A stretch of DNA of 45,557 bases, taken from a virus. Below, one piece after another: positions 1 to 45,557 of the stretch. Both the position numbers and the translations under genes were made by a program. The DNA lies in IMG/VR virus record IMGVR_UViG_3300009609_000013; one strand, written 5' to 3'. The notes beneath the pieces are model-generated. The model searched no databases and was not told the origin of the DNA. It worked only from the letters and a program-made list of their open reading frames with translations. The number at the start of each line of letters is the position of its first letter. Within the stretch, counting starts at the first letter, position 1.

Positions 1-123
1 AATTTTCTAGGGCATGACATGTATACTGATAACTTTGACGGATCAATTACGCTCCAAGTATCCTGCTCAGGCAGAATATCTAACAACTTCATTTCTTAGT
101 CCTCTTAGTATATCTTCCACGCT
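1..123. repeat. terminal direct repeat copy 1 (identical to 45435-45557); circular-closure overlap
   Basis: Bases 1-123 (aattttctagggcatgacatg...agtatatcttccacgct) recur exactly at 45435-45557. The repeat lies inside coding sequence (5' end of the exonuclease gene, stop of the HNH gene). It therefore marks closure of a 45,434-bp unit rather than extra genes. Confidence 0.95.
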
Positions 124-535
124 TTGAGCTATTTAGTGCTCTTCCGACTGATGCCACTCCTACATTAAATAGCTGTGATACTTGCTTCTGTGTGAGTCCG
201 ATTTCTACGTGAGCATAGCGTGCCATTTCAAACTTGTTTCCATCGAGCGCTCTTTCTTGCTTCATTTGGCCTCTTCTATAAGCATCCTTCGCATTATCAG
301 ACTTGGTTCCTAGATATAAATGCTGTGGCCGAATACAGTGGAATATATCGCACTTATGTAGCACTAACATTCCTGCCGTAATAGGACCGTAATGTATTAG
401 CCAAGATGCTACGTGGCCATGTACGTTCCTAAAAGAAGGATATAATCCACCTCCTATCATCAACCAACACGTGCTAGTTTTTACTATCCGCTCTAAGAAT
501 TCCTGTTCTACATCAGGCTCATGCATCACTAGCAT
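89..535 (-). CDS. HNH endonuclease with C-terminal HTH-like tail
   Basis: ORF contains CWLMIGG...HGHVASWLIHYGPITAGMLVLHKCDIFHCIRPQHLYLGTKSDNAKDA (HNH pattern). Start placed at ATG 535 (MLVMHEP) because the 649 start would overlap the upstream ORF by 89 nt. Its TGA overlaps the ATG of the exonuclease gene (ATGA) across the genome junction. Confidence 0.8.
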   Translation of the reverse strand: MLVMHEPDVEQEFLERIVKTSTCWLMIGGGLYPSFRNVHGHVASWLIHYGPITAGMLVLHKCDIFHCIRPQHLYLGTKSDNAKDAYRRGQMKQERALDGNKFEMARYAHVEIGLTQKQVSQLFNVGVASVGRALNSSKRGRYTKRTKK

Positions 536-560
536 AAATCGCTGGATTCTAACCTGATTA

Positions 561-911
561 TTATTGTAGTACTCTGTCAACTTCTTTCTCCACTTGTAGT
601 ATTGAGTCCAACAACACGCTTCGTTTGATATACTTGTCACTTGCAGCATCGAACAGCAACAAATTTAAGCGTTTGTGTTTCATTGCGAAAATCACGCATG
701 CTATTGAGCACATCACTGATAGTCCAGTTATAACGATAAAGTCATCCTCCTTACTGTCTGCCATTTTAGGTATGAATTGCCGCAGTATATTACTGACAGC
801 TGATCTGTTAACTGGCTCATCAGATAGGAATATCAGCTTGCCATGTTGTTCGGCTGCAGCAAAATCGTGGAATCCTTTAGCCACGATATACACTTTCTTG
901 TTGTCACTCAT
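561..911 (-). CDS. hypothetical protein
   Basis: 116-aa ORF with AAGGAG 7 nt upstream of ATG 911, co-directional and tightly packed. No motif I can assign. Confidence 0.7.
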   Translation of the reverse strand: MSDNKKVYIVAKGFHDFAAAEQHGKLIFLSDEPVNRSAVSNILRQFIPKMADSKEDDFIVITGLSVMCSIACVIFAMKHKRLNLLLFDAASDKYIKRSVLLDSILQVEKEVDRVLQ

Positions 912-920
912 TTATTCTCC

Positions 921-1274
921 TTAGTGGTACCACTTCAGTAATAGTTCCTGCTCATTAGGCCAGTAGAATACGGGCTTATTTGAGCGAGCAAAAAAGTGAT
1001 ATTCTTCAGTTGCTCCTTTACTTTGTTCCCAATTAGGAAGCATAAATACTGCAGTACACACCTCTGCAATACGTAAGTCCATATTGTAGAAGAATTCTAC
1101 AGGTACGTCTGGTGCCAAGTCGTCAAAATACGCGCTGTTCATGTGAGGACAGAAATAGTATATACCATTACGTGCACACCATACAGCTGCGTTTATTGCT
1201 GCTTCGATGTTAGAACGCTTCTGTTTACTGTCGGCAGAAGAGTATGGACCAGCAATATACAGTAATCTAGACAA
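921..1274 (-). CDS. nucleoside 2-deoxyribosyltransferase-like (DUF4406-like) protein
   Basis: LYIAGPYSS...AAVWCARNGIYYFCPH...DLRIAEVCTAVFMLPNWEQSKGATEEY matches the IAGP...CD..(M)L.GWE.S.GA..E pattern of that family. TTG start with AGGAAG upstream. Confidence 0.7.
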   Translation of the reverse strand: MSRLLYIAGPYSSADSKQKRSNIEAAINAAVWCARNGIYYFCPHMNSAYFDDLAPDVPVEFFYNMDLRIAEVCTAVFMLPNWEQSKGATEEYHFFARSNKPVFYWPNEQELLLKWYH

Positions 1275-1323
1275 AATATCTTCCTAAGTGTGACTGCCGG
1301 ACCATTGAGCATCCGGCAGATCA

Positions 1324-1346
1324 CTTTGGTTAAAGTTTAACCGCAG
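1324..1346. promoter_or_regulatory. palindromic motif copy M1 (ctttGGTTAAAGTTTAACCgcag)
   Basis: Core is a 15-bp perfect palindrome with extended imperfect symmetry. Intergenic. One of 12 copies. Confidence 0.8.
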
Positions 1347-1357
1347 CAATTATGTTG

Positions 1358-1915
1358 CTAGCGATTACGCCGTCCGCGTCCTTCTGCAGGATTATAGTCA
1401 TGCGCTGGAGTCTCAGTTGAGGCAGCAGCTTCAACAGTCTGCGTCGTTGACTCTTGAGTATCACCATTTACTCCTTCAGTGATCGCGGCAATCTCTTCTG
1501 CTGTAGGCTCAGGAGTTCCATTCTCAACTGGAGCAGCAGCTGCTGGCTCGCCACGCTTTGCGAATCGCTCCTGAATAAGCCGTAGGATTTCTTCCTGGCG
1601 TTCAGGAGTCCAATCATCGAAGTTCTCACTAATAACTTTCATCGGATCAACTGTCTTAATAGAAGAAGTCAAACGCACAGAAACGCCGGGCTTCCAGTTG
1701 CTCATTTCTATCTGAATACGCTCAGGTGTTAGGCCAGCTGCTAGCATCTTGCGTGCATTTGCTTGAGCAGCAATTGTAAGTGCACGCTTGAAGAGTTCAT
1801 GTACGTCATCCTCACCGTACGTTTTCACCGCTTCTGGAAGCGTCTCAGAGAAATCGTAGGAGAATTCTATCTCTGGCTTGCCCTGTGTCTTTACGCTAAT
1901 TTGCTCGGATTTCAT
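1358..1915 (-). CDS. hypothetical protein (acidic, Ala/Pro/Glu-rich C-terminus)
   Basis: 185-aa ORF, first gene downstream of the consensus promoter at 2007-2035. Confidence 0.7.
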   Translation of the reverse strand: MKSEQISVKTQGKPEIEFSYDFSETLPEAVKTYGEDDVHELFKRALTIAAQANARKMLAAGLTPERIQIEMSNWKPGVSVRLTSSIKTVDPMKVISENFDDWTPERQEEILRLIQERFAKRGEPAAAAPVENGTPEPTAEEIAAITEGVNGDTQESTTQTVEAAASTETPAHDYNPAEGRGRRNR

Positions 1916-2006
1916 TGATTACCTTTCGTGTGATACGTTAAATGAGATAAGTTCGTGCAGCCCTTTCAGAAATTAAGTTTTCGTTCCCACCTCCAATCAT
2001 ACAGAG

Positions 2007-2035
2007 ATTATAACACACTTTAATCCGTTTGTCAA
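2007..2035 (-). promoter_or_regulatory. sigma70 consensus promoter (TTGACA-N17-TGtTATAAT)
   Basis: Minus strand reads cTTGACAaacggattaaagtgtgtTATAATctc. -35 is 2030-2035 and -10 is 2007-2012, with an extended TG. Confidence 0.8.
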
Positions 2036-2071
2036 GCCCTTTTTTCACTGCTTTTGCATTTTAAGGCTGAT

Positions 2072-2812
2072 TCAAGACCTTTCTATATTAGCACTAAGCA
2101 GCTTCAGCAATTCGCGTAATTCTTCAGGCGGTGCATCAGCTTGCGCCCTTATAACTAATTGTTGTGCGATGCGTATAAATACGGTTCGTAAATTAGTGGA
2201 CCATTGTTGCTTTGTTGCATCATGCAACAAAGGGTTTGGTTTATCAGTTTTACCTCCAGACTTCACATAAGCAGTCCACTCATCACGCGTTAAATTTTGA
2301 GGAGAGGTTGGCACGAACGGAGGTTGCTTTACAGCATTAATATCCCTATGTAACGTACTACGATGTACACCAAGTAGTTTAGCGGTATCACTAACGGACT
2401 GGCCAGGTGCAGTTGGACTTTTGGCTATTTTTGGACCGTGTATTTCGACCAGTGTTTTATGCAACTGTGCACGTAAGTACGATTCCTCGTCCTTGGTCAA
2501 ATCTTTCCTGTCTAAATTCTCGTGCAATTCTATAGCTTTCAATTCGTGCTCAGTCATTAACGTGTTATAAATACGGCATGAGATTTCTGTCCACTTTAGC
2601 ACATTAAGACACGCCTGGTGTCTCCTTGCTCCTGCAACTAACGTGTATGGTGCTTCTCCATTTGGAGAGTACAACACTATAGGATGAATCAAGCCTTGCT
2701 CATTGATTGAGTTGGCAAGATCACTTATTATTCCATAGCTCTGACGCGCACGCGTATCTAAGTCGCATACAATATCACTCATTTTTACTATACGTAATAG
2801 TCCTAAGTTCAT
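2072..2812 (-). CDS. ParB N-terminal-domain (ParB/Srx-like) protein with HTH
   Basis: GLIHPIVLYSP...YTLVAGARRHQAC (ParB GxxRxxA box) followed by an HTH (SVSDTAKLLGVHRSTLHRDI). Alignable by eye over ~160 aa with the N-terminus of the 40254-41603 product. Confidence 0.8.
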   Translation of the reverse strand: MNLGLLRIVKMSDIVCDLDTRARQSYGIISDLANSINEQGLIHPIVLYSPNGEAPYTLVAGARRHQACLNVLKWTEISCRIYNTLMTEHELKAIELHENLDRKDLTKDEESYLRAQLHKTLVEIHGPKIAKSPTAPGQSVSDTAKLLGVHRSTLHRDINAVKQPPFVPTSPQNLTRDEWTAYVKSGGKTDKPNPLLHDATKQQWSTNLRTVFIRIAQQLVIRAQADAPPEELRELLKLLSANIERS

Positions 2813-2824
2813 ATTATAACTCCT

Positions 2825-3241
2825 TCATTTGCCAAGCTTTCGTTTCAGCATTTCTAGCACTCGCTCTAAATCGTCATCATCAACTGCGTCGGCAAGATCA
2901 GCTGGATTATCAAAGTGCTTAGTAATAGGATTCTTTGCACGTGTTGTGCGAGCTTTCTTGTTCTCCTTGTCTTTGTATGGAGTTTTGTATTTGCGCACTT
3001 GCCATGTAAGTGATCCTGCGCTCACGAACTTTTGGTAGGCGTGCAATATAGCTACGTCATGTTTCTCCTTTAAGTGAGGTATATGACACGCTTGACAACG
3101 CACGACACCACAACAAGTTGTCAGATTAGTGCTGTTTGAGCACTTATGTCCACCTTTGGACTCGTACTGAATGATACGCAGCTCGTTAGGTGCTAGTGCC
3201 TTAAGCATGGAAGCCAAAGCTTCTTTTTGTTCGGGCGTCAT
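2825..3241 (-). CDS. Cys-rich (zinc-finger-like) basic protein
   Basis: 138-aa ORF with GGAG upstream. Contains HKCSNSTNLTTCCGVVRCQACHIPH. Confidence 0.65.
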   Translation of the reverse strand: MTPEQKEALASMLKALAPNELRIIQYESKGGHKCSNSTNLTTCCGVVRCQACHIPHLKEKHDVAILHAYQKFVSAGSLTWQVRKYKTPYKDKENKKARTTRAKNPITKHFDNPADLADAVDDDDLERVLEMLKRKLGK

Positions 3242-3293
3242 TTAAGTTATCTCCTTTCAGTTTCACCGAACCACGGCTATAGTAAGATTAAGC

Positions 3294-3500
3294 TCATTGA
3301 ATACGCTGTCTGCGCAAGTTCTCTAATTCCTTGAGTCCTTCCGGATGATCATTTAGTGCTTGATCATGCTTAATATCTCCTTGCCTTATACTGTCAGCTA
3401 TAGAGCGAAAGGCTAATCCTGCTTCAATACCACAGAATATTATCACTGCTGTAAGAGCAAGGTAAAATATCAGCTGAAACACATCAAGCAATCGTTGCAT
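3294..3500 (-). CDS. small membrane protein (one TM helix)
   Basis: 68-aa ORF with AAGGAG upstream. Hydrophobic segment IFYLALTAVIIFCGIEAGLAF. Confidence 0.6.
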   Translation of the reverse strand: MQRLLDVFQLIFYLALTAVIIFCGIEAGLAFRSIADSIRQGDIKHDQALNDHPEGLKELENLRRQRIQ

Positions 3501-3546
3501 GTGCTGTACTCCTTAAGGTAATAATCACTACTATCGGCGCGGCCCT

Positions 3547-3921
3547 TTAGTCAATAATTAGTTCATTGATAAGCTCATCTTCACGCATTGAATCTTCGTA
3601 CTCAAAGTCAGTTGTTTCACCACAGCTACAGGTTAAGCGAATTGTGCACTTAAATCCTACGTGCGTGGCTGAGCGTACAAACTCCTCGTTGATTACGTCA
3701 GCTTCAAGTTCGTGTTCTAGTGTCTCATCATGAGTATCAGTGAAGTCTGAGACATCTAGCGTAATTTCAAAATCGTGTTCACCAAGTTCCTCACCACAGT
3801 GCTGGCACATAAGTGTAAAGGTTATAACTCCTTCTATCATTGAGACATCACTGAAGTCTACTTCAGCACTGTAAAATTCACCGTGCAAAACTAAAGTTTC
3901 TTTGCAAAAGTGACACTTCAT
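3547..3921 (-). CDS. zinc-ribbon protein (three Cys pairs), acidic
   Basis: CHFC...CQHCGEE...CSCGE. AGGAG upstream of ATG 3921. Confidence 0.65.
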   Translation of the reverse strand: MKCHFCKETLVLHGEFYSAEVDFSDVSMIEGVITFTLMCQHCGEELGEHDFEITLDVSDFTDTHDETLEHELEADVINEEFVRSATHVGFKCTIRLTCSCGETTDFEYEDSMREDELINELIID

Positions 3922-4004
3922 TACGCATTCTCCTATAGTGTAATTCCTTACTAGTTCGCGGGCAGTCCGGCGAAGCCGGTATTAAACAAACAGTACATTT
4001 TATC

Positions 4005-4151
4005 TCAATCATTAAACTCCATTAATTTTAGTTGCATAAAACAGTCAGGACAACGCTTATTGACAGAAGCGTCTGAGCAATAGCAGTCAAATAACTCATG
4101 ACAATCCGGACATTCGTGAGCATGTGGCAGAAGGATATTAACTTCTTTCAT
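4005..4151 (-). CDS. small zinc-ribbon protein (48 aa, below the ORF-track cutoff)
   Basis: Hand translation: MKEVNILLPHAHECPDCHELFDCYCSDASVNKRCPDCFMQLKLMEFND. GAAGGAG lies 8 nt upstream. The ORF exactly fills the gap after the 4154 stop. Confidence 0.55.
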   Translation of the reverse strand: MKEVNILLPHAHECPDCHELFDCYCSDASVNKRCPDCFMQLKLMEFND

Positions 4152-4153
4152 TA

Positions 4154-4420
4154 CTAAACTCCTTCAGTTTTCATAAGGTTAAGTAAGCGTTGAACAGTAG
4201 TTATTACGTCATCTTTATGGTTGTACTTTAGAACTAGCTGAAATTCTTTGAGTTTGGATACAAGCTCATCACCTATCTTAGATGAGCCGTGAACGAACCA
4301 GTAACAATAATCCTCGAACATTAAGCTGGCATCAGTAGCAGTATCAAATGGACCTTCAGTACCAGAAGCATAATTATAAAAGTACCATTTACCATTCTCT
4401 TCGTATATAAGATCAACCAT
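4154..4420 (-). CDS. hypothetical protein
   Basis: 88-aa ORF with GGAGG upstream, first gene after the promoter at 4476-4504. Confidence 0.65.
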   Translation of the reverse strand: MVDLIYEENGKWYFYNYASGTEGPFDTATDASLMFEDYCYWFVHGSSKIGDELVSKLKEFQLVLKYNHKDDVITTVQRLLNLMKTEGV

Positions 4421-4475
4421 TACTAAATTCCTCCAGTTAAAATTGTTCAGTTAACGCTGAATTTGATTATACTTA

Positions 4476-4504
4476 ATTATAGCAGAGATCAGATCAAATG
4501 TCAA
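4476..4504 (-). promoter_or_regulatory. sigma70 consensus promoter (TTGACA-N17-TGcTATAAT)
   Basis: Minus strand reads acTTGACAtttgatctgatctctgcTATAATtaag. Confidence 0.8.
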
Positions 4505-4523
4505 GTACTTAATAAAGATTAAG

Positions 4524-4757
4524 TTATTTCCATACTCTCCATAAAGTGGACATAATTAGAGTAATAATAACTCCTCCAAACACACGCACTTCAGTAAGTA
4601 CGTGATCTATCTTACGCTCCAAATTATCAAGCTTATGTTCTACGTTAGAAATGCGGTCATTGTAACTAGCTATAGATATAGAAGCTTTGCGAGCTTTCTC
4701 TTCGCTAGCACCAGCTTCAATTAAAGCATCATAAACTTCAGCGATCATTAGCTGCAT
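4524..4757 (-). CDS. coiled-coil protein with C-terminal membrane anchor (DUF1640-like)
   Basis: YDALIEAGASEEKARKAS...coiled coil...VFGGVIITLIMSTLW. AAGGAG upstream. Confidence 0.6.
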   Translation of the reverse strand: MQLMIAEVYDALIEAGASEEKARKASISIASYNDRISNVEHKLDNLERKIDHVLTEVRVFGGVIITLIMSTLWRVWK

Positions 4758-4771
4758 TTAAGTTCTCCTTT

Positions 4772-4985
4772 GGCCTAAGCAAGATTGTCTCCCTTTGGGC
4801 AATGAGAGCTTAATTGCTTTATGGGCTTACTTGTAAAGGGACGCTTCGCTTGGCTCCTACGTCGCCACCCTTGACAAGCGCCCAGTCGCAATTCAGCAAA
4901 GAATTGCCCTTCGGGAGAAAATCTTGTCCGGCCTGGAAGCACCGGTAGAACAGCGGTACCCTAAGGGCTACGCGTTGCTCCGCCT
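4772..4985 (-). repeat. structured intergenic element, copy A
   Basis: Closing helix is 4913-4934 paired with 4772-4793. The central hairpin contains a 57-nt block (4825-4881) that is the exact reverse complement of 18005-18061. Limits are approximate. Confidence 0.75.
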
Positions 4986-5296
4986 ATCTGCTTTATAACA
5001 CCCTCATTGTGAGAAGCATTTTTAGCTGTTACTTTATCATCGTAAGCCATACGTTTACGCACTATTTGTGCCTTCCACATACTAGCCTCTAACAATAGAC
5101 TCTTTGTGTGGCTTGCATCGGGAGGTATTCTATTAGGGTAGTGGTCCCTCCTGGCTCGTAAGTACGATCCTAATATACGTGCATCTTCGAGGCATTCACA
5201 CACGTATATTATGGAACTTCCTATGCAACTGGAATCTTCACTGCTCATTATTGAGCATCCACCCAGTTTGGGCATTACGTGAATATAAGCTGGCAT
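4961..5296 (-). CDS. hypothetical protein
   Basis: 111-aa ORF preceded by palindrome M2 and GGAG (aaccGGAGcaatatATG). Its last ~25 nt run into element A. No recognisable domain. Confidence 0.5.
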   Translation of the reverse strand: MPAYIHVMPKLGGCSIMSSEDSSCIGSSIIYVCECLEDARILGSYLRARRDHYPNRIPPDASHTKSLLLEASMWKAQIVRKRMAYDDKVTAKNASHNEGVIKQIGGATRSP

Positions 5297-5302
5297 ATAT
5301 TG

Positions 5303-5325
5303 CTCCGGTTATAATCTAACCATAG
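5303..5325. promoter_or_regulatory. palindromic motif copy M2 (ctccGGTTATAATCTAACCatag)
   Basis: Variant of the 12-copy palindrome, intergenic, immediately 5' of the SD of the 5296 gene. Confidence 0.7.
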
Positions 5326-5374
5326 CACATTAACTGTTGCTTATGGGCCGGTCTTAGCGTGTGCCACACGCAAA

Positions 5375-5710
5375 TTACTCTACTCTATTAATTGACTTCT
5401 CACTACTAAACTTATCTCCATAACGCTGCTGTAACTTAGCTAGATTACTCTCAGCTATATCTTCTAGCTCACATCCATAAGCTGTACATGCTTCTGCAAT
5501 ATACCATAGGATATCACCAAGCTCTTCTTGTAACTTAGCTATATTAAGTGAGTGTCCATGGTATAACCATTTCTTGATTAAATCAGCTAACTCTCCAGCC
5601 TCTCCATTCAGCCCGAGAACAGCCATCGTAATATGATTACGAAAGTTTTCCTGCGATGGCTTAATCGCACTCGTTTTGCAAGCACATTTCTGGTAGTCAT
5701 TCAAATTCAC
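5375..5710 (-). CDS. mazG: MazG-like nucleoside triphosphate pyrophosphohydrolase
   Basis: LGLNGEAGELADLIKK...EELGDILWYIAEAC...AESNLAKLQQRY is the typical MazG EExxE/D helix pair. Confidence 0.85.
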   Translation of the reverse strand: MNLNDYQKCACKTSAIKPSQENFRNHITMAVLGLNGEAGELADLIKKWLYHGHSLNIAKLQEELGDILWYIAEACTAYGCELEDIAESNLAKLQQRYGDKFSSEKSINRVE

Positions 5711-6123
5711 TTTTTGCCTCGCATATCTATTCCACTTAGACGTTTCAGCGGTTGACCACCGAATGGTTTATGCTCAATGGTGAATCCAGCTTGCTTCATT
5801 ATCTTAATTAGATCGCTGGCCCAAAAACGTGTTTGGTTGCCGAAGTCTTGCATACTAGTCATTACAAATGCTGCACCCTCAATGAGTTCTTTAGCACGCT
5901 CTGGGCCAAGCTCATCTTGCCTTGCTCGTAGACGAAAGCCTAATGGAGTATTCTTATCTTCAATGAAGGCATTCCATGTAGCTTGACCCTGATAGCCCCA
6001 AGCCCACTCGCTGCGATCTACGATATAAATGCCACCTGCTAGATCGAGGTAATCGAATAGGTACTTTGCACCTGAAAGTGCTTCACGCAGCTGTCGTGAT
6101 TCTATTTGTCTGTCGTTAAACAT
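5707..6123 (-). CDS. hypothetical protein
   Basis: 138-aa ORF with a 4-nt stop/start overlap with mazG. No motif recognised. Confidence 0.65.
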   Translation of the reverse strand: MFNDRQIESRQLREALSGAKYLFDYLDLAGGIYIVDRSEWAWGYQGQATWNAFIEDKNTPLGFRLRARQDELGPERAKELIEGAAFVMTSMQDFGNQTRFWASDLIKIMKQAGFTIEHKPFGGQPLKRLSGIDMRGKK

Positions 6124-6182
6124 TAGCTAGTCTCCTTGAGTGTGTATTCCTTGCGAGTCAAATAAATAGCCAAAGAACATGC

Positions 6183-6377
6183 TTAATCTCCAGACTCAGA
6201 TTTGCGGCGTAGGTAAGTAGTGTTTTCGTGTACTTTGTATGCCAGGTATAATGATACGAGCATCATTACGGACATTATGCACAGCATTCCAATGGCCACT
6301 TTGCCGAAGAATATATTAGTGCTTTGCATCTCTGCGAGTAGAAGTATCGTCTTTTCAAGTGTTGCGGATGAGTCCAA
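6183..6377 (-). CDS. small membrane protein (one TM helix)
   Basis: IFFGKVAIGMLCIMSVMMLVSLYLAY. TTG start; an internal ATG (MQSTN) is an alternative start. Confidence 0.5.
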   Translation of the reverse strand: MDSSATLEKTILLLAEMQSTNIFFGKVAIGMLCIMSVMMLVSLYLAYKVHENTTYLRRKSESGD

Positions 6378-6510
6378 AGTGCAATTCCTTTAGGTAATGG
6401 CGTGTAACTTTCCGTGTGACACACGGCCCGCGCTAGTAATTTATTGTTTACTTATGGGCCGGTCGGTTGCCCCCAACCGAACTTACATTTAATTTAGTTG
6501 TCCTTATCAG

Positions 6511-6723
6511 TTATTGAAGTGTTAGCTTAGTCTCCTCTAAGTTGTGTATCTTATAGTATAAGAACGCCCTCTTTAGCCACGCAATTAAAGCAGGCATTTT
6601 TTGTTGCTTGAATTTACGCAGTAATGGTGCAGTGTTCATTATTACTCCTCTACAATCAACTTGTACAAGACAAGCAAAGTTTTCAGTAACTATTTGGTAG
6701 TCAATTGGTAATTGCGTGTTCAT
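6511..6723 (-). CDS. hypothetical protein
   Basis: Start moved to ATG 6723 (MNTQLPIDYQ), which has AAAGGAGT directly upstream. The longer 6783 start would translate palindrome M3 (WLNFNQ). Confidence 0.55.
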   Translation of the reverse strand: MNTQLPIDYQIVTENFACLVQVDCRGVIMNTAPLLRKFKQQKMPALIAWLKRAFLYYKIHNLEETKLTLQ

Positions 6724-6727
6724 ACTC

Positions 6728-6750
6728 CTTTGGTTAAAGTTTAACCATAG
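6728..6750. promoter_or_regulatory. palindromic motif copy M3 (ctttGGTTAAAGTTTAACCatag)
   Basis: Same 15-bp core as M1 and M12. Intergenic. Confidence 0.8.
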
Positions 6751-6839
6751 GATTTGGTCTAAGTAGAGATTTGCCGTAGCCACGCAGGCAGCTTATGGAA
6801 CCGAGCTGGTTGTGTGGTAGGAATTTTCCCTGCTTTTGT

Positions 6840-6985
6840 GCCGGCCAAGTTTTTCTCCGAAGGAGGTAATCCCAAAGGATTTCGGAGAGAGGGTTCTGTC
6901 AAGGGTGCCTCCAGCGCTAGCGCCTTGACAGGTCCCTCTTGTAGAAATACCCTCACTTACCTCCAGAGGAGAATAACTTGCTGGC
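6840..6985 (+). repeat. structured intergenic element, copy B (antisense to flanking genes)
   Basis: 5' arm gccggccaagtttttctcc pairs with 3' arm ggagaataacttgctggc. Hairpin 6896-6931 is ctgtcaagggtgc...gcgccttgacag. Orientation is set by the asymmetric arm sequences. Confidence 0.7.
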
Positions 6986-6992
6986 ATTTAAA

Positions 6993-7190
6993 TCAACGTG
7001 CTTTATTTTGTTCAAGGAATGCTCTAACATTTGCATCCTTTATTATACTAGCTATTGTTTGCTCGACTTCAATTTGTTCTGCTAATTGCATCTCATGCAT
7101 TTCCTCCAGTGTTAGTGCTTGCTTAGGCTTGCTTTTTATAAGTGTTAGATTACGCTCTCCTTGTTCAGCTTTAAGTGCACGACTGCACAT
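6993..7190 (-). CDS. hypothetical protein
   Basis: 65-aa ORF, co-directional, with AAAGGA upstream. Confidence 0.55.
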   Translation of the reverse strand: MCSRALKAEQGERNLTLIKSKPKQALTLEEMHEMQLAEQIEVEQTIASIIKDANVRAFLEQNKAR

Positions 7191-7234
7191 TTAGGTAGTC
7201 CTTTTCACTTAGATTTGCTGTTTAGTATTGAGCG

Positions 7235-7495
7235 TTACAAATCTATGCTGCGAAGATTTCTTAGTTCTTCACTTAATTTTCTGTCGTCACGATGAATAGC
7301 GCTTGTTGCACTATTTAGTAATGCGTTTTGTTTTAGGTAGTGCACATATACGTGATGAATCTCTTCTAAAAATTCATCTAGAGGAATTGCAGATTCCTTT
7401 TTGAGTATATCTGCTAGAGATCGTAAGTCTCGTGCTAGCCTTGTGCGTACTAATGCACGTAAATCTAATAGGCGTTCGTCACCGCTGCGTTCCAC
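7235..7495 (-). CDS. hypothetical protein
   Basis: 86-aa ORF, GTG start with AGGAGG 8 nt upstream. N-terminus is paralogous to the 7497-7628 product. Confidence 0.65.
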   Translation of the reverse strand: MERSGDERLLDLRALVRTRLARDLRSLADILKKESAIPLDEFLEEIHHVYVHYLKQNALLNSATSAIHRDDRKLSEELRNLRSIDL

Positions 7496-7496
7496 G

Positions 7497-7628
7497 TTAG
7501 CGTACCTCCTGTAAGCAAAATTGCTGTCGAGGATTTGTACGTATACAAAGCGCTAGCTTTGCTTTGGCTAACGTAGTTGGCAATGCACGAAGGTCCAGCA
7601 GCCTTTCGTCATTGCTACGATTATTCAC
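7497..7628 (-). CDS. small protein (43 aa), paralogue of the N-terminus of the 7235-7495 product
   Basis: GTG start with the same CAGGAGGTA SD. NDERLLDLRAL aligns with GDERLLDLRAL, and 6 of the 9 codons encoding ERLLDLRAL differ only synonymously, which argues for coding selection. Confidence 0.5.
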   Translation of the reverse strand: MNNRSNDERLLDLRALPTTLAKAKLALCIRTNPRQQFCLQEVR

Positions 7629-7659
7629 AGCTTATTACCTCCTGAGTAGTATTTTGTAA

Positions 7660-8106
7660 CTAATTTTCTTTTCTGTATTGTTCCAGTAATTGTTGCATCT
7701 TTTGGCTAGATAGAGCCCTTTCTGCTACTTCTCGCATTCTTGATGCATCGGCCTCAGACCAATTAGGCTGTCGACCACGTGGTTTAGGTAGCTCTTCAAA
7801 TTCTTGTGTGTCAGTCTCAGCATCCACGTTCATGTTTTTGAGTGCTGCTGATGCGTACCTATCTGACTCTAGAAATGCTTTGCCATAACTTAGTCTTTTT
7901 AATAGGCGTGTTGCTTCTGCTGTATCTGTTATCCTTTCTACTCCTAGCTTCTCTACGAGAAGTTGCTCAAGAGTTTCTATTGCTAAGCGTGTTAATTGGC
8001 TTATGCTTCTTACGCGATTGTCTCCTTGCTCGAAGAATATAGCTAAGGTTGCCATCTTACATCTATCAACGGTTCCTTGTGCGAGCATATCATTTTTCTT
8101 TGTCAC
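7660..8106 (-). CDS. hypothetical early protein (paralogue of 8106-8375)
   Basis: GTG start with AGGAG upstream. MATLAIFF...RSISQLTRLAIETLE aligns with LANLAVYF...RSMSELTRLIVNTTE in the neighbouring product. Confidence 0.65.
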   Translation of the reverse strand: MTKKNDMLAQGTVDRCKMATLAIFFEQGDNRVRSISQLTRLAIETLEQLLVEKLGVERITDTAEATRLLKRLSYGKAFLESDRYASAALKNMNVDAETDTQEFEELPKPRGRQPNWSEADASRMREVAERALSSQKMQQLLEQYRKEN

Positions 8107-8375
8107 TATAGTTCTCCTATCCAGTTATCGTCCATGCTTGATTTATCACGTATAATTTGTGCTAGAATATGGTCAGCTTCCTCAGTGCTTGTTACTGGCT
8201 CAAATTTTTCCTGTTTTAGTACGGCTTTTTCTGTCGTATTGACTATAAGTCTTGTCAATTCACTCATACTTCGTGGCGTAATTCCTATTGAGTCGAAATA
8301 TACAGCTAAATTCGCTAGGCGAATCTTTTCGACTTGTCCTTGCACTACTATTTTCTTACTTCTAATCCCCAGCAC
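8106..8375 (-). CDS. hypothetical early protein (paralogue of 7660-8106)
   Basis: GTG start with GAGGAG upstream. First gene of the leftward early transcript. Confidence 0.65.
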   Translation of the reverse strand: MLGIRSKKIVVQGQVEKIRLANLAVYFDSIGITPRSMSELTRLIVNTTEKAVLKQEKFEPVTSTEEADHILAQIIRDKSSMDDNWIGEL

Positions 8376-8401
8376 AGGATTCTCCTCATTAAAGTTACGC
8401 A

Positions 8402-8682
8402 GTTATGATGTTATGATGTTCAGCCTATGTCCCCCGGTATGCATTTACTTGCTATTTTTCCTAGAGTGCATTTACTTACTATTATACTATTTCTATTAGT
8501 ACTCTTTTCTCTCTCTCTCTATTATTACTATATATTTTTTATAGTAATAAAAGGAGGAAAAGGAAAGCTAACGCGTAAGTAAAAAAGACTCCTAAATAAG
8601 CCTTCTAAATAAGCCTTCTTAAATGCACTATAAGTAAAATATATCCAGGCCCCCATTGTCTGAACATCATAATGTCATTATA
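8402..8682. repeat. nested palindromic, AT-rich region in the divergent early control region
   Basis: Concentric inverted repeats around ~8540: 8411-8423 ttatgatgttcag with 8660-8672 ctgaacatcataa; 8462-8473 with 8621-8632 (11/12); 8522-8532 ttattactata with 8540-8550 tatagtaataa. The region also holds a (CT)6 run at 8509-8520 and a tandem 13-mer taaataagccttc x2 at 8593-8618. Confidence 0.8.
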
Positions 8683-8705
8683 TCATATGTTTCGTAAGTT
8701 GTCAA
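8677..8705 (-). promoter_or_regulatory. leftward early sigma70 consensus promoter (TTGACA-N17-TGaTATAAT)
   Basis: Minus strand reads gcTTGACAacttacgaaacatatgaTATAATgac. Its transcript would cross the nested palindrome before reaching the 8375 gene. Confidence 0.8.
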
Positions 8706-8799
8706 GCCATTACTCATTCTTTTTATCTATCACTAACACAATCAGTAATAGTCTGTATCAATGAGTGCATCAAAGATGCTATAAGCATGTATTCTTTCC

Positions 8800-8828
8800 T
8801 TGACATTTCAGCAAAACTGTGATATAAT
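8800..8828 (+). promoter_or_regulatory. rightward early sigma70 consensus promoter (TTGACA-N17-TGaTATAAT)
   Basis: ccTTGACAtttcagcaaaactgtgaTATAATtac. Overlapping palindromes gcatcaaagatgc (8767-8779) and atgctataagcat (8776-8788) lie just upstream. Confidence 0.85.
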
Positions 8829-8891
8829 TACTGACTGAATGGGTAAGCCAGGCGTAATGAGTGCCATTCTCAACCTGAAGGAATTTACCTT

Positions 8892-9251
8892 ATGCTATTA
8901 CGTAATATATTTACTAAATATTTTCCCCTCGCCCCGCGCGTAAGTAATATTCACAAGTATACATACTTAAACTGTAATGCATCTAAGTGTTATTACTGTT
9001 CGTCTAAGTCTACAGGTATGGATCACGTACTGCCAATTTCGCTTGCAAATCTACTGCCAGACTTTAAGTTTCCAGCTGAATTGCTTCAACTCGTGCCGTG
9101 TTGTACTAGGTGTAATTCAATTGCTGGCAATAGATTCTTTACTACGCTCGCTGCAAAGCACAAGTTTATTAATAACCGTATCTATGAACTGAAGGTACGT
9201 GCTCATTACGCTGAGGTAATTGATAGGCTGGATAAATTGCTGTCTAGGTAA
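8892..9251 (+). CDS. small HNH-like (CxxC...DH...CxxCN) protein, paralogue 1
   Basis: KCYYCSSKSTGMDHVLP...LVPCCTRCNSIAGN. First gene after the 8800 promoter. Confidence 0.7.
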   Translation: MLLRNIFTKYFPLAPRVSNIHKYTYLNCNASKCYYCSSKSTGMDHVLPISLANLLPDFKFPAELLQLVPCCTRCNSIAGNRFFTTLAAKHKFINNRIYELKVRAHYAEVIDRLDKLLSR

Positions 9252-9266
9252 GCTAAGGAGAATGCT

Positions 9267-9542
9267 ATGCCTACAGGCTATGGATTTAGCTCTCGTGTAA
9301 CAGGTATTTATACGTACTTAGAATGCAAGGATGATAAATGCTATTATTGTGGGGATGTGTCTGTACTACATGATCACGTGCTTCCATTAGCAGTGTATAA
9401 ACTAGCTCCAATATTCAAGTGGCCATCTGAGTTACTTAAGCTTGTACCTTGTTGTCACAGCTGTAATGTAATAGCAAGCAATCGAGTCTTTATGAGCCTA
9501 AGCGCAAAATGGGACTATATCCAATTGAGGCGATTAAGATAA
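9267..9542 (+). CDS. small HNH-like protein, paralogue 2
   Basis: KCYYCGDVSVLHDHVLP...LVPCCHSCNVIASN. AAGGAG upstream. Collinear with the 8892-9251 product. Confidence 0.7.
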   Translation: MPTGYGFSSRVTGIYTYLECKDDKCYYCGDVSVLHDHVLPLAVYKLAPIFKWPSELLKLVPCCHSCNVIASNRVFMSLSAKWDYIQLRRLR

Positions 9543-9634
9543 GTACAAATATACTCGGGCGCGCTGTAAGTAATGCGCTTAACCTTTTTCAGCCGGCTTA
9601 ATCAGCGGTAACTGTCTAAGTACGTTAGCATATG

Positions 9635-9657
9635 CTGCGGTTAAAATTCAACCAAAG
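9635..9657. promoter_or_regulatory. palindromic motif copy M4 (ctgcGGTTAAAATTCAACCaaag)
   Basis: Variant copy between the convergent genes 9267-9542 and 9718-9984. Confidence 0.65.
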
Positions 9658-9674
9658 CAAAATTTTAGACGCAG

Positions 9675-9706
9675 AAAAGCCAGCGCGTAAGGCGCCGGCT
9701 CTTTGT
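9675..9706. terminator. bidirectional intrinsic terminator
   Basis: GC-rich stem gccagcgc/gtaa/ggcgccggc (8 bp, one mismatch) flanked by gaaaa on the left and tctttg on the right, between convergent genes. Confidence 0.6.
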
Positions 9707-9717
9707 GTACTATATAA

Positions 9718-9984
9718 TTATACTGATTCTATATCCTGGATCAGGCGGCGAATCCATTGCAGTGATACTGCAAGCTTAGCTAAGTGCTTATCTATATCAG
9801 GTATAGGTTCCGGTGATTGCTGTTGTGCTTCGCGCAGTTCGTCTTCTTGCTCAACTGTGTCTAGCAACTTATCATATGCAGCCTCGCCTGTTTTCAGTGT
9901 CTCACGCAATCTAGGTAACATAAGTTTTATTTGTACGTGATTATCACGTATAGATTGTAGTTTTCGCTCACGGCGCGTTATCAT
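9718..9984 (-). CDS. hypothetical coiled-coil protein
   Basis: 88-aa ORF with GAGGTAGAAGT upstream of the ATG. Confidence 0.6.
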   Translation of the reverse strand: MITRRERKLQSIRDNHVQIKLMLPRLRETLKTGEAAYDKLLDTVEQEDELREAQQQSPEPIPDIDKHLAKLAVSLQWIRRLIQDIESV

Positions 9985-9995
9985 ACTTCTACCTC

Positions 9996-10073
9996 TCAGT
10001 TGAATAAATGCTGTAGTATGGCAACTGCAATTTGCGTACTTAATCCAATTGCTAATAGTATATAGCCATTCAT
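9996..10073 (-). CDS. possible 25-aa hydrophobic peptide
   Basis: Hand translation: MNGYILLAIGLSTQIAVAILQHLFN. AAGGAG lies 6 nt upstream. Very short, so uncertain. Confidence 0.3.
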   Translation of the reverse strand: MNGYILLAIGLSTQIAVAILQHLFN

Positions 10074-10084
10074 GATTAGCTCCT

Positions 10085-10171
10085 TTACGAAGTTAGTAAC
10101 GCCACTGTAATTGCTAGTAATACTGTGCCTACGAATGCCAGTAGCTCTGGCCAGTCAATTTTACGCCTCAA
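10085..10171 (-). CDS. possible 28-aa hydrophobic peptide
   Basis: TTG start with GGGAG upstream: (M)RRKIDWPELLAFVGTVLLAITVALLTS. Very short, so uncertain. Confidence 0.25.
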   Translation of the reverse strand: MRRKIDWPELLAFVGTVLLAITVALLTS

Positions 10172-10481
10172 TTCTTGCTCCCATTATAGAGTTGTTAAGC
10201 CGGTACTCATCTCGGCCTGTGTAAGTTAGTTACCTGACAGCACTACTATAATGTTGCTGCTTTCGATAGTTATACAATTGCTGCATAACCACCACTCCGT
10301 ATTGTCGGACATAACGCACTTTTGTATATCGGCGCCAGTTCCCCAGGTTTCTTTATCTCCTTATAGGATTAGTGCATATTAGAACTGGCACCATGCCAGT
10401 AGCCTACACGCCACGTCAAGGCTATACACTTGTGTAGGTGAGGTGGGCTAGTGCTCATCCTAGCCCAGTTTCTTGTTCACC

Positions 10482-10910
10482 TTATTTTTTTGAGGAGCCT
10501 TTACCCTTAGGAGCTGTAGCTGCTTCCAGTTCGGCCTCAGTTAATGCCTCAGGTTTGACAGTTGGATTTGCAGCTATTTTAGCCTGCAGCTTAGCCTGGA
10601 GTTTTAAGAACAACTCCATTGCCTTGTCCTCGTCCATCTCAGTTACCTGGTCATCCAGTGTTTTCTGATACTCGCCCTCGCCGTTCACCTTAATGAGTTT
10701 GCCTGTAGGCAATTCACCACCGCGAGCCCTTCGCTGTAAGGTCCAGCCAGTAAATTTGCTGGCCTTTTCTACTGCATCTTTGACACTGGTGTAAGTTACC
10801 TCAGCCTCATACGGATACTTTGTGCCTTCCTTGTCCGTACCTTTTTCGCTGTCCAGGCTGGAGTTGAACTTAATGGTGATGACTAGATCGGACGCTTGGT
10901 ACTCTGCCAT
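10482..10910 (-). CDS. hypothetical protein (Lys/Glu-rich, C-terminal helical AKLQAKLQAK tail)
   Basis: 142-aa ORF served by three upstream minus-strand promoters (11006-11034, 11085-11113, 11305-11333). Confidence 0.7.
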   Translation of the reverse strand: MAEYQASDLVITIKFNSSLDSEKGTDKEGTKYPYEAEVTYTSVKDAVEKASKFTGWTLQRRARGGELPTGKLIKVNGEGEYQKTLDDQVTEMDEDKAMELFLKLQAKLQAKIAANPTVKPEALTEAELEAATAPKGKGSSKK

Positions 10911-11005
10911 TGCAGATCTCCTGCGTACTCACCCTATGCACTCGCATGAGCGAGTACGCTATTTGAAAGAACACTTGTGTGCAGCACCCTGCTGCTCACA
11001 CTTTA

Positions 11006-11034
11006 ATTGTTGCACACCAAACTCAGCTTGTCAA
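11006..11034 (-). promoter_or_regulatory. sigma70-like promoter (TTGACA-N17-AACAAT), proximal of a tandem pair
   Basis: Minus strand reads TTGACAagctgagtttggtgtgcAACAATtaaagtgtgagc. Part of a ~45-bp block duplicated 79 bp upstream. Confidence 0.5.
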
Positions 11035-11084
11035 GAGCTATTTTCTGGTGGCCTTGCTGAGAGGCGTTTGCCGCTCACACTAAT

Positions 11085-11113
11085 ATTGTTGCATATCGCT
11101 AGGAGTTTGTCAA
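11085..11113 (-). promoter_or_regulatory. sigma70-like promoter (TTGACA-N17-AACAAT), distal of a tandem pair
   Basis: Minus strand reads TTGACAaactcctagcgatatgcAACAATattagtgtgagc. Confidence 0.5.
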
Positions 11114-11150
11114 ATGCTCAATGATTTCAACGACTTATAGCCGTTCATCT

Positions 11151-11240
11151 GTACACGTGCGCGCGTGTACTTCGGGCGCGCGTGTGCATATGCGCGTACC
11201 CGTGCGCGGGGGTATGCAAGCGCGCGGCGCAAGGGACACG
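11151..11240. other. GC-rich island with long alternating purine-pyrimidine tracts
   Basis: gtacacgtgcgcgcgtgtac (11151-11170; arms GTACACG/CGTGTAC are complementary) and gcgcgcgtgtgcatatgcgcgtac (11176-11199) both alternate Pu/Py strictly. The island is far more GC-rich than its surroundings and lies ~60-150 nt downstream of the promoter at 11305-11333. Confidence 0.7.
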
Positions 11241-11304
11241 TATTCTCCCACTGCTGTAACTTTTATTCGCATTAGTGAGCATTTGCACTCACCTTCATGC
11301 CGTA

Positions 11305-11333
11305 ATTATACCACACTTTAGCCTCAATGTCAA
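11305..11333 (-). promoter_or_regulatory. sigma70 consensus promoter (TTGACA-N17-TGgTATAAT)
   Basis: Minus strand reads gcTTGACAttgaggctaaagtgtggTATAATtac. It fires into the GC-rich island. Confidence 0.8.
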
Positions 11334-11469
11334 GCTTCTTACAAGGCAGATGCTGCCAAGAATAACTTATTCCATCAATCGTATTACTAAGTAACAAATG
11401 TACATAAGAACTTTTAATATGGTAAAATGGATTTGCGTGTTAAATAGAGTAAAATTTGATGCGAACCGC

Positions 11470-11498
11470 TTGACATTTGCCCTCAAAACTGATATAAT
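11470..11498 (+). promoter_or_regulatory. sigma70 consensus promoter (TTGACA-N17-TGaTATAAT) heading the plus-strand arm
   Basis: gcTTGACAtttgccctcaaaactgaTATAATttg. Closely resembles the 8800 promoter (shared TTGACATTT and AAAACTG). Confidence 0.85.
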
Positions 11499-11548
11499 TT
11501 GAGTATGATGATTGAAGCATATTTGATGCAAAACGTTTGCGAGATACT

Positions 11549-12091
11549 ATGGCCGAACCTACAAGCTGGTGGCAATGGCTTCTACTTTATCCAACATTCC
11601 TTGCAGCTTTAGGTGGCAGTATACCTACAGTATGGAACGAAGTTAAGGCCTGGCGTTTAGGAGTACATTCATCCAAGCTTCAGCAAGCAGCCGAGCAGCA
11701 AAAGCTGTGGACCAAAAACTTATCCTGCTTAGGAACTAAGCCGGCTTACGTAATAGAAATAGACGCAGGAGTTGAAGTAGGAGTTACACTATGTACATCA
11801 GGTGATGTTTTACTGCGTTATCAGCTCTCTAACGACTCCGTCTCATATACGTGGATAAAATATCCCGATCATAAGCCAGTAATTGAACAACAGCACTCTG
11901 AACATGGCGATCAAATTAAGGTGGCAACACGAATAGCATTTGGACGAACACTTTGCATCACACTACAAAGCAGCCTAGTACTATGGATACTAATGGACCG
12001 CGAGACTCCACCAACGTGCCGAGTGGAGTACATAACAGCCTATGATGGACAGCTGTTAGAAACACGTGGTTCAACTTGCACCAAATGCTAG
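11549..12091 (+). CDS. membrane-anchored protein (N-terminal TM helix)
   Basis: MAEPTSWWQWLLLYPTFLAALGGSIPTVW. ATG 11549 is preferred; TTG 11537 is possible. No clear SD. Confidence 0.6.
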   Translation: MAEPTSWWQWLLLYPTFLAALGGSIPTVWNEVKAWRLGVHSSKLQQAAEQQKLWTKNLSCLGTKPAYVIEIDAGVEVGVTLCTSGDVLLRYQLSNDSVSYTWIKYPDHKPVIEQQHSEHGDQIKVATRIAFGRTLCITLQSSLVLWILMDRETPPTCRVEYITAYDGQLLETRGSTCTKC

Positions 12092-12109
12092 CACGAGGAG
12101 TATATACTT

Positions 12110-12649
12110 ATGGATGACTCAACAGACAACAAGCACTCAGGTGATTCTCACCTGGAAAACTTAACTGATAACAAATACTTGTATGACAAACGTTTTGTTG
12201 AGAAGCGCAATTACGAAGTTAAGGCACTCTGGGAGAATCACCACAGCATGTTACGTATGCTAGCACTAGGCCATTCCAATGCTGACATTGCAGAAGCTCA
12301 TGGTGTTACTCCGCAAACAGTCTCTAACTTACGCAACTCTCCCGTTGCTAAAACGAAACTGCTTTCATTGCGCCAGACTCTTGATAGCGAAGCGATTGAT
12401 ATTGGTGCTCGCATTAACGAGTTTGCACCACTGGCACTCAAGCTACTTGAAGATGTCATTAGCGGTGAAGTTGAGGCGCCTATTGCTATTCGTGCTAAGT
12501 ATGCAAGTGTTCACTTAGGTCGCGCTGGCTTTGGCGAGGTCAAAAAAATCGCCTCAGTTAACACTCACTTGACACGCGATGATATTGAAGCAATAAAACT
12601 ACGTGCACTAGCTTCTGCAAGTGAAGCAGGTTTGATAGTAGAAGACTAA
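12110..12649 (+). CDS. HTH-domain protein, candidate small terminase subunit
   Basis: LuxR/sigma-region-4-like HTH (LALGHSNADIAEAHGVTPQTVSNL). Its position two genes upstream of terL, separated only by the homing-endonuclease gene, suggests TerS. A regulatory role cannot be excluded. Confidence 0.5.
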   Translation: MDDSTDNKHSGDSHLENLTDNKYLYDKRFVEKRNYEVKALWENHHSMLRMLALGHSNADIAEAHGVTPQTVSNLRNSPVAKTKLLSLRQTLDSEAIDIGARINEFAPLALKLLEDVISGEVEAPIAIRAKYASVHLGRAGFGEVKKIASVNTHLTRDDIEAIKLRALASASEAGLIVED

Positions 12650-12689
12650 TTGCTGTGTCAATTTTCTAACCATAGGAGGCTTAATTACT

Positions 12690-13372
12690 GTGGACCCAGA
12701 AGTAGTTAAAGAGCTAGAGCCGTTAAGCTGTTTTTTGGTGCGTGGTTAGGTGACGGTTACTTAGCTTATTCTCCACGCAATCCAAAACGTCTTGAGGTTG
12801 GATTAGGATGCCAAGATGAAGAAATAGTTGCTTACGCATATTCGACAGTAAAAAACTATTTTTCTGATTTGTGTTTTCCTTACATGCGACAGGATGCTTC
12901 AGGTAACTCCAAACGACCAGTGCATAGAATTGCTTGGCTTGATGCTGATTTTTTTGAACTTATGTATTATGCAACTAACGACAAAGGTAAGCTGCCTGAC
13001 TATATATGGGAAGCTTCTTACGAAGCACGACTAGAGATGTTAGCGGGTTTAATGGATACTGATGGATCAGTTATACTAATTAAGAATTTTGTCAACCCTA
13101 CATACATGCTGTCTTATGGAGGAGTTAAACCATTCGTGCAATACGTGCCTGCATTATTTGACCGTTGTAATATACGTGTTGGTAAAGTATCTACCGACAG
13201 AGGTAGGAAGGCGCATTACCAACCGTATACGCGATTCTCTCCTTCTATTGGGAGTGCAGTTAAGCGTGGATTCTACTTTAGATGTTCTCGTAAGATGGAA
13301 AGAATTCGTGAGTACGTTCGATTACATACGGATTTAAAAGTATATAATCCCCCTAATATTGGATTAGCTTAA
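12690..13372 (+). CDS. free-standing double-motif LAGLIDADG homing endonuclease, reading frame broken at a T6 run
   Basis: GTG 12690 with AGGAGG 10 nt upstream opens frame 3, which stops at 12747. Frame 2 is open from 12710 and encodes FFGAWLGDGYL (motif 1) ... LEMLAGLMDTDGSV (motif 2). The frames join by a -1 shift on T TTT TTG (12731-12737). The uninterrupted ORF is 12869-13372. Confidence 0.7.
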
Positions 13373-13373
13373 T

Positions 13374-14885
13374 ATGCCTCTGAAACTTCCTACCGAACTA
13401 CAAGATGTATTAGCTGCTTGTTACACTAATACAGGTGTATTCTGCAAAACTCTCTTACCTGAAGCTTTTTCTACTCCGTGGTCTGTTTTGCACCGTGATA
13501 TAATATCAGCTCTTGATACTAAGCATCAAAAAATATGCTTTGCTGCTCCTCGTGGCTTAGGTAAGACCTCAATTGCTCGTGCTTTCGCACAAAAAGCAAT
13601 TCTTTTTCGCGACTATCAATTCATACTTTATGTTTCTAACTCAGAAACAGTAGCTACAATGCAATCCGAAAATATCAAACGTGAATTAATGACTAATCAA
13701 TATATTAAGAAGGTATTTGGCAGCGTTCAAATAAACTACGATGATCCCGAAATAGATGAGGCTTTTAGTAAACAGTCATGGGTAGCATTCGGTAATACAT
13801 TAGTGATGCCGAGAGGTGCTGGACAGCAAATACGTGGATTGATTTACCGTAATACGCGACCTCAATTAATTATAGTAGATGATTTAGAGAAGAAAGAGGA
13901 ACTTGATAACCCAGATAACCGATTCAAGCTAAAACAATGGTTTTATTCTGATCTTATGCGTTGCGTAGATCGTTATTCAGATAAATGGAAGATAGTTTAT
14001 TTCGACACTTTAAAGCACTACGATTCACTCTTGCAGGAACTACTTAAATCGGAGGATTGGTACTCGCAACGATTAGACATTTGCGACGACAATTTTAATT
14101 CACTTGTACCTCATCTTATATCTACAGAAGAGCTAAAGCGCGAGGCAGAAATCCACCGTGCTAAGGGTATCTTAGATGTTTTCTATATGGAACTAAGAAA
14201 TTTACCGATAGCAACTGAAGATGCTTCTTTTAGACAGGAGTACTTTAAATATTACGAAGAGACAGAGCTAGACAAGAAAAATCTAGAGAATTATATAGTG
14301 ATTGATCCTGCTAAAACTGCTAATATGCATAGCGCTGATTCTGCAATAGTTGGAATTGGAGTAGATTTTGCGACATCTGCCATTTATATACGAGATATAG
14401 TTTCAGGAAAATTCTTTCCTAATGAATTGTACGATGAAATGTTCGCGATGCGTAAACGGCTTAATGCATTCCGCGTTGGTATTGAGGTTACAGGTCTCGA
14501 AGAATTTATTAAGCAGCCTATTCAGAACGAGATGCTACGTCGTGGACCAGCGGATTCATTTGAACCTATTTGGCTACGTGCTAGAGGAGGCTCACCAGAT
14601 GGCGAAAAAGGGAAGATAAAACGAATAGGCTCATTGTCTCCTTATTATCGTAACGGATACATCTATCATAATAAGAACAATTGTGCCAAGCTAGAAGCAC
14701 AACTACTTTCTTTTCCTCGCAGTGGACTCGTAGATGTTGCTGATGCTACTGCTTATATTATAGAGCTTTTGGAGCTTGGTGGTCGTTACTTCGATGTTCC
14801 TGATGGAACTGACGTACCAACTAGCGAGGATGAATACGCTGAATTAGAGTACGAACTTCCACTTAACTTTAAAGGGCGTATTTAA
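13374..14885 (+). CDS. terL: terminase large subunit
   Basis: Walker A is FAAPRGLGKTS and Walker B is LIIVDDLEKKEE. The C-terminal nuclease half includes IDPA...SADSAIVGIG. Position is upstream of the portal gene. Confidence 0.9.
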   Translation: MPLKLPTELQDVLAACYTNTGVFCKTLLPEAFSTPWSVLHRDIISALDTKHQKICFAAPRGLGKTSIARAFAQKAILFRDYQFILYVSNSETVATMQSENIKRELMTNQYIKKVFGSVQINYDDPEIDEAFSKQSWVAFGNTLVMPRGAGQQIRGLIYRNTRPQLIIVDDLEKKEELDNPDNRFKLKQWFYSDLMRCVDRYSDKWKIVYFDTLKHYDSLLQELLKSEDWYSQRLDICDDNFNSLVPHLISTEELKREAEIHRAKGILDVFYMELRNLPIATEDASFRQEYFKYYEETELDKKNLENYIVIDPAKTANMHSADSAIVGIGVDFATSAIYIRDIVSGKFFPNELYDEMFAMRKRLNAFRVGIEVTGLEEFIKQPIQNEMLRRGPADSFEPIWLRARGGSPDGEKGKIKRIGSLSPYYRNGYIYHNKNNCAKLEAQLLSFPRSGLVDVADATAYIIELLELGGRYFDVPDGTDVPTSEDEYAELEYELPLNFKGRI

Positions 14886-15535
14886 TGGCTGTAAAGAAAG
14901 TATGGTTAGGTTCTACTGGACCATTTCTCTTTGATGACGCAGTACTTTACATAGATGAGGAAGGAGTAATTGCTCCAGATAATCAGCAAGCTATTGCCAC
15001 TAATGGGCAGATAGTAGTTCAAAGTGCTCCTAGTTCTCCTGTTCACGTAGTTAGAAAACAAGACCTGGATGATGCAATAGGAGATATAAGTGGACTTACT
15101 ACACGAGTAACTACCTTAGAAGCTCAAATGGCTGCATTAACTCCGCGTGTCACTACGGTTGAGAATAAGTTTGTTTTTGGTACTTTTGATGTAGGAGTAT
15201 CTGGATTCTTCGATACAGTTTACACCCGCACTATAACTTATGTTAAAGTAGATAGATTAGTAATGCTGACACTGCCACTTATAAGTGGTAATAGTACTAT
15301 GGATTTTATTGCACTATCTTTTGTTCCAGCATTTTTGTCTCCTGCTATAGTTGGACTACAGTACCCAGTTATAGTGCATGATGCTACTAATGGATTCGAC
15401 TGGGCAGCAGCTGGTTTTGTAGCTTCTGGAGGTGGCGCGCACAGATTAGATATTAGATTATTCGTTGGAGCTGCTGGATTTCCTTTAGGAGTGACTAAAA
15501 CTCTGTACGAACAGATGATAGTATACGCAATTTAG
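14885..15535 (+). CDS. virion-associated protein of unknown role (between terL and portal)
   Basis: 216-aa ORF with a TAATG overlap with terL. It has a central coiled segment (TTRVTTLEAQMAALTPRVTTVENK) and a beta-rich C-terminus. Confidence 0.65.
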   Translation: MAVKKVWLGSTGPFLFDDAVLYIDEEGVIAPDNQQAIATNGQIVVQSAPSSPVHVVRKQDLDDAIGDISGLTTRVTTLEAQMAALTPRVTTVENKFVFGTFDVGVSGFFDTVYTRTITYVKVDRLVMLTLPLISGNSTMDFIALSFVPAFLSPAIVGLQYPVIVHDATNGFDWAAAGFVASGGGAHRLDIRLFVGAAGFPLGVTKTLYEQMIVYAI

Positions 15536-15548
15536 AAAGTAGCTAATC

Positions 15549-17540
15549 ATGCCGTACACAATAACTAATCCAAATGAGCTTACAGATAATGGTACGAATG
15601 ACTACGGCTACGTGTATCCGAATAATATGGACCTTAAGCCTGGCTCAGCATTGCATCAGCTCATATTGGGTAAACTTAACAATTACGCTAGGGACTCATC
15701 TTCTATTATCAAAAAGCGTCATTCAGCCTGGCAAGAAATTGACTCAAAACTGCAAGCGTATATTCCAATTAGCGGCAAGGAACGTGCAGTTCTTGACGAC
15801 GATCCACGCAAGCCGGTTTCAATAGTATTTCCTTACACCTATGCAATAATGGAGACACTAATTGCGTATTTAGTTGCTGCATTCACACCAGAACCAGTAT
15901 TCCGCTACGAAGGTGTAGGCCCAGAAGATGCAGCTGGTGCCACGCTCATGGAAAAAGTAATTAATTTACACTGCCAGAAAACAAAGGTAATACTTAACTT
16001 ACATACACTCTTCCGTGACGTAAGTGCATATGGCCTCGGCGTTACTGCACCTCAATGGCTAGTACGTCGTGGCAAGAAGGTGCGCATGCGTACTGAAGGT
16101 TCCTACAATATGCAAGGCCAGTGGATTGAAAGTGGCACATCAAAGGTAATAGAAAATACTATTTTATTTGAAGGAAATGCCTTAGAGAATATCGATCCTT
16201 ATTGCTACTTACCTGATCCTAACGTTGCACTTCATGATGTACAGCGTGGTCAATACGTAGGTTGGGTAGACAGAGATAACTTGATGAATTTGCTTAGTGA
16301 TGAGGAAGTAGATGGAGACTTATTTAATGTGCAGTATTTACGACGTGCTACTAATAAGTCAACTAGTCTCTTTGGCACTAACAATTACCCCAGACCTTCA
16401 CGCAGCGATGTTTTGTTGAGCAATTCAATATCTAATGTCTCATCCGATCCAGTTGACTTGCTTCACATGTACGTTAACTTAATACCGTCACAATGGAAGC
16501 TTGGGACAAATGAGTATCCACAGAAGTGGATGTTTACTGTAGGTGCAGACGCGGTTATTATACGTGCAAAGCAACTTAATCTGATACACGATATGTATCC
16601 CGTAACTGTTGCCGTGCCTGACTTTGACGGCTATTCACCCGTGAGTTATTCACGAATTGAGATACTTAGTGGAATGCAGAAGACGATTGACTGGATGTTC
16701 AACTCACACGTAGCAAATGTGAGAAAGGCAATTAACGACGTGCTTGTAGTGGATCCATACCTAATTAATGTTGCTGATATTTCTGAGGGCACTCCAGGTG
16801 GCATTGTACGCTTACGTCGCCCTGCATGGGGTAGAGGAGTTGAGAACTCATTCAAACAGCTTACTATCACTGATATCACCCGCAACAATGTAACGGATGT
16901 AACATTCCTAATCGAGTTCATGCGGCAAATTGCAGGCACAGATTCTCCTGTAATGGGTAACTTACGTCAGGGCGGCCCTGAACGCTTAACTGCACAAGAA
17001 TTCAAAAGTACTAACGTCGGTGCCGTCAATCGACTAGAGCGTATTGCCAAAATAGTAGGTATTCAATGTCTTCAGGACGTTGGCTCAATGTTTGCTTATC
17101 ACACGCAGCAATTCATGGACGAACCAACTTACGTAAAAACAACAGGACAATGGCCCACTGCAGTCAGTGAAGCTTATAATATTCAAGAAGGTAATAGGGT
17201 GCTTGTTAAGCCAAGTGATATACTTGTTGCTTATGATTTGCTGGTTCGTGATGGCAGCATTCCAGGTGGCAACTATAACGATACGTGGGTTCAACTCTTC
17301 CAAATGATTAGCCAGAATCCTGTGCTTATGCAAACATTCGATATTACAAAGATCTTCAAGTTAATAGCACAAAACTCTGGTGCCAAAAACGTCGATGCCT
17401 TTGAGCTAGATAAAGCTGCTGCCAAGATGCAGCCAGCAACAATGCCTGATGAGCAAATACAGCAGCAAGTAGAAGCTGGCAATCTAGGCCCATTCGATGT
17501 AGCAATGAACAGTGCGCCTACAAATGGAGCTGTAGCATGA
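15549..17540 (+). CDS. portal protein
   Basis: 663 aa. Size and position (terL - x - portal - scaffold - capsid) are typical of podovirus portals. Confidence 0.8.
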   Translation: MPYTITNPNELTDNGTNDYGYVYPNNMDLKPGSALHQLILGKLNNYARDSSSIIKKRHSAWQEIDSKLQAYIPISGKERAVLDDDPRKPVSIVFPYTYAIMETLIAYLVAAFTPEPVFRYEGVGPEDAAGATLMEKVINLHCQKTKVILNLHTLFRDVSAYGLGVTAPQWLVRRGKKVRMRTEGSYNMQGQWIESGTSKVIENTILFEGNALENIDPYCYLPDPNVALHDVQRGQYVGWVDRDNLMNLLSDEEVDGDLFNVQYLRRATNKSTSLFGTNNYPRPSRSDVLLSNSISNVSSDPVDLLHMYVNLIPSQWKLGTNEYPQKWMFTVGADAVIIRAKQLNLIHDMYPVTVAVPDFDGYSPVSYSRIEILSGMQKTIDWMFNSHVANVRKAINDVLVVDPYLINVADISEGTPGGIVRLRRPAWGRGVENSFKQLTITDITRNNVTDVTFLIEFMRQIAGTDSPVMGNLRQGGPERLTAQEFKSTNVGAVNRLERIAKIVGIQCLQDVGSMFAYHTQQFMDEPTYVKTTGQWPTAVSEAYNIQEGNRVLVKPSDILVAYDLLVRDGSIPGGNYNDTWVQLFQMISQNPVLMQTFDITKIFKLIAQNSGAKNVDAFELDKAAAKMQPATMPDEQIQQQVEAGNLGPFDVAMNSAPTNGAVA

Positions 17541-17794
17541 GTGAGTTACGCAGCAACATTACGGAGATGCGCCAGTTTATGTATTCTAATGTGTGGCGCG
17601 ACATAACCAATGAGATGCAAGCCTGGCTCGAGGATATACGCACTCAACTTGAGCAGGCACAAGACTTGGATGTTCTGCGTAGGCTACAAGGCAATGCCGA
17701 AGCTGTTAATCGCTTTCTAGAGCTTCCGAACTCATTAATTGAAGTGCATGAGATTGAAGCTAATGCAGCTGAGCTAAGGAATAGAAGCGAGTAA
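17537..17794 (+). CDS. hypothetical head-assembly-associated protein
   Basis: 85-aa helical ORF with an ATGA overlap with the portal gene. Confidence 0.6.
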   Translation: MSELRSNITEMRQFMYSNVWRDITNEMQAWLEDIRTQLEQAQDLDVLRRLQGNAEAVNRFLELPNSLIEVHEIEANAAELRNRSE

Positions 17795-17844
17795 TGCGGC
17801 ACGGCGTGCCTCAAACCTCCCGCGCGTAAGTAACACATAATTCA

Positions 17845-17867
17845 CTTTGGTTGAATTTTAACCAAAG
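17845..17867. promoter_or_regulatory. palindromic motif copy M5 (ctttGGTTGAATTTTAACCaaag)
   Basis: Intergenic, 90 nt 5' of element C. Confidence 0.75.
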
Positions 17868-17953
17868 CAATGGAGTTGTACTATGATCCCAAAACGCTAC
17901 GCCGCGCAGAATAGCGCGCCACTGATCCTGTTCCAGTACACACTCTTACTCCC

Positions 17954-18113
17954 AGGCCGGTCAAGTTTTTCCCCAAGGGGCGCTCTTAAGGGAATGCGAG
18001 TGGAGCGCTTGTCAAGGGTGGCGACGTAGGAGCCAAGCGAAGCGTCCCTTTACAAGTAAGCGACATGAGTGTTACCTTCTCAAGCCCCTGCAGGGAAATA
18101 ACTTGCTTAGGCT
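17954..18113 (+). repeat. structured intergenic element, copy C
   Basis: 5' arm aggccggtcaagtttttcccc pairs with 3' arm gggaaataacttgcttaggct. Hairpin cttgtcaaggg...ccctttacaag spans 18008-18056. The 57-nt block 18005-18061 is the reverse complement of 4825-4881. Confidence 0.75.
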
Positions 18114-18133
18114 AATTACTGAGGATAAATAAG

Positions 18134-18922
18134 GTGGCAGATATAGACTTTTCTATACTCGACATGCCAGACAGCGAATCAACAGAAAGTGCTCCTACTA
18201 CGACTGAGGATGCAGTTGCTGATGTAACTACGAACACACCTGATAACGGTAGTGTCGATAGAAACTCTACAACTCTCTCACAGCCATCAGCTCGTAGTAG
18301 GAGTGCTGAAAATGATACTTCTGATTACACCGAACGTGAAAGGCAATTATTATCGCGCATCGAAGAGCTCAGTGGTAAGCAAACTGGTGGTGTAACAGAC
18401 ACTCAAGATGAAATTACTTCATTTAGTCCGCAAGACCATAACTTTCTTGATGGGCTGGATTTAGATGAAGTATTATCAACCAGCGAAGGATTAAATGCTT
18501 TGCTTCTCGCCGTGTACAATAAAGCACTGCAAGAATCCTCTCGCCTGTCAGCTGAAAATGTTATGCGTGGTTTGCCTTCTACTATGTCCTCGTACTTCAA
18601 TCAACAACTTACCATGCGCGAGATTGTGACCAATTTCTACTCTGATAATCCTGATTTAGCAGGCATGAAAAAGACTGTTGCAATGGTAGCTAACGAAGTT
18701 GCCAACGAAAATCCCGAACTTACTGCTGAGCAAGTATTTGAGGAGACTGGCAAGCGGGCACGTAAACTATTGGGAATTTCGGACATTCCGCCTAAATCTA
18801 CAACTGTTAATGGACGCGATAGGCCAACACTACATTCAACTCGTAGTAATGGAGCACGGCAGCGTGTTACTGTTCCTGAGCTAGATGGACTAGCTAAGGA
18901 AATTCACGATCTGATTACCTAA
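18134..18922 (+). CDS. scaffolding protein (candidate)
   Basis: 262-aa acidic, Ser/Thr-rich then helical protein located between portal and capsid. GTG start with GAGGA upstream. Confidence 0.6.
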   Translation: MADIDFSILDMPDSESTESAPTTTEDAVADVTTNTPDNGSVDRNSTTLSQPSARSRSAENDTSDYTERERQLLSRIEELSGKQTGGVTDTQDEITSFSPQDHNFLDGLDLDEVLSTSEGLNALLLAVYNKALQESSRLSAENVMRGLPSTMSSYFNQQLTMREIVTNFYSDNPDLAGMKKTVAMVANEVANENPELTAEQVFEETGKRARKLLGISDIPPKSTTVNGRDRPTLHSTRSNGARQRVTVPELDGLAKEIHDLIT

Positions 18923-18933
18923 GGAATAAGCTG

Positions 18934-19128
18934 ATGTCAGAATTACTGTATTTATCGCGGTATGATCGTAACTGTTTAGATAAGCTGCTGGGGACAAGCA
19001 CTGAAGCTCGCTTGAAAGCAGCTAATCATGTATTCGTGCTTACTGATGGCACTGAATATGATCCAGGTCCGACACAAGATGCATCATTGCGCTTGTTAAT
19101 TGAGGAGGAACCACCAGAAGGTCCATAG
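18934..19128 (+). CDS. hypothetical protein
   Basis: 64-aa ORF between the scaffold and capsid genes. Confidence 0.55.
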   Translation: MSELLYLSRYDRNCLDKLLGTSTEARLKAANHVFVLTDGTEYDPGPTQDASLRLLIEEEPPEGP

Positions 19129-19174
19129 CTATTAGACTTTTGGGTAAATTTATAGTAACTAAAGGAGAGTAAAA

Positions 19175-20470
19175 ATGGTTGCTTTTATGGGAATGAGGGG
19201 CACCGGGGACTGGGCAACTGACGAACGTCCTAAGTCTTGGCGGGAAGGAATACTATACTTATATCCAAACGGATCGGCTCCGCTTACAGGATTGCTCTCT
19301 AAAATGAAGGAGGAAGTTGTAACTGATCCCGAATTCAGTTGGTGGACGAAGCTCTTACCTGCTCAAGGTGGCACAGTTACTGATTTGTACCTAGATTCAG
19401 GATTCGTAGGGCCATACGTATCAGGTGGAGTTACTGGTAATACACTCTACGCGCGTGTAGCAGAAGCAATCGCTAGCGAATTTCGTGTCGGACACCAAGC
19501 ACTACTGCGCGTTAGCACCAATCTGAACGTTGATGTGAACGCAAAGGTGATAGGAGTAACCAAAGCTGGTGCCAGTTCTTACATTACTGTGCGCTTACTT
19601 GAGAATGACGACAATGGAGGCGCTACGTCACTCGGAAGCTGCGATACCATACTCATTATTGGTAACATCAATCCTGAAGGTGCACCAATTCCGGATGCGA
19701 TTGCCTACAATCCAGATAAGTGGTCCAACTTTACGCAAATCTTTCGTACGCCGCTTGATATTACTCGCACTGCACGCAAAACAAAATTGCGTACTGAAGA
19801 TGCGTACAAAGAAGTGAAGCGTGAATCCCTTGAGCTTCATTCTATCGAAATGGAGAAAGCATTCTTCTGGGGTATTCGCACCGAGAATGTAGGTACCAAC
19901 GGCAAGCCTGAACGCACTACTATGGGCTTGATTCAGGCAATAAAAACTGGCGCTCCTAGTAATGTTTTCAACTATGCGGCTGATCCGAATTATGCTGGTG
20001 ATATCTGGACAGCTGGAGGCGAAGAGTGGCTAGATACCGTACTTGAAGTTATCTTCAGGTATGGAGGTACTGACAAGCTAGCGTTTGCCGGCAGTGGTGC
20101 AATCCTTGGTCTTAATCGCCTTGCCAAAATGAGTGGTCAAGTTAACATCACACCGATGACTACTTCATATGGCTTAAAGGTAATGCAGTGGGTAACTCCC
20201 TTCGGTGTAATTAACTTAATGACGCATCCGCTGTTTAGCTATGAGCTTACTACCCGTAATGCGTTGGTTATATTAGAGCCGCAAATGCTCAGCTATCGCT
20301 ACATTGATGATACTACCTTCATGAGTATGGATGCAGATAAGGTAAGTCCATCGCACGAACGCATTGACGGAACGAAAGAAGAGTGGCTTAGCGAGTGTGG
20401 ACTTGAGTATCATCATCCACTCAAGTTTGGTTATCTGATGAATGTAGGCAAAGATAATACTTTACCATAA
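19175..20470 (+). CDS. major capsid protein (HK97-fold type)
   Basis: 431 aa with AAGGAG upstream. The N-terminal GTGDWATDERPKSWREGIL...APLTGLLSKMK resembles podovirus major capsid proteins. Position follows the scaffold gene. Confidence 0.8.
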   Translation: MVAFMGMRGTGDWATDERPKSWREGILYLYPNGSAPLTGLLSKMKEEVVTDPEFSWWTKLLPAQGGTVTDLYLDSGFVGPYVSGGVTGNTLYARVAEAIASEFRVGHQALLRVSTNLNVDVNAKVIGVTKAGASSYITVRLLENDDNGGATSLGSCDTILIIGNINPEGAPIPDAIAYNPDKWSNFTQIFRTPLDITRTARKTKLRTEDAYKEVKRESLELHSIEMEKAFFWGIRTENVGTNGKPERTTMGLIQAIKTGAPSNVFNYAADPNYAGDIWTAGGEEWLDTVLEVIFRYGGTDKLAFAGSGAILGLNRLAKMSGQVNITPMTTSYGLKVMQWVTPFGVINLMTHPLFSYELTTRNALVILEPQMLSYRYIDDTTFMSMDADKVSPSHERIDGTKEEWLSECGLEYHHPLKFGYLMNVGKDNTLP

Positions 20471-20473
20471 CTG

Positions 20474-20496
20474 CTTTGGTTAAACTTTAACCGGAG
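20474..20496. promoter_or_regulatory. palindromic motif copy M6 (ctttGGTTAAACTTTAACCggag)
   Basis: Intergenic, 20 nt 5' of ATG 20513. Confidence 0.8.
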
Positions 20497-20512
20497 CAAT
20501 TGGAGTTACGTT

Positions 20513-21241
20513 ATGTCTTTGCTAGAAGTTCGCAAGAACTTTATACAGTTCAGTGGTCGCTATGATCTTATCGTAGATCGTATTGCGTATGCTGATAAGG
20601 GAGCGAACTTCTTTATTCGTGCAGGGCAAGATTACTTAGATCGCTTAGTAGAAATCAGCACGGCTGGCGCTCGTTACTTCATTGACGTGCAGCCTAACTC
20701 GTGGTATGTGCTGGTACCACGATCGCGTGTAATAGAAGCGGTAACACTAAGTAATACTGAGGGTAATAAATGGAACTTATCTAGAGTGGATTTAGCGTAC
20801 TGCAAATATTGCTATATAAAAGATCCGTTACAACGCAGTGGTGGGCCATCACGACAATATGCAATAGGTATATTGAGAACAGTACCTGAAGTTGCTGGAA
20901 CAATTACTATTAGCAAGTTCGGACCTACTACGTATACAACTACAGGAGAATCATTCCTATATACTGGCGTACTATTTACTTCACCTGCTGATCAGGTTTA
21001 CTCCGCGGAAGTAATAGGTAAATTCTATGAACCGTACTTGGCGTTAGACAGTGATGTCAATCGCTGGACTGAAGTATATCCGTTCGTGCTGGCGATGGCA
21101 GCATGCAGAGCACTAGAAATTTCCTACAGGAATACTGCTGGCGTAAAGGACTGGGAATATGCTATAGAAGCTGAGTTGCATGGAGTTGAACTTGACACTG
21201 CTGATCAGGAGTCAAACTTTATACGTGAGATGAGAGGTTAG
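20513..21241 (+). CDS. virion structural protein (head-tail adaptor/tail candidate)
   Basis: 242-aa ORF in the structural operon. No motif recognised. Confidence 0.65.
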   Translation: MSLLEVRKNFIQFSGRYDLIVDRIAYADKGANFFIRAGQDYLDRLVEISTAGARYFIDVQPNSWYVLVPRSRVIEAVTLSNTEGNKWNLSRVDLAYCKYCYIKDPLQRSGGPSRQYAIGILRTVPEVAGTITISKFGPTTYTTTGESFLYTGVLFTSPADQVYSAEVIGKFYEPYLALDSDVNRWTEVYPFVLAMAACRALEISYRNTAGVKDWEYAIEAELHGVELDTADQESNFIREMRG

Positions 21242-21244
21242 TTT

Positions 21245-21772
21245 ATGGCAGCAATACAATTCGTAACTGGCCGCTCAAATACCGAGAAGTTTGACGCAGT
21301 TGAAAAAGCGCTGCGTTCATTCTCGCGCCGTCTCTTCAAAACAACCGTTCTAATGACTCCTCCAGTTCCACTGTTCAGTGACGGCATTGATCCAGACGGT
21401 ACTTTATTTCGTAGATTAATTCCTTTTAAAGGTCGCATTGATAGAGTAGCAATATTTGTTGGTAAGTATATAACTCGTCCTGTAGTTATCGATCTACAGC
21501 TCATGGACGCAGTTGGTGGATCTACTATAACATTCCCGCTTGTAGGAATGATTACTGTTAAAGAAGTGAATATGCCAATAAGTCAGCCTTGCATACTACA
21601 AGCAAAAGCACTTCCTGCTGACTCTATTCAAGAAGTTATGTTTGCAGCACTCACTTTTCCAGAGAGTGATCGTATTGCTAAGGAACATTACGTAATTGAC
21701 GCACTGCTACAAAACTTCGAGTCAAATGAGCTTATAGAGACAACACCGTCCGAGGAAGCACTAAGTGAGTGA
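21245..21772 (+). CDS. virion structural protein
   Basis: 175-aa ORF in the structural operon. Confidence 0.65.
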   Translation: MAAIQFVTGRSNTEKFDAVEKALRSFSRRLFKTTVLMTPPVPLFSDGIDPDGTLFRRLIPFKGRIDRVAIFVGKYITRPVVIDLQLMDAVGGSTITFPLVGMITVKEVNMPISQPCILQAKALPADSIQEVMFAALTFPESDRIAKEHYVIDALLQNFESNELIETTPSEEALSE

Positions 21773-21944
21773 AACAAACACTTTCAATCCAATAACTGAT
21801 GGCTCCAAGCCTGAACCAAAGAAGAAATCACCACGCGTTTCTGGTAATACTGCCAAAGACTCCGGCGGTTCCAAGCGTAATGGCGGTGACTTTCTTGAGA
21901 AGAAAGCACGTAAGTTTGGTATTATACCTTCAAATGGAGGCTAA
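21765..21944 (+). CDS. small basic Lys/Gly-rich protein (59 aa, below the ORF-track cutoff)
   Basis: GTG 21765 with GAGGAAG upstream: (M)SETNTFNPITDGSKPEPKKKSPRVSGNTAKDSGGSKRNGGDFLEKKARKFGIIPSNGG. It ends 2 nt before ATG 21947, so it fits the gap better than the listed 21799-22008 ORF. Confidence 0.5.
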   Translation: MSETNTFNPITDGSKPEPKKKSPRVSGNTAKDSGGSKRNGGDFLEKKARKFGIIPSNGG

Positions 21945-21946
21945 AT

Positions 21947-22210
21947 ATGGAGCACGAAACTTCTACAAGTGTTTTGCTGAAAGATTTGCAAGCTGCGAAA
22001 GCTCCTAGTTTTATGATCCGCAAGGCTAAAGACGGGCAATATAACGATTATTTGTCAGATTCTGCTAGTCCTATATTGGATTTAGTAAGAGATGCCGCAA
22101 CTTATAATCTGCGAGATATAATAGAACACGCAAAAGCGGGCAAATACGACGGAACTAAAGAGGAAAGCGTTGAGTGGTTTGAACGAGAAGGTAAACATTT
22201 ACTTCGTTAA
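21947..22210 (+). CDS. hypothetical protein
   Basis: 87-aa ORF with GGAGG upstream. Confidence 0.6.
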   Translation: MEHETSTSVLLKDLQAAKAPSFMIRKAKDGQYNDYLSDSASPILDLVRDAATYNLRDIIEHAKAGKYDGTKEESVEWFEREGKHLLR

Positions 22211-22214
22211 TTCG

Positions 22215-22237
22215 CTGCGGTTAGAATTTAACCGAAG
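22215..22237. promoter_or_regulatory. palindromic motif copy M7 (ctgcGGTTAGAATTTAACCgaag)
   Basis: Intergenic, 16 nt 5' of GTG 22250. Confidence 0.75.
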
Positions 22238-22249
22238 GAATTTTCTTGT

Positions 22250-22795
22250 GTGGAGAATTGTAAGTTGCAAGAATACGGCGTCCTTTTCTTAAAAGGTTTA
22301 CTTAAAGGTTTGCGTCCATTCAAAGCCGGACCTTTAAGTGAGCCTATGCTTTACGAGTGTTGGAACTTAATGCCAACAGAAACAGGACTCGTTGGACACG
22401 ATACTCTTTTACCTATTGGCATTCCTGCAGTTGGATTTGAGTACTTAGGAATATACGATCAAAATCAGGTTTTGTGGTACTGGTCAATTCACTATAATGG
22501 AAATCTAGAGATTTGGAATAGAATTCCTACACACCTAATTTATGAGGTAAAGAATATTACTCCTATTATTACCCCGTGGTGGTGGCCACTAGAAGATCAA
22601 TTAGGTACGCTTTGGTACTTATATCCTAATATAGTAACTGGCCAGCCTATACTCTCAACAGCTCAACCAACTAACGGAGAATCAACGCTTACTTCGGACT
22701 TTAAGGTTCGTACTATTTTCTTTGAGTACTGGCAACTCCTTGTAGATAGCATATTACCAACGTACTATTCACAAGTATGGATACCAAGTGTATGA
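22250..22795 (+). CDS. tail-associated protein (Trp-rich)
   Basis: 181-aa ORF with a GTG start. Confidence 0.6.
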   Translation: MENCKLQEYGVLFLKGLLKGLRPFKAGPLSEPMLYECWNLMPTETGLVGHDTLLPIGIPAVGFEYLGIYDQNQVLWYWSIHYNGNLEIWNRIPTHLIYEVKNITPIITPWWWPLEDQLGTLWYLYPNIVTGQPILSTAQPTNGESTLTSDFKVRTIFFEYWQLLVDSILPTYYSQVWIPSV

Positions 22796-23931
22796 TACCG
22801 GCACTTACGTTAATCGAAGATCAAATATCCTTCTATAATGTGCGGCGTAGTGGAACGGGCTACAATTCCGCAACCTTATTAAGTGCTATTTCTGACTTGG
22901 GTAATACTGAGTGTGTAGCATACTTACCGAAAGGTATGGAAGATGAAGTAACAATATGGACTATTGATCAGAACGTAACATTTCCAGAGAATATAAGTGT
23001 GCTTATACCTTGTGGTGTTATGCTTAATGTACTTGCTGGTATTATTATTACTTTTGAAGGGCCGTGCTTTAATCAGTGCCCGAATTGGCATACTAGCACG
23101 GGGCAAATTAATCTTAATTCAAAGACTGCAATAAATAGCCAGAGTTACAAGGATTTCTTTAATGCTTTTATAGTTGCTGGTGGCACACACGGCTTATCTC
23201 CTACTTGTTATAGTCCCAACTTTTTTACTGAGGCATATGTAGCAAATGGCGAGTATATTCGTGAGGACTTTTTTTCTATACGTTATGGTGATTTAGGAGC
23301 AAATTGCTTAAATGATGTAGTGTGGGTGGTGATATCTAATCATGATGCTAGCACTATACCAGGAACTAATTTTATTCGTGTGCCTAATACTCATTATTAC
23401 ATAGATTTTACTTCTACTACTATACCCGCGCTTCCAAGTGATAGTGCTTTTCTTATGGAAGTTTATTTACAAGACGATCAGATAACAAGAGTAAATGATT
23501 TGCGTGCATTTGATGCAGCACAAGGATTATTAGAAAGAATTGATCCTGCTACGTGGATTCCGGAATTGTATCCTGGATCATTTACTTACTTAGGAAGATC
23601 TGGTACATACTTACGTTATGGAAAGCTCTTATATGTATCTGGCAGTGTAACTCTTTCTGGTGCGGCTGATTTAACTGGCGATCCACTAGTAATACGCAAC
23701 TTACCATTTTCTGATTATATAGCAAGTATTGGAGGTTTTACTTTTCATCTATCGCGTTCTATACGACCAGGAGCTGGATTAGGAGTATATACTGGAATAA
23801 TTTACCCAGGATCAAAGGAGATAAATATAGTAGAAAACATTGCCGGCGGACTCAGCGGATTTATTTTATCTAATAGAATGCTGCCAAATACAGATCTTTA
23901 TTTTACTGGTACATATATAGTAAACATTTAG
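22777..23931 (+). CDS. tail fibre/spike-like protein
   Basis: 384-aa beta-rich ORF. An alternative start at ATG 22792 forms an ATGA overlap with the upstream stop. Confidence 0.65.
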   Translation: MDTKCMIPALTLIEDQISFYNVRRSGTGYNSATLLSAISDLGNTECVAYLPKGMEDEVTIWTIDQNVTFPENISVLIPCGVMLNVLAGIIITFEGPCFNQCPNWHTSTGQINLNSKTAINSQSYKDFFNAFIVAGGTHGLSPTCYSPNFFTEAYVANGEYIREDFFSIRYGDLGANCLNDVVWVVISNHDASTIPGTNFIRVPNTHYYIDFTSTTIPALPSDSAFLMEVYLQDDQITRVNDLRAFDAAQGLLERIDPATWIPELYPGSFTYLGRSGTYLRYGKLLYVSGSVTLSGAADLTGDPLVIRNLPFSDYIASIGGFTFHLSRSIRPGAGLGVYTGIIYPGSKEINIVENIAGGLSGFILSNRMLPNTDLYFTGTYIVNI

Positions 23932-23949
23932 ACTTATGAGATTACGCTT

Positions 23950-25245
23950 ATGCCAGATATTACTATTTGGCCACGACCACTTCTAGTAAATAGTCAATAC
24001 CGGTTATTCTCTATTGTATTGCAGCCTAATGGTGGAGCATATTTGCTTGAGCTATATTTCATTAACGGTTCATGGACACAGCGTACAGTTGGGCTTGTAG
24101 GCGTCAGTAACCGCATTACTCAAGTTGATATTGCTGATTTTGGTGAGTTTTATGTAGTAGCAGGATTAGATGTAGGTGGTGTTGCTTACTGCTTTACACA
24201 GCAGGCAACATCAGTTACTTCTGCAAGCTTAATGAACGCAATAACAAATCCGCGTTTTGGTACGTGCTGCAATTTTCGCGGACAATTTCTTGCAGGAAAT
24301 ATTCAAACGGATACTCCAGACTCTGTTTGGGCTGAGTATGGTAGTGCTGGAATTATTTGGAGTGAAATAGGTAACTTTGAGCTTAGTCCTTCTATTGATC
24401 GTACGGCTGGATTTAAGCAAGAACAATTTCCTTTTAATACAGGCATAAAACCCGTAATTTATACAATGCTGCCGACACTGGAAGGTATAGTAGTTTACTC
24501 AAATTCAGGTGTAGTTTTACTCAAGCCCACACTTGTTGGTAACACCTTTGCTTATTCTGCTCAAAATCGCGAGGGTATTGGTGTAGCTTCTGGTAGACAC
24601 GTTGCTGGTGACTTGTATATTCAAGGATATGTGAACTTAGATAGAGAGTTCTATATTGTAGAAGCTAGTGGGCAGCAAACTAAGCGTGGTTATAAGGAAA
24701 TTCTAACACGAATGTTTGAGCAGGACCCGCGTATAATAGTAAGTTATTTACCTAAAGATTACCGCTTTTATGTAAGCAACTCAGTTGAATGCCTTATAAT
24801 TAATAAGTATGGTGCGTATCAGTGTCATCAGAAAGTAGCTGGTGCTGCTGTAGCTCCTAATGGCGTGCTTTATGGAAGCTTTATGGATGACTTGGATTTA
24901 GAAGCGCGCATAACTAGTGATAGTATGGACTTTGGTTCACGCGGAATTAAGCACGTAGAAAGCATGCTAGTAGGACTCGATCATCATGAGCTTACAGAGT
25001 CATTCGCGTCTGTTGACTGGCGTATGTCAGCGAACGAACCATTTACTGACTTTGAGTGGATTACATTAGGGATTAATGGCGAAGCTGGAATTCATGTAGG
25101 TGCTCGTGAATTTAGGATAAAGATGAAGATAAGCAATTACGTAGATTCACGAGTAGATTATTTAACGCCAAACATAAAGTATAGCGATCAACGCTTCAAG
25201 CGTGGCATCTCTCCAACTCAAGCTAATCGAGGAGTTGAGGGATGA
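23950..25245 (+). CDS. tail structural protein
   Basis: 431-aa ORF in the tail region. Confidence 0.65.
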   Translation: MPDITIWPRPLLVNSQYRLFSIVLQPNGGAYLLELYFINGSWTQRTVGLVGVSNRITQVDIADFGEFYVVAGLDVGGVAYCFTQQATSVTSASLMNAITNPRFGTCCNFRGQFLAGNIQTDTPDSVWAEYGSAGIIWSEIGNFELSPSIDRTAGFKQEQFPFNTGIKPVIYTMLPTLEGIVVYSNSGVVLLKPTLVGNTFAYSAQNREGIGVASGRHVAGDLYIQGYVNLDREFYIVEASGQQTKRGYKEILTRMFEQDPRIIVSYLPKDYRFYVSNSVECLIINKYGAYQCHQKVAGAAVAPNGVLYGSFMDDLDLEARITSDSMDFGSRGIKHVESMLVGLDHHELTESFASVDWRMSANEPFTDFEWITLGINGEAGIHVGAREFRIKMKISNYVDSRVDYLTPNIKYSDQRFKRGISPTQANRGVEG

Positions 25246-25694
25246 GTATAGAACTAACCAAGCTTACACCAGAGCAAGTTATGGAATACTGGCCCCAAAT
25301 ACGCGAGTGTATTGAGGTAAGTTTGCCGCCACTTGTTCGTGCGGATGCAGAAAGTATTTTAAGAGTGCAAGAAAGTTTACTTCTTGGCCGGCTCGAGTGT
25401 TGGGTTGCTAGTGAAACACGCGACTTAACAAAAACGTTAGGTATAGCAACTACGTGCTTTGTAACTGATGAAATTAGCTTAACCAAAAACCTGCTTATTT
25501 ATACTGCAACTACAATTGCACCGCACAGTCAAGACCTTTGGTCAGTATCGTATGGAGTATTAGCTAGATATGCACGTAGCCGCAACTGCAAGAATATCAT
25601 TGCGTACTCAGAACAGCCGGAGGTCATTAATTTAGTAGAGAGAATAGGTGGAACTAGTAACTGGCGAATACTGTACTTTGAACTAGGGAAGTAA
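25242..25694 (+). CDS. hypothetical protein
   Basis: 150-aa ORF with an ATGA overlap with the upstream gene. Confidence 0.6.
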   Translation: MSIELTKLTPEQVMEYWPQIRECIEVSLPPLVRADAESILRVQESLLLGRLECWVASETRDLTKTLGIATTCFVTDEISLTKNLLIYTATTIAPHSQDLWSVSYGVLARYARSRNCKNIIAYSEQPEVINLVERIGGTSNWRILYFELGK

Positions 25695-25770
25695 GCTCCT
25701 AGATGTAGATAATGAAAGCTCAAATGGCATGGCGTCATATGATAGCTGAAAGTAAGAAAGGACATAATAA

Positions 25771-27402
25771 ATGAGTGGAGGTGGAGGAGGCAGCAGTGGC
25801 CAAGTAAGTTATCCAGCTTATTTAGAAGAGTTTCATAAGAATCTTCTAAATCATGCTGGCGGTTCTGTAATTACGCGCTCATTTGCAGACGCAATAAATA
25901 GTGCTAATGAAAATAGTCCGTTTGACGGCGAGAATGCGTATGATCCACAGGATCAAGTGTCTCTAGTAGAAAACTTACTATCTACAGTTAGTGCAACAAT
26001 TAATGCTTTTGATGGAATCACGAGCTTTCAAACAGCATTTGCAGCTGCACTTGTATTACTTACTTTAGACACATCACCGCTAGAATCAGCGGCATTGGAC
26101 ACCGTTACATTAGATAGTGTCACTGCAACTACTGTTACGGCTGATGCTGCAACTGCTGACACCGTTACTGCTGACACAGTTACATTAGATACTACTGCAC
26201 TAAGTACAGCAGTAGCTGATGTAGCGGCTGTTGCATACACGTATGTTGCAAGTAGTATAACAGCTCCTGCTATTACTGCCGATACAATAGATGTCGATGA
26301 AACTGCACTTGCAGCTGATATTGCAGCGTACGCTGCAGCACTACTTGACAATTTAGAGAATGAAGTGCTGCCGCGCTATAAGGCAGGAATGCTTAATATT
26401 AATGCTATTACTACAAGTGCATTTGTAATAGGTGAAGCCATACTTTATGGCATGTACGATAGAGATGTCGCACGATATGCAGCAGAACAACGTGCTAAGT
26501 ATTTACTTGCTCAAGACCAGCTGAATACACAATTACTTGTAGCCGCCAGCGGACAGAATACACAGCTGCAAGTTGCAGAACTTAATGCAAATGCTGAATT
26601 CATACGTCAGGCAAATCAGCTGAATGCACAAGAGAATCTTGCTGTACGTGAAGAAACACGCGTGTATAAAGTTTCTGCCAGCGAACAGAACTCCAGATTC
26701 AAAGTAGCAAATACAAGTGAGACTGTACAGCTAAAAATTGCTCACAGTAATCAGGAAGTGCAACTCAAAACTACTGCCAGTGACCAAAATGCTAGATTCA
26801 AACTTGCTGCCAGTGAACAGACTACGCGATTTAAGCTTTCGGCTGGTGAGCGTAATACACAACTGGTAATTACTGCCAGTGAACAGAACACGAAATTCAA
26901 GCTGAATTTTCAGGACAATACAGTAAAACTCAAACTTACTGCTAGTGATCAGAACATGCGATTCAAGCTGCAAAAGAATGAGATAGATGGAAACTTTAAG
27001 ATTAACCGATGGAAGAACGCAATAGTTTCAGCTGGTGAAATGTCGCGGCTTATTACCACTAAGCTTGAGATGCAACGTGGACTAATTGATGGTTCAGTAA
27101 AAGGAAATGCTTTTATAGTACTTGCACGAAAAGAAGAATCAGATGAAAACTTAAAGATAGCTGAGCATGCATCCAGCTGGGAAATTGATCTCTTCCAGAA
27201 AGCAGCTAATTTAATGGCCAGCATTAGCGGTGGTACTGCACCGAGCACTAAAAGACCATCGCAAGCAGTAAGCGCACTTTCAGGAGCACTTTCAGGTGCT
27301 GCAACTGGCGCGGCGGTAGGTAGTGCGTTTCCTGGCTACGGCACGGCAATAGGTGCGGTTGCAGGTGCTGTGTTAGGAGGCGTTGGTGGATACTTGCAAT
27401 AA
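25771..27402 (+). CDS. internal virion/ejection protein with tandem 11-aa repeats and a Gly-rich hydrophobic C-terminus
   Basis: Ten in-phase 33-nt repeats at 26671-27000 (for example TASEQNTKFKL and TASDQNMRFKL). A T/V/A/D repeat tract lies at ~26090-26200. The C-terminus is GAATGAAVGSAFPGYGTAIGAVAGAVLGGVGGYLQ. Confidence 0.7.
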   Translation: MSGGGGGSSGQVSYPAYLEEFHKNLLNHAGGSVITRSFADAINSANENSPFDGENAYDPQDQVSLVENLLSTVSATINAFDGITSFQTAFAAALVLLTLDTSPLESAALDTVTLDSVTATTVTADAATADTVTADTVTLDTTALSTAVADVAAVAYTYVASSITAPAITADTIDVDETALAADIAAYAAALLDNLENEVLPRYKAGMLNINAITTSAFVIGEAILYGMYDRDVARYAAEQRAKYLLAQDQLNTQLLVAASGQNTQLQVAELNANAEFIRQANQLNAQENLAVREETRVYKVSASEQNSRFKVANTSETVQLKIAHSNQEVQLKTTASDQNARFKLAASEQTTRFKLSAGERNTQLVITASEQNTKFKLNFQDNTVKLKLTASDQNMRFKLQKNEIDGNFKINRWKNAIVSAGEMSRLITTKLEMQRGLIDGSVKGNAFIVLARKEESDENLKIAEHASSWEIDLFQKAANLMASISGGTAPSTKRPSQAVSALSGALSGAATGAAVGSAFPGYGTAIGAVAGAVLGGVGGYLQ

Positions 27403-27405
27403 TTA

Positions 27406-27428
27406 CTTTGGTTAAATTCTAACCGCAG
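27406..27428. promoter_or_regulatory. palindromic motif copy M8 (ctttGGTTAAATTCTAACCgcag)
   Basis: Intergenic, 20 nt 5' of ATG 27445. Confidence 0.8.
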
Positions 27429-27444
27429 CATTGGAGATTAAGCA

Positions 27445-28038
27445 ATGGCAACAACTGGCATGTTCGGTAGTATGAGTGACTGGCTAAAGAAGCCTGAGAA
27501 TCAAAATCTACTCGCTGGTATAGGTATGAAATTAGATCCTCAGGGAGTTGGTGGTGCTTTAGGAGGTGCTACAACTGCATATAATCAGTCACAGATTGCA
27601 GCTAATCGTGCTCAAACACAAGAAGAAGCACGCAAGCACCAGCAGCGTGTACTGCTTTATACACTAGAGAATATGGCTAATCCTCAAGGCAACTTGCTTA
27701 CTCCTAAAGGTGAGCAAGGTGTTACGGGAGTTAAAGCTAACAGTGACGGCAGCGTACGAATTGATGCTGATTTACCAGGGCCTGCCCAACAAACTACTCC
27801 ATCAAAAGCTGCACCACAACAGCTACAAACAAGTACGAGCAATGTTAATACTCCTTCTCCTGCTGTTAGCCCAGCGGGTGCGGAATTACTTGATCAAGGA
27901 ACAAGTGCAAATCCACTTACTTTAGAAGGAACTACTGTCACTGCTCAAAGAGAGCCCGTGCAGACTACTCCTGTTACTCAGTCTACTCCTACTCCTTCTA
28001 GACCTTTTGATATAAGGAGCATAATCCCTTTCTTATGA
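27445..28038 (+). CDS. internal virion protein (Gln/Pro/Thr-rich)
   Basis: 197-aa ORF with GGAG upstream. Confidence 0.65.
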   Translation: MATTGMFGSMSDWLKKPENQNLLAGIGMKLDPQGVGGALGGATTAYNQSQIAANRAQTQEEARKHQQRVLLYTLENMANPQGNLLTPKGEQGVTGVKANSDGSVRIDADLPGPAQQTTPSKAAPQQLQTSTSNVNTPSPAVSPAGAELLDQGTSANPLTLEGTTVTAQREPVQTTPVTQSTPTPSRPFDIRSIIPFL

Positions 28039-29096
28039 GCCCAGCTGGTGGTGGTTCACTTGCTGGGCTTACTCCAGAACAAATAGCTACAACATTACAA
28101 GTAGAGAATCAAGCTGAGAATCTACGCCAGCAATCAGTATCTAGCATAATTCAAGGTGCTGATGTAGAATCGCAGATTGCATACCGTCAAGCAACAGGCG
28201 AATTGAATCGCGCACAGGCAGACTCGCTACGTGCTGAGCAGCCGCATATAGCACAAAGACGACTAGCTGAAATTGATGCGAACAGAGCATTGACTGCTGA
28301 ACGCCAGCAGCAAACACTAAGTAACAGAACACTTCTACCAGAACAAGTTGCGGCACAACGTGCTAATGTTCGACAGAGTGATGCGGCAGCACGTTCATCT
28401 GATGCTCTCACCAGACAGCGAACAGAAATGCTTGCTTATGAGAAGCGCCAAGCTGATGCTAATATCGAGCAAAGTCTTGCAGCAGCTGGATATTCACGTG
28501 CTAATGCGGCACGCGTTGCAACAACCGCACCAAAAGAAGCTGAATTATTACAGAATCAGATTGATGAGTATGTAACTATGCAGCTAAAGACTGGGCCTGA
28601 TTCTGAGCAGACATTTAAGATGAAGGGTCCAGCATTACTTGATGACATAACCAAAACACGCCAGCAAATGATTACTAACTACAAAGAAGCTGAGCGCTTG
28701 AAGCGTGAAGCTCGTAAGGATGCACAAACAGCGCTTACTGCTTCCACTAGAGCCGAGCAGAATATTCTCGCTAAGAAGCCCGGTGGCTATAAGATTGAGA
28801 AGGATGAAGGCGAGCTAGCAACTGATGCGGATATGTTCCACGCTACAAGCCAGAAGCCATATGTGTATATACTAGAATCCGAGCCTGGAAATATTTACGG
28901 CAGTACACCACGCATGAAAAAGCGTGATTTGCCTACAGTAGGTGGCCATAGCTACACTGCACAAGAAATATATGATAAAGCTGAAGCTCGTAGTATGACT
29001 GTTCAGCAGTACATGGAACAAGTATTTTATCCTAAGCTTCAACAACCAGTTCCATGGAAAACTGCTGTAACTAGTATACCTAAAACAACTCAATAG
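28035..29096 (+). CDS. internal virion protein (Gln/Ala/Arg-rich coiled coil)
   Basis: 353-aa ORF with an ATGA overlap with the upstream gene. Confidence 0.65.
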   Translation: MSPAGGGSLAGLTPEQIATTLQVENQAENLRQQSVSSIIQGADVESQIAYRQATGELNRAQADSLRAEQPHIAQRRLAEIDANRALTAERQQQTLSNRTLLPEQVAAQRANVRQSDAAARSSDALTRQRTEMLAYEKRQADANIEQSLAAAGYSRANAARVATTAPKEAELLQNQIDEYVTMQLKTGPDSEQTFKMKGPALLDDITKTRQQMITNYKEAERLKREARKDAQTALTASTRAEQNILAKKPGGYKIEKDEGELATDADMFHATSQKPYVYILESEPGNIYGSTPRMKKRDLPTVGGHSYTAQEIYDKAEARSMTVQQYMEQVFYPKLQQPVPWKTAVTSIPKTTQ

Positions 29097-29112
29097 TTGC
29101 TCACAAGAATTA

Positions 29113-29135
29113 GTGTGGTTACATTTTAACCAAAG
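29113..29135. promoter_or_regulatory. palindromic motif copy M9 (gtgtGGTTACATTTTAACCaaag)
   Basis: Intergenic, 65 nt 5' of element D. Confidence 0.7.
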
Positions 29136-29196
29136 CAACAATGTAAAACTGTGGTGCCGAGCAACGCGAGGTCAGTGATTCCCTGTACTTCAGCGC

Positions 29197-29348
29197 GGCC
29201 AGGCATTTTCCCGCAGGTGGACATCCGAGTGAACGAGAGGAAGCAGGTTCTGTCAAGTTGCCGACTGTAAGGAGGCCGAACGTAGTGAGTCTTGACAGGT
29301 TCTGCTGTAAGGAGTAAACTCCCTAGGCCACCGTAGGGAAATGACTGC
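29197..29348 (+). repeat. structured intergenic element, copy D
   Basis: ggccaggcattttccc pairs with gggaaatgactgc. The hairpin is 29250-29298 (ctgtcaag...cttgacag). It shares the 21-nt block cgaacgtagtgagtcttgaca with copy E. Confidence 0.7.
29292..29320 (+). promoter_or_regulatory. sigma70-like promoter embedded in element D (TTGACA-N17-TAAACT)
   Basis: tcTTGACAggttctgctgtaaggagTAAACTccctagg, ~55 nt upstream of GTG 29376. Confidence 0.5.
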
Positions 29349-29375
29349 GAAAGCTGTTTACGGAGGTAATAGAAA

Positions 29376-32300
29376 GTGTCTACAGTTGTACCAATTAGCG
29401 TAAATAAACTCTTTGGGCTTGGTGACGATTTTAATATACTTGACCCAAAGCCAGCGTTTAATCCACTTACTCCTTTGACTACGCCTGCTAAACCCGATCT
29501 TGAAGAAGCATTAAATAATCACTATAATGCAACTAGCGAAACTAAGCTTGTTGGCGATCAGCTTCCTCCACCAGTGTCACAAACTCCTGAAACAATACAA
29601 GCAGGCAGAACTACTCTATCTAAAGCAGGTGATTTACCTATTGCTGCAGCAAAATTAGCAGATACTGGTGTAGGCTACCTAAATCAAGCAATTCGTGGGC
29701 ACACTAAATTCTTGACCGATGTTGGTGAAGGTATGTTTGGAGCTGCAACTGGACTAGTAACTGGTGCAGCTAGTATGGCACTTTCAGCTTCGGACGTACT
29801 AAACACGTATGCCGCACGTACTGCTCGTGAGGGTCCATTTGCAGGCTCGCCATTTGTTGAACCTACACAAGCAACTCAACGAGCATCTATGCCTGATGTC
29901 TTTGCCACACCAGCTGAACAATCTCCTACACATTTCCGCGATATATTCAAGCGTTCAGAAGAAGCAACAAAAGGCTGGAGTTATGAACCTAAATCAGAAA
30001 CTGGAAAGAAGACACTGGAATTGATTAACACTGTTCCACACGCAATTAAAGCAACGTCTGATTTTATTGCTGATCAAGCTACTAAAATTGGCATGGACCC
30101 AGACAAAGCTAGATTGCTCAGCTTTGGAATGGAGCTAGTTTTATTTTACGGCTTAGACAAAGGTGTGCGTGCAGCTGCACCAGAACTGCGTTCGCGAGTA
30201 TCTGATTTACGAACAAAAGTACGCAATGCTCGCACTGATGGAGAATTGCTTTCAGCGCCAGTTTTAGAATCAGCTACACGACTTGCCGAATCTGTGAACC
30301 GTTATCCAGAAGCTGGACCTGCGCTTGATGCAGCACGTGCACGATTAGTAGAAACTCTGCGTCGTCCTATCACGGACTTGACAACTACTTTACGTGAGCC
30401 TGTTACTCAGCTAACTGATACCTTACGAACTCGTGCTGAAGAACCAGTTACAGGATTAGCTGATGTATTACGTCGTAGACAAGAGCAATTAGGAGCAGCT
30501 CCTGGTGACAGCGTGCGAGCGCCAGAAGTAGCAGCTGCTGCACCCCGTGAAGTTGCTCCAGCACCAGCTTTAGGGGACGTATCTGTAGCAGCTGCTGCAC
30601 CTGAACGTATGCAGCCAGCTTCTGATGCTGCTAGTAATTATGGCTTAGGATATAGAGAAGTTACTGCTGATGGACGCGGTTCAGCACGACACTTATATAA
30701 CAACGCTATGTCACCTGAGGCACCTAAATCCGTACAAACTTCCGCACTTGGCGAGCTTAAATCAATAGCACGTGAAGGATTACGTAATAATGAATCTACA
30801 CGTATAGGCCTTGAACGATTAGGATTTTCACCAGAAGAGATTACAGCTGTTGAACCTAGGCTCAGACAGGTACGTGCAACAAAATCAGCAGAATCTGTGC
30901 CTGCTACCTCAGCAAGTACTCAAATACCAGCTGGCGTTGAAACTCCTGTTTCTGCAGTGCGTGGTGAGCTTGATTTTGGAGGAATGTTTAGTGACTTAGC
31001 TGGTGCTATTGGTGGGAGCTTTAAAGATATGCTGTGGGATCAGTACGGAAAAGGCTCCGTCCAAAATACAGCACGCGTTCCTGAGCTTAGTTTGCAGGTA
31101 GCCAAAGCACTTAAAGATGCAGGTATTGACATTCCGCGTTCTCGATTTGATAGTATGATTACTGAGATTGAAAAAATACGAGCTATTGCCAGTGAACAAG
31201 GCTTGCGTGGTGAAGCATTTAGGCAACCTGTTGCAGAATACTATAATAATTTGAAGCGTGAACTTGAAGAAGGTAAACGCATAACTACAGAAGTTGCTAA
31301 GCCTGATGTGCAGCTAACACAAACTCCAGAAGGTGAGCTATCATATGTTAAGCCTACAGGAGAAGTAGTAGCTAAGGCTACTGAATTACCGGCTCAAGTT
31401 GAGCTTGCAAGAGCAGCTCCTGGTGAAACCGTCACTTTGCCTCCTGCTCCGGGTATAGTAGACACAGCTCCGGTATTAGAGAAGCCTAAACGTCAACGTA
31501 AAATTGTGAAAGCTAAAGAAGAATCTCCAGTGACTGCTCAAGATACAGTTGCTGGGATCGCTGCGGATGCAGGAGTAGAATTGGGCCCTACTCCTGCCCG
31601 CAGTAGTGCAGTAAGTTATTATCCAGTACGTTCAATGACTGAATTAGGTGAGCGTTTAGGTAATGCTATTCCTGAGGCTGGCACAATTGCTCCTGAGCGT
31701 GCAGCTATTCAAGTTCGTACTAACACTGTGGGTGCTAAGCCTGATGCACTATTTCTCGACACTACTGGTCTAAATACCTTAACTACACTCGCAGAAATTG
31801 AGAAACAAATTTCACGTGGTCGAATGAGTAGAGAGACTGGCGAGGCAATGATTGCTAATTTACGCCGCCAGGCAGAAATAGGAGATACAACTCTAGCTAA
31901 TGCACATGAGTATAATGGCCAACGATTGCAGCGTGAAGCAACATTAATGGCTGATATGTTAGGCATAGATTTGTACGTAAAGAAAGGTAAGAATTATGAA
32001 CAGGTTCCGCGTGATGTAGTTGCTGCTGATGCTAAGCTTAATCGTGGTGATGTTACTACTCCATCTGGAGTTACTAAGGATGAAGCTGCAGCACTTGCTG
32101 ATTTCAGATCTGCTCCAATAGGACCGGAGCAATTGAAGGAAATTATTGACTCATCAGAGAAAGGTATAGATATAAGCAATAGTTTACCGAGCGAACTTGC
32201 TCCGCATTATCGCACACTACTTGAAGCTGAGCGACAAGGAATTAACTTATCAGAACGCCGTAATTTTATAGACATTTTGAAGGACGTAAATACTTTACTT

Positions 32301-34529
32301 GGTGAATCAGGTGCTATTGGTGGACGTGGACCATTCAACTTTAATCGAGAACGGCGAATGGCAGCTCAGCGACTCGAAGCTGACGCACGCCGTATTGGTT
32401 CAGGCTTTACTGATCTCTTTCGCCGTACACTTCCACCAGAACAGATACCAATGTTTGAGCGCTACTTAGAAGGTATATCTAATCCTGAACCACCAAAGGG
32501 TGTAGGACCGCAGCGAATGTCGCTTGACCCTGATGCTATTGCACGTGGCGATCAAGTAGTTAAGCATAGAGTAAATACTGAAGGTATTCCTCAAGGTCCA
32601 CCACTGTGGGAAAGTGATGTTATTCCTATTTATGATGCAGCTAACCCAGGTCGAAGTACATTTCGTGGACTAGAAGTTCCTATCTATTTAATGGAGCGAA
32701 TGGGACTGAAGGATCCAATTTACTACGCATATCGCACCGCGCAAAACGAGTATAATTTAGCACTCAATGCAATGCGTAAAGACTTGAAGTCAATGACCAA
32801 ATACTTCAGTCCATCATCGCGTGAGAGAATAGGCGCATATGCGTACTCAACAACGCCTGAGGGTATGAGATTACTAGAGCGTGCTAAGACAGAAGTTCCT
32901 ACTCTCAATCCAGCTGAGATGCGTGCGTACAATGAAATGCGCGGTATATATGAGGATTTCTATAACCGCATAAATGAAGTGCGTGAGGCGACCGGTCACG
33001 AACCGCTAATAAAGGTAGACAATTACTTTACTATGGCTCGTAGCTTCTCTGTAATGGAGCGGCTTGGAATAGTGCCAGATATGCTGCGTCATCCTCCAGC
33101 TGACATCAATGCTCAATTCACGAATCACTCAATTACACCGTTCCCGCATGCACGCTTACGAAGCGGCAGTACATACGCAGCTGAATTTGATGCCTTTCGT
33201 TTGATGGACCGATATGCAAGCTCATCATTGAAGCAAATACATATTGCTCCATTTATCTCGAAGCTCAATGAACTAATCGAAACTAAACTGCCTGATCCTA
33301 CTCAAACTAGCAAGCCTTGGGCTGAGCGTGATGTAAACTGGTCCCTAAAAGAGCAGAACGCAAATGCTTATAATGTACTGCATAGTTGGAAGGAATATCT
33401 TGCAACTGGCACAAATCAGTACAAGTTGCCACAGAAGGTTGAGAACTTCATTACAGTAGTTGGTAATAATCTAGCATATTCACTGCTGTCTGCTAACTTG
33501 CGTTCAGCCGGTGTGCAAATTAGTACGATGCGTAATACCTTCCAATCATTAGGATACATTCCAACAGTAGAGGGTGTTACTCGTTCTATAGGTGATATTG
33601 CAGCTGGTGGTGAACGCTGGAAGCGAGCACTCGATAAATCAGAAATTTTATCAGGACGGCGTTATCAAGATGCATTTTCTGGTATGGAATTTAGCTTAAC
33701 TGGATTTCGGCCACGGGAACTAGTAGGTGCAATTACTAGAGGACGATTCACTGAAATACAAGGTGCAGCCGCAGGTGCTGGTATGAAGTTCTTAGAAGTA
33801 ATGGATATGGTAAGTGCTAATGTGAGCTGGAATGCAGCGTACGATCATGCAACGAAAGCGTTGCGTAAAACTGATCGTGAGGCAATTAGAATTGCTGATG
33901 ACTTAGTGGTTAAGACCCAAGGTTCTACTATGCCTGGGGACTTAGCTGGCATTCAGCGTAGTGTAGCAGGTAAAGCTCTCACTCAATTCCAAACGTTCCT
34001 AATTAGCGATTGGAACTTTCTGCAACGTGAAGTGCTGGGATTAAAGGATCCTAAAATGACTTGGGGTGATACTGCTATGAATGCGGCAAGGTTTGTAGGT
34101 ACGACCGCAGCATTCAATGTTCTCTTTGAGAATGTACTTAACGTGCAGTCTCCATTTCCAACGTTTGTTAAAGATGCTAAATCTGCAATAGCGGATAATG
34201 ACAGCGATCCTTTGAAGATAGCATGGCGCTTAGCATCCGGCATACTTGAACCAATTCCAGTTATTGGTGCTTCTAGATACGGCAAAAGTATTGCAGGTCC
34301 TGCAGTAGAAGTAGGGCGCGATTTTACTCGTGGATTAGCTGGTTCTCCGCTGGCACCAAGTCCTTATGAATCACTAGCTAAAATGGCAGGTATTCCAGGC
34401 ACGCAGCAAATAGCTAAAACTTTACGTGCCAGGAACCGCGGAGAAGGTTGGTATAATTCTATCACTGGCTGGTATAGTGAAGATACAGGCACTAGGCGAG
34501 AAAGAGGTGGAAGACGTGCTAGAGATTAA
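29376..34529 (+). CDS. very large virion protein (1717 aa; internal core/ejection-protein candidate)
   Basis: GTG start with GGAGG upstream. It is the last large gene of the structural arm. An Ala/Arg/Pro-rich low-complexity segment holds three EPVTxLxDxLR-like repeats (~30350-30480). I could find no polymerase or lysozyme motif. Confidence 0.75.
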   Translation: MSTVVPISVNKLFGLGDDFNILDPKPAFNPLTPLTTPAKPDLEEALNNHYNATSETKLVGDQLPPPVSQTPETIQAGRTTLSKAGDLPIAAAKLADTGVGYLNQAIRGHTKFLTDVGEGMFGAATGLVTGAASMALSASDVLNTYAARTAREGPFAGSPFVEPTQATQRASMPDVFATPAEQSPTHFRDIFKRSEEATKGWSYEPKSETGKKTLELINTVPHAIKATSDFIADQATKIGMDPDKARLLSFGMELVLFYGLDKGVRAAAPELRSRVSDLRTKVRNARTDGELLSAPVLESATRLAESVNRYPEAGPALDAARARLVETLRRPITDLTTTLREPVTQLTDTLRTRAEEPVTGLADVLRRRQEQLGAAPGDSVRAPEVAAAAPREVAPAPALGDVSVAAAAPERMQPASDAASNYGLGYREVTADGRGSARHLYNNAMSPEAPKSVQTSALGELKSIAREGLRNNESTRIGLERLGFSPEEITAVEPRLRQVRATKSAESVPATSASTQIPAGVETPVSAVRGELDFGGMFSDLAGAIGGSFKDMLWDQYGKGSVQNTARVPELSLQVAKALKDAGIDIPRSRFDSMITEIEKIRAIASEQGLRGEAFRQPVAEYYNNLKRELEEGKRITTEVAKPDVQLTQTPEGELSYVKPTGEVVAKATELPAQVELARAAPGETVTLPPAPGIVDTAPVLEKPKRQRKIVKAKEESPVTAQDTVAGIAADAGVELGPTPARSSAVSYYPVRSMTELGERLGNAIPEAGTIAPERAAIQVRTNTVGAKPDALFLDTTGLNTLTTLAEIEKQISRGRMSRETGEAMIANLRRQAEIGDTTLANAHEYNGQRLQREATLMADMLGIDLYVKKGKNYEQVPRDVVAADAKLNRGDVTTPSGVTKDEAAALADFRSAPIGPEQLKEIIDSSEKGIDISNSLPSELAPHYRTLLEAERQGINLSERRNFIDILKDVNTLLGESGAIGGRGPFNFNRERRMAAQRLEADARRIGSGFTDLFRRTLPPEQIPMFERYLEGISNPEPPKGVGPQRMSLDPDAIARGDQVVKHRVNTEGIPQGPPLWESDVIPIYDAANPGRSTFRGLEVPIYLMERMGLKDPIYYAYRTAQNEYNLALNAMRKDLKSMTKYFSPSSRERIGAYAYSTTPEGMRLLERAKTEVPTLNPAEMRAYNEMRGIYEDFYNRINEVREATGHEPLIKVDNYFTMARSFSVMERLGIVPDMLRHPPADINAQFTNHSITPFPHARLRSGSTYAAEFDAFRLMDRYASSSLKQIHIAPFISKLNELIETKLPDPTQTSKPWAERDVNWSLKEQNANAYNVLHSWKEYLATGTNQYKLPQKVENFITVVGNNLAYSLLSANLRSAGVQISTMRNTFQSLGYIPTVEGVTRSIGDIAAGGERWKRALDKSEILSGRRYQDAFSGMEFSLTGFRPRELVGAITRGRFTEIQGAAAGAGMKFLEVMDMVSANVSWNAAYDHATKALRKTDREAIRIADDLVVKTQGSTMPGDLAGIQRSVAGKALTQFQTFLISDWNFLQREVLGLKDPKMTWGDTAMNAARFVGTTAAFNVLFENVLNVQSPFPTFVKDAKSAIADNDSDPLKIAWRLASGILEPIPVIGASRYGKSIAGPAVEVGRDFTRGLAGSPLAPSPYESLAKMAGIPGTQQIAKTLRARNRGEGWYNSITGWYSEDTGTRRERGGRRARD

Positions 34530-34530
34530 T

Positions 34531-35094
34531 TTGCTTTGGATAGATTTTAACCACAGCAATATAATTCACTTGTTTGTCATTCTCTTTTTACTTAGTTCTT
34601 GCTCGCACCAAAAAGATAAGTTTACTCTAATTGAGGGTGAAATTATACTAACAATTCCTTACTCTACGGCATCAGTGTCTACAAGTGGAAATATAAAAGC
34701 TGGCACAATTACTCCAGAAGAGTTTCAGAAGCAATATGGTACTTTAATTGCCACGACTCCCGAAGCAGGGACGCTGTTCACACTATATTTTATTACTGGT
34801 ACTACAACGCTTACACCAGAGAGCTTACATGAGATACCTTTAATAAAAGCTGAAATTGAACGACGTAAATTTGTTGAGATTGAGATAACCGGACATGCAG
34901 ACCAGACTGGCGATTATGCTAATAATGATCAGCTTTCATTATCTCGTGCTGAACTGGCACGAAGTACTATTGAGAATGATGGAATATACGTAGATTTTGT
35001 ACGTGTTATAGGACGCGGCTCACGTGCACCGCTTATTGATTCTCCAGGAAAAGATGAGCCTAAAAACAGACGCGTTGAAATTCTAGTACGTTAG
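34531..35094 (+). CDS. OmpA/Pal-like peptidoglycan-binding lipoprotein
   Basis: Lipobox LFLLSSC followed by an OmpA_C pattern: EIEITGHADQTGDYANNDQLSLSRAELARSTI...GRGSRAPL...NRRVEILV. The start is uncertain (TTG 34531, GTG 34507 or TTG 34570). The listed ATG 34426 overlaps the upstream gene by 104 nt. Confidence 0.75.
   Translation: MLWIDFNHSNIIHLFVILFLLSSCSHQKDKFTLIEGEIILTIPYSTASVSTSGNIKAGTITPEEFQKQYGTLIATTPEAGTLFTLYFITGTTTLTPESLHEIPLIKAEIERRKFVEIEITGHADQTGDYANNDQLSLSRAELARSTIENDGIYVDFVRVIGRGSRAPLIDSPGKDEPKNRRVEILVR
34534..34556. promoter_or_regulatory. palindromic motif copy M10 (ctttGGATAGATTTTAACCacag)
   Basis: Degenerate left half. Lies between the 1717-aa gene and the lipoprotein signal peptide. 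Confidence 0.65.
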
Positions 35095-35112
35095 AGTTCC
35101 GCAACTCGTAAC

Positions 35113-36315
35113 TTAGTTTACTTCTGCTTCTTGTCCGCCTTGTTGTTTCTTACTAAAATCCGGATTAACATGCACCTTTTTTGTTATAGGTGCATACACC
35201 AGAACTCCCATAAGCTCTAATGTCTCTACCATTTTCATCAAGTGAAATTGTGTAGTGTCATGTGAGAACCTATTCATCAAGTATCGCAAAGTTACTTCTT
35301 TGTGCTTTAATATTTCCTCCATTACTGCAGGTAATATCTCTGCGTAATCACTTCTACCTACTCCACTTAGCGCACGCATCATAGGAATTTCTGCTTCATC
35401 TAACACTTCTACTGCACGAACAAAGTCCTCAGCTCGAAGCTTCATTTCATCAGATCTAGATGCACTCATTATCATACTCAATTTAGTTGCCGTACTTGCC
35501 TTCCTGCTGTAATACGCTGCAAATCTCGCGTCTTGTATTACTTGAGTATCTTGTGACTGACTCACGTACCATTCTGTACGTACTTCTATGTACTCATTAG
35601 TAGCCCTAAATGGCCCTGCAAGTAACGAAATCTCCTCTAAATCAGCTATTAGTTTCTGCTTAATCTCTTGATTCTCAATTGGAATCGGAACAGTTTTACC
35701 TCGCTTTTCAGCATATATAAACAGCACACGACTAGCAAATCCGCCACCTATAGCTTCAGCTGGTAATGCTGCTTGAATCTGTTCCGGTGTAGTTGCAGCT
35801 AGCATATTAAGCCATGCACCTGTTACTTCAAAACTACCGCCTCCTTTGGTCCTATACGACCAGTTATCTGCACAGTCATAAAGATCAGTTAAATCTGCCA
35901 GGAATTGACTATTCTTATAGCCAATGAAGACTGTTAATTCCTTACTAAACACCGTTAAGCTACAGTGGTTCATGAACTTACCGGCATCAAACTGCGTTGT
36001 TGTAGCACACAAACTCAGCTCTTTAATAAAGTACTCTGGTGTGAGCCTATCTGCAGACAGTTTCAAATTAAGCGGTCTTAATATGCTATAACCTGAAGCC
36101 ATTGCTGTACCTTTACGTGGTTCTCCTGGTGGTCCAGTAAGCACAATGTATAAGTTAGGATACCACGTTTGCGATCCCCAGTGCAAATAACACTTACGTT
36201 GTAATGCTGCTGCAATTATGCTTATGCCTACCCACTTACGATAAAGCTCGCATGGTTCAGTCTCTTCTGTAAATAGCATATACGCATCTAGGAAATCTCC
36301 TAATTGTCTGCTCAT
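35113..36315 (-). CDS. replication-associated protein (DUF3987-like, degenerate P-loop)
   Basis: 400 aa, with LYIVLTGPPGEPRKGTAMASG. It is adjacent to the polymerase. The assignment is tentative. Confidence 0.5.
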   Translation of the reverse strand: MSRQLGDFLDAYMLFTEETEPCELYRKWVGISIIAAALQRKCYLHWGSQTWYPNLYIVLTGPPGEPRKGTAMASGYSILRPLNLKLSADRLTPEYFIKELSLCATTTQFDAGKFMNHCSLTVFSKELTVFIGYKNSQFLADLTDLYDCADNWSYRTKGGGSFEVTGAWLNMLAATTPEQIQAALPAEAIGGGFASRVLFIYAEKRGKTVPIPIENQEIKQKLIADLEEISLLAGPFRATNEYIEVRTEWYVSQSQDTQVIQDARFAAYYSRKASTATKLSMIMSASRSDEMKLRAEDFVRAVEVLDEAEIPMMRALSGVGRSDYAEILPAVMEEILKHKEVTLRYLMNRFSHDTTQFHLMKMVETLELMGVLVYAPITKKVHVNPDFSKKQQGGQEAEVN

Positions 36316-36581
36316 CGACGTCCTCTTTTCAATGAAGCTATGTGATTAGCCATCTCCTTAATCAGCTCACCTAATGCTTCTTTCTCAAACTTATTCAATA
36401 ATCGCATACTTAAATCCTTATTAAAAAGCAGTGGTGTACGGCACTTAACGCACATAGTTATGTCATCTTCTTGTGGCATTGCTGGTGCAACTGTTCCTGC
36501 TTCAACTACTGCATTGAGTATATGACCGCAGGTTGGACACTTCTGTTCTGGTACGCGTTTGAGCCAGTTCGGATTTTCCAT
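36312..36581 (-). CDS. zinc-ribbon protein
   Basis: CPTCGH...CVKC. 89 aa, with an ATGA overlap with the downstream gene. Confidence 0.6.
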   Translation of the reverse strand: MENPNWLKRVPEQKCPTCGHILNAVVEAGTVAPAMPQEDDITMCVKCRTPLLFNKDLSMRLLNKFEKEALGELIKEMANHIASLKRGRR

Positions 36582-36583
36582 AG

Positions 36584-39500
36584 TTATATTCCTAAAGTTA
36601 AAATTGCATCTTGTAGATATGCTTCCAATACATACGGATCATTACTAAATTTGTCTCCTTTCAATTCAATACCTAAATGCTTGTTTAGGCATAAGTTAAC
36701 TACTAAATCAACTGGCACCACAAATTCCACGTTACGATACCGTAACGGAGCTTCCAGAGAAGCTTTAATACTTAATAGAATTCGTGCGTGATCTGCAAGT
36801 GGTAAGCTCAACGGTATTTGAATACTAACCGAATCGTGTACTTGAGTAAGTAACTCAACGTGCTTGAATAGTGGATCTGAATTATAGTAGATGAAATTTA
36901 GTCCCTGTTCATTTACTAAATCTCCGCACGTACCTTGAGGGATACAACTATAAGCCTCATTGAGCAGCTTGTCATCATACTTTCCTAAAAACGTAATTTT
37001 CCTGCCATACAAGTTAGTGAGTGTGCGTGTAGACTTGATTGTATCTTCTACATATTTCCAGTATCCACCTTTAAGTCCTGGATAAGCTGCGTGATATCTA
37101 TCGTAAATAAATTTAGCTTGTCGTTCAGGTATTTCATACTTGAGGCTAAATGACTTGTATCCAAAACCGTAATTAAAACCGTGATTTGCTCTCTTCGACC
37201 AATCCCTCTGTGAATGAGTGCCATTACCCAAGCTAGATGATCCATGCTCATTACTAACTTCGTCATATGGCACTCCAAATATAAGTGCCCCAGTCATACG
37301 ATGTATATCTAAGTTGTTTTCGTACACTTCTTTCATTTGCGTGATATTACCAACGTACGCAACAATACGTGCTTCAATCTGCGACATATCAAGTGAATAA
37401 ATAACGTATCCTGCATCTGCTACGTAGTAGCTAAGCACATCATGAGGTATATTCTGCAAGTTAGTGTTTCCTGTGACGCATATTCTATCCTCGTATCGAG
37501 TAAGAAAAAATGAAGTCTCAGTTTCTATACAGTAAACAGGTCCATCGTAATTGATCAAACTAAAATAATCCTCCTGTTGTTTTGCTAATACTCTAGGCTT
37601 TATATTAACAGTGTATAATCCTTTAGCTGAGAATTCTCCGTACGATTCCAGAGCTCTATTTTCACCCCAATTTATTGTTGCTGATTTGCCGCACAAGTGC
37701 GCAAGTGTAGCTACCCATTCGGCATTCTGTTTTACTGCAGTAAAATACCAAAAGCTCGTTCCTCTTCTATGTGCATCCCAGTGTGAAATTTCGTCCAATA
37801 AAGAACTTAGACTTTGCTGGTCAAATCTAAGCAACCACGAATCAAAGAGTTTGCTTCTGCCACTCCTATTAAGTAATTCTATGAACTCCTTACACTCACT
37901 TACAGGCAAGTAAAATCTTCTGTACCCATTATATGCAGTACGATGTTCGTTGTATTGAATCCCGAATATTTCCATAAGTACTAAGAAACGTGCTATCTTT
38001 TCCTTTTTCTTAAATTGAAAGGTTATAGAATTTCCTTCTATACTGCCGTCAGCTTGTATTACTGCCAATAGACGTATTGCAGGCCAGCTTATTTTTCCAC
38101 TTTTATACTCCCCTCCTATAGGCAGCATCCACTCACCAGTAAATACGGCTTCGTATGCAGGCTTAACTATAAATTTATTACGGTGTGAGACTGTAGGTAT
38201 TCTATGATCTAGCGTATAACAGTTTCTGTGTAACGTTGAGTTAGCACGTATCATCTTACCGCTATTTTTTGTTACGTGTATTTTTGGTACACACCATGAT
38301 AGCGACCAATCAGTATCCCATTGAAGTACTTCTGTATCTTCTTTTAATTCATCTAGTCTAATCCATCCACTTTTTGTGAATACCTCAGCTCTAGGAAGTA
38401 AACAACCAGTTCCGAATATATTTGCACTGCTTGATATTCTACTAAATCGTGTACCTACTGGATTATATGAGCATCTCATACGACCGTCATCATCTACGTT
38501 CTCGACGTTGAGAAATGTTGATGCCTTCTTTTGCAGCCGGCGAACCTCAAGTATTAAACTTGCTTCTTTAAATCCCTTGTTAGCTATACGTGTTAATGCT
38601 TCCTCATCTACAGTAGGCTTGCCAATCTTACTCAAGTATGGAGCTAACCCACGATTCGTATAAAAATACTCGCATACTTGCTGCGGTGAAGCCAAGTTAA
38701 ACGCATTAGTGTTCATTATACTATATGCCTGTTGCGTTAATTCATCAGCTTCCAATCGAGCATTTCTTGCAGCCCTATCCATACCCTCACGATCTATTCT
38801 GATTCCACGCTCCATCATATAGCTTAATGGTCCAACTAATTTTATTTGACGCTCGTATGCATCGTAATTACCACGCTCTTCCAATTCAGCTAGCTGCTTA
38901 GGAAATGCATCCGCACATGCGATACTATCAAGACAGTTGTAGGCCCAGCCCTTGCTATATTCACCTACACCAGTTAGCCACAACTTGCCGTCACGTTTAT
39001 AGTAAGGAATGTCCGTCCACATTGCAGTGATAAATTCCAGTGTTTTGCCTCGGTACGTTTTGCCACCAAAATCTGGATAGAGAATATGCTGAGCTATCAT
39101 CGTATCAGCTTTGATATTACGCGTACGAATTCCATACTTGCGTAGCAGAAAGTGTGAATCGAATACTATATTCTGCCCGCCTTTTATATAACTATCATTG
39201 CCAAGAAGATTTTCGATGCTTAACATCAGCTCATATTCTTGTTCAGCGCTAAAATAATCACCATTTGCATCCACGAATGGAATGCACAGCACATCAATTT
39301 CGTTAGTTGCAAAGCTAATACAGCTTAGCTCTTGTGTCTTAGGTGTTAATTCAATGTCGTAATATATTATACCTCCATTCTCAGCTACTTGTTTGCACTC
39401 TTCTAACCAGCTTATACATTCGTAGTAGCTAGGTTGAGTACGCAATTTGCGATCAGTTAATCTAATATCAGGAAATTCAGATTCTGTACGAATCTTCTTA

Positions 39501-40018
39501 AAGTCTAGTGTAATGAGATACTTCGCAAGATACGCTGCTGGATTCGCGAGCACTTTTTCATCAGTGTATATAGCAGGATGTAGCGTAGGGATGACTTTCC
39601 TTCCCGGCAGGAGAGTTGATTCAAGTATACTACCACGCCATGCAGTAATTCCAACTCGACCCGTAAGAGCAAATAATGAAGTGTTTCCCATAGCAACAAT
39701 AACATTAGCTTTAGTTTTGTTGAGTTCGTCGCGCAGCACCTCTAAATACCGCTGACCAAGTACGCTTATATTCGCACGTCCATTCACACCGGACTTAATA
39801 TCTAAGTAATGTTTGAGTTCGAATTCAACGTCCTTAATTACATTAGTTAGATAACAGCTGCCTCGTGAAATCCTAGCATTCATGAGACACTCATTGAGGT
39901 TTCTACCAGCTGGTCCCATGAAGGGTTTACCATAGCGTACTTCATACTTTGCCGGCTGCTCGCCAACAAGTGCTATTTTGCTACTCAACAGTCCGTCTGG
40001 TCCGACTAGCTGCGGCAT
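36584..40018 (-). CDS. polA: family-A DNA polymerase with N-terminal UDG-superfamily domain, interrupted by an intein
   Basis: UDG-like motifs: LVGEQPAKYE, GKPFMGPAG, TLHPAIY. Exonuclease motif: IYYDIELT. Polymerase motifs: SLDMSQIEARI, TNLQNIP, LTQVHDSV. 1144 aa, of which 313 aa are intein. Confidence 0.9.
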   Translation of the reverse strand: MPQLVGPDGLLSSKIALVGEQPAKYEVRYGKPFMGPAGRNLNECLMNARISRGSCYLTNVIKDVEFELKHYLDIKSGVNGRANISVLGQRYLEVLRDELNKTKANVIVAMGNTSLFALTGRVGITAWRGSILESTLLPGRKVIPTLHPAIYTDEKVLANPAAYLAKYLITLDFKKIRTESEFPDIRLTDRKLRTQPSYYECISWLEECKQVAENGGIIYYDIELTPKTQELSCISFATNEIDVLCIPFVDANGDYFSAEQEYELMLSIENLLGNDSYIKGGQNIVFDSHFLLRKYGIRTRNIKADTMIAQHILYPDFGGKTYRGKTLEFITAMWTDIPYYKRDGKLWLTGVGEYSKGWAYNCLDSIACADAFPKQLAELEERGNYDAYERQIKLVGPLSYMMERGIRIDREGMDRAARNARLEADELTQQAYSIMNTNAFNLASPQQVCEYFYTNRGLAPYLSKIGKPTVDEEALTRIANKGFKEASLILEVRRLQKKASTFLNVENVDDDGRMRCSYNPVGTRFSRISSSANIFGTGCLLPRAEVFTKSGWIRLDELKEDTEVLQWDTDWSLSWCVPKIHVTKNSGKMIRANSTLHRNCYTLDHRIPTVSHRNKFIVKPAYEAVFTGEWMLPIGGEYKSGKISWPAIRLLAVIQADGSIEGNSITFQFKKKEKIARFLVLMEIFGIQYNEHRTAYNGYRRFYLPVSECKEFIELLNRSGRSKLFDSWLLRFDQQSLSSLLDEISHWDAHRRGTSFWYFTAVKQNAEWVATLAHLCGKSATINWGENRALESYGEFSAKGLYTVNIKPRVLAKQQEDYFSLINYDGPVYCIETETSFFLTRYEDRICVTGNTNLQNIPHDVLSYYVADAGYVIYSLDMSQIEARIVAYVGNITQMKEVYENNLDIHRMTGALIFGVPYDEVSNEHGSSSLGNGTHSQRDWSKRANHGFNYGFGYKSFSLKYEIPERQAKFIYDRYHAAYPGLKGGYWKYVEDTIKSTRTLTNLYGRKITFLGKYDDKLLNEAYSCIPQGTCGDLVNEQGLNFIYYNSDPLFKHVELLTQVHDSVSIQIPLSLPLADHARILLSIKASLEAPLRYRNVEFVVPVDLVVNLCLNKHLGIELKGDKFSNDPYVLEAYLQDAILTLGI
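37466..38404 (-). mobile_element. intein (313 aa) with LAGLIDADG homing-endonuclease domain in the polymerase gene
   Basis: Starts at Cys in FGTG/CLLPRAEV. Block B is TLDH. The endonuclease motifs are LLAVIQADGSI and LLDEISHWDAH. It ends ...VYCIETETSFFL...ICVTGN/TNLQNIP, which places it immediately N-terminal of the conserved (P)NLQNIP motif. The penultimate residue is Gly rather than the usual His. Confidence 0.8.
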
Positions 40019-40020
40019 AA

Positions 40021-40257
40021 TTACCTCTTTCTATTCGCACGATAATCAGTTATTTTAGACTGCGATCCAATAAATTCCTGCAATTCAAGTGCTAATTTCT
40101 CCTCAGTTTCTCCGTAGCAAATAACTATACTTATATTTGGGCCCGTTAATCCAAACTCGTTCAGTTTCACAGCTATAGGTTCACCAGATTTTAAACGCCT
40201 TACATTTTCTTCAGTTATTCCAAAGATAAAATGATTGCCTGCTTGTGCTCGTATCAT
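40021..40257 (-). CDS. hypothetical protein
   Basis: 78-aa ORF overlapping the methyltransferase stop by 4 nt. Confidence 0.6.
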   Translation of the reverse strand: MIRAQAGNHFIFGITEENVRRLKSGEPIAVKLNEFGLTGPNISIVICYGETEEKLALELQEFIGSQSKITDYRANRKR

Positions 40258-41603
40258 TTTGCTCTTACCTCATGAATAAGCCTATTAATGTACGCATTAT
40301 GGAAGTTTGGACTCAAGTCAAAGCCAACACTTTTGTGACCAAGCTCAAATGCAGTTCGTATTGTTACTCCACTTCCTGCGAATGGTACAAGTATATTCGA
40401 TCCGGGCCAAACAAAAGTGTCGAGTATTTCTTTCATCAAAGCCGATGGCCTCTCAGTTGGATGTATACGCTGCGAAGGTGGTACTCCCGCAAAGTCGAAC
40501 ACATTACTCCTACCTTGTTTACGTATTTGTGCACCTCCTTTTCTGCCGTACACGAACATTTCGTAGGAGTTACCTAAGTTAGTTGACATTCCCTGCGCTT
40601 GCCCTTGTGAATTACCCTTCTTCCATATAGCTGGAATTTTGCACGTCTCAAACTTCGCACGTTGCATAGTACTTATAACACGTGCAATATGTTCTGGCCC
40701 ACACCAGATGATGATATAGCTGTTGTCAGCAGCAAGTCGATAACACTCATCAGTTAGGCGGTTTAGGAATGCTAGATAATCTACGTTACTAATCTCCTTA
40801 TAATCGTGCTGCAAACTTGGATTAGTATCACCATCAGCACGTTGCTCTTGCAAGTCAATTCCATACGGTGGATCACACTCTATAAATCCAAACTGTGCAG
40901 GCTCAAGTGAATTATCGAAGAAGTCACCTACTATGTATGCACTAAGCGGATCATCAGGACTTGTCATACGACCAGATAGCACGGCGTCTCTGCGAGCTTC
41001 AGCAACAGCAACTTTATTCGTTATCACACTCGCTGCACGCGCAAGCTTCTTTAGTGCCGCTGACTTATTCTTCTCTTTATCAAGTTCAAGTTCAGGCAAG
41101 ACACGCATGGCATCAGCGAGTTTCATATCTTGCAGAATAGTAGCATGGCTTACTCCTAATGTACGAGCAGTATCTCTAACTGAATGCCCAGGAGCATCTG
41201 CACTACGTGCTACTTTCTCACCGTGAATTTGAACAAGTGTTAAATGTAGACGCTCTTTCATTTTCACTTCTTCGCTGTAGTTTAAACTGAGTCGGTCTAG
41301 ATTCTCGAATAGTTCTACAGCTGCAAGTTCTAGATCAGTCATAGGCTTGTCATAAATACGGCAACTAATTTCGTCCATTTTTAGTGCTGTGCAAGCCATG
41401 AAACGTCTACCACCGGCCACAAGTTTATATGGCTGCTCACCAGTCGGAGAGTACACAGCAATCGGATGTATTAATCCGTACTTTTCAATTGAGGTCATTA
41501 AGTCCTGTATAATGCCATAGTCTTGACGACCGCGGTGATCTGAGTCTAGATCAATTTGCTCCATTGGAATAACGCGCAGAATGCCGAGATTAATTGTAGG
41601 CAT
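40254..41603 (-). CDS. ParB-like N-terminal domain fused to an N6/N4 DNA methyltransferase
   Basis: N-terminus: GLIHPIAVYSP...YKLVAGGRRFMAC plus an HTH. C-terminus: FIECDPPYG (motif IV) then NILVPFAGSGVT (motif I), which is the beta-class motif order. Confidence 0.85.
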   Translation of the reverse strand: MPTINLGILRVIPMEQIDLDSDHRGRQDYGIIQDLMTSIEKYGLIHPIAVYSPTGEQPYKLVAGGRRFMACTALKMDEISCRIYDKPMTDLELAAVELFENLDRLSLNYSEEVKMKERLHLTLVQIHGEKVARSADAPGHSVRDTARTLGVSHATILQDMKLADAMRVLPELELDKEKNKSAALKKLARAASVITNKVAVAEARRDAVLSGRMTSPDDPLSAYIVGDFFDNSLEPAQFGFIECDPPYGIDLQEQRADGDTNPSLQHDYKEISNVDYLAFLNRLTDECYRLAADNSYIIIWCGPEHIARVISTMQRAKFETCKIPAIWKKGNSQGQAQGMSTNLGNSYEMFVYGRKGGAQIRKQGRSNVFDFAGVPPSQRIHPTERPSALMKEILDTFVWPGSNILVPFAGSGVTIRTAFELGHKSVGFDLSPNFHNAYINRLIHEVRAK

Positions 41604-41833
41604 TACAGTAGATTCTCCTGGCGCTTAGCCATTAATGTGTAATAGAGATCAGCTAATTGCTTTTCACTAAGATTAGCTATTGCGGATTCGGCAGTAATCT
41701 CTTTACGTTTCTCACGGGTAGGCTTAGGTTCTACTAATCTACGACGTAGGCGCATTTCGAGGACCAGTTTCATTCCTTCTTCAGGAGGTAAGTTAGATAA
41801 GCTGATTATTTTTAAGTCATCTAATGAAGCCAT
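41603..41833 (-). CDS. hypothetical protein
   Basis: 76-aa ORF with GAGGATAA upstream and a TAATG overlap with the downstream gene. Confidence 0.6.
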   Translation of the reverse strand: MASLDDLKIISLSNLPPEEGMKLVLEMRLRRRLVEPKPTREKRKEITAESAIANLSEKQLADLYYTLMAKRQENLL

Positions 41834-41857
41834 TTATCCTCGCAATCCTATTTCCTT

Positions 41858-41994
41858 GCAGAGCCTAGGGATTATGATGCTGCACTGCGCTGCTTGTCAA
41901 GACTCACTACGTTCGACCCCTACGGGGCAACTTGACAACCTGCTCGTTTGCTGGAAGCAAGAGTAGGCTCTGCCGGAAAAAGTCTTGTCGGCTC
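41858..41994 (-). repeat. structured intergenic element, copy E
   Basis: Closing helix gcagagcct (41965-41973 on the minus strand) pairs with aggctctgc (41858-41866). Hairpin is 41893-41938. The 5' arm gagccgacaagactttttccgg lies at 41973-41994. Confidence 0.7.
41871..41900 (-). promoter_or_regulatory. sigma70-like promoter embedded in element E (TTGACA-N18-CATAAT)
   Basis: Minus strand reads tcTTGACAagcagcgcagtgcagcatCATAATccctagg, ~35 nt upstream of ATG 41833. Confidence 0.5.
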
Positions 41995-42082
41995 GGGAAG
42001 TGGGAGTCTGTACTTGGACCGTATCACCTTCCCTCGCAAGCTCGGGCCATTACGCTTTGGGATTATAGCACGCATGAATCTC

Positions 42083-42105
42083 CTTTGGTTAAAATCTAAC
42101 CAGAG
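42083..42105. promoter_or_regulatory. palindromic motif copy M11 (ctttGGTTAAAATCTAACCagag)
   Basis: Intergenic, 92 nt 5' of element E in the minus sense. Confidence 0.75.
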
Positions 42106-42110
42106 CACTT

Positions 42111-42338
42111 TCATTCCACTCTCCTCATGTAGTCTTGAACTGTACGCTTGTAACTCACCTCGCGGCTAAGCATTGCGAGCACAAAGTATTGGCCAAACTC
42201 ATCGAGCATAACTATTGCATCATCCACTATTACACTGAAGACTTGCTTAAGCTGGCCATGCTCCAGGTGCTGCTTGAGCTTGTTATATTGCTGATCAGTT
42301 ACCTCAAATGTTATCCTGTGTGTATAAGGCTTATTCAT
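42111..42338 (-). CDS. hypothetical protein (possible ribbon-helix-helix N-terminus)
   Basis: 75 aa, with RITFEVTDQQYNKLKQ. AGGAG upstream. Confidence 0.55.
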   Translation of the reverse strand: MNKPYTHRITFEVTDQQYNKLKQHLEHGQLKQVFSVIVDDAIVMLDEFGQYFVLAMLSREVSYKRTVQDYMRRVE

Positions 42339-42353
42339 AGCATGCTCTCACTC

Positions 42354-42376
42354 CTGTGGTTAAAGTTTAACCGCAG
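42354..42376. promoter_or_regulatory. palindromic motif copy M12 (ctgtGGTTAAAGTTTAACCgcag)
   Basis: Same 15-bp core as M1 and M3. Intergenic. Confidence 0.8.
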
Positions 42377-42434
42377 CAGGTTGTGGCACTGATGCAGCTC
42401 GCACCGTGCTGCCCTTATAAGACCGATGCTGTTG

Positions 42435-42575
42435 GGCCGGGTCTTGCCTTAAAGGCATTTTCCCCCTGGTGACCAACATCTTTTCACGAAAGGTCACGCT
42501 GTCAAGGGTTTAAGCGAAGCGTCCCTTGACAGCACTAGTGACCTGTAGTGATATAATTAAGTCACCAGGAGGAAT
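42435..42575 (+). repeat. structured intergenic element, copy F (antisense to flanking genes)
   Basis: ggccgggtc...cattttccccctggtgac pairs with gtcaccaggagg. The perfect 11-bp-stem hairpin 42498-42533 (gctgtcaaggg/cccttgacagc) has a loop carrying aagcgaagcg, as in A and C. Confidence 0.7.
42526..42557 (+). promoter_or_regulatory. extended -10 promoter (TGaTATAAT) on the plus strand, antisense to the arm
   Basis: TTGACA lies at 42526-42531, 20 nt from TATAAT (42552-42557), which is preceded by TGa. AGGAGG and ATG 42576 follow. Confidence 0.55.
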
Positions 42576-42582
42576 ATGCAAA

Positions 42583-43137
42583 TTACTGTTGCTTTAGGAA
42601 CCTATTTACCTCGTTACTATCACCGTACTTTTGGTCGCTTCGTACTCCTAGTATTGCCCATCCTTCACGTCCTAACCACTCACTCGTATCGTTGCTTGCT
42701 GTTTTGTCTATCTCGAATGCCTCACAGAATTCAGAGAGAAATCTCTTGAGCATGATTACTCGCTTTTCAGTCATGTTCCTAGTAGGCAGATGGCACTGCC
42801 AGTATACTTCTTTAACCAACGGCTCATCAGAAACGTCGAGCCGAATTTGCAGCATATTATCGCTGTTCTTGTCAGGCTTTATACTTACTTCGAGTATGCG
42901 TAGCTTTGCTTCAGTGCCAGCAGGAAGTATCTTCAGCTCTGGCAGATTGTCGAGATCATATTCAGTGAAATCAATAATAGGCATTTTGCCGCTCCTGTTA
43001 ATTACACTTGGTTTAGTTTCTTCATCCTCTTGCGGACCTCTCATGAGTTTAGGTTCCTGTTGCTGATCGCCACGAAAATCAGCGTCAGTTGGATGTGCAC
43101 TTCTATTCTTTCGTGCCATTACTAATTCCTCAATCAT
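42583..43137 (-). CDS. DUF669-like ssDNA-binding protein candidate
   Basis: 184 aa, with LPAGTEAKLRILEVSIKPDKNSDNMLQIRLDV. Its placement next to a Sak4-like ATPase is the common phage recombination-module arrangement. Confidence 0.55.
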   Translation of the reverse strand: MIEELVMARKNRSAHPTDADFRGDQQQEPKLMRGPQEDEETKPSVINRSGKMPIIDFTEYDLDNLPELKILPAGTEAKLRILEVSIKPDKNSDNMLQIRLDVSDEPLVKEVYWQCHLPTRNMTEKRVIMLKRFLSEFCEAFEIDKTASNDTSEWLGREGWAILGVRSDQKYGDSNEVNRFLKQQ

Positions 43138-43316
43138 TTTCTAGTCCTTCTTAGCTCTTGTAGCGTATCGCGTAATCTTAATAAATGCTCCTTTCTAACA
43201 AGGGCTATATTCTTAGTGCTATCGTCTGTCGCACCATTTACTAGCCGCATTGCATCACGGTATAATTGCCGCGTTAGTTTATAGGTTTCTTCTGCAAGCT
43301 CCATACTAAACTCCAT
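43134..43316 (-). CDS. hypothetical protein
   Basis: 60-aa helical ORF with an ATGA overlap with the downstream gene. Confidence 0.55.
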   Translation of the reverse strand: MEFSMELAEETYKLTRQLYRDAMRLVNGATDDSTKNIALVRKEHLLRLRDTLQELRRTRK

Positions 43317-43470
43317 TGCTGCTGTCGTTATTTCTCCGTTCTTGTAACAGCTGTATAACTATTTCTAATGATTTGTCGATTCGTTCTATAGCTACTACCA
43401 TTCTAGTATTCAATGATGCTAGATCCTTAAACAGCTCATCATGAATCCTTAAGTGCTCGTCGTGATCCAC
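43306..43470 (-). CDS. small helical protein (54 aa, below the ORF-track cutoff)
   Basis: GTG 43470 with AGGAG 5 nt upstream: (M)DHDEHLRIHDELFKDLASLNTRMVVAIERIDKSLEIVIQLLQERRNNDSSNGV. It fills the gap. Confidence 0.45.
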   Translation of the reverse strand: MDHDEHLRIHDELFKDLASLNTRMVVAIERIDKSLEIVIQLLQERRNNDSSNGV

Positions 43471-43593
43471 CTATACTCCTATCCATAGCATGAATATGAA
43501 CGCCGCTAAAAGAGCGGCTGCTCCTAGCAACAATTCCTGCTTGTGTGTTAAATCCCTTTCCATTATCGCACGTCTAACTTCACGTAGTTTCAT
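43471..43593 (-). CDS. small membrane protein (40 aa, below the ORF-track cutoff)
   Basis: ATG overlaps the upstream TAA (TAATG): MKLREVRRAIMERDLTHKQELLLGAAALLAAFIFMLWIGV. Confidence 0.45.
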   Translation of the reverse strand: MKLREVRRAIMERDLTHKQELLLGAAALLAAFIFMLWIGV

Positions 43594-44390
43594 TACTTGC
43601 TACCAAACAAGCTGGGTTTATCAGTAGTTGGCCATCCACACTTAGCTAAAATCTTCTTAATATCTGGTACTTCAAATGTATCCAGCTTGCCTGCAGCAAT
43701 ACTACTACTAGCCACATATTTGCCTGTTCTTTGAGTGAGTATCTGATACTCAACACCACTAGCTGATAGTTTAGTGTGAGCAATCCACTTCTCAGTGAAT
43801 AGCAGAGGAATAATAGTTGCACCTTTGCCGGTGGTCATGAAGCGCCATTCAACACTGCCCAATACGTCGTCTTTAATTGGCTCAATATGACCCGTGACAA
43901 TTACATCACATGGCAATGCAAGTATACGTTTGAACCAATTGTGAATCAGTACCTTTTGTGGCACGTAATCATGAGTAAATCTTGGTGCCTGCCCTGTTAA
44001 GTTAGCAGCCTTTAGAATAGAGTTCATAATTGCTTCAGCGAATAGCGTACTTGAATCCAGCATGTATGTGCCGAAGCTCTCGAAGTACTTATCCTTCTCT
44101 CGTGCTTCAAAGTTCTTACACCACTCAGAGAACATCTTTGGTGATTTAGGATCTTCATTCTCGTACTGAGTATCAGCTACTATATCGCCTTTCATAATCC
44201 ACTCACGCAAGCACAGTGTTCCACCAGGATCAAAGCTATCTATGTGAACAGGCTTACGAGCTGTACGTGCAATAAAAGTTTTCCCCGTTCCAGTTTCTCC
44301 CATCAGTAATAAATTGAACGAGCTTTGCTTTGGGTCTTCCTTATATAAGTTACGTAAACGCTCAGCTTCGATACGTGCATCAAGTGGCAT
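43593..44390 (-). CDS. Sak4-like (RecA-fold, AAA_24-type) ATPase
   Basis: Walker A is LLLMGETGTGKTF and Walker B-like is CDVIVTGH. 265 aa. Flanked by exonuclease and SSB-like genes. Confidence 0.75.
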   Translation of the reverse strand: MPLDARIEAERLRNLYKEDPKQSSFNLLLMGETGTGKTFIARTARKPVHIDSFDPGGTLCLREWIMKGDIVADTQYENEDPKSPKMFSEWCKNFEAREKDKYFESFGTYMLDSSTLFAEAIMNSILKAANLTGQAPRFTHDYVPQKVLIHNWFKRILALPCDVIVTGHIEPIKDDVLGSVEWRFMTTGKGATIIPLLFTEKWIAHTKLSASGVEYQILTQRTGKYVASSSIAAGKLDTFEVPDIKKILAKCGWPTTDKPSLFGSK

Positions 44391-44552
44391 TTATTCCTCC
44401 TGTAAGTACTGTGTAAATTCACCTACTTCATCATCCGTTGCTATGCCACTGCCATCACACAGCGAGCATTTGTCGTGCTTCTTGCCTGCTATAATAATAA
44501 CTACGTCTTCTTTACCAGTACCATTGCAATTAGGGCATATAGGTTCACTCAT
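44391..44552 (-). CDS. DnaJ-type double CxxCxGxG zinc-finger protein (53 aa, below the ORF-track cutoff)
   Basis: MSEPICPNCNGTGKEDVVIIIAGKKHDKCSLCDGSGIATDDEVGEFTQYLQEE. ATGA overlap with the upstream gene, and its TAA abuts ATG 44390. Confidence 0.55.
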   Translation of the reverse strand: MSEPICPNCNGTGKEDVVIIIAGKKHDKCSLCDGSGIATDDEVGEFTQYLQEE

Positions 44553-45526
44553 TTTTCTACTTGCTCCTTGGTTAAGTCAATAAATTGTTTAGCACCCGAA
44601 TCCGTACGTGGGTCCCAAACTTCATGCTTGAAGCCCATTGGTACTTGCTCACACCTAGTTAATGGATTACTCCACGCATTACAGAAGTCAAAGTACGCAC
44701 ATTTCCTACCGTAATTAAAGCATGCTTTTTCATTCATAGGAAATGAGCGCATAGCTGCACTTTCAGTGCTTTCCGATTCGAGTAGAAATTTCAGGTCGTA
44801 CTGAAGTGAGTCGTACCAATTAGTTTGACTTGTGAGCCATGATTGCATCTGATTTAGGCTCTTCTCGACTATTGCTTCGTCAAACTCGCTTGGCTTAGCT
44901 TTGTAGAAGAAGCTGCAACGCACACGTATTCCTCCAACCTCATCTGATTCACCGAATAAACAGTAGAGAACGTGTAAGTAGGTGAGCATCTGCGTGCTTA
45001 GTAACCACTGTTCTGACCAGTTATTCATTCGACGCTGCGAAGTTTTGTGGTCCAAACAAATTACTTTTCCATCACGCTTACGTTGCAGGAGTGCGTCAAT
45101 CTTGAAGAACATCGGAGAATCAGGTGCAATCAGAACTGTGCCGCCAATTTCAGTACCGAGTACGTTATAGTCACGAACATCAGTACGAAATCGTTCTGCA
45201 TATTTGACCAGCGTTTGCATAGCATTTTGTGGATCCTTTGGCACGAAAAGACCATCAGATTCACTATCCAATTGTAAGCGATATGAATTGTAGAACATAA
45301 CACACGCTTCTTCTATAGACTCAGTCGAGTAGTTATTATTTAACAAGTGCTCGACTGCCAGGTGCCAACACGAACCAAACCAGAGATGGTTGTTAGTATA
45401 ATCCTCTCTCCATTGTAACACGTGCTCATAGAAGAATTTTCTAGGGCATGACATGTATACTGATAACTTTGACGGATCAATTACGCTCCAAGTATCCTGC
45501 TCAGGCAGAATATCTAACAACTTCAT
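44549..45526 (-). CDS. PD-(D/E)XK exonuclease, Cas4/RecB-like with Cys cluster
   Basis: N-terminal YMSCPRKFFYEHV, then IDALL...VICLDHKT, then QMLTYLHV, then C-terminal CFNYGRKCAYFDFC (four Cys, as in Cas4/AddB Fe-S nucleases). Its first 92 nt are duplicated at 1-92. Confidence 0.8.
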   Translation of the reverse strand: MKLLDILPEQDTWSVIDPSKLSVYMSCPRKFFYEHVLQWREDYTNNHLWFGSCWHLAVEHLLNNNYSTESIEEACVMFYNSYRLQLDSESDGLFVPKDPQNAMQTLVKYAERFRTDVRDYNVLGTEIGGTVLIAPDSPMFFKIDALLQRKRDGKVICLDHKTSQRRMNNWSEQWLLSTQMLTYLHVLYCLFGESDEVGGIRVRCSFFYKAKPSEFDEAIVEKSLNQMQSWLTSQTNWYDSLQYDLKFLLESESTESAAMRSFPMNEKACFNYGRKCAYFDFCNAWSNPLTRCEQVPMGFKHEVWDPRTDSGAKQFIDLTKEQVEK

Positions 45527-45557
45527 TTCTTAGTCCTCTTAGTATATCTTCCACGCT
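45435..45557. repeat. terminal direct repeat copy 2 (identical to 1-123)
   Basis: See copy 1. Confidence 0.95.

Follow-up and report, generated by a model that had tools for sequence, protein, structure and literature searches.

A repeated intergenic palindrome in a phage genome and a ParB-methyltransferase fusion as its probable reader

The DNA analysed here, a stretch of 45,557 nucleotides from an uncultivated phage (IMG/VR record IMGVR_UViG_3300009609_000013; the window), carries 12 copies of the palindrome GGTTAnAnTnTAACC, nine exact and three with one mismatch, where none are expected. These sites are real, lie between genes and evolve under purifying selection. We think it somewhat better than an even chance, judging from sequence comparisons, that they are specific double-stranded-DNA sites like parS or OB that are read by a dimer of a phage ParB-family protein, most likely the ParB-CTPase/HTH/N6-adenine methyltransferase fusion encoded at 40254-41603. 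ParB-methyltransferases are a common class of phage proteins with no described DNA targets; cognate sites and a specificity rule are proposed here.

Exact matches to GGTTANANTNTAACC occur nine times in the genome and in 0 of 100 shuffles, a control proposed in an earlier note on this sequence. The three one-mismatch copies start at 9639 (GGTTAAAATTCAACC), 17849 (GGTTGAATTTTAACC) and 34538 (GGATAGATTTTAACC), and a scan allowing two mismatches adds a single match at 20266, which is at chance level (about 1.8 expected). With a position weight matrix derived from 50 unique copies, scores are bimodal: exactly 12 sites reach 25-38, a relic at 12657 has 9.9, and no site takes an intermediate value. 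All 12 cores listed in the earlier note were recovered, as were its three perfect palindromes (GGTTAAAGTTTAACC at 1328, 6732 and 42358), its half-degenerate copy near 12655 and the symmetry of the flanks (tGCTnT ... AnAGCAat); the copy at 20478 is also perfectly palindromic and differs from these three in having the complementary base at its centre. The copies and the relic, all unstranded, are:

1320-1350: copy 1, core 1328-1342 GGTTAAAGTTTAACC with conserved flanks, between minus-strand genes 1358-1915 and 921-1274
5299-5329: copy 2, core 5307-5321 GGTTATAATCTAACC, 10 nt upstream of the start of minus-strand gene 4961-5296
6724-6754: copy 3, core 6732-6746, minus strand CCTATGGTTAAACTTTAACCAAAGGAGtATG
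9631-9661: copy 4, core 9639-9653 GGTTAAAATTCAACC, one mismatch, at the end of a short rightward early operon
12649-12675: relic, decayed ATTGCTGTGTCAATTTTCTAACCATAG, orthologous to intact copies in the relatives c44455, c45884 and c17791
17841-17871: copy 5, core 17849-17863 GGTTGAATTTTAACC, following the portal and 85-aa genes, with repeated element A immediately after it
20470-20500: copy 6, core 20478-20492 GGTTAAACTTTAACC, directly 3' of the major capsid gene
22211-22241: copy 7, core 22219-22233
27402-27432: copy 8, core 27410-27424
29109-29139: copy 9, core 29117-29131
34530-34560: copy 10, core 34538-34552 GGATAGATTTTAACC, one mismatch, in the gap separating the 1717-aa gene from that of the OmpA-like lipoprotein
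42079-42109: copy 11, core 42087-42101, 3' of the 75-aa gene (42111-42338) and ahead of repeated element B
42350-42380: copy 12, core 42358-42372, upstream of the 75-aa gene 42111-42338

In agreement with the observation that no full copy lies inside a gene, all 12 sites fall in gaps between our gene calls, and two are overlapped solely by ORFs whose first possible start precedes a better SD-plus-ATG. Gaps of at least 25 bp make up roughly 7% of the genome when summed from the gene calls, which gives 12/12 a chance probability of about 1e-14. The distances to start codons and the minus-arm contact with the SD described previously are correct; at copy 3 the minus strand reads CCTATGGTTAAACTTTAACCAAAGGAGtATG, so that the SD of gene 6511-6723 coincides with the right flank. 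The motif is common to related phages, where its core is invariant while flanks and neighbouring genes fall to 65-80% nucleotide identity, and most positions are orthologous. The position of copy 6 after the major capsid gene is kept in all close relatives, and the intact orthologues of the 12657 relic sit just upstream of the large terminase gene in c44455, c45884 and c17791. A GC-rich hairpin comes after copy 1 in the direction of transcription and a terminator-like hairpin follows copy 4.

The proteins considered as possible readers are encoded as follows:

40254-41603, minus strand: ParB-CTPase/HTH/N6-adenine methyltransferase fusion, 449 aa, proposed binder
41100-41180, minus strand: predicted helix-turn-helix codons of the fusion (helix 142-149, turn, recognition helix 153-168, GVSHATILQDMKLADAMRV)
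42111-42338, minus strand: conserved 75-aa protein with two flanking motif copies, syntenic with the ParB-methyltransferase across the family
2072-2812, minus strand: standalone ParB-like paralogue, 246 aa, ParB_N plus HTH

The fusion comprises ParB_N (aa 13-102), HTH (aa 142-168) and N6_N4_Mtase (aa 240-437) domains with the motifs GGRR (64-67), ENLDR (100-104) and DPPY (244-247). Its N-terminal half matches Noc, Spo0J and ParB by sequence and Noc by fold (E = 3e-9), the AlphaFold2 model (pLDDT 84) forms a helix-turn-helix from 142-149 and 153-168, and the whole family shares, without variation, the GGRR and ENxxR nucleotide-binding motifs of the ParB fold. The canonical ParB C-terminal dimerisation domain is absent, which counts against the proposed reading. 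The same fusion occurs in at least 360 relatives in IMG/VR (counts of 355-363), and about two thirds of the long fusion loci have a repeated palindrome of their own, 15-17 bp long and built on a common frame of T-8, G-7 and an A/T-rich centre. The lineage-specific bases are -6 to -3, and the inner-base types include GGTTAAA, GGAAAAA, GGTAATT, GGTGATT, GGGGA, GTTCAAA, GTTTAAA and GTCCCAA among others. Motif type is not linked to terminase phylogeny. Also counting against the reading, a repeated palindrome is absent in about 17 of about 52 long loci encoding the fusion, and in the L147/L194 lineage the element is asymmetric, its right half merging with the SD.

Across these lineages, sequence comparison indicates that the site shifts together with one short segment of the fusion and with none of the other segments and proteins compared. 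Motif distance shows no correlation with the fusion outside aa 151-160 (r = 0.06) and a correlation with aa 151-160 (r = 0.39, permutation p = 0.0004, Mantel-type tests being known as liberal), the maximum among 88 sliding windows (family-wise p = 0.020). Residue 153, His in this phage (H153), co-varies with palindrome base -6: where that base is G, the residue is His or Arg in 8/8 independent clusters, and where it is T, neither is found in 7/8, the L238 lineage violating the rule. The rule held in new contigs, which gave 3/3 vs 0/9 (Fisher 0.0045) with a register-shifted case included and 2/2 vs 0/9 (Fisher 0.018) without it. These tests assume independence of clusters from lineages without a settled deep phylogeny, and motif types were read partly by eye. 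The earlier suggestion to examine the ParB-like proteins was thus on target for the fusion, whose recognition helix co-varies with the motif. The other candidates named there fared less well: the HTH protein 12110-12649 is small-terminase-like and its recognition helix shows no co-variation with the motif, and the standalone ParB (2072-2812) is missing from motif-keeping relatives.

The earlier note had left open an operator for a dimeric regulator, an RNA hairpin or an unusual promoter. A DNA site rather than an RNA helix is favoured by the statistics of the two arms. The left arm and the mirrored right arm have the same preferences per position (T over C at ±8, T at ±10, C at ±11, T at ±13), and the arms vary independently, with (-1,+1) pairs of TA 29, TG 12, CA 8 and CG 1. 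Eight single-sided core variants lack a compensating change, and G.U and A.C mismatches across the arms are equally frequent (83 vs 84). The base at -8 is T or C in 50/50 copies and never G, that at -6 is G in 50/50 and that at -5 is T in 49/50. Counting against a symmetric DNA site, which does not explain it, is the central base, a pyrimidine in 36/50 copies in sense orientation. This 36:14 bias would suit an intercistronic hairpin that is read by an RNase or RNA-binding protein and sets mRNA processing, stability or translation of the next gene, like T7 RNase III sites, and so would the location within long operons between a stop codon and the following SD, the SD itself forming the 3' arm or flank in several lineages, the common purine.purine pairs at ±9 (22 vs 6 mirrored) and the ease with which a helix accommodates a one-base-pair change of register (15 vs 17 bp). 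Inner arms also differ among lineages yet stay complementary, but the DNA model likewise keeps them so. Within a lineage, however, compensatory changes are absent, the closing pair is C.A in eight copies and C-G in one, G.U has no preference over A.C, and a helix would not require strict conservation at every stem base. The predicted folds are short and weak (-7 to -16 kcal/mol per 59 nt, similar on both strands), and the motif had no match in Rfam. RNase III substrates are typically roughly 20 bp, longer than the mismatched 13-16 bp duplex here. We therefore regard the hairpin as rather unlikely. What stands of the operator proposal is a DNA site for a dimeric protein; a classical operator is doubtful, given that none of the sites coincides with a promoter.

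Among DNA-binding alternatives, the sites could serve as operators or roadblocks for another phage protein (the 75-aa protein, the standalone ParB or another regulator), like stoperators or phiC31 inverted repeats, which is unlikely. The 75-aa gene is bracketed by two motif copies both here and in c17791 and is syntenic with the ParB-methyltransferase family-wide, and its N-terminal xRPRLSIEITEEQ recalls by eye a ribbon-helix-helix (Pfam NikA-like, E = 0.08). Yet this N-terminal strand is nearly invariant across lineages with differing motifs, and motif type shows no correlation with any window of the protein (maximum r = 0.13), for which AlphaFold2 gave an unreliable model (pLDDT 48). The standalone ParB carries Arg at the H153 equivalent and might read the sites of this genome as well, but c44455 and c45884, both motif-bearing, lack it. 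Neither Pfam nor PHROGs revealed a repressor or integrase in the phage. We hold it quite unlikely that the motifs are sites for the host nucleoid protein Fis that bend or organise phage DNA or sense host growth phase. High-affinity Fis sites have G at -7 and C at +7, A/T from -2 to +2, a Y-R step at ±(3-4) and no T at +4 (PMC2816674, PMC4784862). The core and flanks of this phage have every published determinant, including a T-A step at ±(3-4), the -8 base (T or C, never G) is compatible in 50/50 copies, the GTTCAAwwwTTGAAC type also fits, and the independence of motif type from terminase phylogeny agrees with a host reader. However, Fis does not read -6 and -5, which are constant inside any one genome (G 50/50, T 49/50) and vary among lineages in step with the phage protein, several types depart from what Fis requires (A at -4, C at -3, 17-bp spacing), and the match was picked out from among many consensus sequences. 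Very improbable is a promoter of a phage-specific transcription system or a small mobile repeat (REP-/MITE-like) spread through the genome. The element is repeated, intergenic and near-identical among copies, and one copy in c17791 lies about 30 nt upstream of a TTGACA box, but six perfect extended -10 sigma-70 promoters (TTGACA-N14-TGn-TATAAT) are all away from the motifs, which lie deep within long operons. Several copies abut the SD, leaving no space for a -10 element and transcription start, and the motif as a promoter, including the unusual promoter suggested earlier, was rejected. The palindrome also has no direction, its positions are orthologous across genomes at 65-80% identity, turnover is slow, target duplications are absent, and no RNA polymerase, RAYT or transposase was found in the phage.

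If the fusion is the reader, the recognition helix of each monomer (aa 153-168) would occupy the major groove of one half-site at -8 to -3, and the A/T-rich centre would not be read base by base. By analogy with ParB, Noc and KorB, the fusion may load at the 12 sites as a nucleotide-gated clamp and spread along the phage DNA, which could let the fused methyltransferase mark the phage's own genome, for instance against restriction, and/or the bound fusion may modulate expression within long operons. The proposed contacts do not cover the conserved outer flank TGCT...AGCA, which counts against the reading. So does the fact that canonical ParB, through the residue aligned to H153, touches the base adjoining the dyad and not an outer one (PMC7383237); either the geometry differs or the alignment is wrong.

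Among known systems, Fis sites share the 15-bp core, G/C at ±7, the A/T centre, the Y-R step and T/A at ±8 (PMC2816674, PMC4784862), but the phage motif has extra invariant information at -6 and -5 and in the outer flanks, and its variants are lineage-specific, tracking the phage rather than a host protein. Start-associated sequences (SAS) and extended SAS (ESAS) of Cluster K mycobacteriophages, whose function is not established (PMC3203893), Cluster A stoperators and phiC31 repeats resemble the present element as short conserved repeats, 10-30 per phage genome, that are limited to small intergenic gaps beside translation starts and vary in consensus among sub-lineages. SAS and stoperators are asymmetric and oriented with transcription and ESAS are 17-bp inverted repeats with a variable spacer of 4-13 bp, whereas the element here is a compact palindrome with a fixed one-base centre. 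Stoperators and the phiC31 conserved inverted repeats are bound by a temperate-phage immunity repressor; this phage has no detected repressor or integrase.

Fusions of ParB-CTPase and N6_N4 methyltransferase (PF02195 plus PF01555), the domain architecture of the 40254-41603 protein, are described in one survey as frequent in phages and prophages, of unassigned role and perhaps anti-defence (PMC12704722), and a search of its text for 'palindrom' returned no report of cognate DNA sites.

Closer parallels are found in KorB and in ParB/Noc. Plasmid RK2 carries 12 OB sites. The OB core of its KorB is TTTAGCSGCTAAA (PMC11790492), and both systems, as proposed for the phage, pair an HTH-bearing ParB-fold protein with a palindrome of odd length whose central base is degenerate. 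In each, some dozen intergenic copies are spread around one mobile replicon, many of them promoter-distant. KorB loads as a CTP-gated sliding clamp, which the phage fusion would do by analogy only. Unlike KorB, the phage protein has an N6-adenine methyltransferase joined to its ParB module where KorB has a C-terminal dimerisation domain. The phage yielded no partner resembling KorA or ParA, its replicon shows no sign of plasmid maintenance, and its sites lie within operons between a stop codon and the next SD. ParB-parS and Noc-NBS share a homologous fold (Noc, Spo0J and ParB by sequence, Noc by structure) and palindromic targets of similar size. However, parS and NBS are 16-bp even palindromes read to the dyad, whereas the phage centre is A/T-rich and probably not read, the specific bases being -8 to -3, and the phage lacks a partition function, ParA or a membrane-targeting helix. 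As proposed here for the phage, ParB/Noc specificity depends on a small set of residues within and close to the HTH recognition helix, and changes at these residues diversify it (PMC7383237).

Scanning the window for GGTTANANTNTAACC returned nine exact occurrences, as against no match in 100 shuffled sequences, and all of the 12 sites listed in the earlier note were recovered once a single mismatch was allowed. With a position weight matrix built from 50 unique copies in the window and its relatives, these 12 sites score 25-38 and a decayed copy (the relic at 12657) scores 9.9, while no other position exceeds 8. Each of the 12 lies in a gap between genes, as had been proposed from the sequence alone, and the suspicion that some gene calls were overextended was likewise borne out: two open reading frames cross a site, and both have a better Shine-Dalgarno sequence (SD) and start codon directly downstream of the motif. 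Core and flanks together form a 27-bp site, TGCTTTGGTTAAACTTTAACCAAAGCA. Relatives also carry multiple copies of a palindrome on the same replicon, and nearly all sites are found at orthologous intergenic junctions in relatives that are only 65-80% identical in DNA, where the core GGTTAAAnTTTAACC is constant and the flanks diverge, so that the sites and their conservation are established. The half-degenerate copy noticed near 12655 turned out to be the decayed orthologue of copies that three relatives keep intact directly in front of their large terminase gene. A mobile repeat of the REP/MITE type was rejected because positions are orthologous at 65-80% identity and the sole change seen is this decay in place; Pfam and PHROGs scans detected neither a RAYT nor a transposase. 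Likenesses to the T7 gene 10 'epsilon' enhancer, the T4 MotA box and helix 17 of the 16S rRNA were dropped as coincidences.

The ends of the window are 100% identical (1-123 and 45435-45557), and the contig is therefore a complete assembly, circularly closed or terminally redundant, of a 45,434-bp genome. It belongs to an uncultivated tailed phage with the following layout.

Features of the window (coordinates, strand, description)
1-8.4 kb and 35.1-45.5 kb, minus strand: replication and early genes, among them a DUF3987-family primase-like protein, a family A polymerase (UDG-like and exonuclease domains), the ParB-methyltransferase (40254-41603, a 449-aa fusion of ParB-CTPase, helix-turn-helix and N6-adenine methyltransferase), a PD-(D/E)XK exonuclease and an AAA_24 ATPase
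11.5-35 kb, plus strand: packaging and virion genes
2007-2035, minus strand: perfect promoter
4476-4504, minus strand: perfect promoter
8677-8705, minus strand: perfect promoter
8800-8828, plus strand: perfect promoter
11305-11333, minus strand: perfect promoter
11470-11498, plus strand: perfect promoter
11006-11034, minus strand: near-perfect promoter, two mismatches
11085-11113, minus strand: near-perfect promoter, two mismatches
17864-18133, plus strand: element A, paralogous and non-coding in appearance
41834-42086, minus strand: element B, paralogous to A
~4760-4960, minus strand: element C, paralogous to A and B

In GenBank the nearest match is LS06-2018-MD01, a Desulfofustis phage recovered from a metagenome, whose large terminase is 48% identical; it is also the sole relative found among GenBank phages; none of these is a cultured relative, and none has DNA-level similarity to the window. 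A host search by terminase across 185,579 genomes gave no match, and the corresponding motif scan yielded only chance palindromes and one related phage contig in a 'Dehalococcoidaceae' MAG. An OmpA-family lipoprotein gene at the end of the virion operon (34570-35094, plus strand; Pfam OmpA E = 2e-12, lipobox LSSC, TTG start) suggests that the host is Gram-negative. Elsewhere in the genome, the polymerase gene (36584-40018, minus strand) contains an insertion of ~945 nt (37463-38405) that is missing from all of the relatives' polymerases (2.49 kb); it has a weak LAGLIDADG_3 match at aa 648-703 and is probably an intein. The gene for a 543-aa virion protein (25771-27402), with a C-terminal part similar to an endolysin or tape-measure peptidase segment, holds five in-frame repeats at 26662-26969 in a 33-nt register, with start-to-start spacings of 99, 33, 66 and 66 nt. 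Between divergent early promoters, ~500 bp of non-coding DNA (8376-8891) form a candidate origin or control region, with a 42-nt inverted repeat at 8405-8446 / 8637-8678 as well as two 27-nt repeats in tandem (8425-8478).

The earlier note had considered that the motif could be part of an unusual promoter. Canonical promoters are located elsewhere: the six perfect extended -10 sigma-70 promoters (TTGACA-N14-TGn-TATAAT; fewer than one expected by chance) and the two near-perfect ones, three of them in leftward tandem at 11.0-11.3 kb, imply that the host polymerase transcribes a few very long operons. No motif adjoins any of the six, and the motifs thus lie deep inside these operons. Several copies directly adjoin the following gene's SD, so that there is no space for a -10 element and a transcription start, and the palindrome has no direction, so the promoter reading was abandoned. 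A role of the 1717-aa protein as virion RNA polymerase, pointing to hairpin promoters of the N4 kind, found no support either: the protein has no match in Pfam and a single family of unknown function in PHROGs.

A two-codon leader ORF (ATG-CTA-TGA, 42335-42343, minus strand) with a well-spaced SD overlaps the start of the gene for a 75-aa protein (ATGA) and is kept in the relative c17791. Just downstream of the motif at 1328, a GC-rich hairpin on the minus strand (~1290-1316; CTGCCGGA...TCCGGCAG) retains its pairing with different sequences in c17791 and in a second relative, c44455, and a similar terminator-like hairpin comes after motif 9639. Elements A, B and C measure ~200-270 nt; A as well as B comes immediately after a copy of the palindrome, and a 57-nt stretch is 100% identical between A and C (18005-18061 vs 4825-4881). 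Their conserved stem, TTGTCAAG...CTTnACAAG, shows compensatory change in 7 of 30 predicted pairs, they have no Rfam match, and the short ORFs inside them are not conserved; they may represent a new phage RNA.

Relatives over a wide range of divergence were gathered by motif and protein searches of IMG/VR, giving a family of at least 360 members with more than 10 different site variants. The window's motif persists in those whose large terminase is at least 75% identical, and more distant ones have a different repeated palindrome within the same frame, (C)CTnT-G......C-AnAG(G), with T at -8, G at -7 and an A/T-rich center (positions numbered outward from the central base).

Site variants in the family
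GGAAAAA, GGTAATT, GGTAAAT, GGTTAAT, GGTGAAA, GGTGATT
GGGTAAAA, GGGGA-N5-TCCCC, GTTCAAA, GTTTAAA, GTCCAA
GTCCCAA, in the Desulfofustis phage: tGCTATGTCCCAAnTTGGGACATAGCAA, eight copies

Motif type does not follow terminase relatedness, because the window's own motif recurs in a lineage with only 49% terminase identity (the 'Dehalococcoidaceae' MAG contig) and locus L125, at 64%, has a different one. One lineage carries an asymmetric version of the element (the L147 type), and ~17 of ~52 long loci had no repeated palindrome. Positions -6 to -3 are uniform among the copies within a genome and differ between lineages, so the protein that reads them must be specific and co-evolve with its sites. 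Two sets of records within the family deserve mention. The phage at 49% (L167/L157/L156; CAYGVP010000038.1, CAYGVP010000191.1, 'uncultured Dehalococcoidaceae' MAG; portal 48%) has the motif GGTTAAAwTTTAACC, with C for G at the first base in several copies, and its placement in that MAG may be a binning artefact. IMGVR_UViG_3300045946_000018 (L121, L146, L147) and 3300045977_000067, of 91 kb and 64 kb, each contain two different family members, with polymerases 77% and 53% identical to that of the window, and are probably chimeric assemblies.

Three proteins failed as readers. The small-terminase-like helix-turn-helix (HTH) protein at 12110-12649, one of the binders suggested earlier, has a recognition helix that does not track the motif: it is identical where motifs differ (window vs L125; L167 vs L117) and differs among lineages that share one motif. 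The standalone ParB (2072-2812, minus strand), suggested likewise, is missing from the relatives c44455 and c45884, both of which keep the motif; its N-terminal domain and that of the ParB-methyltransferase are paralogues, with 72% DNA identity over 78 nt (2510-2587 vs 41295-41372). The 75-aa protein (42111-42338, minus strand) is conserved throughout the family and flanked by two motif copies; it was rejected as the specificity determinant, as lineages of different motif type have almost the same N-terminal strand, RPRLSIEIT, and its r against motif type never exceeds 0.13. Its AlphaFold2 model has a pLDDT of 48 and its PDB profile matches are spurious.

The ParB-methyltransferase, the other ParB-like protein put forward as a binder, is found in every lineage examined. 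Pfam ParB_N matches it at E = 3e-9, its sequence matches include Noc, Spo0J and ParB structures, and Foldseek relates the N-terminal half to Noc (E = 3e-9, 192 columns) and the C-terminal half, a beta-class N6-adenine methyltransferase domain with DPPY, to CcrM, M.RsrI and M1.HpyAVI. The nucleotide-binding motifs of this ParB-like fold, GGRR (64-67) and ENLDR (100-104), are intact, with G64, R67, E100, N101 and R104 invariant and R66 at least 90% conserved among 38 homologues. In the AlphaFold2 model from the 38-sequence alignment (pLDDT 84; 89-92 across aa 140-170), helix 142-149, a turn and helix 153-168 form a predicted HTH after the N-terminal domain, for which Pfam gives weak matches (HTH_50, E = 6e-4).

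It is the recognition helix of this predicted HTH that co-varies with motif type. Over 20 lineages, distance between motif half-sites correlates with distance in aa 151-160, the N-terminal half of the helix (r = 0.39, p = 0.0004), compared with r = 0.06 for the rest of the protein and -0.15 to 0.15 for the ParB domain, the linker, the first HTH helix and the methyltransferase domain. When 88 windows of ten residues are scanned blind, the maximum falls at the same residues (family-wise p = 0.020); a second peak at aa 366-375 in the methyltransferase domain (r = 0.32) is not significant after correction (family-wise p = 0.15). Residue 153 follows a conserved Ser (in the window it is H153, within GVS-H-ATILQDMKL); 8/8 sequence clusters with G at -6 have His or Arg here, and 7/8 clusters with T at -6 have Lys, Val, Ile or Pro. 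Guanine is classically contacted by His and Arg side chains. The rule was reproduced in a second set of relatives, of which only previously unseen contigs were scored: with G at -6 we found His in L271 and Arg in L304/L306 and the register-shifted L314, and with T at -6 nine clusters had Cys, Pro, Val or Lys and none had His or Arg (Fisher p = 0.0045; 0.018 without L314). By pattern, H153 aligns with the Arg of Spo0J 'GKARSTVANALRLL', which is probably the R173 specificity residue of Caulobacter ParB. R173 contacts the base beside the dyad (PMC7383237), which means that the geometry must be different here unless the alignment of H153 is wrong. Together, the co-variation and the out-of-sample pairing of His/Arg with G at -6 indirectly support the ParB-methyltransferase as a candidate for specific binding of the palindromes.

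When the 50 copies are oriented by local transcription direction, the left arm and the mirrored right arm show the same preferences at each position, including secondary ones (-8: T 41, C 9; +8: A 37, G 13; T and A at -10 and +10, C and G at -11 and +11, T and A at -13 and +13). The arms are nevertheless independent: (-8,+8) is T/A in 29 copies, T/G in 12, C/A in 8 and C/G in 1, so that C at -8 is almost never paired with G at +8; pairing at +-11 and +-12 is exactly that expected from independent columns, and +-9 is mismatched in most copies. All eight single-base departures in the core are uncompensated, and no double-sided change occurs within the lineage among the 50 copies. Such a pattern marks two identical half-sites that a symmetric dimer reads on double-stranded DNA, and not a selected helix. 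An intercistronic RNA hairpin, as the earlier note had also envisaged, whether of RNase III type or otherwise structured, is accordingly an unlikely basis for the palindromes: G.U-type and A.C-type combinations are equally frequent over all positions (83 vs 84), the hairpins predicted for 59 nt are weak, at -7 to -16 kcal/mol, and no better in sense than in antisense, and Rfam and ARAGORN detected no RNA family and no tRNA in the window. What survives of the proposal is some tie to expression, suggested by a pyrimidine at the central base of the sense strand (36/50 copies, 10/12 in the window), by a right flank that is fused to the SD in several lineages, and by the asymmetric L147 type. A further asymmetry is that purines tend to occupy -9 and +9 alike on the sense strand. 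Sites acting at the RNA level would constitute an unusually sequence-constrained processing signal.

For the window type of motif, the sites of host Fis are a serious look-alike. In the 50-copy table, the window type agrees with all published determinants of a Fis site, namely G at -7 and C at +7, A/T from -2 to +2, a Y-R step at +-(3-4), no T at +4, and T/A but never G at +-8 (PMC2816674, PMC4784862). However, -6 and -5 are not read by Fis, yet they are invariant within genomes here and co-vary with a phage protein; we consider Fis an improbable explanation.

If the ParB-methyltransferase is the reader, its dimer would bind each palindrome. It may then behave like ParB, Noc and KorB, closing as a nucleotide-gated clamp and spreading (PMC11790492, PMC7383237). 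With twelve loading sites at a mean spacing of 3.8 kb and a largest gap of 7.5 kb, the whole chromosome would be covered, and phage DNA could be marked specifically by the fused methyltransferase. A dimer bound between one gene's stop codon and the SD of the next might also serve as a roadblock or regulator. A tentative and, in its entirety, somewhat doubtful reading is that of a nucleotide-gated sliding methyltransferase, which would load only at the dozen parS-like palindromes and diffuse along the phage chromosome methylating adenines, giving self-specific protection from restriction and leaving host DNA unmodified, with the co-evolution of site and helix keeping related phages from loading each other's enzyme. 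If the proposed target sites and the residue rule hold, they would carry the parS/sliding-clamp principle beyond segregation and gene silencing into DNA modification, and would account for one class of conserved repeats between the genes of uncultivated phages.

Fusions of ParB-CTPase and methyltransferase are among the most frequent phage architectures with a ParB fold, and their role and DNA targets are given as not known (PMC12704722); in the same survey, related methyltransferase fusions bound ATP rather than CTP. That ParB modules direct DNA-modifying enzymes to loci is an older, unconfirmed idea (PMC13229309). For this class the window provides 12 candidate target sites and a rule of one residue for one base (His/Arg153 with G at -6), which, with at least 360 relatives, make the question of targets testable with oligonucleotides and one purified protein. 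Among known intergenic repeats, stoperators/SAS are asymmetric, 13-14 bp long and in one orientation relative to transcription, and ESAS are 17-bp inverted repeats with a variable spacer of 4-13 bp (PMC3203893), unlike the element described here with its symmetric core and fixed one-base center. With the ParB/parS type, the window shares the ParB nucleotide-binding fold, a predicted HTH and repeated palindromes on the same replicon. Whereas partition ParB has a C-terminal dimerization domain and a ParA partner, the window's protein has a methyltransferase half instead, and the sole ATPase found in the window is of the AAA_24 type, so that we regard the system as one of the ParB/parS kind and not as a partition system, its closest working model being KorB with its OB sites on RK2.

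Follow-up and report, generated by a model that had tools for sequence, protein, structure and literature searches.

The DNA window analysed here (the whole stretch of 45,557 nucleotides, from a virus) combines two features that raise one question: which protein, if any, reads the short palindromes scattered along it, given that two of its genes encode ParB-like proteins, one of them fused to a DNA methyltransferase? The initial annotation had proposed that the smaller ParB-like protein acts on the palindromes as a global regulator and that its paralogue targets methylation to the same sites. The reading that we favor from comparative sequence analysis, and to which we give a probability of about 65%, is that the 12 palindromes would serve as parS-like docking sites of the fusion protein (P0002), the small paralogue (P0001) being a lineage-restricted duplicate with a probable different core. 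The two genes are as follows.

40254..41603, minus strand, P0002 gene (449 aa; ParB N-domain, HTH and methyltransferase)
2072..2812, minus strand, P0001 gene (246 aa; ParB N-domain and HTH, without methyltransferase)

Both open reading frames lie where they had been annotated, and the proposed homology of their products was borne out (56% identity over residues 1-158, BLASTP E = 9e-58), as were the motifs quoted for both (GLIHPI, LVAG(A/G)RR, EISCRIY and ENLDR) and an HTH at residues ~140-162. The Pfam profile ParB_N (PF02195) matches P0001 at 32.1 bits and P0002 at 37.2 bits (gathering threshold 26.3). Nucleotide-binding boxes I (R-x-R), II (GxRR) and III (ENxxR) are present and align with GERR and ENLQRE of Noc and Spo0J, the Glu of GERR being replaced by Ala in P0001 and by Gly in P0002, and nine residues corresponding to boxes I-III (R21, R23, G61, R63, R64, E95, E98, N99 and R102) do not vary among 32 family members. 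The AlphaFold2 model has a pLDDT >90 at residues 1-165, with helices at 140-147 and 151-162, and Foldseek matches included Noc 7nfu (E = 9e-10), ParB-parS 6t1f (rmsd 4.7, 182 columns) and KorB 8qa8. The N-terminal half matches Noc, Spo0J, ParB and KorB in both sequence and fold, and a ParB_N profile, boxes I-III and an HTH with the fold of solved ParB structures place these proteins in the ParB/Noc/KorB group.

Only the 449-aa product continues into a DPPY methyltransferase, as annotated (N6_N4_Mtase, PF01555, 78.8 bits, residues 240-437, reached from the HTH through a linker of ~60 aa). Its DPPY (residues 244-247) precedes a PFAGSG near 407-412, which is the beta-class motif order, and its C-terminal motifs match M.RsrI and CcrM; by these PF01555 features, the catalytic part of P0002 is a predicted beta-class N6-adenine/N4-cytosine DNA methyltransferase. 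Within the replication module, the P0002 gene counts as a core gene, and in almost every one of >100 relatives the fusion gene is flanked by Sak4/SSB-like genes on one side and by the PolA gene on the other. The partition ATPase is indeed absent, as the initial annotation had stated: the Walker A motif KGGxGK[ST] was found in none of the six frames, no scanned ORF matched the ParA family, and the only true P-loop of the genome is that of a Sak4-like recombinase, so that the ParA partner of a ParABS partition system is missing here. Searches of the phage for a KorA or IncC partner, and for an integrase or repressor, were likewise negative; the phage is lytic.

The palindromes themselves are far in excess of expectation: GGTTAAANTTTAACC with at most two mismatches occurs 12 times vs. 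0.15 expected, a count reached in 0 of 100 shuffles. The annotated number of 12 dispersed palindromes therefore stands, but their length of 15 bp does not, the conserved unit being 25 bp (nCT-nT-GGTTAAA-N-TTTAACC-nn-AGC).

1323..1347, unstranded, palindrome copy 1 (core 1328-1342, exact match)
5302..5326, unstranded, palindrome copy 2 (core 5307-5321, 2 mismatches)
6727..6751, unstranded, palindrome copy 3 (core 6732-6746, exact match)
9634..9658, unstranded, palindrome copy 4 (core 9639-9653)
17844..17868, unstranded, palindrome copy 5 (core 17849-17863)
20473..20497, unstranded, palindrome copy 6 (core 20478-20492; between the major capsid gene stop codon and next ribosome-binding site)
22214..22238, unstranded, palindrome copy 7 (core 22219-22233)
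27405..27429, unstranded, palindrome copy 8 (core 27410-27424)
29112..29136, unstranded, palindrome copy 9 (core 29117-29131)
34533..34557, unstranded, palindrome copy 10 (core 34538-34552, 2 mismatches)
42082..42106, unstranded, palindrome copy 11 (core 42087-42101)
42353..42377, unstranded, palindrome copy 12 (core 42358-42372, exact match)

All 12 copies are intergenic, and each either closely precedes a ribosome-binding site or closely follows a stop codon. A role as promoters was rejected, since the six perfect sigma-70 promoters of the genome (TTGACA-17-TATAAT) sit elsewhere and none overlaps a palindrome. Hairpins were rejected as well: across 234 sites, the half-sites vary independently at variable positions and their complementarity is about what independence predicts, which leaves no compensatory covariation between the halves, and the linker is non-complementary in six of the eight sites of L058. 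Judging from these patterns, the palindrome is a protein site and not a hairpin.

Comparison with relatives links these sites to the fusion. About 45 of the >100 relatives carry a dispersed 25-bp odd-centred palindrome of their own, with a common outer architecture and a different core, and every relative with such a palindrome family encodes a ParB-methyltransferase fusion, while L090 and Caulobacter phage Kuura, both without the fusion, have no such palindromes. The outer arms are conserved across phages ranging in G+C from 34% to 56%, and in relatives they often contribute to the Shine-Dalgarno sequence.

In the fusion, covariation with the palindrome core maps to the recognition helix (VSHATILQDMK at residues 151-161 of P0002). 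When 32 fusions (pairwise identity <90%) were scanned with a sliding-window partial Mantel test, a single peak emerged, r = 0.40-0.46, at residues 146-165 (family-wise permutation p 0.003-0.004), which is the recognition helix and the region expected beforehand, with other windows averaging -0.01 (sd 0.09). The margin over control proteins from the same loci is modest, the best windows of these proteins reaching r = 0.28-0.38. At the level of single positions, the half-site has G at position 6 in exactly those lineages whose residue 153 is His or Arg (31/31 lineages), and on a tree inferred with the helix columns removed residue and base each changed seven times, jointly, with all seven independent pairs in the same direction. 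This rule was picked post hoc among many residue-base pairs; in a metagenome hold-out it was obeyed by 9/9 lineages with a readable position 6, the weaker hold-out cases being L174, which is related to the training lineage L061, and the two His-bearing lineages L075 and L145, which have mixed G/T at position 6. Because the core covaries with its recognition helix and follows the residue-153 rule, the fusion is the likely reader of the palindromes, which supports the annotated idea that a ParB-family protein of the phage reads them.

The same data bear on whether the reader could be something other than ParB, i.e., another phage DNA-binding protein, a host factor, or RNA or DNA hairpins acting as processing sites, terminators or cruciforms. 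We consider this quite improbable. The ParB covariation is only moderately above the control-protein maxima, several relatives show no obvious palindrome family despite a ParB-methyltransferase (L007, L016, L087, L095, L039, L041, Microcystis phage Mel-JY34 and Vibrio phage ABTNL-3), and a phage-encoded candidate is at hand in the TerS-like HTH product of 12110-12649, which has a sub-threshold GerE match and is conserved in a Desulfofustis phage. However, a non-ParB reader would not lead one to expect a single covariation peak exactly on the recognition helix or a residue-base rule that held in the hold-out. A host factor would in addition leave the conservation of the outer arms across so wide a G+C range unexplained, and hairpins are at odds with the independence of the two halves and with stems that are weak and AT-rich here.

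With P0002 as the reader, a dimer would physically bind each palindrome through one recognition helix per half-site, His153 reading the G six positions from the centre, and its predicted target duplex is GGTTAAAGTTTAACC; for the fusion of the Desulfofustis phage, the predicted preference is GTCCCAANTTGGGAC. Since none of the nucleotide-binding residues of the ParB, Noc and KorB clamps has been lost from the N-domain, we infer that P0002 would load at, or spread from, the palindromes in a nucleotide-dependent manner. The methyltransferase, with its putative methylation target, would thereby be concentrated on phage rather than host DNA, the purpose being most plausibly protection of phage DNA from restriction.

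The fusion might instead bind the palindromes and act locally, as an operator or roadblock regulator of neighbouring genes or by methylating only at or beside the sites as an epigenetic mark. Such a role seems unlikely to us, even if transcription-regulating methyltransferases with an N-terminal HTH exist, the sites precede ribosome-binding sites by a few bases within long operons, the outer arms often fall within Shine-Dalgarno sequences in relatives, and flanking DNA would come within reach of the catalytic domain through the ~60-aa linker. The family-wide invariance of the ParB nucleotide-binding residues argues for a switch or clamp cycle over simple repression, and the intergenic placement may only show where a compact genome tolerates a 25-bp palindrome. 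The sites are also symmetric, whereas the stoperators of mycobacteriophages, which are bound by a lysogeny repressor, are asymmetric and transcription-oriented (PMC4351075); with no integrase or repressor found in the phage either, the palindromes were rejected as stoperators.

Docking by P0002 has its closest parallels in the CTP-dependent clamps ParB-parS, Noc-NBS and KorB-OB, which share boxes I-III followed by an HTH as well as palindromic cognate sites, and KorB-OB further resembles it in having many dispersed sites on one replicon (12 here; KorB also binds 12 operators on RK2, PMC11790492). Here, however, there is no ParA, IncC or KorA partner, the replicon is a lytic phage, and in P0002 a DNA methyltransferase replaces the C-terminal dimerisation domain; the sites are 25 bp long, odd-centred and away from promoters, and nucleotide binding and sliding are predictions. 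The ParB-CTPase fold is known to bind CTP, ATP or GTP depending on its fusion partner (PMC12704722). Phage and prophage fusions of PF02195 and PF01555 have been surveyed, are enriched in phages and rank among the commonest phage ParB-fold architectures, and were described as “perhaps anti-defense” with neither a DNA target nor a function given (PNAS 2025, PMC12704722); P0002 has the same domain architecture, for which a genomic site set and a recognition rule can now be proposed. A ParB fold also works with a post-replicative DNA-modification enzyme in the 5mYOX-associated ParB, a phage protein that activates a DNA-modifying enzyme and whose nucleotide-pocket mutants keep function (PMC13229309), but that protein is separate and has no obvious DNA-binding domain, whereas the ParB part of P0002 is fused to the enzyme and has an HTH. 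Finally, Cluster O mycobacteriophages (Corndog), which are not obviously temperate, carry >30 dispersed 17-bp dyads (TGTTCGG-NNN-CCGAACA) not tied to promoters, for which a dimeric DNA-binding protein was predicted, and encode a protein with a ParB-like domain without ParA (PMC4351075). This phage group is unrelated and its repeats differ (17 bp, a 3-bp centre, one third in coding regions), and the link to the ParB-like protein was not made.

If the palindromes are where the fusion loads, a parS-like code would steer a DNA-modifying enzyme to the genome of its own phage. Such a role would be new for the ParB clamp, serving neither partition nor KorB/Noc-type regulation, and would offer a testable explanation for the dyad repeats of other lytic phages such as the Cluster O mycobacteriophages. 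The lineage-specific cores and the residue-to-base rule make this docking idea directly testable.

P0001 appears to stand apart from this system. Its recognition helix (VHRSTLHRDIN) differs from that of P0002 at 8/11 positions; after it come a disordered linker and, at residues 206-245, a C-terminal helical hairpin. P0001 falls inside the window lineage as a copy of part of the fusion, its N-terminal half, and only two protein clusters, among 5.8 billion, contain its C-terminal part. At the syntenic position, the gene is missing from the close relatives L002, L004, L005 and L009-L012, all of which retain the GGTTA-N5-TAACC sites. P0001 is a rare, lineage-restricted accessory partial duplicate that no longer has the methyltransferase and has acquired a small helical C-terminus, and it is dispensable for the palindrome system.

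This bears directly on the notion of P0001 as a KorB-like global transcriptional regulator of the 12 palindromes, with the fusion targeted to the same sites, which we find very doubtful. P0001 does have the canonical ParB/KorB layout (N-domain, HTH, linker and C-terminal helical domain), its Arg153 fits a GGTTAAA half-site, in which position 6 is G, all sites lie just upstream of genes, and the 12 operators of KorB on RK2 (PMC11790492) are a precedent. However, close relatives with the same palindromes lack the gene, as does the Desulfofustis phage with its nine palindromes; the helix is unlike that of P0002 and closest to that of a phage with another core; and the palindromes avoid the consensus promoters in a phage where KorA and IncC were not found. 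Neither a global regulatory role of the small paralogue nor the sharing of the 12 sites by both paralogues is thus supported. What survives of the KorB precedent is the dispersed palindromic sites, assigned to P0002 rather than P0001, and not operators at promoters with a KorA-type co-repressor; KorB-type action at a distance on promoters may still occur.

The other core comes from L230, whose helix is the best match to that of P0001 among 57 helices (7/13; runner-up 6/13) and whose phage, a distant one, carries at least eight copies of TGTTGCAT-N-ATGCAACA. This exact 17-mer occurs once in the window, at 2213-2229, inside the P0001 ORF, as part of a longer palindrome.

2209..2233, unstranded, variant palindrome GCTTTGTTGCATCATGCAACAAAGG (single copy, 25 bp; family outer architecture, different core)

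P0001 probably reads this different core, with 2209..2233 as a candidate cognate site and TGTTGCATCATGCAACA, distinct from the GGTTAAA palindrome, as its candidate target. The pairing of Arg153 with a proposed site that has T at position 6 runs contrary to the residue-153 rule.

It is tempting to speculate, although we regard it as distinctly unlikely, that P0001 is a methyltransferase-free ParB clamp retuned to the docking palindrome of another lineage in the same phage family (TGTTGCAT-N-ATGCAACA), either as a self-contained ParB-plus-site cassette whose site sits within its coding sequence or as a weapon in phage-phage competition, in which case it would occupy the docking sites of a co-infecting rival, whose DNA would stay unmethylated. 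If so, the family would use a simple, evolvable code (helix residue 153 reading base 6, among other pairs) that gives the DNA-modifying enzyme of each phage a private address, and the retuned paralogue would hint that such addresses are fought over or swapped among related phages. The 2209-2233 palindrome lies in a 15-aa insert of P0001 that is missing from the L014 paralogue and modelled as disordered, and it also scores as a plus-strand terminator-like hairpin.

The phage genome is complete at ~45.4 kb, with a G+C content of 42% and an exact 123-bp direct terminal repeat (bases 1-123 = 45435-45557) that represents either true terminal redundancy or a circular-assembly overlap. It is organized into a rightward structural operon (terminase, portal and major capsid genes plus a 1717-aa internal protein) and a leftward replication module (exonuclease, Sak4-like recombinase, SSB-like protein, ParB-methyltransferase, PolA with an insert, and primase), and no integrase, repressor or RNA polymerase was found in the window. 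The closest named phage is Desulfofustis phage LS06-2018-MD01 (50% identity for the capsid protein, 37% for the ParB-methyltransferase), and a search for known phages with near-identical DNA gave none. Six sigma-70 promoters match the consensus at 12/12 positions, all within the 2-11.5 kb early region and including a divergent pair at ~8.7-8.8 kb, so the phage evidently uses the host RNA polymerase.

Perfect sigma-70 promoters (TTGACA-17-TATAAT with an extended -10, TG) and ParB-like genes of the window
2035-2007, promoter
4504-4476, promoter
8705-8677, promoter
8800-8828, promoter
11333-11305, promoter
11470-11498, promoter
2072-2812, minus strand, P0001, ParB-like protein of 246 aa
40254-41603, minus strand, P0002, ParB-helix-turn-helix-methyltransferase fusion of 449 aa

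The initial annotation had described 12 dispersed palindromes, two ParB-like paralogues of which the second alone continues into a methyltransferase, and no partition ATPase, and each of these observations was borne out. The palindrome GGTTAAANTTTAACC occurs in 12 copies at up to 2 mismatches (0.15 expected), every one of them in a short intergenic gap and on both genome arms, and its conserved unit extends to 25 bp (nCT-nT-GGTTAAA-N-TTTAACC-nn-AGC). P0001 and P0002 share 56% identity across their first 158 residues (E = 9e-58), and both exceed the Pfam threshold for ParB_N; the N6_N4_Mtase profile matches P0002 and not P0001. Noc, Spo0J and ParB align with both proteins via GxRR (box II) and ENLxR (box III), and the nucleotide-pocket residues are invariant throughout the fusion family. 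The AlphaFold2 model of P0001 (mean pLDDT 86.5, and >90 at residues 1-165) places the helix-turn-helix helices at residues 140-147 and 151-162, and the structures it resembles most are those of Noc, ParB-parS and KorB. A search of all reading frames of the window gave no Walker A motif of the ParA type.

Two other identities for the palindromes were ruled out. None of the six perfect consensus promoters overlaps a palindrome, which excludes sigma-70 promoters, and RNA hairpins or terminators are excluded by halves that vary independently, AT-rich stems and the lack of a U-tract after the sites. Across 234 sites from 32 lineages, the two halves were independent at all of the variable positions between 1 and 10, numbered outward from the center (at position 9, 99 complementary pairs against 101.9 expected), the pattern that two half-sites under a dimeric protein would be expected to leave.

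With the fusion and Sak4 as anchors, IMG/VR scans yielded >100 relatives, across which the replication module is kept (exonuclease, Sak4, SSB-like protein, ParB-methyltransferase, PolA and primase) and ~45 of which each carry their own dispersed, odd-centered 25-bp palindrome. The Desulfofustis phage, whose single ParB-like gene is the fusion, carries tGCT-at-GTCCCAANTTGGGAC-at-AGCa in 9 copies, with the same outer arms as in the window but a different core.

Examples of palindromes in other relatives
L058: CCTWTGGTGATTTAATCACCAWAGG, 8 copies in 17 kb
L078: nCTGTATGCAT-N3-ATGCATACAGn
many lineages: AGnTnGTTTAA..TTAAACnAnCT

Such repeats were not found in the fusion-less, Sak4-anchored L090 or in the more distant Caulobacter phage Kuura; as evidence in the opposite direction, the fusion-bearing L007, L016, L087, L095, L039, L041, Mel-JY34 and ABTNL-3 have no obvious palindrome family. 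In locus L057, a local tandem cluster of ATGTT(A/T)AACAT palindromes (3089-3460) stands in place of dispersed sites and resembles the array of an origin or centromere.

Covariation between protein and palindrome points to the helix-turn-helix of the fusion as the reader of the core, a reading to which we assign a probability of about 0.7-0.75 from these sequence comparisons. Among 32 fusions mutually <90% identical, protein distance in 15-residue windows was compared with palindrome-core distance after correction for distance over the remainder of the protein. A single peak emerged (r = 0.40-0.46, family-wise permutation p = 0.003-0.004) at residues 146-165, which correspond to the recognition helix (VSHATILQDMK), against a mean r of -0.01 (sd 0.09, maximum 0.16-0.18) for the remaining windows; no signal came from the variable linker that joins the helix-turn-helix to the methyltransferase. 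Control proteins of the same loci reached maxima of r = 0.28-0.38, such that the helix tops ~380 windows by a modest margin. The outer arms were also considered as a possible target of the methyltransferase, but their distances tracked windows of the N-domain and first helix rather than the methyltransferase domain, a contrast that depends on a single deep clade split. In a mutual-information scan, outer positions were dominated by clade-defining columns.

The sole pair taken further from that scan was residue 153 and half-site base 6: residue 153 is His or Arg if and only if position 6 is G in 31/31 lineages. A tree from which the helix columns had been left out shows 7 changes for each trait, and independent pairs agreed in direction in 7/7 cases (4/4 on well-supported branches). 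The rule extended to a hold-out set of metagenome contigs, scanned with an 8-sequence alignment and limited to lineages that share no more than 72% identity with any of the training sequences, where all 9 lineages with a readable position 6 conformed (2 with Arg and G, 7 with other residues and no G). In two lineages with His, position 6 was a mixture of G and T.

The initial annotation had cast the ParB-like proteins together as candidate readers of the 12 palindromes; on this helix-core covariation the proposal is probable for the fusion, and it is not supported for P0001, which is absent from close relatives that keep the sites. P0001 is accessory: at the syntenic spot (between homologues of 2825-3241 and 1358-1915), a gene of this type occurs only in the window and in a single further contig, L014/L050 (the short paralogue P0003), and it is missing there from L002, L004, L005 and L009-L012, all of which keep GGTTA-N5-TAACC sites. 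Its C-terminal 97 residues matched only two protein clusters (the window and P0003) out of 5.8 billion, as far as a word-based search can tell. In a tree of the N-terminal half, P0001 and P0003 group together (support 99/98) on a longer branch, and because this clade nests among the fusions of the window's own lineage (98/93), sequence identifies P0001 as a partial duplication.

The recognition helix of P0001 (VHRSTLHRDIN) differs from that of P0002 at 8/11 positions. A single 25-bp palindrome at 2209-2233, GCTTTGTTGCATCATGCAACAAAGG, has the family outer arms and a different core, and lies within the P0001 ORF, in a 15-aa insert missing from P0003 and modeled as a disordered loop, which suggests that such palindromes can arise through insertions where the sequence tolerates them. 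Its core was not found in the first 206 loci searched, and is the dispersed palindrome of the family member IMGVR_UViG_3300008517_000030 (8 or more copies when 1 mismatch is allowed). The fusion of that phage bears the recognition helix GEHKSTLSRDLQL, the best match to the P0001 helix among 57 helices (7/13 positions, vs. 4/13 for P0002), whereas overall identity to P0001 is reversed (38% vs. 56% for P0002). Together, helix match and shared core make TGTTGCAT-N-ATGCAACA a more likely target of P0001 than the 12 GGTTAAA sites, as judged from one lineage with a narrow ranking margin; alternatively, the 2209-2233 sequence could be merely a terminator-like hairpin. The palindrome system does not need P0001, whose own address is probably a different one. 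About 150 bp downstream of P0003, L014 carries an imperfect 25-bp palindrome (3929-3953, CAGGATTTAACGTACTTGAATCCTG) that might be P0003's own site, a weak candidate that lacks the family outer arms.

The established part of a mechanism comprises the domain make-up, the invariant pocket residues, the dispersed sites and the helix-core covariation. We propose that P0002 would load at the palindromes (predicted site, the GGTTAAAGTTTAACC 25-mer; under the same model, P0001 is predicted on the TGTTGCATCATGCAACA 25-mer) and spread from them through a nucleotide-driven cycle, as in ParB, Noc and KorB. Spreading would gather the methyltransferase on phage DNA, and the most plausible benefit would be protection against restriction. 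In the main alternative, the fusion acts as a local operator or roadblock at the palindromes. The lack of ParA and the apparently lytic nature of the phage make partition an unlikely role. For the loading and spreading of the fusion, the closest functional analogy to its 12 palindromes is KorB, with 12 operators and a CTP clamp (PMC11790492). The ParB-methyltransferase architecture itself is known and phage-enriched, without an assigned target (PMC12704722), phage DNA-modifying enzymes with ParB-like activators exist (PMC13229309), and Cluster O mycobacteriophages combine >30 unexplained dyad repeats with a ParB-like protein (PMC4351075).

The PolA gene (36584-40018, minus strand) encodes 1144 aa, whereas PolA of the Desulfofustis phage has 826 aa and lacks an equivalent of residues ~541-850. 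These residues match weakly to the intein-containing ribonucleotide reductase family phrog_12229 and are probably an intein or homing-endonuclease insert. PolA of L023 and L024 carries an insert at a different position. Free-standing homing-endonuclease-like ORFs (89-649, minus; 8892-9251, plus; 12869-13372, plus) are of HNH, weakly HNH_5-matching and LAGLIDADG-like types, the last located between the terS-like and terL genes. Finally, genes for a MazG-like pyrophosphatase (5375-5710, minus) and a nucleoside 2-deoxyribosyltransferase-like protein (921-1274, minus) in the early region could serve nucleotide-pool manipulation or base modification beside the methyltransferase.

Follow-up and report, generated by a model that had tools for sequence, protein, structure and literature searches.

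Six intergenic gaps of a tailed-phage genome each hold a long fold-back element with a putative host-type promoter

Six intergenic gaps of the window, a stretch of 45,557 nucleotides of viral DNA (IMG/VR record IMGVR_UViG_3300009609_000013), contain one copy each of a fold-back element of about 160 bases, and the descending arm of the element carries a predicted host-type promoter. Each copy is tentatively interpreted as a promoter cassette embedded in a long hairpin. It appears to resemble most closely the hairpin promoters of plasmids and of single-stranded phages.

The element is multi-copy and strand-specific. A covariance model was built from copies A, B, and C and three copies from relatives, with D, E, and F kept outside the seed. 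Its matches in the window are exactly six (Table 1), and they fall where the first-pass annotation had placed a six-copy structured family. The forward strand scores higher than the reverse strand in every case. Beyond the window there are about 18 further distinct copies, confined to close relatives and showing compensatory changes. The window has six copies, contig 3300045884_000072 has eight, and one was found in contig 3300044455_000078.

Table 1. Copies of the element in the window, with covariance model scores and associated features.
Copy	Rod (strand)	Score (bits)	-35	-10	Spacer (nt)	Upstream palindrome	Other features
A	4768..4937 (-)	170.6	TTTACA 4832-4837	TAAGCT 4807-4812			5'-arm TGTCAAG 4870-4876 (-); downstream AGGAG, then ATG of ORF 4524-4757(-); upstream conserved block GAGCAACGCG, CTTCC, extending to ~4985
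B	6835..6992 (+)	124.8	TTGACA 6925-6930	TACCCT 6948-6953		GGTTAAAGTTTAACC 6732..6746, 88 nt upstream of rod	Inverted relative to neighbouring minus-strand early genes
C	17951..18115 (+)	138.3	TTTACA 18049-18054	TACCTT 18073-18078		GGTTGAATTTTAACC 17849..17863	Downstream GAGGA, then GTG of ORF 18134-18922(+), which is upstream of the capsid gene
D	29189..29355 (+)	65.4	TTGACA 29292-29297	TAAACT 29315-29320	17	GGTTACATTTTAACC 29117..29131	Downstream GGAGG, then GTG of 1717-aa ORF 29376-34529(+)
E	41833..41998 (-)	48.7	TTGACA 41895-41900	CATAAT 41871-41876, unpaired	18	GGTTAAAATCTAACC 42087..42101	Downstream GAGGA, ATG of ORF 41603-41833(-), then ParB-methyltransferase, polymerase, and primase genes
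F	42425..42579 (+)	23.7 (42455-42579; E = 1.4e-4)	TTGACA 42526-42531	TGaTATAAT, hexamer 42552-42557 (+), unpaired	20	GGTTAAAGTTTAACC 42358..42372, 20 nt from start of ORF 42111-42338(-)	Local hairpin in place of outer helices; inverted relative to neighbouring minus-strand genes; downstream AGGAGG, then ATG of a doubtful 57-aa ORF

Each copy forms one long imperfect hairpin of about 55 bp, and its pairing is maintained by compensatory change. Paired cells make up 85-86% of the alignment, compared with 62-63% in shuffles and 36-44% when the partners are slid, and changes on both sides are found in 38 of the 44 pairs. The six window copies alone form 84.7% of the model pairs, with compensatory change in 23 of the 44. 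Every helix is also preserved in copy B and in its orthologues L012:255 and L036:710, although the sequences differ. These results bear out the earlier view that the pairing covaries strongly and that nucleotides and pairing are conserved, not protein. The loops AAGCGAAGCG (A, C, and F) and CGAACGTAGTGAG (D and E) and the stem CTKTCAAG/CTTGACAR are also as first described. Other parts of that description needed revision. The short variable hairpin and the small GC hairpin, taken to be separate conserved hairpins, are the 5' and 3' strands of the inner helices P4 and P5, which pair across both arms. Similarly, the pairs assigned to the closing helix in E and F (GCAGAGCCT/AGGCTCTGC and CCTGGTGAC/GTCACCAGG) belong to helix P4. 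The forward strand has 59 occurrences of the motif C-G-N-A-G versus 13 of its complement, at a density of about 15 per kb versus 2.7 per kb genome-wide.

The 3' arm carries boxes of the host sigma-70 promoter type, from which promoter activity is predicted. TTGACA lies on this arm and TAnnnT follows 17-21 nt beyond it. Among 23 distinct copies aligned with the model, the stem columns of TTGACA are conserved in 18-23, and the unpaired columns read T (17), A (22), three variable positions, T (23), and C (21). The -35 is paired in every copy, while strong -10 hexamers are fully unpaired. An extended -10 (TGn) is present in four of the six copies with 20-21 nt spacers, and a generic promoter scan called D and E with 10-11 of 12 matches. 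The first-pass annotation had regarded these gaps as non-promoter, which does not agree with the spaced boxes on the 3' arm. Its observation of TTGACA in both arms of a hairpin was correct as to the stem, but it missed that the two are no more than the -35 hexamer with its complement. The reverse-strand hairpin had no -10 element in the two copies checked by hand (A and L006).

The orientation of the boxes relative to genes differs among copies. A ribosome-binding site and start codon follow on the same strand in 17 of the 23 copies, with a predicted leader of 30-50 nt from the start to these signals. A, C, D, and E aim at the downstream gene; the protein encoded downstream of D gave no sequence match in Pfam or PDB. 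B and F face against the direction of the early genes; B and its two orthologues are antisense to neighbouring genes, and the other inverted copies are F, L031:20792, and L032:14175. The unit extends beyond the rod, reaching upstream as far as a 15-nt palindrome and the GAGCAACGCG block. The palindrome is found 60-105 nt upstream of 21 of 22 copies, and a small linker hairpin with a C-AAC-G loop likewise covaries. The gaps marked by this palindrome and promoter-bearing unit vary in content from one sister phage to another.

The arrangement suggests a promoter that could be read in two forms. In duplex DNA, transcription would start about 7 nt past the -10, at the first bases of the 3' strand of helix P4, and the leader would run into the ribosome-binding site of the next gene. 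Since the ascending 5' arm is the compensated complement of promoter and leader, the forward strand when single-stranded should fold into the rod. In that rod the -35 would be double-stranded, the -10 would lie at or in an internal loop, and the apex would be capped by C-GNA-G mini-hairpins. This appears to be the geometry of single-strand promoters and priming sites for host RNA polymerase, such as Frpo/ssi and the minus-strand origin of filamentous phages. The pairing is seen in the alignment, and folding may matter mainly in DNA, on a displaced or lagging strand or after supercoil-driven extrusion, rather than in RNA only. The near-pure Watson-Crick composition of the variable helices, the strand-specific C-GNA-G loops, and the retention of the fold in inverted copies count in favour of DNA. 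A further lead toward this reading is a similar hairpin on two filamentous-phage contigs, described below. Several points weigh on the other side. Cruciform extrusion from duplex DNA is kinetically disfavoured by large apical loops and by internal loops. With the 5' arm as template in a forward-strand hairpin, transcription would head away from the gene downstream. That direction may suit a priming site and the two inverted copies, B and F, but not expression of the genes that follow A, C, D, and E. A need for primers made by RNA polymerase is not evident because the phage has its own primase and polymerase. In addition, the same junctions in sister phages are occupied by structured cassettes unrelated to this one, and since these have no obvious sigma-70 promoter, a promoter may not be what those junctions need.

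The combination of hairpin and promoter is absent from Rfam 15, the library of RNA families that was searched. At gathering thresholds, neither the window nor five related loci matched a family, and copy C gave no match at E <= 10. Isolate phages and plasmids contain no match to the element either, so the earlier failure to match it to a known element holds for these collections. The closest analogues appear to be the single-strand promoters of Frpo and the f1 minus-strand origin, Correia-type repeats, and the promoter-early stem-loops (PeSLs) of T4-type phages. The f1 origin is reportedly an imperfect hairpin on one strand with the -35 double-stranded and the -10 presented (Higashitani et al. 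1997), and the element resembles both it and Frpo/ssi in being a strand-specific long imperfect hairpin of this kind. Like Frpo/ssi, it is repeated in several intergenic gaps directly before a ribosome-binding site and start codon; Frpo2 of the F plasmid, when folded, is a long imperfect rod followed directly by the ribosome-binding site and ATG of ssb. The Frpo sequences of the F and ColIb-P9 plasmids are single-strand promoter or priming sites for host RNA polymerase (PMC9849209, PMC11541004). They are about 330 nt long compared with about 160 nt for the element, which has no sequence similarity to them, as there was no plasmid match. With respect to an adjacent gene, the Frpo geometry is seen in B and F alone, the inverted copies. 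Unlike Frpo and f1, the element sits in a double-stranded tailed-phage genome for which a single-stranded stage is not known. Its promoter should also work in duplex DNA, since both boxes are on one arm at normal spacing, and this duplex promoter is opposite to the hairpin-templated direction. A further likeness is to phage N4, whose virion RNA polymerase promoter needs a small DNA hairpin of unusual stability, extruded from one strand and with a 3-nt purine-rich loop. The apices of the element likewise have C-GNA-G mini-hairpins on one strand only. N4 hairpins, however, have 5-7 bp stems and serve a phage-encoded single-subunit polymerase, whereas the boxes of the element are of the sigma-70 type, and no N4-type single-subunit polymerase was detected.

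A duplex promoter combined with a fold that acts only in RNA is a possible but doubtful alternative. The fold would count only in read-through transcripts from upstream, where the arms would form a long near-perfect duplex, bound or cut by RNase III or another RNase; upstream and downstream messages would be separated, and the downstream mRNA would get a defined 5' end. The models for this are the RNase III sites beside T7 promoters and co-transcribed Correia and ERIC elements. Sites of the T7 type are repeated intergenic hairpins with internal loops at module boundaries, often beside promoters. They are about 60 nt long and lie downstream of the promoter, so that all transcripts carry them; in the element the promoter is within the hairpin, and the 5' arm is missing from transcripts that start there. 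Correia elements, which join promoters to RNase III binding, are co-transcribed into hairpins bound or cut by that enzyme (PMC2649163). The 17 of 23 copies that lie inside same-strand operons must be transcribed through. Folded as RNA, the forward strand exceeds its complement in stability by 4.6 kcal/mol on average (Wilcoxon p = 5e-4), with z-scores down to -8, and the bias is stronger in sense than in inverted copies (p = 0.065). Of the 55 G-U pairs, 45 are conserved ones in helix 1 and at the foot of the apical stem, and GGTTC/GGTTC wobble pairs lie on either side of the apical stem. The ribosome-binding site is slightly more open with the rod than with its 5' half shuffled (0.54 versus 0.48, p = 0.03). 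The stability bias and the GGTTC wobble pairs also argue against a fold that matters mainly in DNA. However, helices 2-6 contain 504 Watson-Crick, 10 G-T, and 12 A-C pairs, and 2% G-U with equal A-C is unusual for selected RNA. The conserved loops are C-GNA-G triloops and not tetraloops, a type common in RNA, and forward-strand features are kept in inverted copies, where the mRNA strand is the reverse one. Rfam gave no family match either. The RNA reading implied by the first-pass annotation is thus disfavoured by the Watson-Crick-only covariation, the triloops, and the well-conserved copies antisense to their neighbours.

It is unlikely that the element is a selfish or recombination-driven mobile cassette. 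In such a cassette the palindrome, linker, and fold-back would spread from one intergenic gap to another and from phage to phage, either by transposition or through recombination at the palindrome and ribosome-binding-site sequences that the sites share. Arm complementarity would come from templated repair within the hairpin rather than selection, and the outward-facing promoter would be a passenger. Copy number and positions do vary between genomes that are 70-78% identical, unrelated cassettes occupy the same junctions in sister phages, and both orientations are found. Apical modules have been swapped: C is identical to A over the apical 56 nt, and the apices of D and its orthologues (L034:20056, L032:19936, and L025:17757) differ. 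The rods are richer in G+C than the genome (0.47-0.59 versus 0.42), and Watson-Crick-only double changes are expected from templated correction. A similar GC-rich hairpin is present in two unrelated filamentous-phage contigs, L100 and L103 (coat protein phrog_1646), with an AGGCCGG base, the apex CTGTCAAGG..GCGTAGC..CCTTGACAG, and the 3' flank TTAGGCT. It lies on the strand with all the structural genes, which in filamentous phages is generally the strand packaged as single-stranded DNA. Because these contigs were found by a pattern already demanding AGGCCGG, TGTCAAG, and CTTGACA, homology is not established. The Correia elements of Neisseria are MITEs of bacterial chromosomes, which have terminal repeats and a TA duplication. 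Like them and ERIC, the element is an intergenic inverted repeat (about 100-160 bp) with many copies in both orientations and may supply promoters. Unlike Correia elements, it has an internal promoter with the -35 in the apical stem, not one made at the ends, and its helices covary between copies, whereas Correia copies are near-identical. A target-site duplication is absent (longest shared flank repeat, mean 3.7-4.0 nt versus 3.8 nt at random), and no precise empty site was found. No transposase is among the 26 ORFs searched, a set that excludes most window ORFs. Two narrow scans of bacterial genomes found nothing: a single 20-mer of the D/E apical type, the only scan for the element itself, gave no host copy, and a capsid-protein query gave no related phage from which to read a host. 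PeSLs are described as intergenic terminator-like stem-loops with sigma-70-type motifs, tied to the swapping of neighbouring modules (PMC4122927, PMC2839356). As composite terminator/promoter repeats that mediate shuffling they fit a mobile cassette, and the abstract of one source presents small composite sequences with no mention of a long covarying fold-back (PMC4122927). By contrast, the promoter of the element is inside a 55-bp compensated rod 60-105 nt from a palindrome. The conserved asymmetric loops and the fully compensated orthologues (B versus L012:255) indicate long-term selection on the fold.

Very unlikely is a reading without a promoter, in which a structured RNA acting in cis or a protein-binding leader (a phage-regulator site, ribozyme, or riboswitch-like leader) has boxes conserved for other reasons. 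In its favour, unpaired positions outside the boxes are conserved (G-A in the internal loop of the 5' side, A-G in that of the 3' side, and a TT bulge), the linker hairpin covaries, and the element is always upstream of or beside start codons. This reading would leave TTGACA, a spacer of 17-20 nt, and the kept A and T of the -10 as an unexplained coincidence, and the lack of an Rfam match at the thresholds tried, the inverted copies, and the near absence of G-U pairs from the variable helices all speak against it.

The phage may have two kinds of promoters. Six early promoters with the perfect consensus TTGACA-17-TGnTATAAT lie in AT-rich, non-palindromic DNA. Overall, the hairpin-embedded cassettes would form a second promoter class beside them.

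The six intergenic elements form a genuine family with a common fold and a defined polarity. A covariance model seeded with copies A, B and C and three copies from relatives, with D, E and F outside the seed, found six places in the window and no others (see table); all six structured copies of the first-pass annotation were recovered, and they read as it had described them. The rod family has polarity, because the forward strand, which bears TTGACA and TAnnnT on the descending 3' arm, scored higher than the reverse strand in every case. Each copy folds as a single long imperfect hairpin of about 160 bases, here called a rod, and not as a multi-branched RNA. The supposed short variable hairpin and small GC hairpin correspond instead to opposite strands of P4/P5 and the P3/P4 junction (helices P1 to P6 are numbered from base to apex). 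The arms GGCCGG..CAAG..TTTCCC and GGGAAA..CTTG..GGCC are terminal inverted repeats of the element. Several copies also hold a short ORF with its ATG inside P2/P3 (GGGAAATG) and its stop codon adjoining or overlapping the main start (TAAATG, TAATG); examples are copy D (window 29325-29400) and, in other contigs (contig:copy position), the downstream flanks of L034:20056, L032:19936, L025:17757, L001:510 and L009:1251. Reading of the downstream flanks found no conserved leader peptide across the copies, as sequence and frame both differ.

Features of the window, of the rod alignment and of the contigs compared with them
Feature	Location	Strand	Description
Minus-strand genes	~8375 down through the ends to 35113	-	
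Plus-strand genes	~8890 to 35094	+	
Early promoter	2007-2035	-	TTGACA, 17 nt, TGnTATAAT; 12/12
Early promoter	4476-4504	-	TTGACA, 17 nt, TGnTATAAT; 12/12
Early promoter	8677-8705	-	TTGACA, 17 nt, TGnTATAAT; 12/12
Early promoter	8800-8828	+	TTGACA, 17 nt, TGnTATAAT; 12/12
Early promoter	11305-11333	-	TTGACA, 17 nt, TGnTATAAT; 12/12
Early promoter	11470-11498	+	TTGACA, 17 nt, TGnTATAAT; 12/12
Copy A	4768-4937	-	170.6 bits; ORF 4524-4757 downstream
Copy B	6835-6992	+	124.8 bits; inverted, aimed against early genes
Copy C	17951-18115	+	138.3 bits; scaffold-position gene and capsid gene downstream
Copy D	29189-29355	+	65.4 bits; 1717-aa gene downstream
Copy E	41833-41998	-	48.7 bits; replication module downstream
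Copy F	42455-42579	+	23.7 bits; inverted, aimed against early genes
P1	outermost helix		GGCC/GGCY
P2	inside P1		6 pairs, variable
TT bulge	between P2 and P3		
P3	above TT bulge		TYTCC/GGARA
P3-P4 internal loop	between P3 and P4		2-3 nt per side, often G-N-A on both strands
P4	above P3-P4 loop		7 pairs, variable; larger internal loop next
P5 and P6			variable; small loop between, G-A-N against n-n-A-G
Apical stem			TGTCAAG/CTTGACA, invariant
Apical region			one or two mini-hairpins, mostly closed C-GNA-G: GCGAAGC, ACGTAGT, GCGTAGC, CCCGAAGGG
TTGACA	columns 154-159		3' strand of apical stem; 18-23 of 23
T of -10	column 188		17/23; modelled as paired
A of -10	column 189		22/23; unpaired
Middle positions of -10	columns 190-192		three positions, variable; unpaired
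Final T of -10	column 193		23/23; unpaired
C after -10	column 194		21/23; unpaired
Palindrome sites	1328-1342, 5307-5321, 6732-6746, 9639-9653, 17849-17863, 20478-20492, 22219-22233, 27410-27424, 29117-29131, 34536-34554, 42087-42101, 42358-42372		window
Inovirus-type hairpin	L103 2911-3064	+	~150 nt, G+C 0.63, nearly perfect
Inovirus-type hairpin	L100 8085-8238	-	~150 nt, G+C 0.63, nearly perfect
X-type cassette	L031 18895-19185	-	
X-type cassette	L026 9450-9740	+	
Y-type cassette	L010 8505-8800	+	
Y-type cassette	L008 340-640	+	
Y-type cassette	E position of contig 3300017791_000168		
Structured non-coding cassettes	contig 3300017791_000168, 30500-31020 and 31290-31560		

The pairing of the rod is maintained while its sequence changes. 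IMG/VR was searched with a conserved 20-mer, four phage proteins and one gapped pattern, and JGI metagenomes were searched with the capsid protein; sequence, pattern and model searches together gave 23-24 distinct copies. Those reached through protein relatives all lie in contigs with a capsid identity of at least about 76%, a few further contigs having come from the DNA pattern alone, with no capsid identity figure; no copies were found in relatives with 72% capsid identity or less. The window has six copies, contig 3300045884_000072 eight, 3300017791_000168 at least two and 3300044455_000078 one. In the model alignment, whose figures are not probabilities because the copies are relatives of one another and were aligned by fitting to the model, 86.2% of the cells are paired, compared with 63.3 ± 0.9% in shuffles and 36-44% with partners slid; the covariation score is 0.51, compared with 0.16 and 0.06-0.09, and 38 of the 44 pairs change on both sides. 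With the alignment restricted to forward rows, 85.4% of the cells are paired and the score is 0.58, compared with 62.3 ± 1.1% and 0.18, and 23 of the 44 pairs are compensated among the six window copies alone. The margin over shuffles is very large, and the earlier claim of pairing kept through sequence change stands. Orthologous copies from genomes only 70-78% identical have wholly different helix sequences with the pairing intact (for example, B and L012:255, a copy in a related contig).

The conserved positions of the descending arm resemble a sigma-70 promoter, which the first-pass annotation overlooked: TTGACA and the unpaired -10-type columns are conserved across 23 copies. The -10 columns lie 17-20 nt after TTGACA (21 nt in one copy). 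Variants of the -35 are TTTACA (A, C and L009), TTGACT (two copies) and one loss (L032:19936), and the -10 hexamers span TATAAT and CATAAT to TACACT and TAAGCT. The spacer is 17-19 nt in 16 copies, and four of the six copies with a 20-21-nt spacer have a TGn extension. Judged by sequence, the conserved boxes are the putative -35 hexamer and the two -10 bases that matter most for sigma-70, and the copies show a -35 near TTGACA together with TAnnnT spacing or an extended -10, as predicted for a sigma-70-type promoter. Transcription is predicted to start at the first bases of the P4 3' strand. Downstream of this point, 17 of 23 copies have a ribosome-binding site and then the start codon of a gene on the same strand, with predicted leaders of 30-49 nt. 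We read the element as a putative promoter cassette built into a hairpin.

Other arrangements were considered and rejected. A promoter upstream of each unit, with the rod as leader, would need a -10 there, and a plausible TATGAT or TATAAT follows the palindrome only in C, E and L006. A sigma-54-like or ECF-like reading of the GAGCAACGCG block fails on spacing, which is not kept. Clamping of the Shine-Dalgarno sequence by the conserved 5' flank CTTCC, which resembles its complement and would be brought onto it by the rod, was rejected, the ribosome-binding site and start having a predicted unpaired probability of 0.54 in read-through and 0.53 in promoter-started RNA. Inspection of A and L006 by hand found no -10 on the reverse strand, as a bidirectional promoter, or Frpo geometry in sense copies, would have.

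The boxes inside the rods are a putative promoter class separate from the early promoters of the phage. Six early promoters have the full sigma-70 consensus with an extended -10; all are in the 2-11.5 kb early region, in AT-rich surroundings that lack inverted repeats. The window represents the complete genome of a tailed phage (G+C about 0.42), with genes for terminase, a portal-like protein, major capsid protein, DNA polymerase, primase, a ParB-methyltransferase fusion, an exonuclease and a Sak4-like annealing protein. At its ends, 123 nt (1-123 and 45435-45557) are repeated with 100% identity; they are either an overlap left by circular assembly or a short direct repeat of the termini, and the real genome size is about 45.4 kb. 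The nearest named relative is Desulfofustis phage LS06-2018-MD01 (capsid identity 50%), LUZ24/119X-type podoviruses are more distant, and no isolate phage matched the window at the DNA level. An RNA polymerase hidden in the 1717-aa protein was considered and rejected, there being no Pfam or PDB sequence match. The DNA polymerase gene (ORF 36584-40018, minus strand) carries at 37463-38401 an extra stretch of about 940 nt, equal to about 313 aa, missing in all relatives, whose polymerases are about 827 aa; it overlaps a weak match to a ribonucleotide-reductase PHROG and is probably an intein or homing-endonuclease insertion. The adjacent early genes 7660-8106 and 8106-8375, both on the minus strand, have paralogous products with similar N-terminal regions.

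The rod is part of a larger unit that begins with a palindrome. Of 22 copies, 21 have GGTT-N7-AACC ahead of the rod on its upstream side, at a distance of 60-105 nt; it is followed by the semi-conserved block GAGCAACGCG, which can form a small hairpin with a C-AAC-G loop and a variable stem (GC/GC, CAC/GTG, GCAC/GTGC), and then by the conserved flank (G/T)TRCTTCC adjoining the rod. The palindrome, with the wider consensus TTGGTTAAAnTTTAACCAA, is a repeat family of its own, with 11-12 sites in the window (21 strand matches compared with 0.2 expected). Most sites come directly after stop codons in short gaps, and many stand alone. It precedes nearly every rod, as well as unrelated cassettes of sister phages; possible roles are those of an operator, a hairpin at mRNA ends or a site of recombination.

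The evidence on where the fold acts leads us to prefer, tentatively, a hairpin promoter whose fold acts in DNA. In helices 2-6 there are 504 Watson-Crick pairs and only 10 G-T and 12 A-C pairs, and double changes are very frequent while single-sided changes are almost absent. C-G-N-A-G occurs 59 times on the forward strand and 13 times on the complement, at 5-6 times the genome density; C-GNA-G is a classic, very stable DNA mini-hairpin. Inverted copies, in which the mRNA strand is not the forward one, still retain the features of the forward strand and the compensation of its helices. The Watson-Crick bias, the strand bias of C-GNA-G and the inverted copies count against a fold in RNA alone. 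A duplex promoter combined with a rod that works in RNA is a possible but doubtful alternative. The rod would, by the predicted fold, supply double-stranded RNA for RNase III, whose sites take a duplex of at least about 20 bp, in read-through transcripts. When folded as RNA, the forward strand exceeds its complement in stability by a mean of 4.6 kcal/mol, a bias larger in sense than in inverted copies (p = 0.065), and the apical stem has conserved wobble pairs at its base.

For the promoter cassette, a promoter working in the duplex would account for the boxes, their invariance and their location before genes. The preferred hairpin promoter would mirror the layout of single-strand promoters, with a duplex -35, the -10 at an internal loop and duplex downstream. 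The -35 is paired in all copies, the -10 is at or in an internal loop, and the rod is backed by covariation. Its weak point is direction. RNA made from the folded forward strand would be directed away from the downstream gene because the template is the 5' arm, and this is ill-suited to expressing the genes after A, C, D and E. Such RNA would be suitable as a primer, like the one made at the f1 minus origin, or in copies B and F, which are inverted and where it would be a sense transcript of the adjacent minus-strand gene. As the hairpin-templated direction differs from the duplex direction, duplex and hairpin modes would have different outputs. A single replication switch point fits the orientations of five of six copies in the window and all eight in contig 3300045884_000072 and fails at the inverted late-region copy of 3300044455_000078.

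Mobility as a cassette is an unlikely explanation of the family, despite its terminal inverted repeats and several dispersed copies (six in the window, eight in a relative), as in a MITE. There is no target-site duplication, the longest direct flank repeat averaging 3.7 nt for the rod and 4.0 nt for the unit compared with 3.8 nt at random. No transposase was found among the 26 ORFs searched, which cover fewer than half of those in the window, and 185,579 species genomes gave no match to GAACGTAGTGAGTCTTGACA, the one 20-mer tried, or to the capsid protein. Positions differ among relatives, but there is no clean empty site because the same gaps hold other cassettes. In sister phages these are strongly folded, non-coding and 200-250 nt long, belong to at least two families, and lie at the window's rod junctions, always after the palindrome. 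Examples are cassettes with a common ATAGTCATAGC..TTATAC..TAGGT core and others with a CTTTGTTTCCRTGTCAA core; they have no consistent sigma-70 boxes and no Rfam match. Apical modules have been swapped between copies; A and C share 56 identical nt, and each of the four orthologues that precede the giant gene has an apex of its own, one without TTGACA yet with a hairpin kept. Recombination at the shared palindrome and ribosome-binding-site sequences fits better than transposition, and exchange of PeSLs is likewise proposed, in PMC4122927, to run by recombination at shared sequences. The gaps seem able to take up inserts of more than one kind. In L027, a related contig, 9479-10000 encodes an HNH-endonuclease-like domain fused to the small protein that is encoded after copy E in the window; no rod is found there.

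The element resembles several known systems and belongs to no known family. Rfam 15 gave no match at gathering thresholds in the window or five related loci, and none at E <= 10 on copy C, in line with the first-pass annotation, which could match the element to no riboswitch or ribozyme; a non-promoter RNA, to which the objections to a fold in RNA alone apply, is improbable. Searches by blastn of isolate phages and plasmids also gave no match to the element. The rod would work most like the Frpo/ssi and f1 minus-origin hairpin promoters, Correia-type repeats and PeSLs, and is a member of none. As in Frpo/ssi, a long stem-loop of one strand makes the -35 and -10 region duplex or promoter-like, and F-plasmid Frpo2 (properties described in PMC9849209 and PMC11541004), when folded here, is likewise a long rod followed by a ribosome-binding site and the ATG of ssb. 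However, the Frpo geometry, with the folding strand as template, the boxes on the 3' arm of the hairpin and the gene 5' of it, is seen only in inverted copies (B, F and L031:20792), and 17 of 23 copies have a hairpin-templated direction that leads away from the gene beside them. No blastn similarity to Frpo/ssi was found in 72,556 plasmids, and Frpo/ssi replicons have a single-stranded stage, the promoter being active in the single strand and silent in the duplex, whereas none is known for the window, a tailed-phage genome with terminase, portal and capsid. Correia repeats, described in PMC2649163 as promoter-bearing palindromic repeats, and ERIC-like MITEs differ in that the rod lacks a target duplication. 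PeSLs are small stem-loops joined directly to an early sigma-70 promoter, and the window's unit of palindrome and promoter recurs in variable gaps; its stem-loop, however, is 60-105 nt away, its putative promoter is inside a long rod, it is not small, and there is no sequence relation.

A possible cousin occurs in filamentous phages. The gapped pattern also reached two filamentous-phage contigs, L100 and L103 (inovirus coat protein phrog_1646), with a hairpin that matches the rods in its base (AGGCCGG), apex (CTGTCAAGG..GCGTAGC..CCTTGACAG) and 3' flank (TTAGGCT); the resemblance is a lead and does not prove homology, because three of its features were demanded by the pattern itself. The hairpin is on the strand that carries all the structural genes, which in filamentous phages is the strand packaged as single-stranded DNA; either a minus-strand origin or a shared mobile element is possible. 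Nine contigs grouped by a 92-93-nt pattern match (eight outside the rod family, such as L085, plus L100, already counted above for its inovirus-type hairpin) were judged unrelated; in all of them but L100 there is no more than a 9-bp TGTCAAGAT hairpin, and no rod. The family is confined to a small clade of uncultured phages from soil and sediment, and filamentous phages may hold a cousin. A broader proposal, which we consider quite unlikely, is that a double-stranded tailed phage uses hairpin promoters for the host sigma-70 polymerase, the same design being a minus-strand origin in the filamentous-phage group. The forward strand would be exposed by replication, recombination or supercoil-driven extrusion and would fold with the -35 duplex and the -10 pre-melted, and the polymerase would then make a primer or a replication-coupled transcript.

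The hairpin promoters would have implications for phage gene regulation and its evolution. Rfam has no entry for the rod family, for the 15-nt palindrome or for the two other types of cassette, which would otherwise be read as empty gaps or spurious small ORFs. The cassettes mark sites of non-coding module exchange among sister phages and are thus informative on the evolution of phage regulatory regions. To our knowledge, structure-tied promoters have so far come from conjugative plasmids, filamentous phages and N4. If the broader proposal is true, single-strand promoters of the Frpo/f1 type would extend to tailed phages as a replication-dependent class. If the hairpin promoter itself is real, one host polymerase would be served by two promoter classes, one of perfect-consensus early promoters and one wrapped in compensated hairpins, the latter a compact, testable case of structure-tied promoter activity that bears on the timing of middle and late genes in phages without an RNA polymerase of their own.

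Follow-up and report, generated by a model that had tools for sequence, protein, structure and literature searches.

The window analysed here, a stretch of 45,557 nucleotides, is the genome of a podovirus (about 45.4 kb, circularly assembled) in which a unit of about 300 bases, composed of a palindrome and a conserved long hairpin following it, occurs in six copies. These units look like a new form of the promoter/stem-loop cassette of T4-type phages, and judging from their sequences we give an even chance to the view that they are regulatory promoter cassettes of the PeSL (promoter-early stem-loop) kind, which are shuffled by recombination and contain a selected hairpin. Such cassettes have so far been described mainly in T4-type myoviruses. 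The form present in this small uncultured podovirus clade is more elaborate: a predicted host-type promoter is situated within a conserved and covarying 160-nt hairpin, its -35 element being paired and its -10 element open, and a palindrome that occurs at gene junctions throughout the clade is always located ahead of it.

The repeats of the window comprise 12-13 copies of the palindrome GGTTAAAnTTTAACC and six long hairpins of about 160 nt each, designated rods A to F, all of which are located between ORFs. The six loci are marked exactly by the pattern TGTCAAG-N8-38-CTTKACA, for which 0.04 occurrences are expected in the window, and nhmmer and a covariance model recovered the identical six rods:

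4765-4935, minus strand: rod A; -35 TTTACA at 4832-4837, -10 TAAGCT at 4807-4812, predicted start near 4800, followed by the SD and ATG of a 77-aa gene (4757 down to 4524)
6837-6995, plus strand: rod B; -35 at 6925-6930, -10 TACCCT at 6948-6953, predicted start near 6960; antisense to the local genes, with the promoter pointing at the minus-strand early genes 6993-8375
17953-18120, plus strand: rod C; -35 TTTACA at 18049-18054, -10 TACCTT at 18073-18078, predicted start near 18085; upstream of a 262-aa gene (GTG 18134), which precedes the capsid gene
29191-29362, plus strand: rod D; -35 at 29292-29297, -10 TAAACT at 29315-29320, predicted start near 29327; upstream of a 1717-aa gene (GTG 29376)
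41828-41995, minus strand: rod E; -35 at 41895-41900, -10 CATAAT at 41871-41876, predicted start near 41864; upstream of a 76-aa gene (ATG 41833) at the head of a ParB-methylase / DNA polymerase operon
42443-42587, plus strand: rod F; -35 at 42526-42531, 20-nt spacer, extended -10 TGaTATAAT (hexamer 42552-42557), predicted start near 42564; antisense to the local genes, with the promoter pointing into the 3' end of a 184-aa gene

For comparison, relatives were included, among them G1, G2, G3, L035, L078, and L166, and counts given for 21 distinct rods or for 22 units refer to the window plus these relatives; where rods of different origin are compared, those of the window are named wA to wF. 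The rod family is confined to one phage subclade.

A search of the window for GGTTAAANTTTAACC with up to three mismatches yielded 13 matches, compared to 2.4 ± 1.5 in shuffled sequences, none of which reached 13. Twelve of the matches are intergenic, and the one at 12068, with three mismatches, is doubtful. The others are the following:

5307-5321: M2, the original 5' palindrome of unit A, now forming a palindrome-SD-ATG arrangement for an inserted 111-aa ORF
6732-6746 (extended 6725-6753): M3, forming the 5' end of unit B; a 71-aa gene read from the minus strand has its SD and ATG (6724) immediately after it
17849-17863: M5, 5' end of unit C
29117-29131: M9, 5' end of unit D
42087-42101: M11, 5' end of unit E
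42358-42372: M12, forming the 5' end of unit F; a 75-aa gene read from the minus strand has its SD and ATG (42338) immediately after it
20478-20492, 22219-22233, and 27410-27424: palindromes without rod, on the plus strand between a stop codon and the next SD/ATG
1328-1342, 9639-9653, and 34538-34552: palindromes without rod and with no obvious SD and ATG immediately downstream

The palindrome is a generic intercistronic element of the clade, which also stands alone at most gene junctions, but in the units its position relative to the rod is strictly polar. The distance from its centre to the first rod base is 98 nt for B, 97 nt for C, 67 nt for D, 98 nt for E, and 68 nt for F, in agreement with the first-pass annotation, which had placed it 62-93 nt 5' of the element in five of six cases (B-F) by a slightly different measure. 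When the relatives are included, it lies 55-98 nt off the 5' side in 22 of 22 units, A being an apparent exception, and in neither the window nor the relatives does a rod turn its 3' side to the palindrome. Given 13 palindromes within 45 kb, we estimate the chance of finding one within a window of about 45 nt on the right side as about 0.013 per rod, and that of five correctly placed rods out of six as about 1e-9. In unit A, the nearest palindrome (M2) is indeed, as noticed earlier, parted from the rod by the ORF 4961-5296 (111 aa), and the spacer (approximately 4936-5000) overlaps the 3' end of this ORF. Since palindrome, spacer, and A-type rod are adjacent in L078, following the same upstream gene as in the window, the ORF represents an insertion in unit A. 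The plus orientation of B and F between minus-strand genes was likewise borne out, their strand being unambiguous (109 bits on the plus vs 27 on the minus strand for B, and 74 vs 24 for F), and the description of palindrome, spacer, and rod as a polar composite unit that occurs in both orientations and strictly in intergenic regions holds.

On its 3' arm, each rod very probably carries a promoter of the sigma-70 type that is present in one direction only. The sequence elements suggesting this are TTGACA, a spacer of 17-21 nt, TAnnnT, a discriminator rich in C and T, and, in the region of the predicted start, a conserved TAG. Among the 21 distinct rods the -35 hexamer is nearly invariant, and within the -10 hexamer A-11 and T-7 are invariant in all 21, with variation at the remaining positions; at least four of six -10 matches are present on the forward strand of 14 rods and on the reverse strand of none. 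Rods with long spacers have a TGn before the -10, copies with a 20-nt spacer carry TGnTATAAT, and the promoter of rod E, with 11 of 12 consensus positions, was found independently by a promoter scan. The phage genome also contains five promoters with a 12/12 consensus, all of them without rods, and clearly uses the TTGACA/-10 grammar. Several rods have weak -10 hexamers (TAAGCT, TACCCT, TAGGCT), the 19-21-nt spacers of some are suboptimal, and an AT-rich UP region is absent, the GC-rich apical hairpin directly preceding the -35. An autonomous transcription unit, which had been named as an alternative to a mobile cassette, gains support insofar as every rod has its own conserved candidate promoter. 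Sixteen of the 21 rods are located directly upstream of a gene, and the other five, B and F among them, run counter to local transcription. In 16 of 21, an SD and a start codon follow 30-48 nt past the predicted start, so that the 3' arm would be the predicted 5' leader of that gene; the earlier exclusion of a cis-acting leader was therefore too strong.

All rods share one fold, with energies of -55 to -88 kcal/mol and folding z-scores of -3.9 for C and -8.5 for B. The base is formed by helices P0 and P1 (TTTTYCC/GGRRAAA), a purine-rich 3x3 loop, and the fully covarying P2; above it follow a loop of about 10x10 nt, P3, P4 (TGTCAAG/CTTGACA), and a variable tip. The -35 lies in the perfect duplex of P4 near the tip, and the -10 is located in the conserved 10x10 internal loop, which is kept open by pyrimidine-pyrimidine oppositions. 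Changes on both sides occur in 40 of the 50 pairs, and the number of double-change cells, 174, contrasts with 69 ± 6.5 in shuffles (none of 500 reached it) and with 41-62 when the partners were slid. G-U accounts for only about 6% of the pairs. Among the 16 co-oriented rods, 14 have a sense strand that folds better than its complement; in antisense rods both strands fold about equally well, which a sequence-independent dsRNA function would allow. P0, P1, and P2 together provide about 25 pairs with the 3x3 loop, and thus the near-continuous duplex of about 20 bp looked for in RNase III substrates.

Based on these modelled folds, we tentatively suggest, with somewhat less than even confidence, that the hairpin acts at the RNA level, in processing or insulation. 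The rods would then serve as internal promoters (middle/late or booster) in long operons that are begun by the five rodless consensus promoters. RNA reading through from upstream would fold into the rod, whose base helix of about 25 bp and internal loop, resembling the RNase III sites of phage T7, could cause the upstream mRNA to be processed or uncoupled, and transcripts from the embedded promoter, which lack the 5' arm, would stay open. B, F, and the other inverted copies might function as antisense promoters against early or upstream transcription. If this applies, the unit is a compact promoter-plus-processing module that defines operon architecture. The RNase III sites of T7, likewise a podovirus, are intercistronic, comprise about 60 nt with two helices and an internal loop, and are often accompanied by promoters; rods are similar in the helix-loop-helix layout and in the pairing with a promoter, whereas the T7 sites do not hold a promoter themselves. 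Two features are left unexplained by a role at the RNA level: the placement of the -10 always in an unpaired loop and of the -35 in a perfect duplex, and an enrichment of C-GNA-G on the forward strand that is not accompanied by one of C-GNRA-G. The small share of G-U pairs also speaks against this interpretation.

Other functions of the transcribed hairpin can be envisaged. In the T4 genes e, 49, soc, and I-TevI, a late promoter lies inside a hairpin that masks the RBS (reviewed in PMC3014915), and a similar gating of translation in the rods, with the in-hairpin promoter yielding shorter, translatable transcripts, appears very unlikely to us. Both systems have a hairpin-embedded promoter and read-through and promoter-proximal transcripts that fold differently, since transcripts starting inside the rod cannot form the hairpin; moreover, the 3' strand of P1 is SD-like (GGGAAA, GGAGAA, GGAGGAA), rod F pairs AGGAGG directly, and the SD might find a pairing partner in the motif CTTCC/CTCCC, which lies 5' of the rod. 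However, the conserved helices do not include the true SD and AUG, the rods are about five times longer and members of a repeated family, and their promoter is of the sigma-70 type. The pattern expected of an RBS-masking hairpin, SD and AUG paired in long and free in short transcripts, is absent: the predicted unpaired probability from SD to AUG is about equal in both, with small differences in either direction and no consistent trend over 16 units, and masking is not detectable. Highly improbable, too, is an independent gene for a structured RNA that is transcribed starting from the palindrome side and, in the manner of 6S RNA, might imitate an open promoter and titrate the host polymerase. 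It would fit the size and layout of the rods (closing stem, central bubble, apical stem) and the presence of TATGAT or TGcTATAAT 18-19 nt after the half-site TTAACC in the long spacers of C, E, and G1a, but most units have no upstream promoter, the sequence-specific conservation of A-11 and T-7 fits recognition of DNA, and there are at least six copies per genome, each before a gene. A search of the whole window against Rfam 15, which includes 6S RNA, gave no match at E values up to 1, and with the rods alone nothing relevant was obtained at E values up to 10.

Alternatively, the hairpin might function as DNA. Comparable hairpin promoters are the minus-strand origin of M13 and the early promoters of phage N4, which are served by the phage's own polymerase and have hairpins of 5-7 bp. 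The motif C-GNA-G, a signature of unusually stable DNA mini-hairpins that also forms the N4 promoter loops, occurs 53 times on the forward strand of the rods (18 ± 4 expected), including the exact GCGAAGC, and 11 times on the reverse strand; C-GNRA-G is not enriched on the forward strand. With DNA parameters, the forward strand is more stable in 14 of 16 co-oriented rods. These data would suit a pre-melted hairpin promoter on single-stranded or supercoil-extruded DNA, which we consider unlikely: the forward strand would fold, the host holoenzyme would bind the duplex -35 and the open -10, and, with the 5' arm as template, transcription would proceed towards the palindrome and provide a primer or short RNA or, in inverted units, the mRNA of the gene starting just beyond the palindrome. 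The duplex -35, the -10 in a loop held open by pyrimidine-pyrimidine oppositions, and the downstream duplex correspond to open-complex geometry, and the strictly polar palindrome would be explained; in wB, wF, G3c, and G2a, a gene of the appropriate sense begins, with its SD and ATG, immediately beyond the palindrome. A precedent is Frpo/ssi, the single-stranded DNA promoters of conjugative plasmids (PMC11541004; Masai and Arai 1997, as cited therein). As in Frpo/ssi, M13, and N4, a long imperfect hairpin with stable GNA-type mini-hairpins rebuilds a duplex -35 (P4) and a mismatched -10 (internal loop); in contrast to these systems, the genome is double-stranded, and in 16 of 21 rods the served gene is on the wrong side or strand for single-strand templating, the folded strand being its template only in the inverted wB, wF, G3c, and G2a. 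The same 16 of 21 rods would yield RNA antisense to the upstream gene, and the downstream gene could not be expressed, as the surrogate arm of the opposite strand contains no -10 (0 of 21). Extrusion of a cruciform would be costly, as about 26% of the helix cells are unpaired, the z-score of C is a modest -2.2 with DNA parameters, and we know of no single-stranded stage for a tailed dsDNA phage.

That the rods are, more specifically, open-promoter-mimic DNA hairpins for the host sigma-70 polymerase of a dsDNA podovirus, with a duplex -35 and a pre-melted -10, is rather improbable. Polymerase would be recruited when the forward strand is single-stranded, as lagging-strand template, or extruded, and would transcribe towards the palindrome. 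If true, this would mean priming or a second, oppositely directed transcription programme coupled to replication or supercoiling, and it would account for the C-GNA-G mini-hairpins, the bubble at the -10, the polar position of the palindrome, and the conservation of the inverted B and F. An Frpo- or N4-like hairpin promoter used by a host polymerase would then be known for the first time from a tailed dsDNA phage. A cruciform-controlled promoter is found in the exsBA intergenic region of Vibrio, at a single chromosomal locus with the dedicated regulator HlyU (PMC10325908). There too, an inverted repeat overlaps the promoter region and control depends on DNA structure, whereas the rods form a repeated family, their palindromes are imperfect, and no protein is known to bind them.

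The units have probably spread by recombination and not by transposition. Sites A-E keep their positions in genomes whose nucleotide identity has fallen to about 70-78%, and the antisense rod B is matched in site and orientation by G3c. Site F is empty in G3 (61-nt gap), G2 is without rod there, and G1 has none either. Two G3 units occupy junctions at which the window and both G1 and G2 are compact, and at site E, L166 lacks the rod but has the palindrome together with an HNH ORF. An ORF has been inserted at the edge of the palindrome both there and, with the 111-aa ORF, in unit A. The lower arms of the rods cluster by genomic site, whereas the tips cluster within a genome (wA and wC 100% identical, the apex of rod A at 4825-4881 being that of rod C; G3c and G3f 92%) or across non-orthologous sites of different contigs (G1a and L035a 98%; wD and L078a 96%).

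Of the mobile cassette proposed in the first-pass annotation, presence/absence polymorphism was recovered, but a transposon-like mechanism was not. A MITE-like non-autonomous element with a transposase supplied in trans, to which we assign a very slender chance, would account for the two orientations, the restriction to intergenic regions, the missing coding capacity, and the presence/absence pattern. An imperfect direct repeat of 7-8 nt flanks G3e, relative to the empty G2 junction, and only this unit; a consistent target-site duplication was not found, sites F and E being without any. The supposed inverted terminal arms vary in sequence from copy to copy, with covariation, and are helices rather than conserved transposase-binding repeats. 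No transposase gene was seen in the window, and the limitation of the family to one subclade, the similarity of only 51-66% between rod copies, and the largely orthologous sites, antisense B included, speak against such an element.

According to the cassette interpretation, units would be gained, lost, and patched when copies recombine homologously or convert one another, a mechanism also proposed for the PeSLs of T4-type phages, in which cassettes of a sigma-70 promoter and a stem-loop recombine (Arbiol et al. 2010, PMC2839356; Comeau et al. 2014, PMC4122927). Both are repeated intergenic composites of stem-loop and sigma-70-type promoter that mark the borders of gene insertions, deletions, and replacements with no dedicated recombinase known, and the exchange of tips, the ORF insertions, and the presence or absence of whole units agree with copies that recombine and flank gene indels. 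The rod family offers a natural system for gene conversion and modular exchange of phage regulatory DNA, and it allows precise, testable predictions of transcription starts. In PeSLs the promoter lies beside a short G/C stem-loop, whereas here the palindrome hairpin is placed 5' and the rod of about 160 nt surrounds the promoter, without an AT-rich UP region and with the GC-rich tip abutting the -35. A T-run follows neither palindrome nor rod, except weakly at M11, so that a PeSL-like terminator role of the palindrome, which also stands alone, is not evident. The phage, moreover, is a small podovirus, and some rod copies are conserved in antisense orientation.

The unit formed by the palindrome, a spacer, and the rod, a conserved hairpin of about 160 nt, is best described on sequence grounds as a putative sigma-70 promoter cassette inside a selected long hairpin, headed by the intercistronic palindrome of the clade, kept in place at important operon junctions and shuffled through recombination. 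Each of the two repeat families is genuine and greatly exceeds chance expectation, with 13 palindrome matches in the window (2.4 expected) and six loci of the hairpin TGTCAAG...CTTKACA (0.04 expected). Six rods of approximately 145-172 nt with unambiguous polarity were located there by nhmmer and a covariance model, namely A(-), B(+), C(+), D(+), E(-), and F(+). The palindrome centre lies 67-98 nt on the 5' side of rods B, C, D, E, and F, a 5' palindrome also precedes every rod of the relatives (two in G1, one in G2, eight in G3, and more in L004, L035, L078, L135, L138, and L164), and no rod with its 3' side facing a palindrome was found in the window or the relatives. This polar pairing confirms the proposal of the first-pass annotation that the two elements form a composite unit placed in both orientations. 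The exception, copy A, is explained by comparison with L078, where the palindrome, the spacer, and an A-type rod with lower arms 84-90% identical to those of A come after the same MazG-like gene: the window has a 111-aa ORF (4961-5296, minus strand) inserted between the palindrome copy M2 and the spacer, which the 3' end of the ORF overlaps. This ORF is without homologue in G1-G3 and looks like a moron-type insertion at the palindrome border.

The full palindrome of about 33 bp reads AATTGCTTTGGTTAAAnTTTAACCAAAGCAATT and has no T-run. At several junctions its left flank gives the stop codon (TAA) of the upstream gene, and GGAG comes after its right flank, with a start about 15 nt on, at roughly half of the junctions (20478, 27410, 5307, 6732, 42087, 42358). 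The palindrome could be an RNA hairpin or a site for a dimeric DNA-binding protein, e.g., the HTH proteins of the phage, which include ParB-like proteins of 246 and 449 aa and a GerE-type protein of 179 aa. Copies outside units are located as follows:
1321-1357, palindrome
9631-9667, palindrome
20462-20515, palindrome
22211-22248, palindrome
27394-27447, palindrome
34525-34567, palindrome

The spacer between palindrome and rod contains the conserved motif GAGCAACGCGAR and variants of it and ends with CTTCC or CTCCC. In C, E, and the G1 rod G1a, whose spacers are long (98 nt), TATGAT or TGcTATAAT and then CCC occur 18-19 nt past the palindrome half-site TTAACC, which could constitute a second promoter, one whose transcript would span the entire rod:
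window 17870-17895, TATGAT/TGcTATAAT spacer motif
window 42040-42075 (minus strand), TATGAT/TGcTATAAT spacer motif
G1 about 4310-4330, TATGAT/TGcTATAAT spacer motif
A sigma-54 promoter was rejected, as the TGGCAC-like strings of the spacer do not keep the GG-N10-GC spacing. A coding role of the units was rejected as well, as neither the small ORFs that begin beyond the palindrome in C and E nor the ORFs on the reverse strand that end in it keep their length or sequence.

All 21 distinct rods of the window and its relatives share one folded architecture, composed from base to tip of helix P0 (GGCC...), P1 (TTTTYCC/GGRRAAA), a 3x3 purine-rich loop, P2, an internal loop of about 10x10, P3, P4 (TGTCAAG/CTTGACA), and a variable tip. 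P2 comprises 6-10 bp and is wholly different among copies (GGGCAAT, GGAGGTAA, GGGGC, AGAGCCTA, CTGGTGAC). Since indels made the MAFFT/RNAalifold consensus of the raw alignment poor, projection from individual folds and covariance-model realignment were used instead. Both-side changes occur in 40 of 50 pairs of the model-guided alignment, which is fitted to the structure; differences in P2 can nonetheless be seen in the raw sequences. The both-side-change cells number 174, versus 69 +/- 6.5 in shuffles (0/500 as high) and 41-62 with slid partners. The folding energy is far below that of shuffled sequences (z = -3.9 for C and -8.5 for B). The better-folding strand is the sense strand in 14 of 16 co-oriented rods, and the two strands of the four inverted rods do not differ; this pattern fits a function of one strand, as RNA or as DNA, rather than a symmetric cruciform. 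Among the matches listed for an IMG/VR pattern scan with nhmmer filter, rods are confined to the subclade of this phage; no rod was detected by the covariance model either in relatives whose polymerases are 43-55% identical or in Desulfofustis phage OP947158, and a metagenome scan gave three usable loci. Rfam had no match to the whole window or to the rods alone.

The 3' arm of the rod holds a predicted sigma-70-type promoter consisting of TTGACA, 17-21 nt, and TAnnnT. The -35 is nearly invariant in the 21 rods; within the -10, the pair of bases flipped out by sigma-70 (positions two and six) never changes, while the remaining positions vary. Rods with a 20-nt promoter spacer carry the extended -10 TGnTATAAT; the -10 is followed by a discriminator rich in C and T and by a conserved TAG, and in 16 rods a Shine-Dalgarno sequence and start codon lie 30-48 nt beyond the predicted start. 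The arrangement is found on the reverse complement in 0/21 rods, and a reverse-strand promoter by which inverted rods would serve local genes was rejected on this basis. Five perfect (12/12) TTGACA-17-TGnTATAAT promoters are present in the window, 0/5 in rods, each with TG ahead of the -10:
4476-4504, minus strand, consensus promoter
8677-8705, minus strand, consensus promoter
8800-8828, plus strand, consensus promoter
11305-11333, minus strand, consensus promoter
11470-11498, plus strand, consensus promoter
They include two back-to-back divergent pairs (about 8.7-8.8 kb and 11.3-11.5 kb) and are probably early promoters; their perfect match indicates that the host sigma-70 grammar applies. 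The rods look like a second, presumably weaker promoter class within operons, and B and F are putative antisense promoters, conserved or lineage-specific.

The interesting part of the family is the purpose of the hairpin. A role at the RNA level would most likely account for it: the hairpin may process or insulate read-through transcripts, and the base helix of about 25 bp with its internal loop resembles T7 RNase III sites. The main rival is a hairpin-DNA promoter acting on single-stranded or extruded DNA, and two findings favour it. C-GNA-G is strongly enriched, about threefold, on the forward strand of the rods only (53 versus 18 +/- 4 expected; reverse strand, 11), including exact GCGAAGC at 4846-4852, 18034-18040, and 42514-42520 of the window, and d(GCGAAGC) is an unusually stable DNA mini-hairpin; C-GNRA-G (GNRA-type) loops are not enriched. 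In the predicted fold, P4, a perfect duplex, contains the -35, and a large internal loop contains the -10, so that -35 duplex, -10 bubble, and downstream duplex have an open-complex layout like that of Frpo (PMC11541004). Such a promoter, however, would run toward the palindrome, antisense to the upstream gene in 16/21 units, and the opposite strand is unable to supply a -10. For these two reasons the plain double-stranded promoter is kept as the predicted main function of the rods. Two further candidates were considered. Masking of the ribosome-binding site on read-through RNA, as for T4 gene e and I-TevI (PMC3014915), was rejected, the predicted SD-AUG accessibility showing no consistent difference between long and promoter-proximal transcripts. 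An N4-type virion RNA polymerase was unsupported, the 1717-aa protein having no Pfam or PDB match.

Sites shared between genomes were read from synteny mapping:
site A, after the MazG-like gene, common to different genomes
site B, rod B and the G3 rod G3c, same position and same antisense orientation
site C, ahead of a scaffold-like gene, common to different genomes
site D, ahead of the giant gene, common to different genomes
site E, ahead of the replication operon, common to different genomes
The P2 helices of B and G3c are entirely different with complementarity kept. Presence/absence polymorphism among relatives, a check proposed for a mobile cassette, was found: a rod is missing from site F in G3 (61-nt gap) and in G2, and G1 has a different GC-rich element there; the G3 rods G3e and G3f occupy junctions that the window, G1, and G2 have in compact form; and site E holds palindrome and HNH ORF in L166 and palindrome, spacer, and rod in L164. 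The reading as a non-autonomous transposon (MITE) was nevertheless not supported, as the compared junctions show no consistent target-site duplication. Variable segments start directly after the palindrome and stop at the next start codon. Lower arms cluster by site, and tips cluster either inside one genome or between sites that are not orthologous: A matches C at all 57 nt, G3c and G3f (same genome) share 92%, and on different contigs and at different sites G1a and L035a share 98% and D and L078a 96%. This mosaicism indicates probable gene conversion between copies, and the pattern of spread matches recombination-driven cassettes such as the promoter/stem-loop cassettes (PeSLs) of T4-type phages (PMC2839356, PMC4122927), not transposition. 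Other GC-rich, strongly folding intergenic elements fill sites E and F in relatives, which suggests that several structured-cassette families compete for the same slots:
G1 (L022/L037; IMGVR_UViG_3300017791_000168) about 30830-31000, non-rod folding element
G1 about 31310-31545, non-rod folding element
L164 2560-2700, non-rod folding element
L166 2760-2990, non-rod folding element

The window represents a podovirus-like phage in a circularly permuted assembly of about 45,434 bp (45435-45557 duplicates bases 1-123), with a minus-strand arm from about 8.4 kb via the junction to 35.1 kb and a plus-strand arm at about 8.9-35.1 kb. For head and packaging it encodes a terminase, an SU10-type portal, a major head protein, and a P22 gp7-like ejection protein, and for replication a family A DNA polymerase, a ParB-methylase, a DUF3987 protein, and a PD-(D/E)XK nuclease; a scan found no tRNA or tmRNA. 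No close deposited phage was found, the nearest portal matches having 20-38% identity (best, 38%); several IMG/VR relatives with about 70-78% nucleotide identity were assembled as G1, G2, G3, and fragments. The polymerase (36584-40018, minus strand) has an N-terminal UDG-superfamily domain and contains about 940 bp (37463-38405) without counterpart in G1, G2, and G3, over which alignments skip; a weak LAGLIDADG_3 match (aa 648-703) coincides with this segment, probably an intein or homing-endonuclease insertion. An HNH endonuclease gene (89-649, minus strand) is not in G1 and G2, and the HNH-like ORF of L166 is a different one, inserted immediately after the palindrome; free-standing endonuclease genes tend toward palindrome borders. 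A 543-aa gene (25771-27402), whose product is a probable ejection or tail protein, contains five copies of a 33-nt-periodic coding repeat (26662-26969). The inter-arm region is flanked, beside divergent consensus promoters, by a 42-nt imperfect inverted repeat (8405-8446/8637-8678, 71% complementary) and may be a regulatory or origin region.
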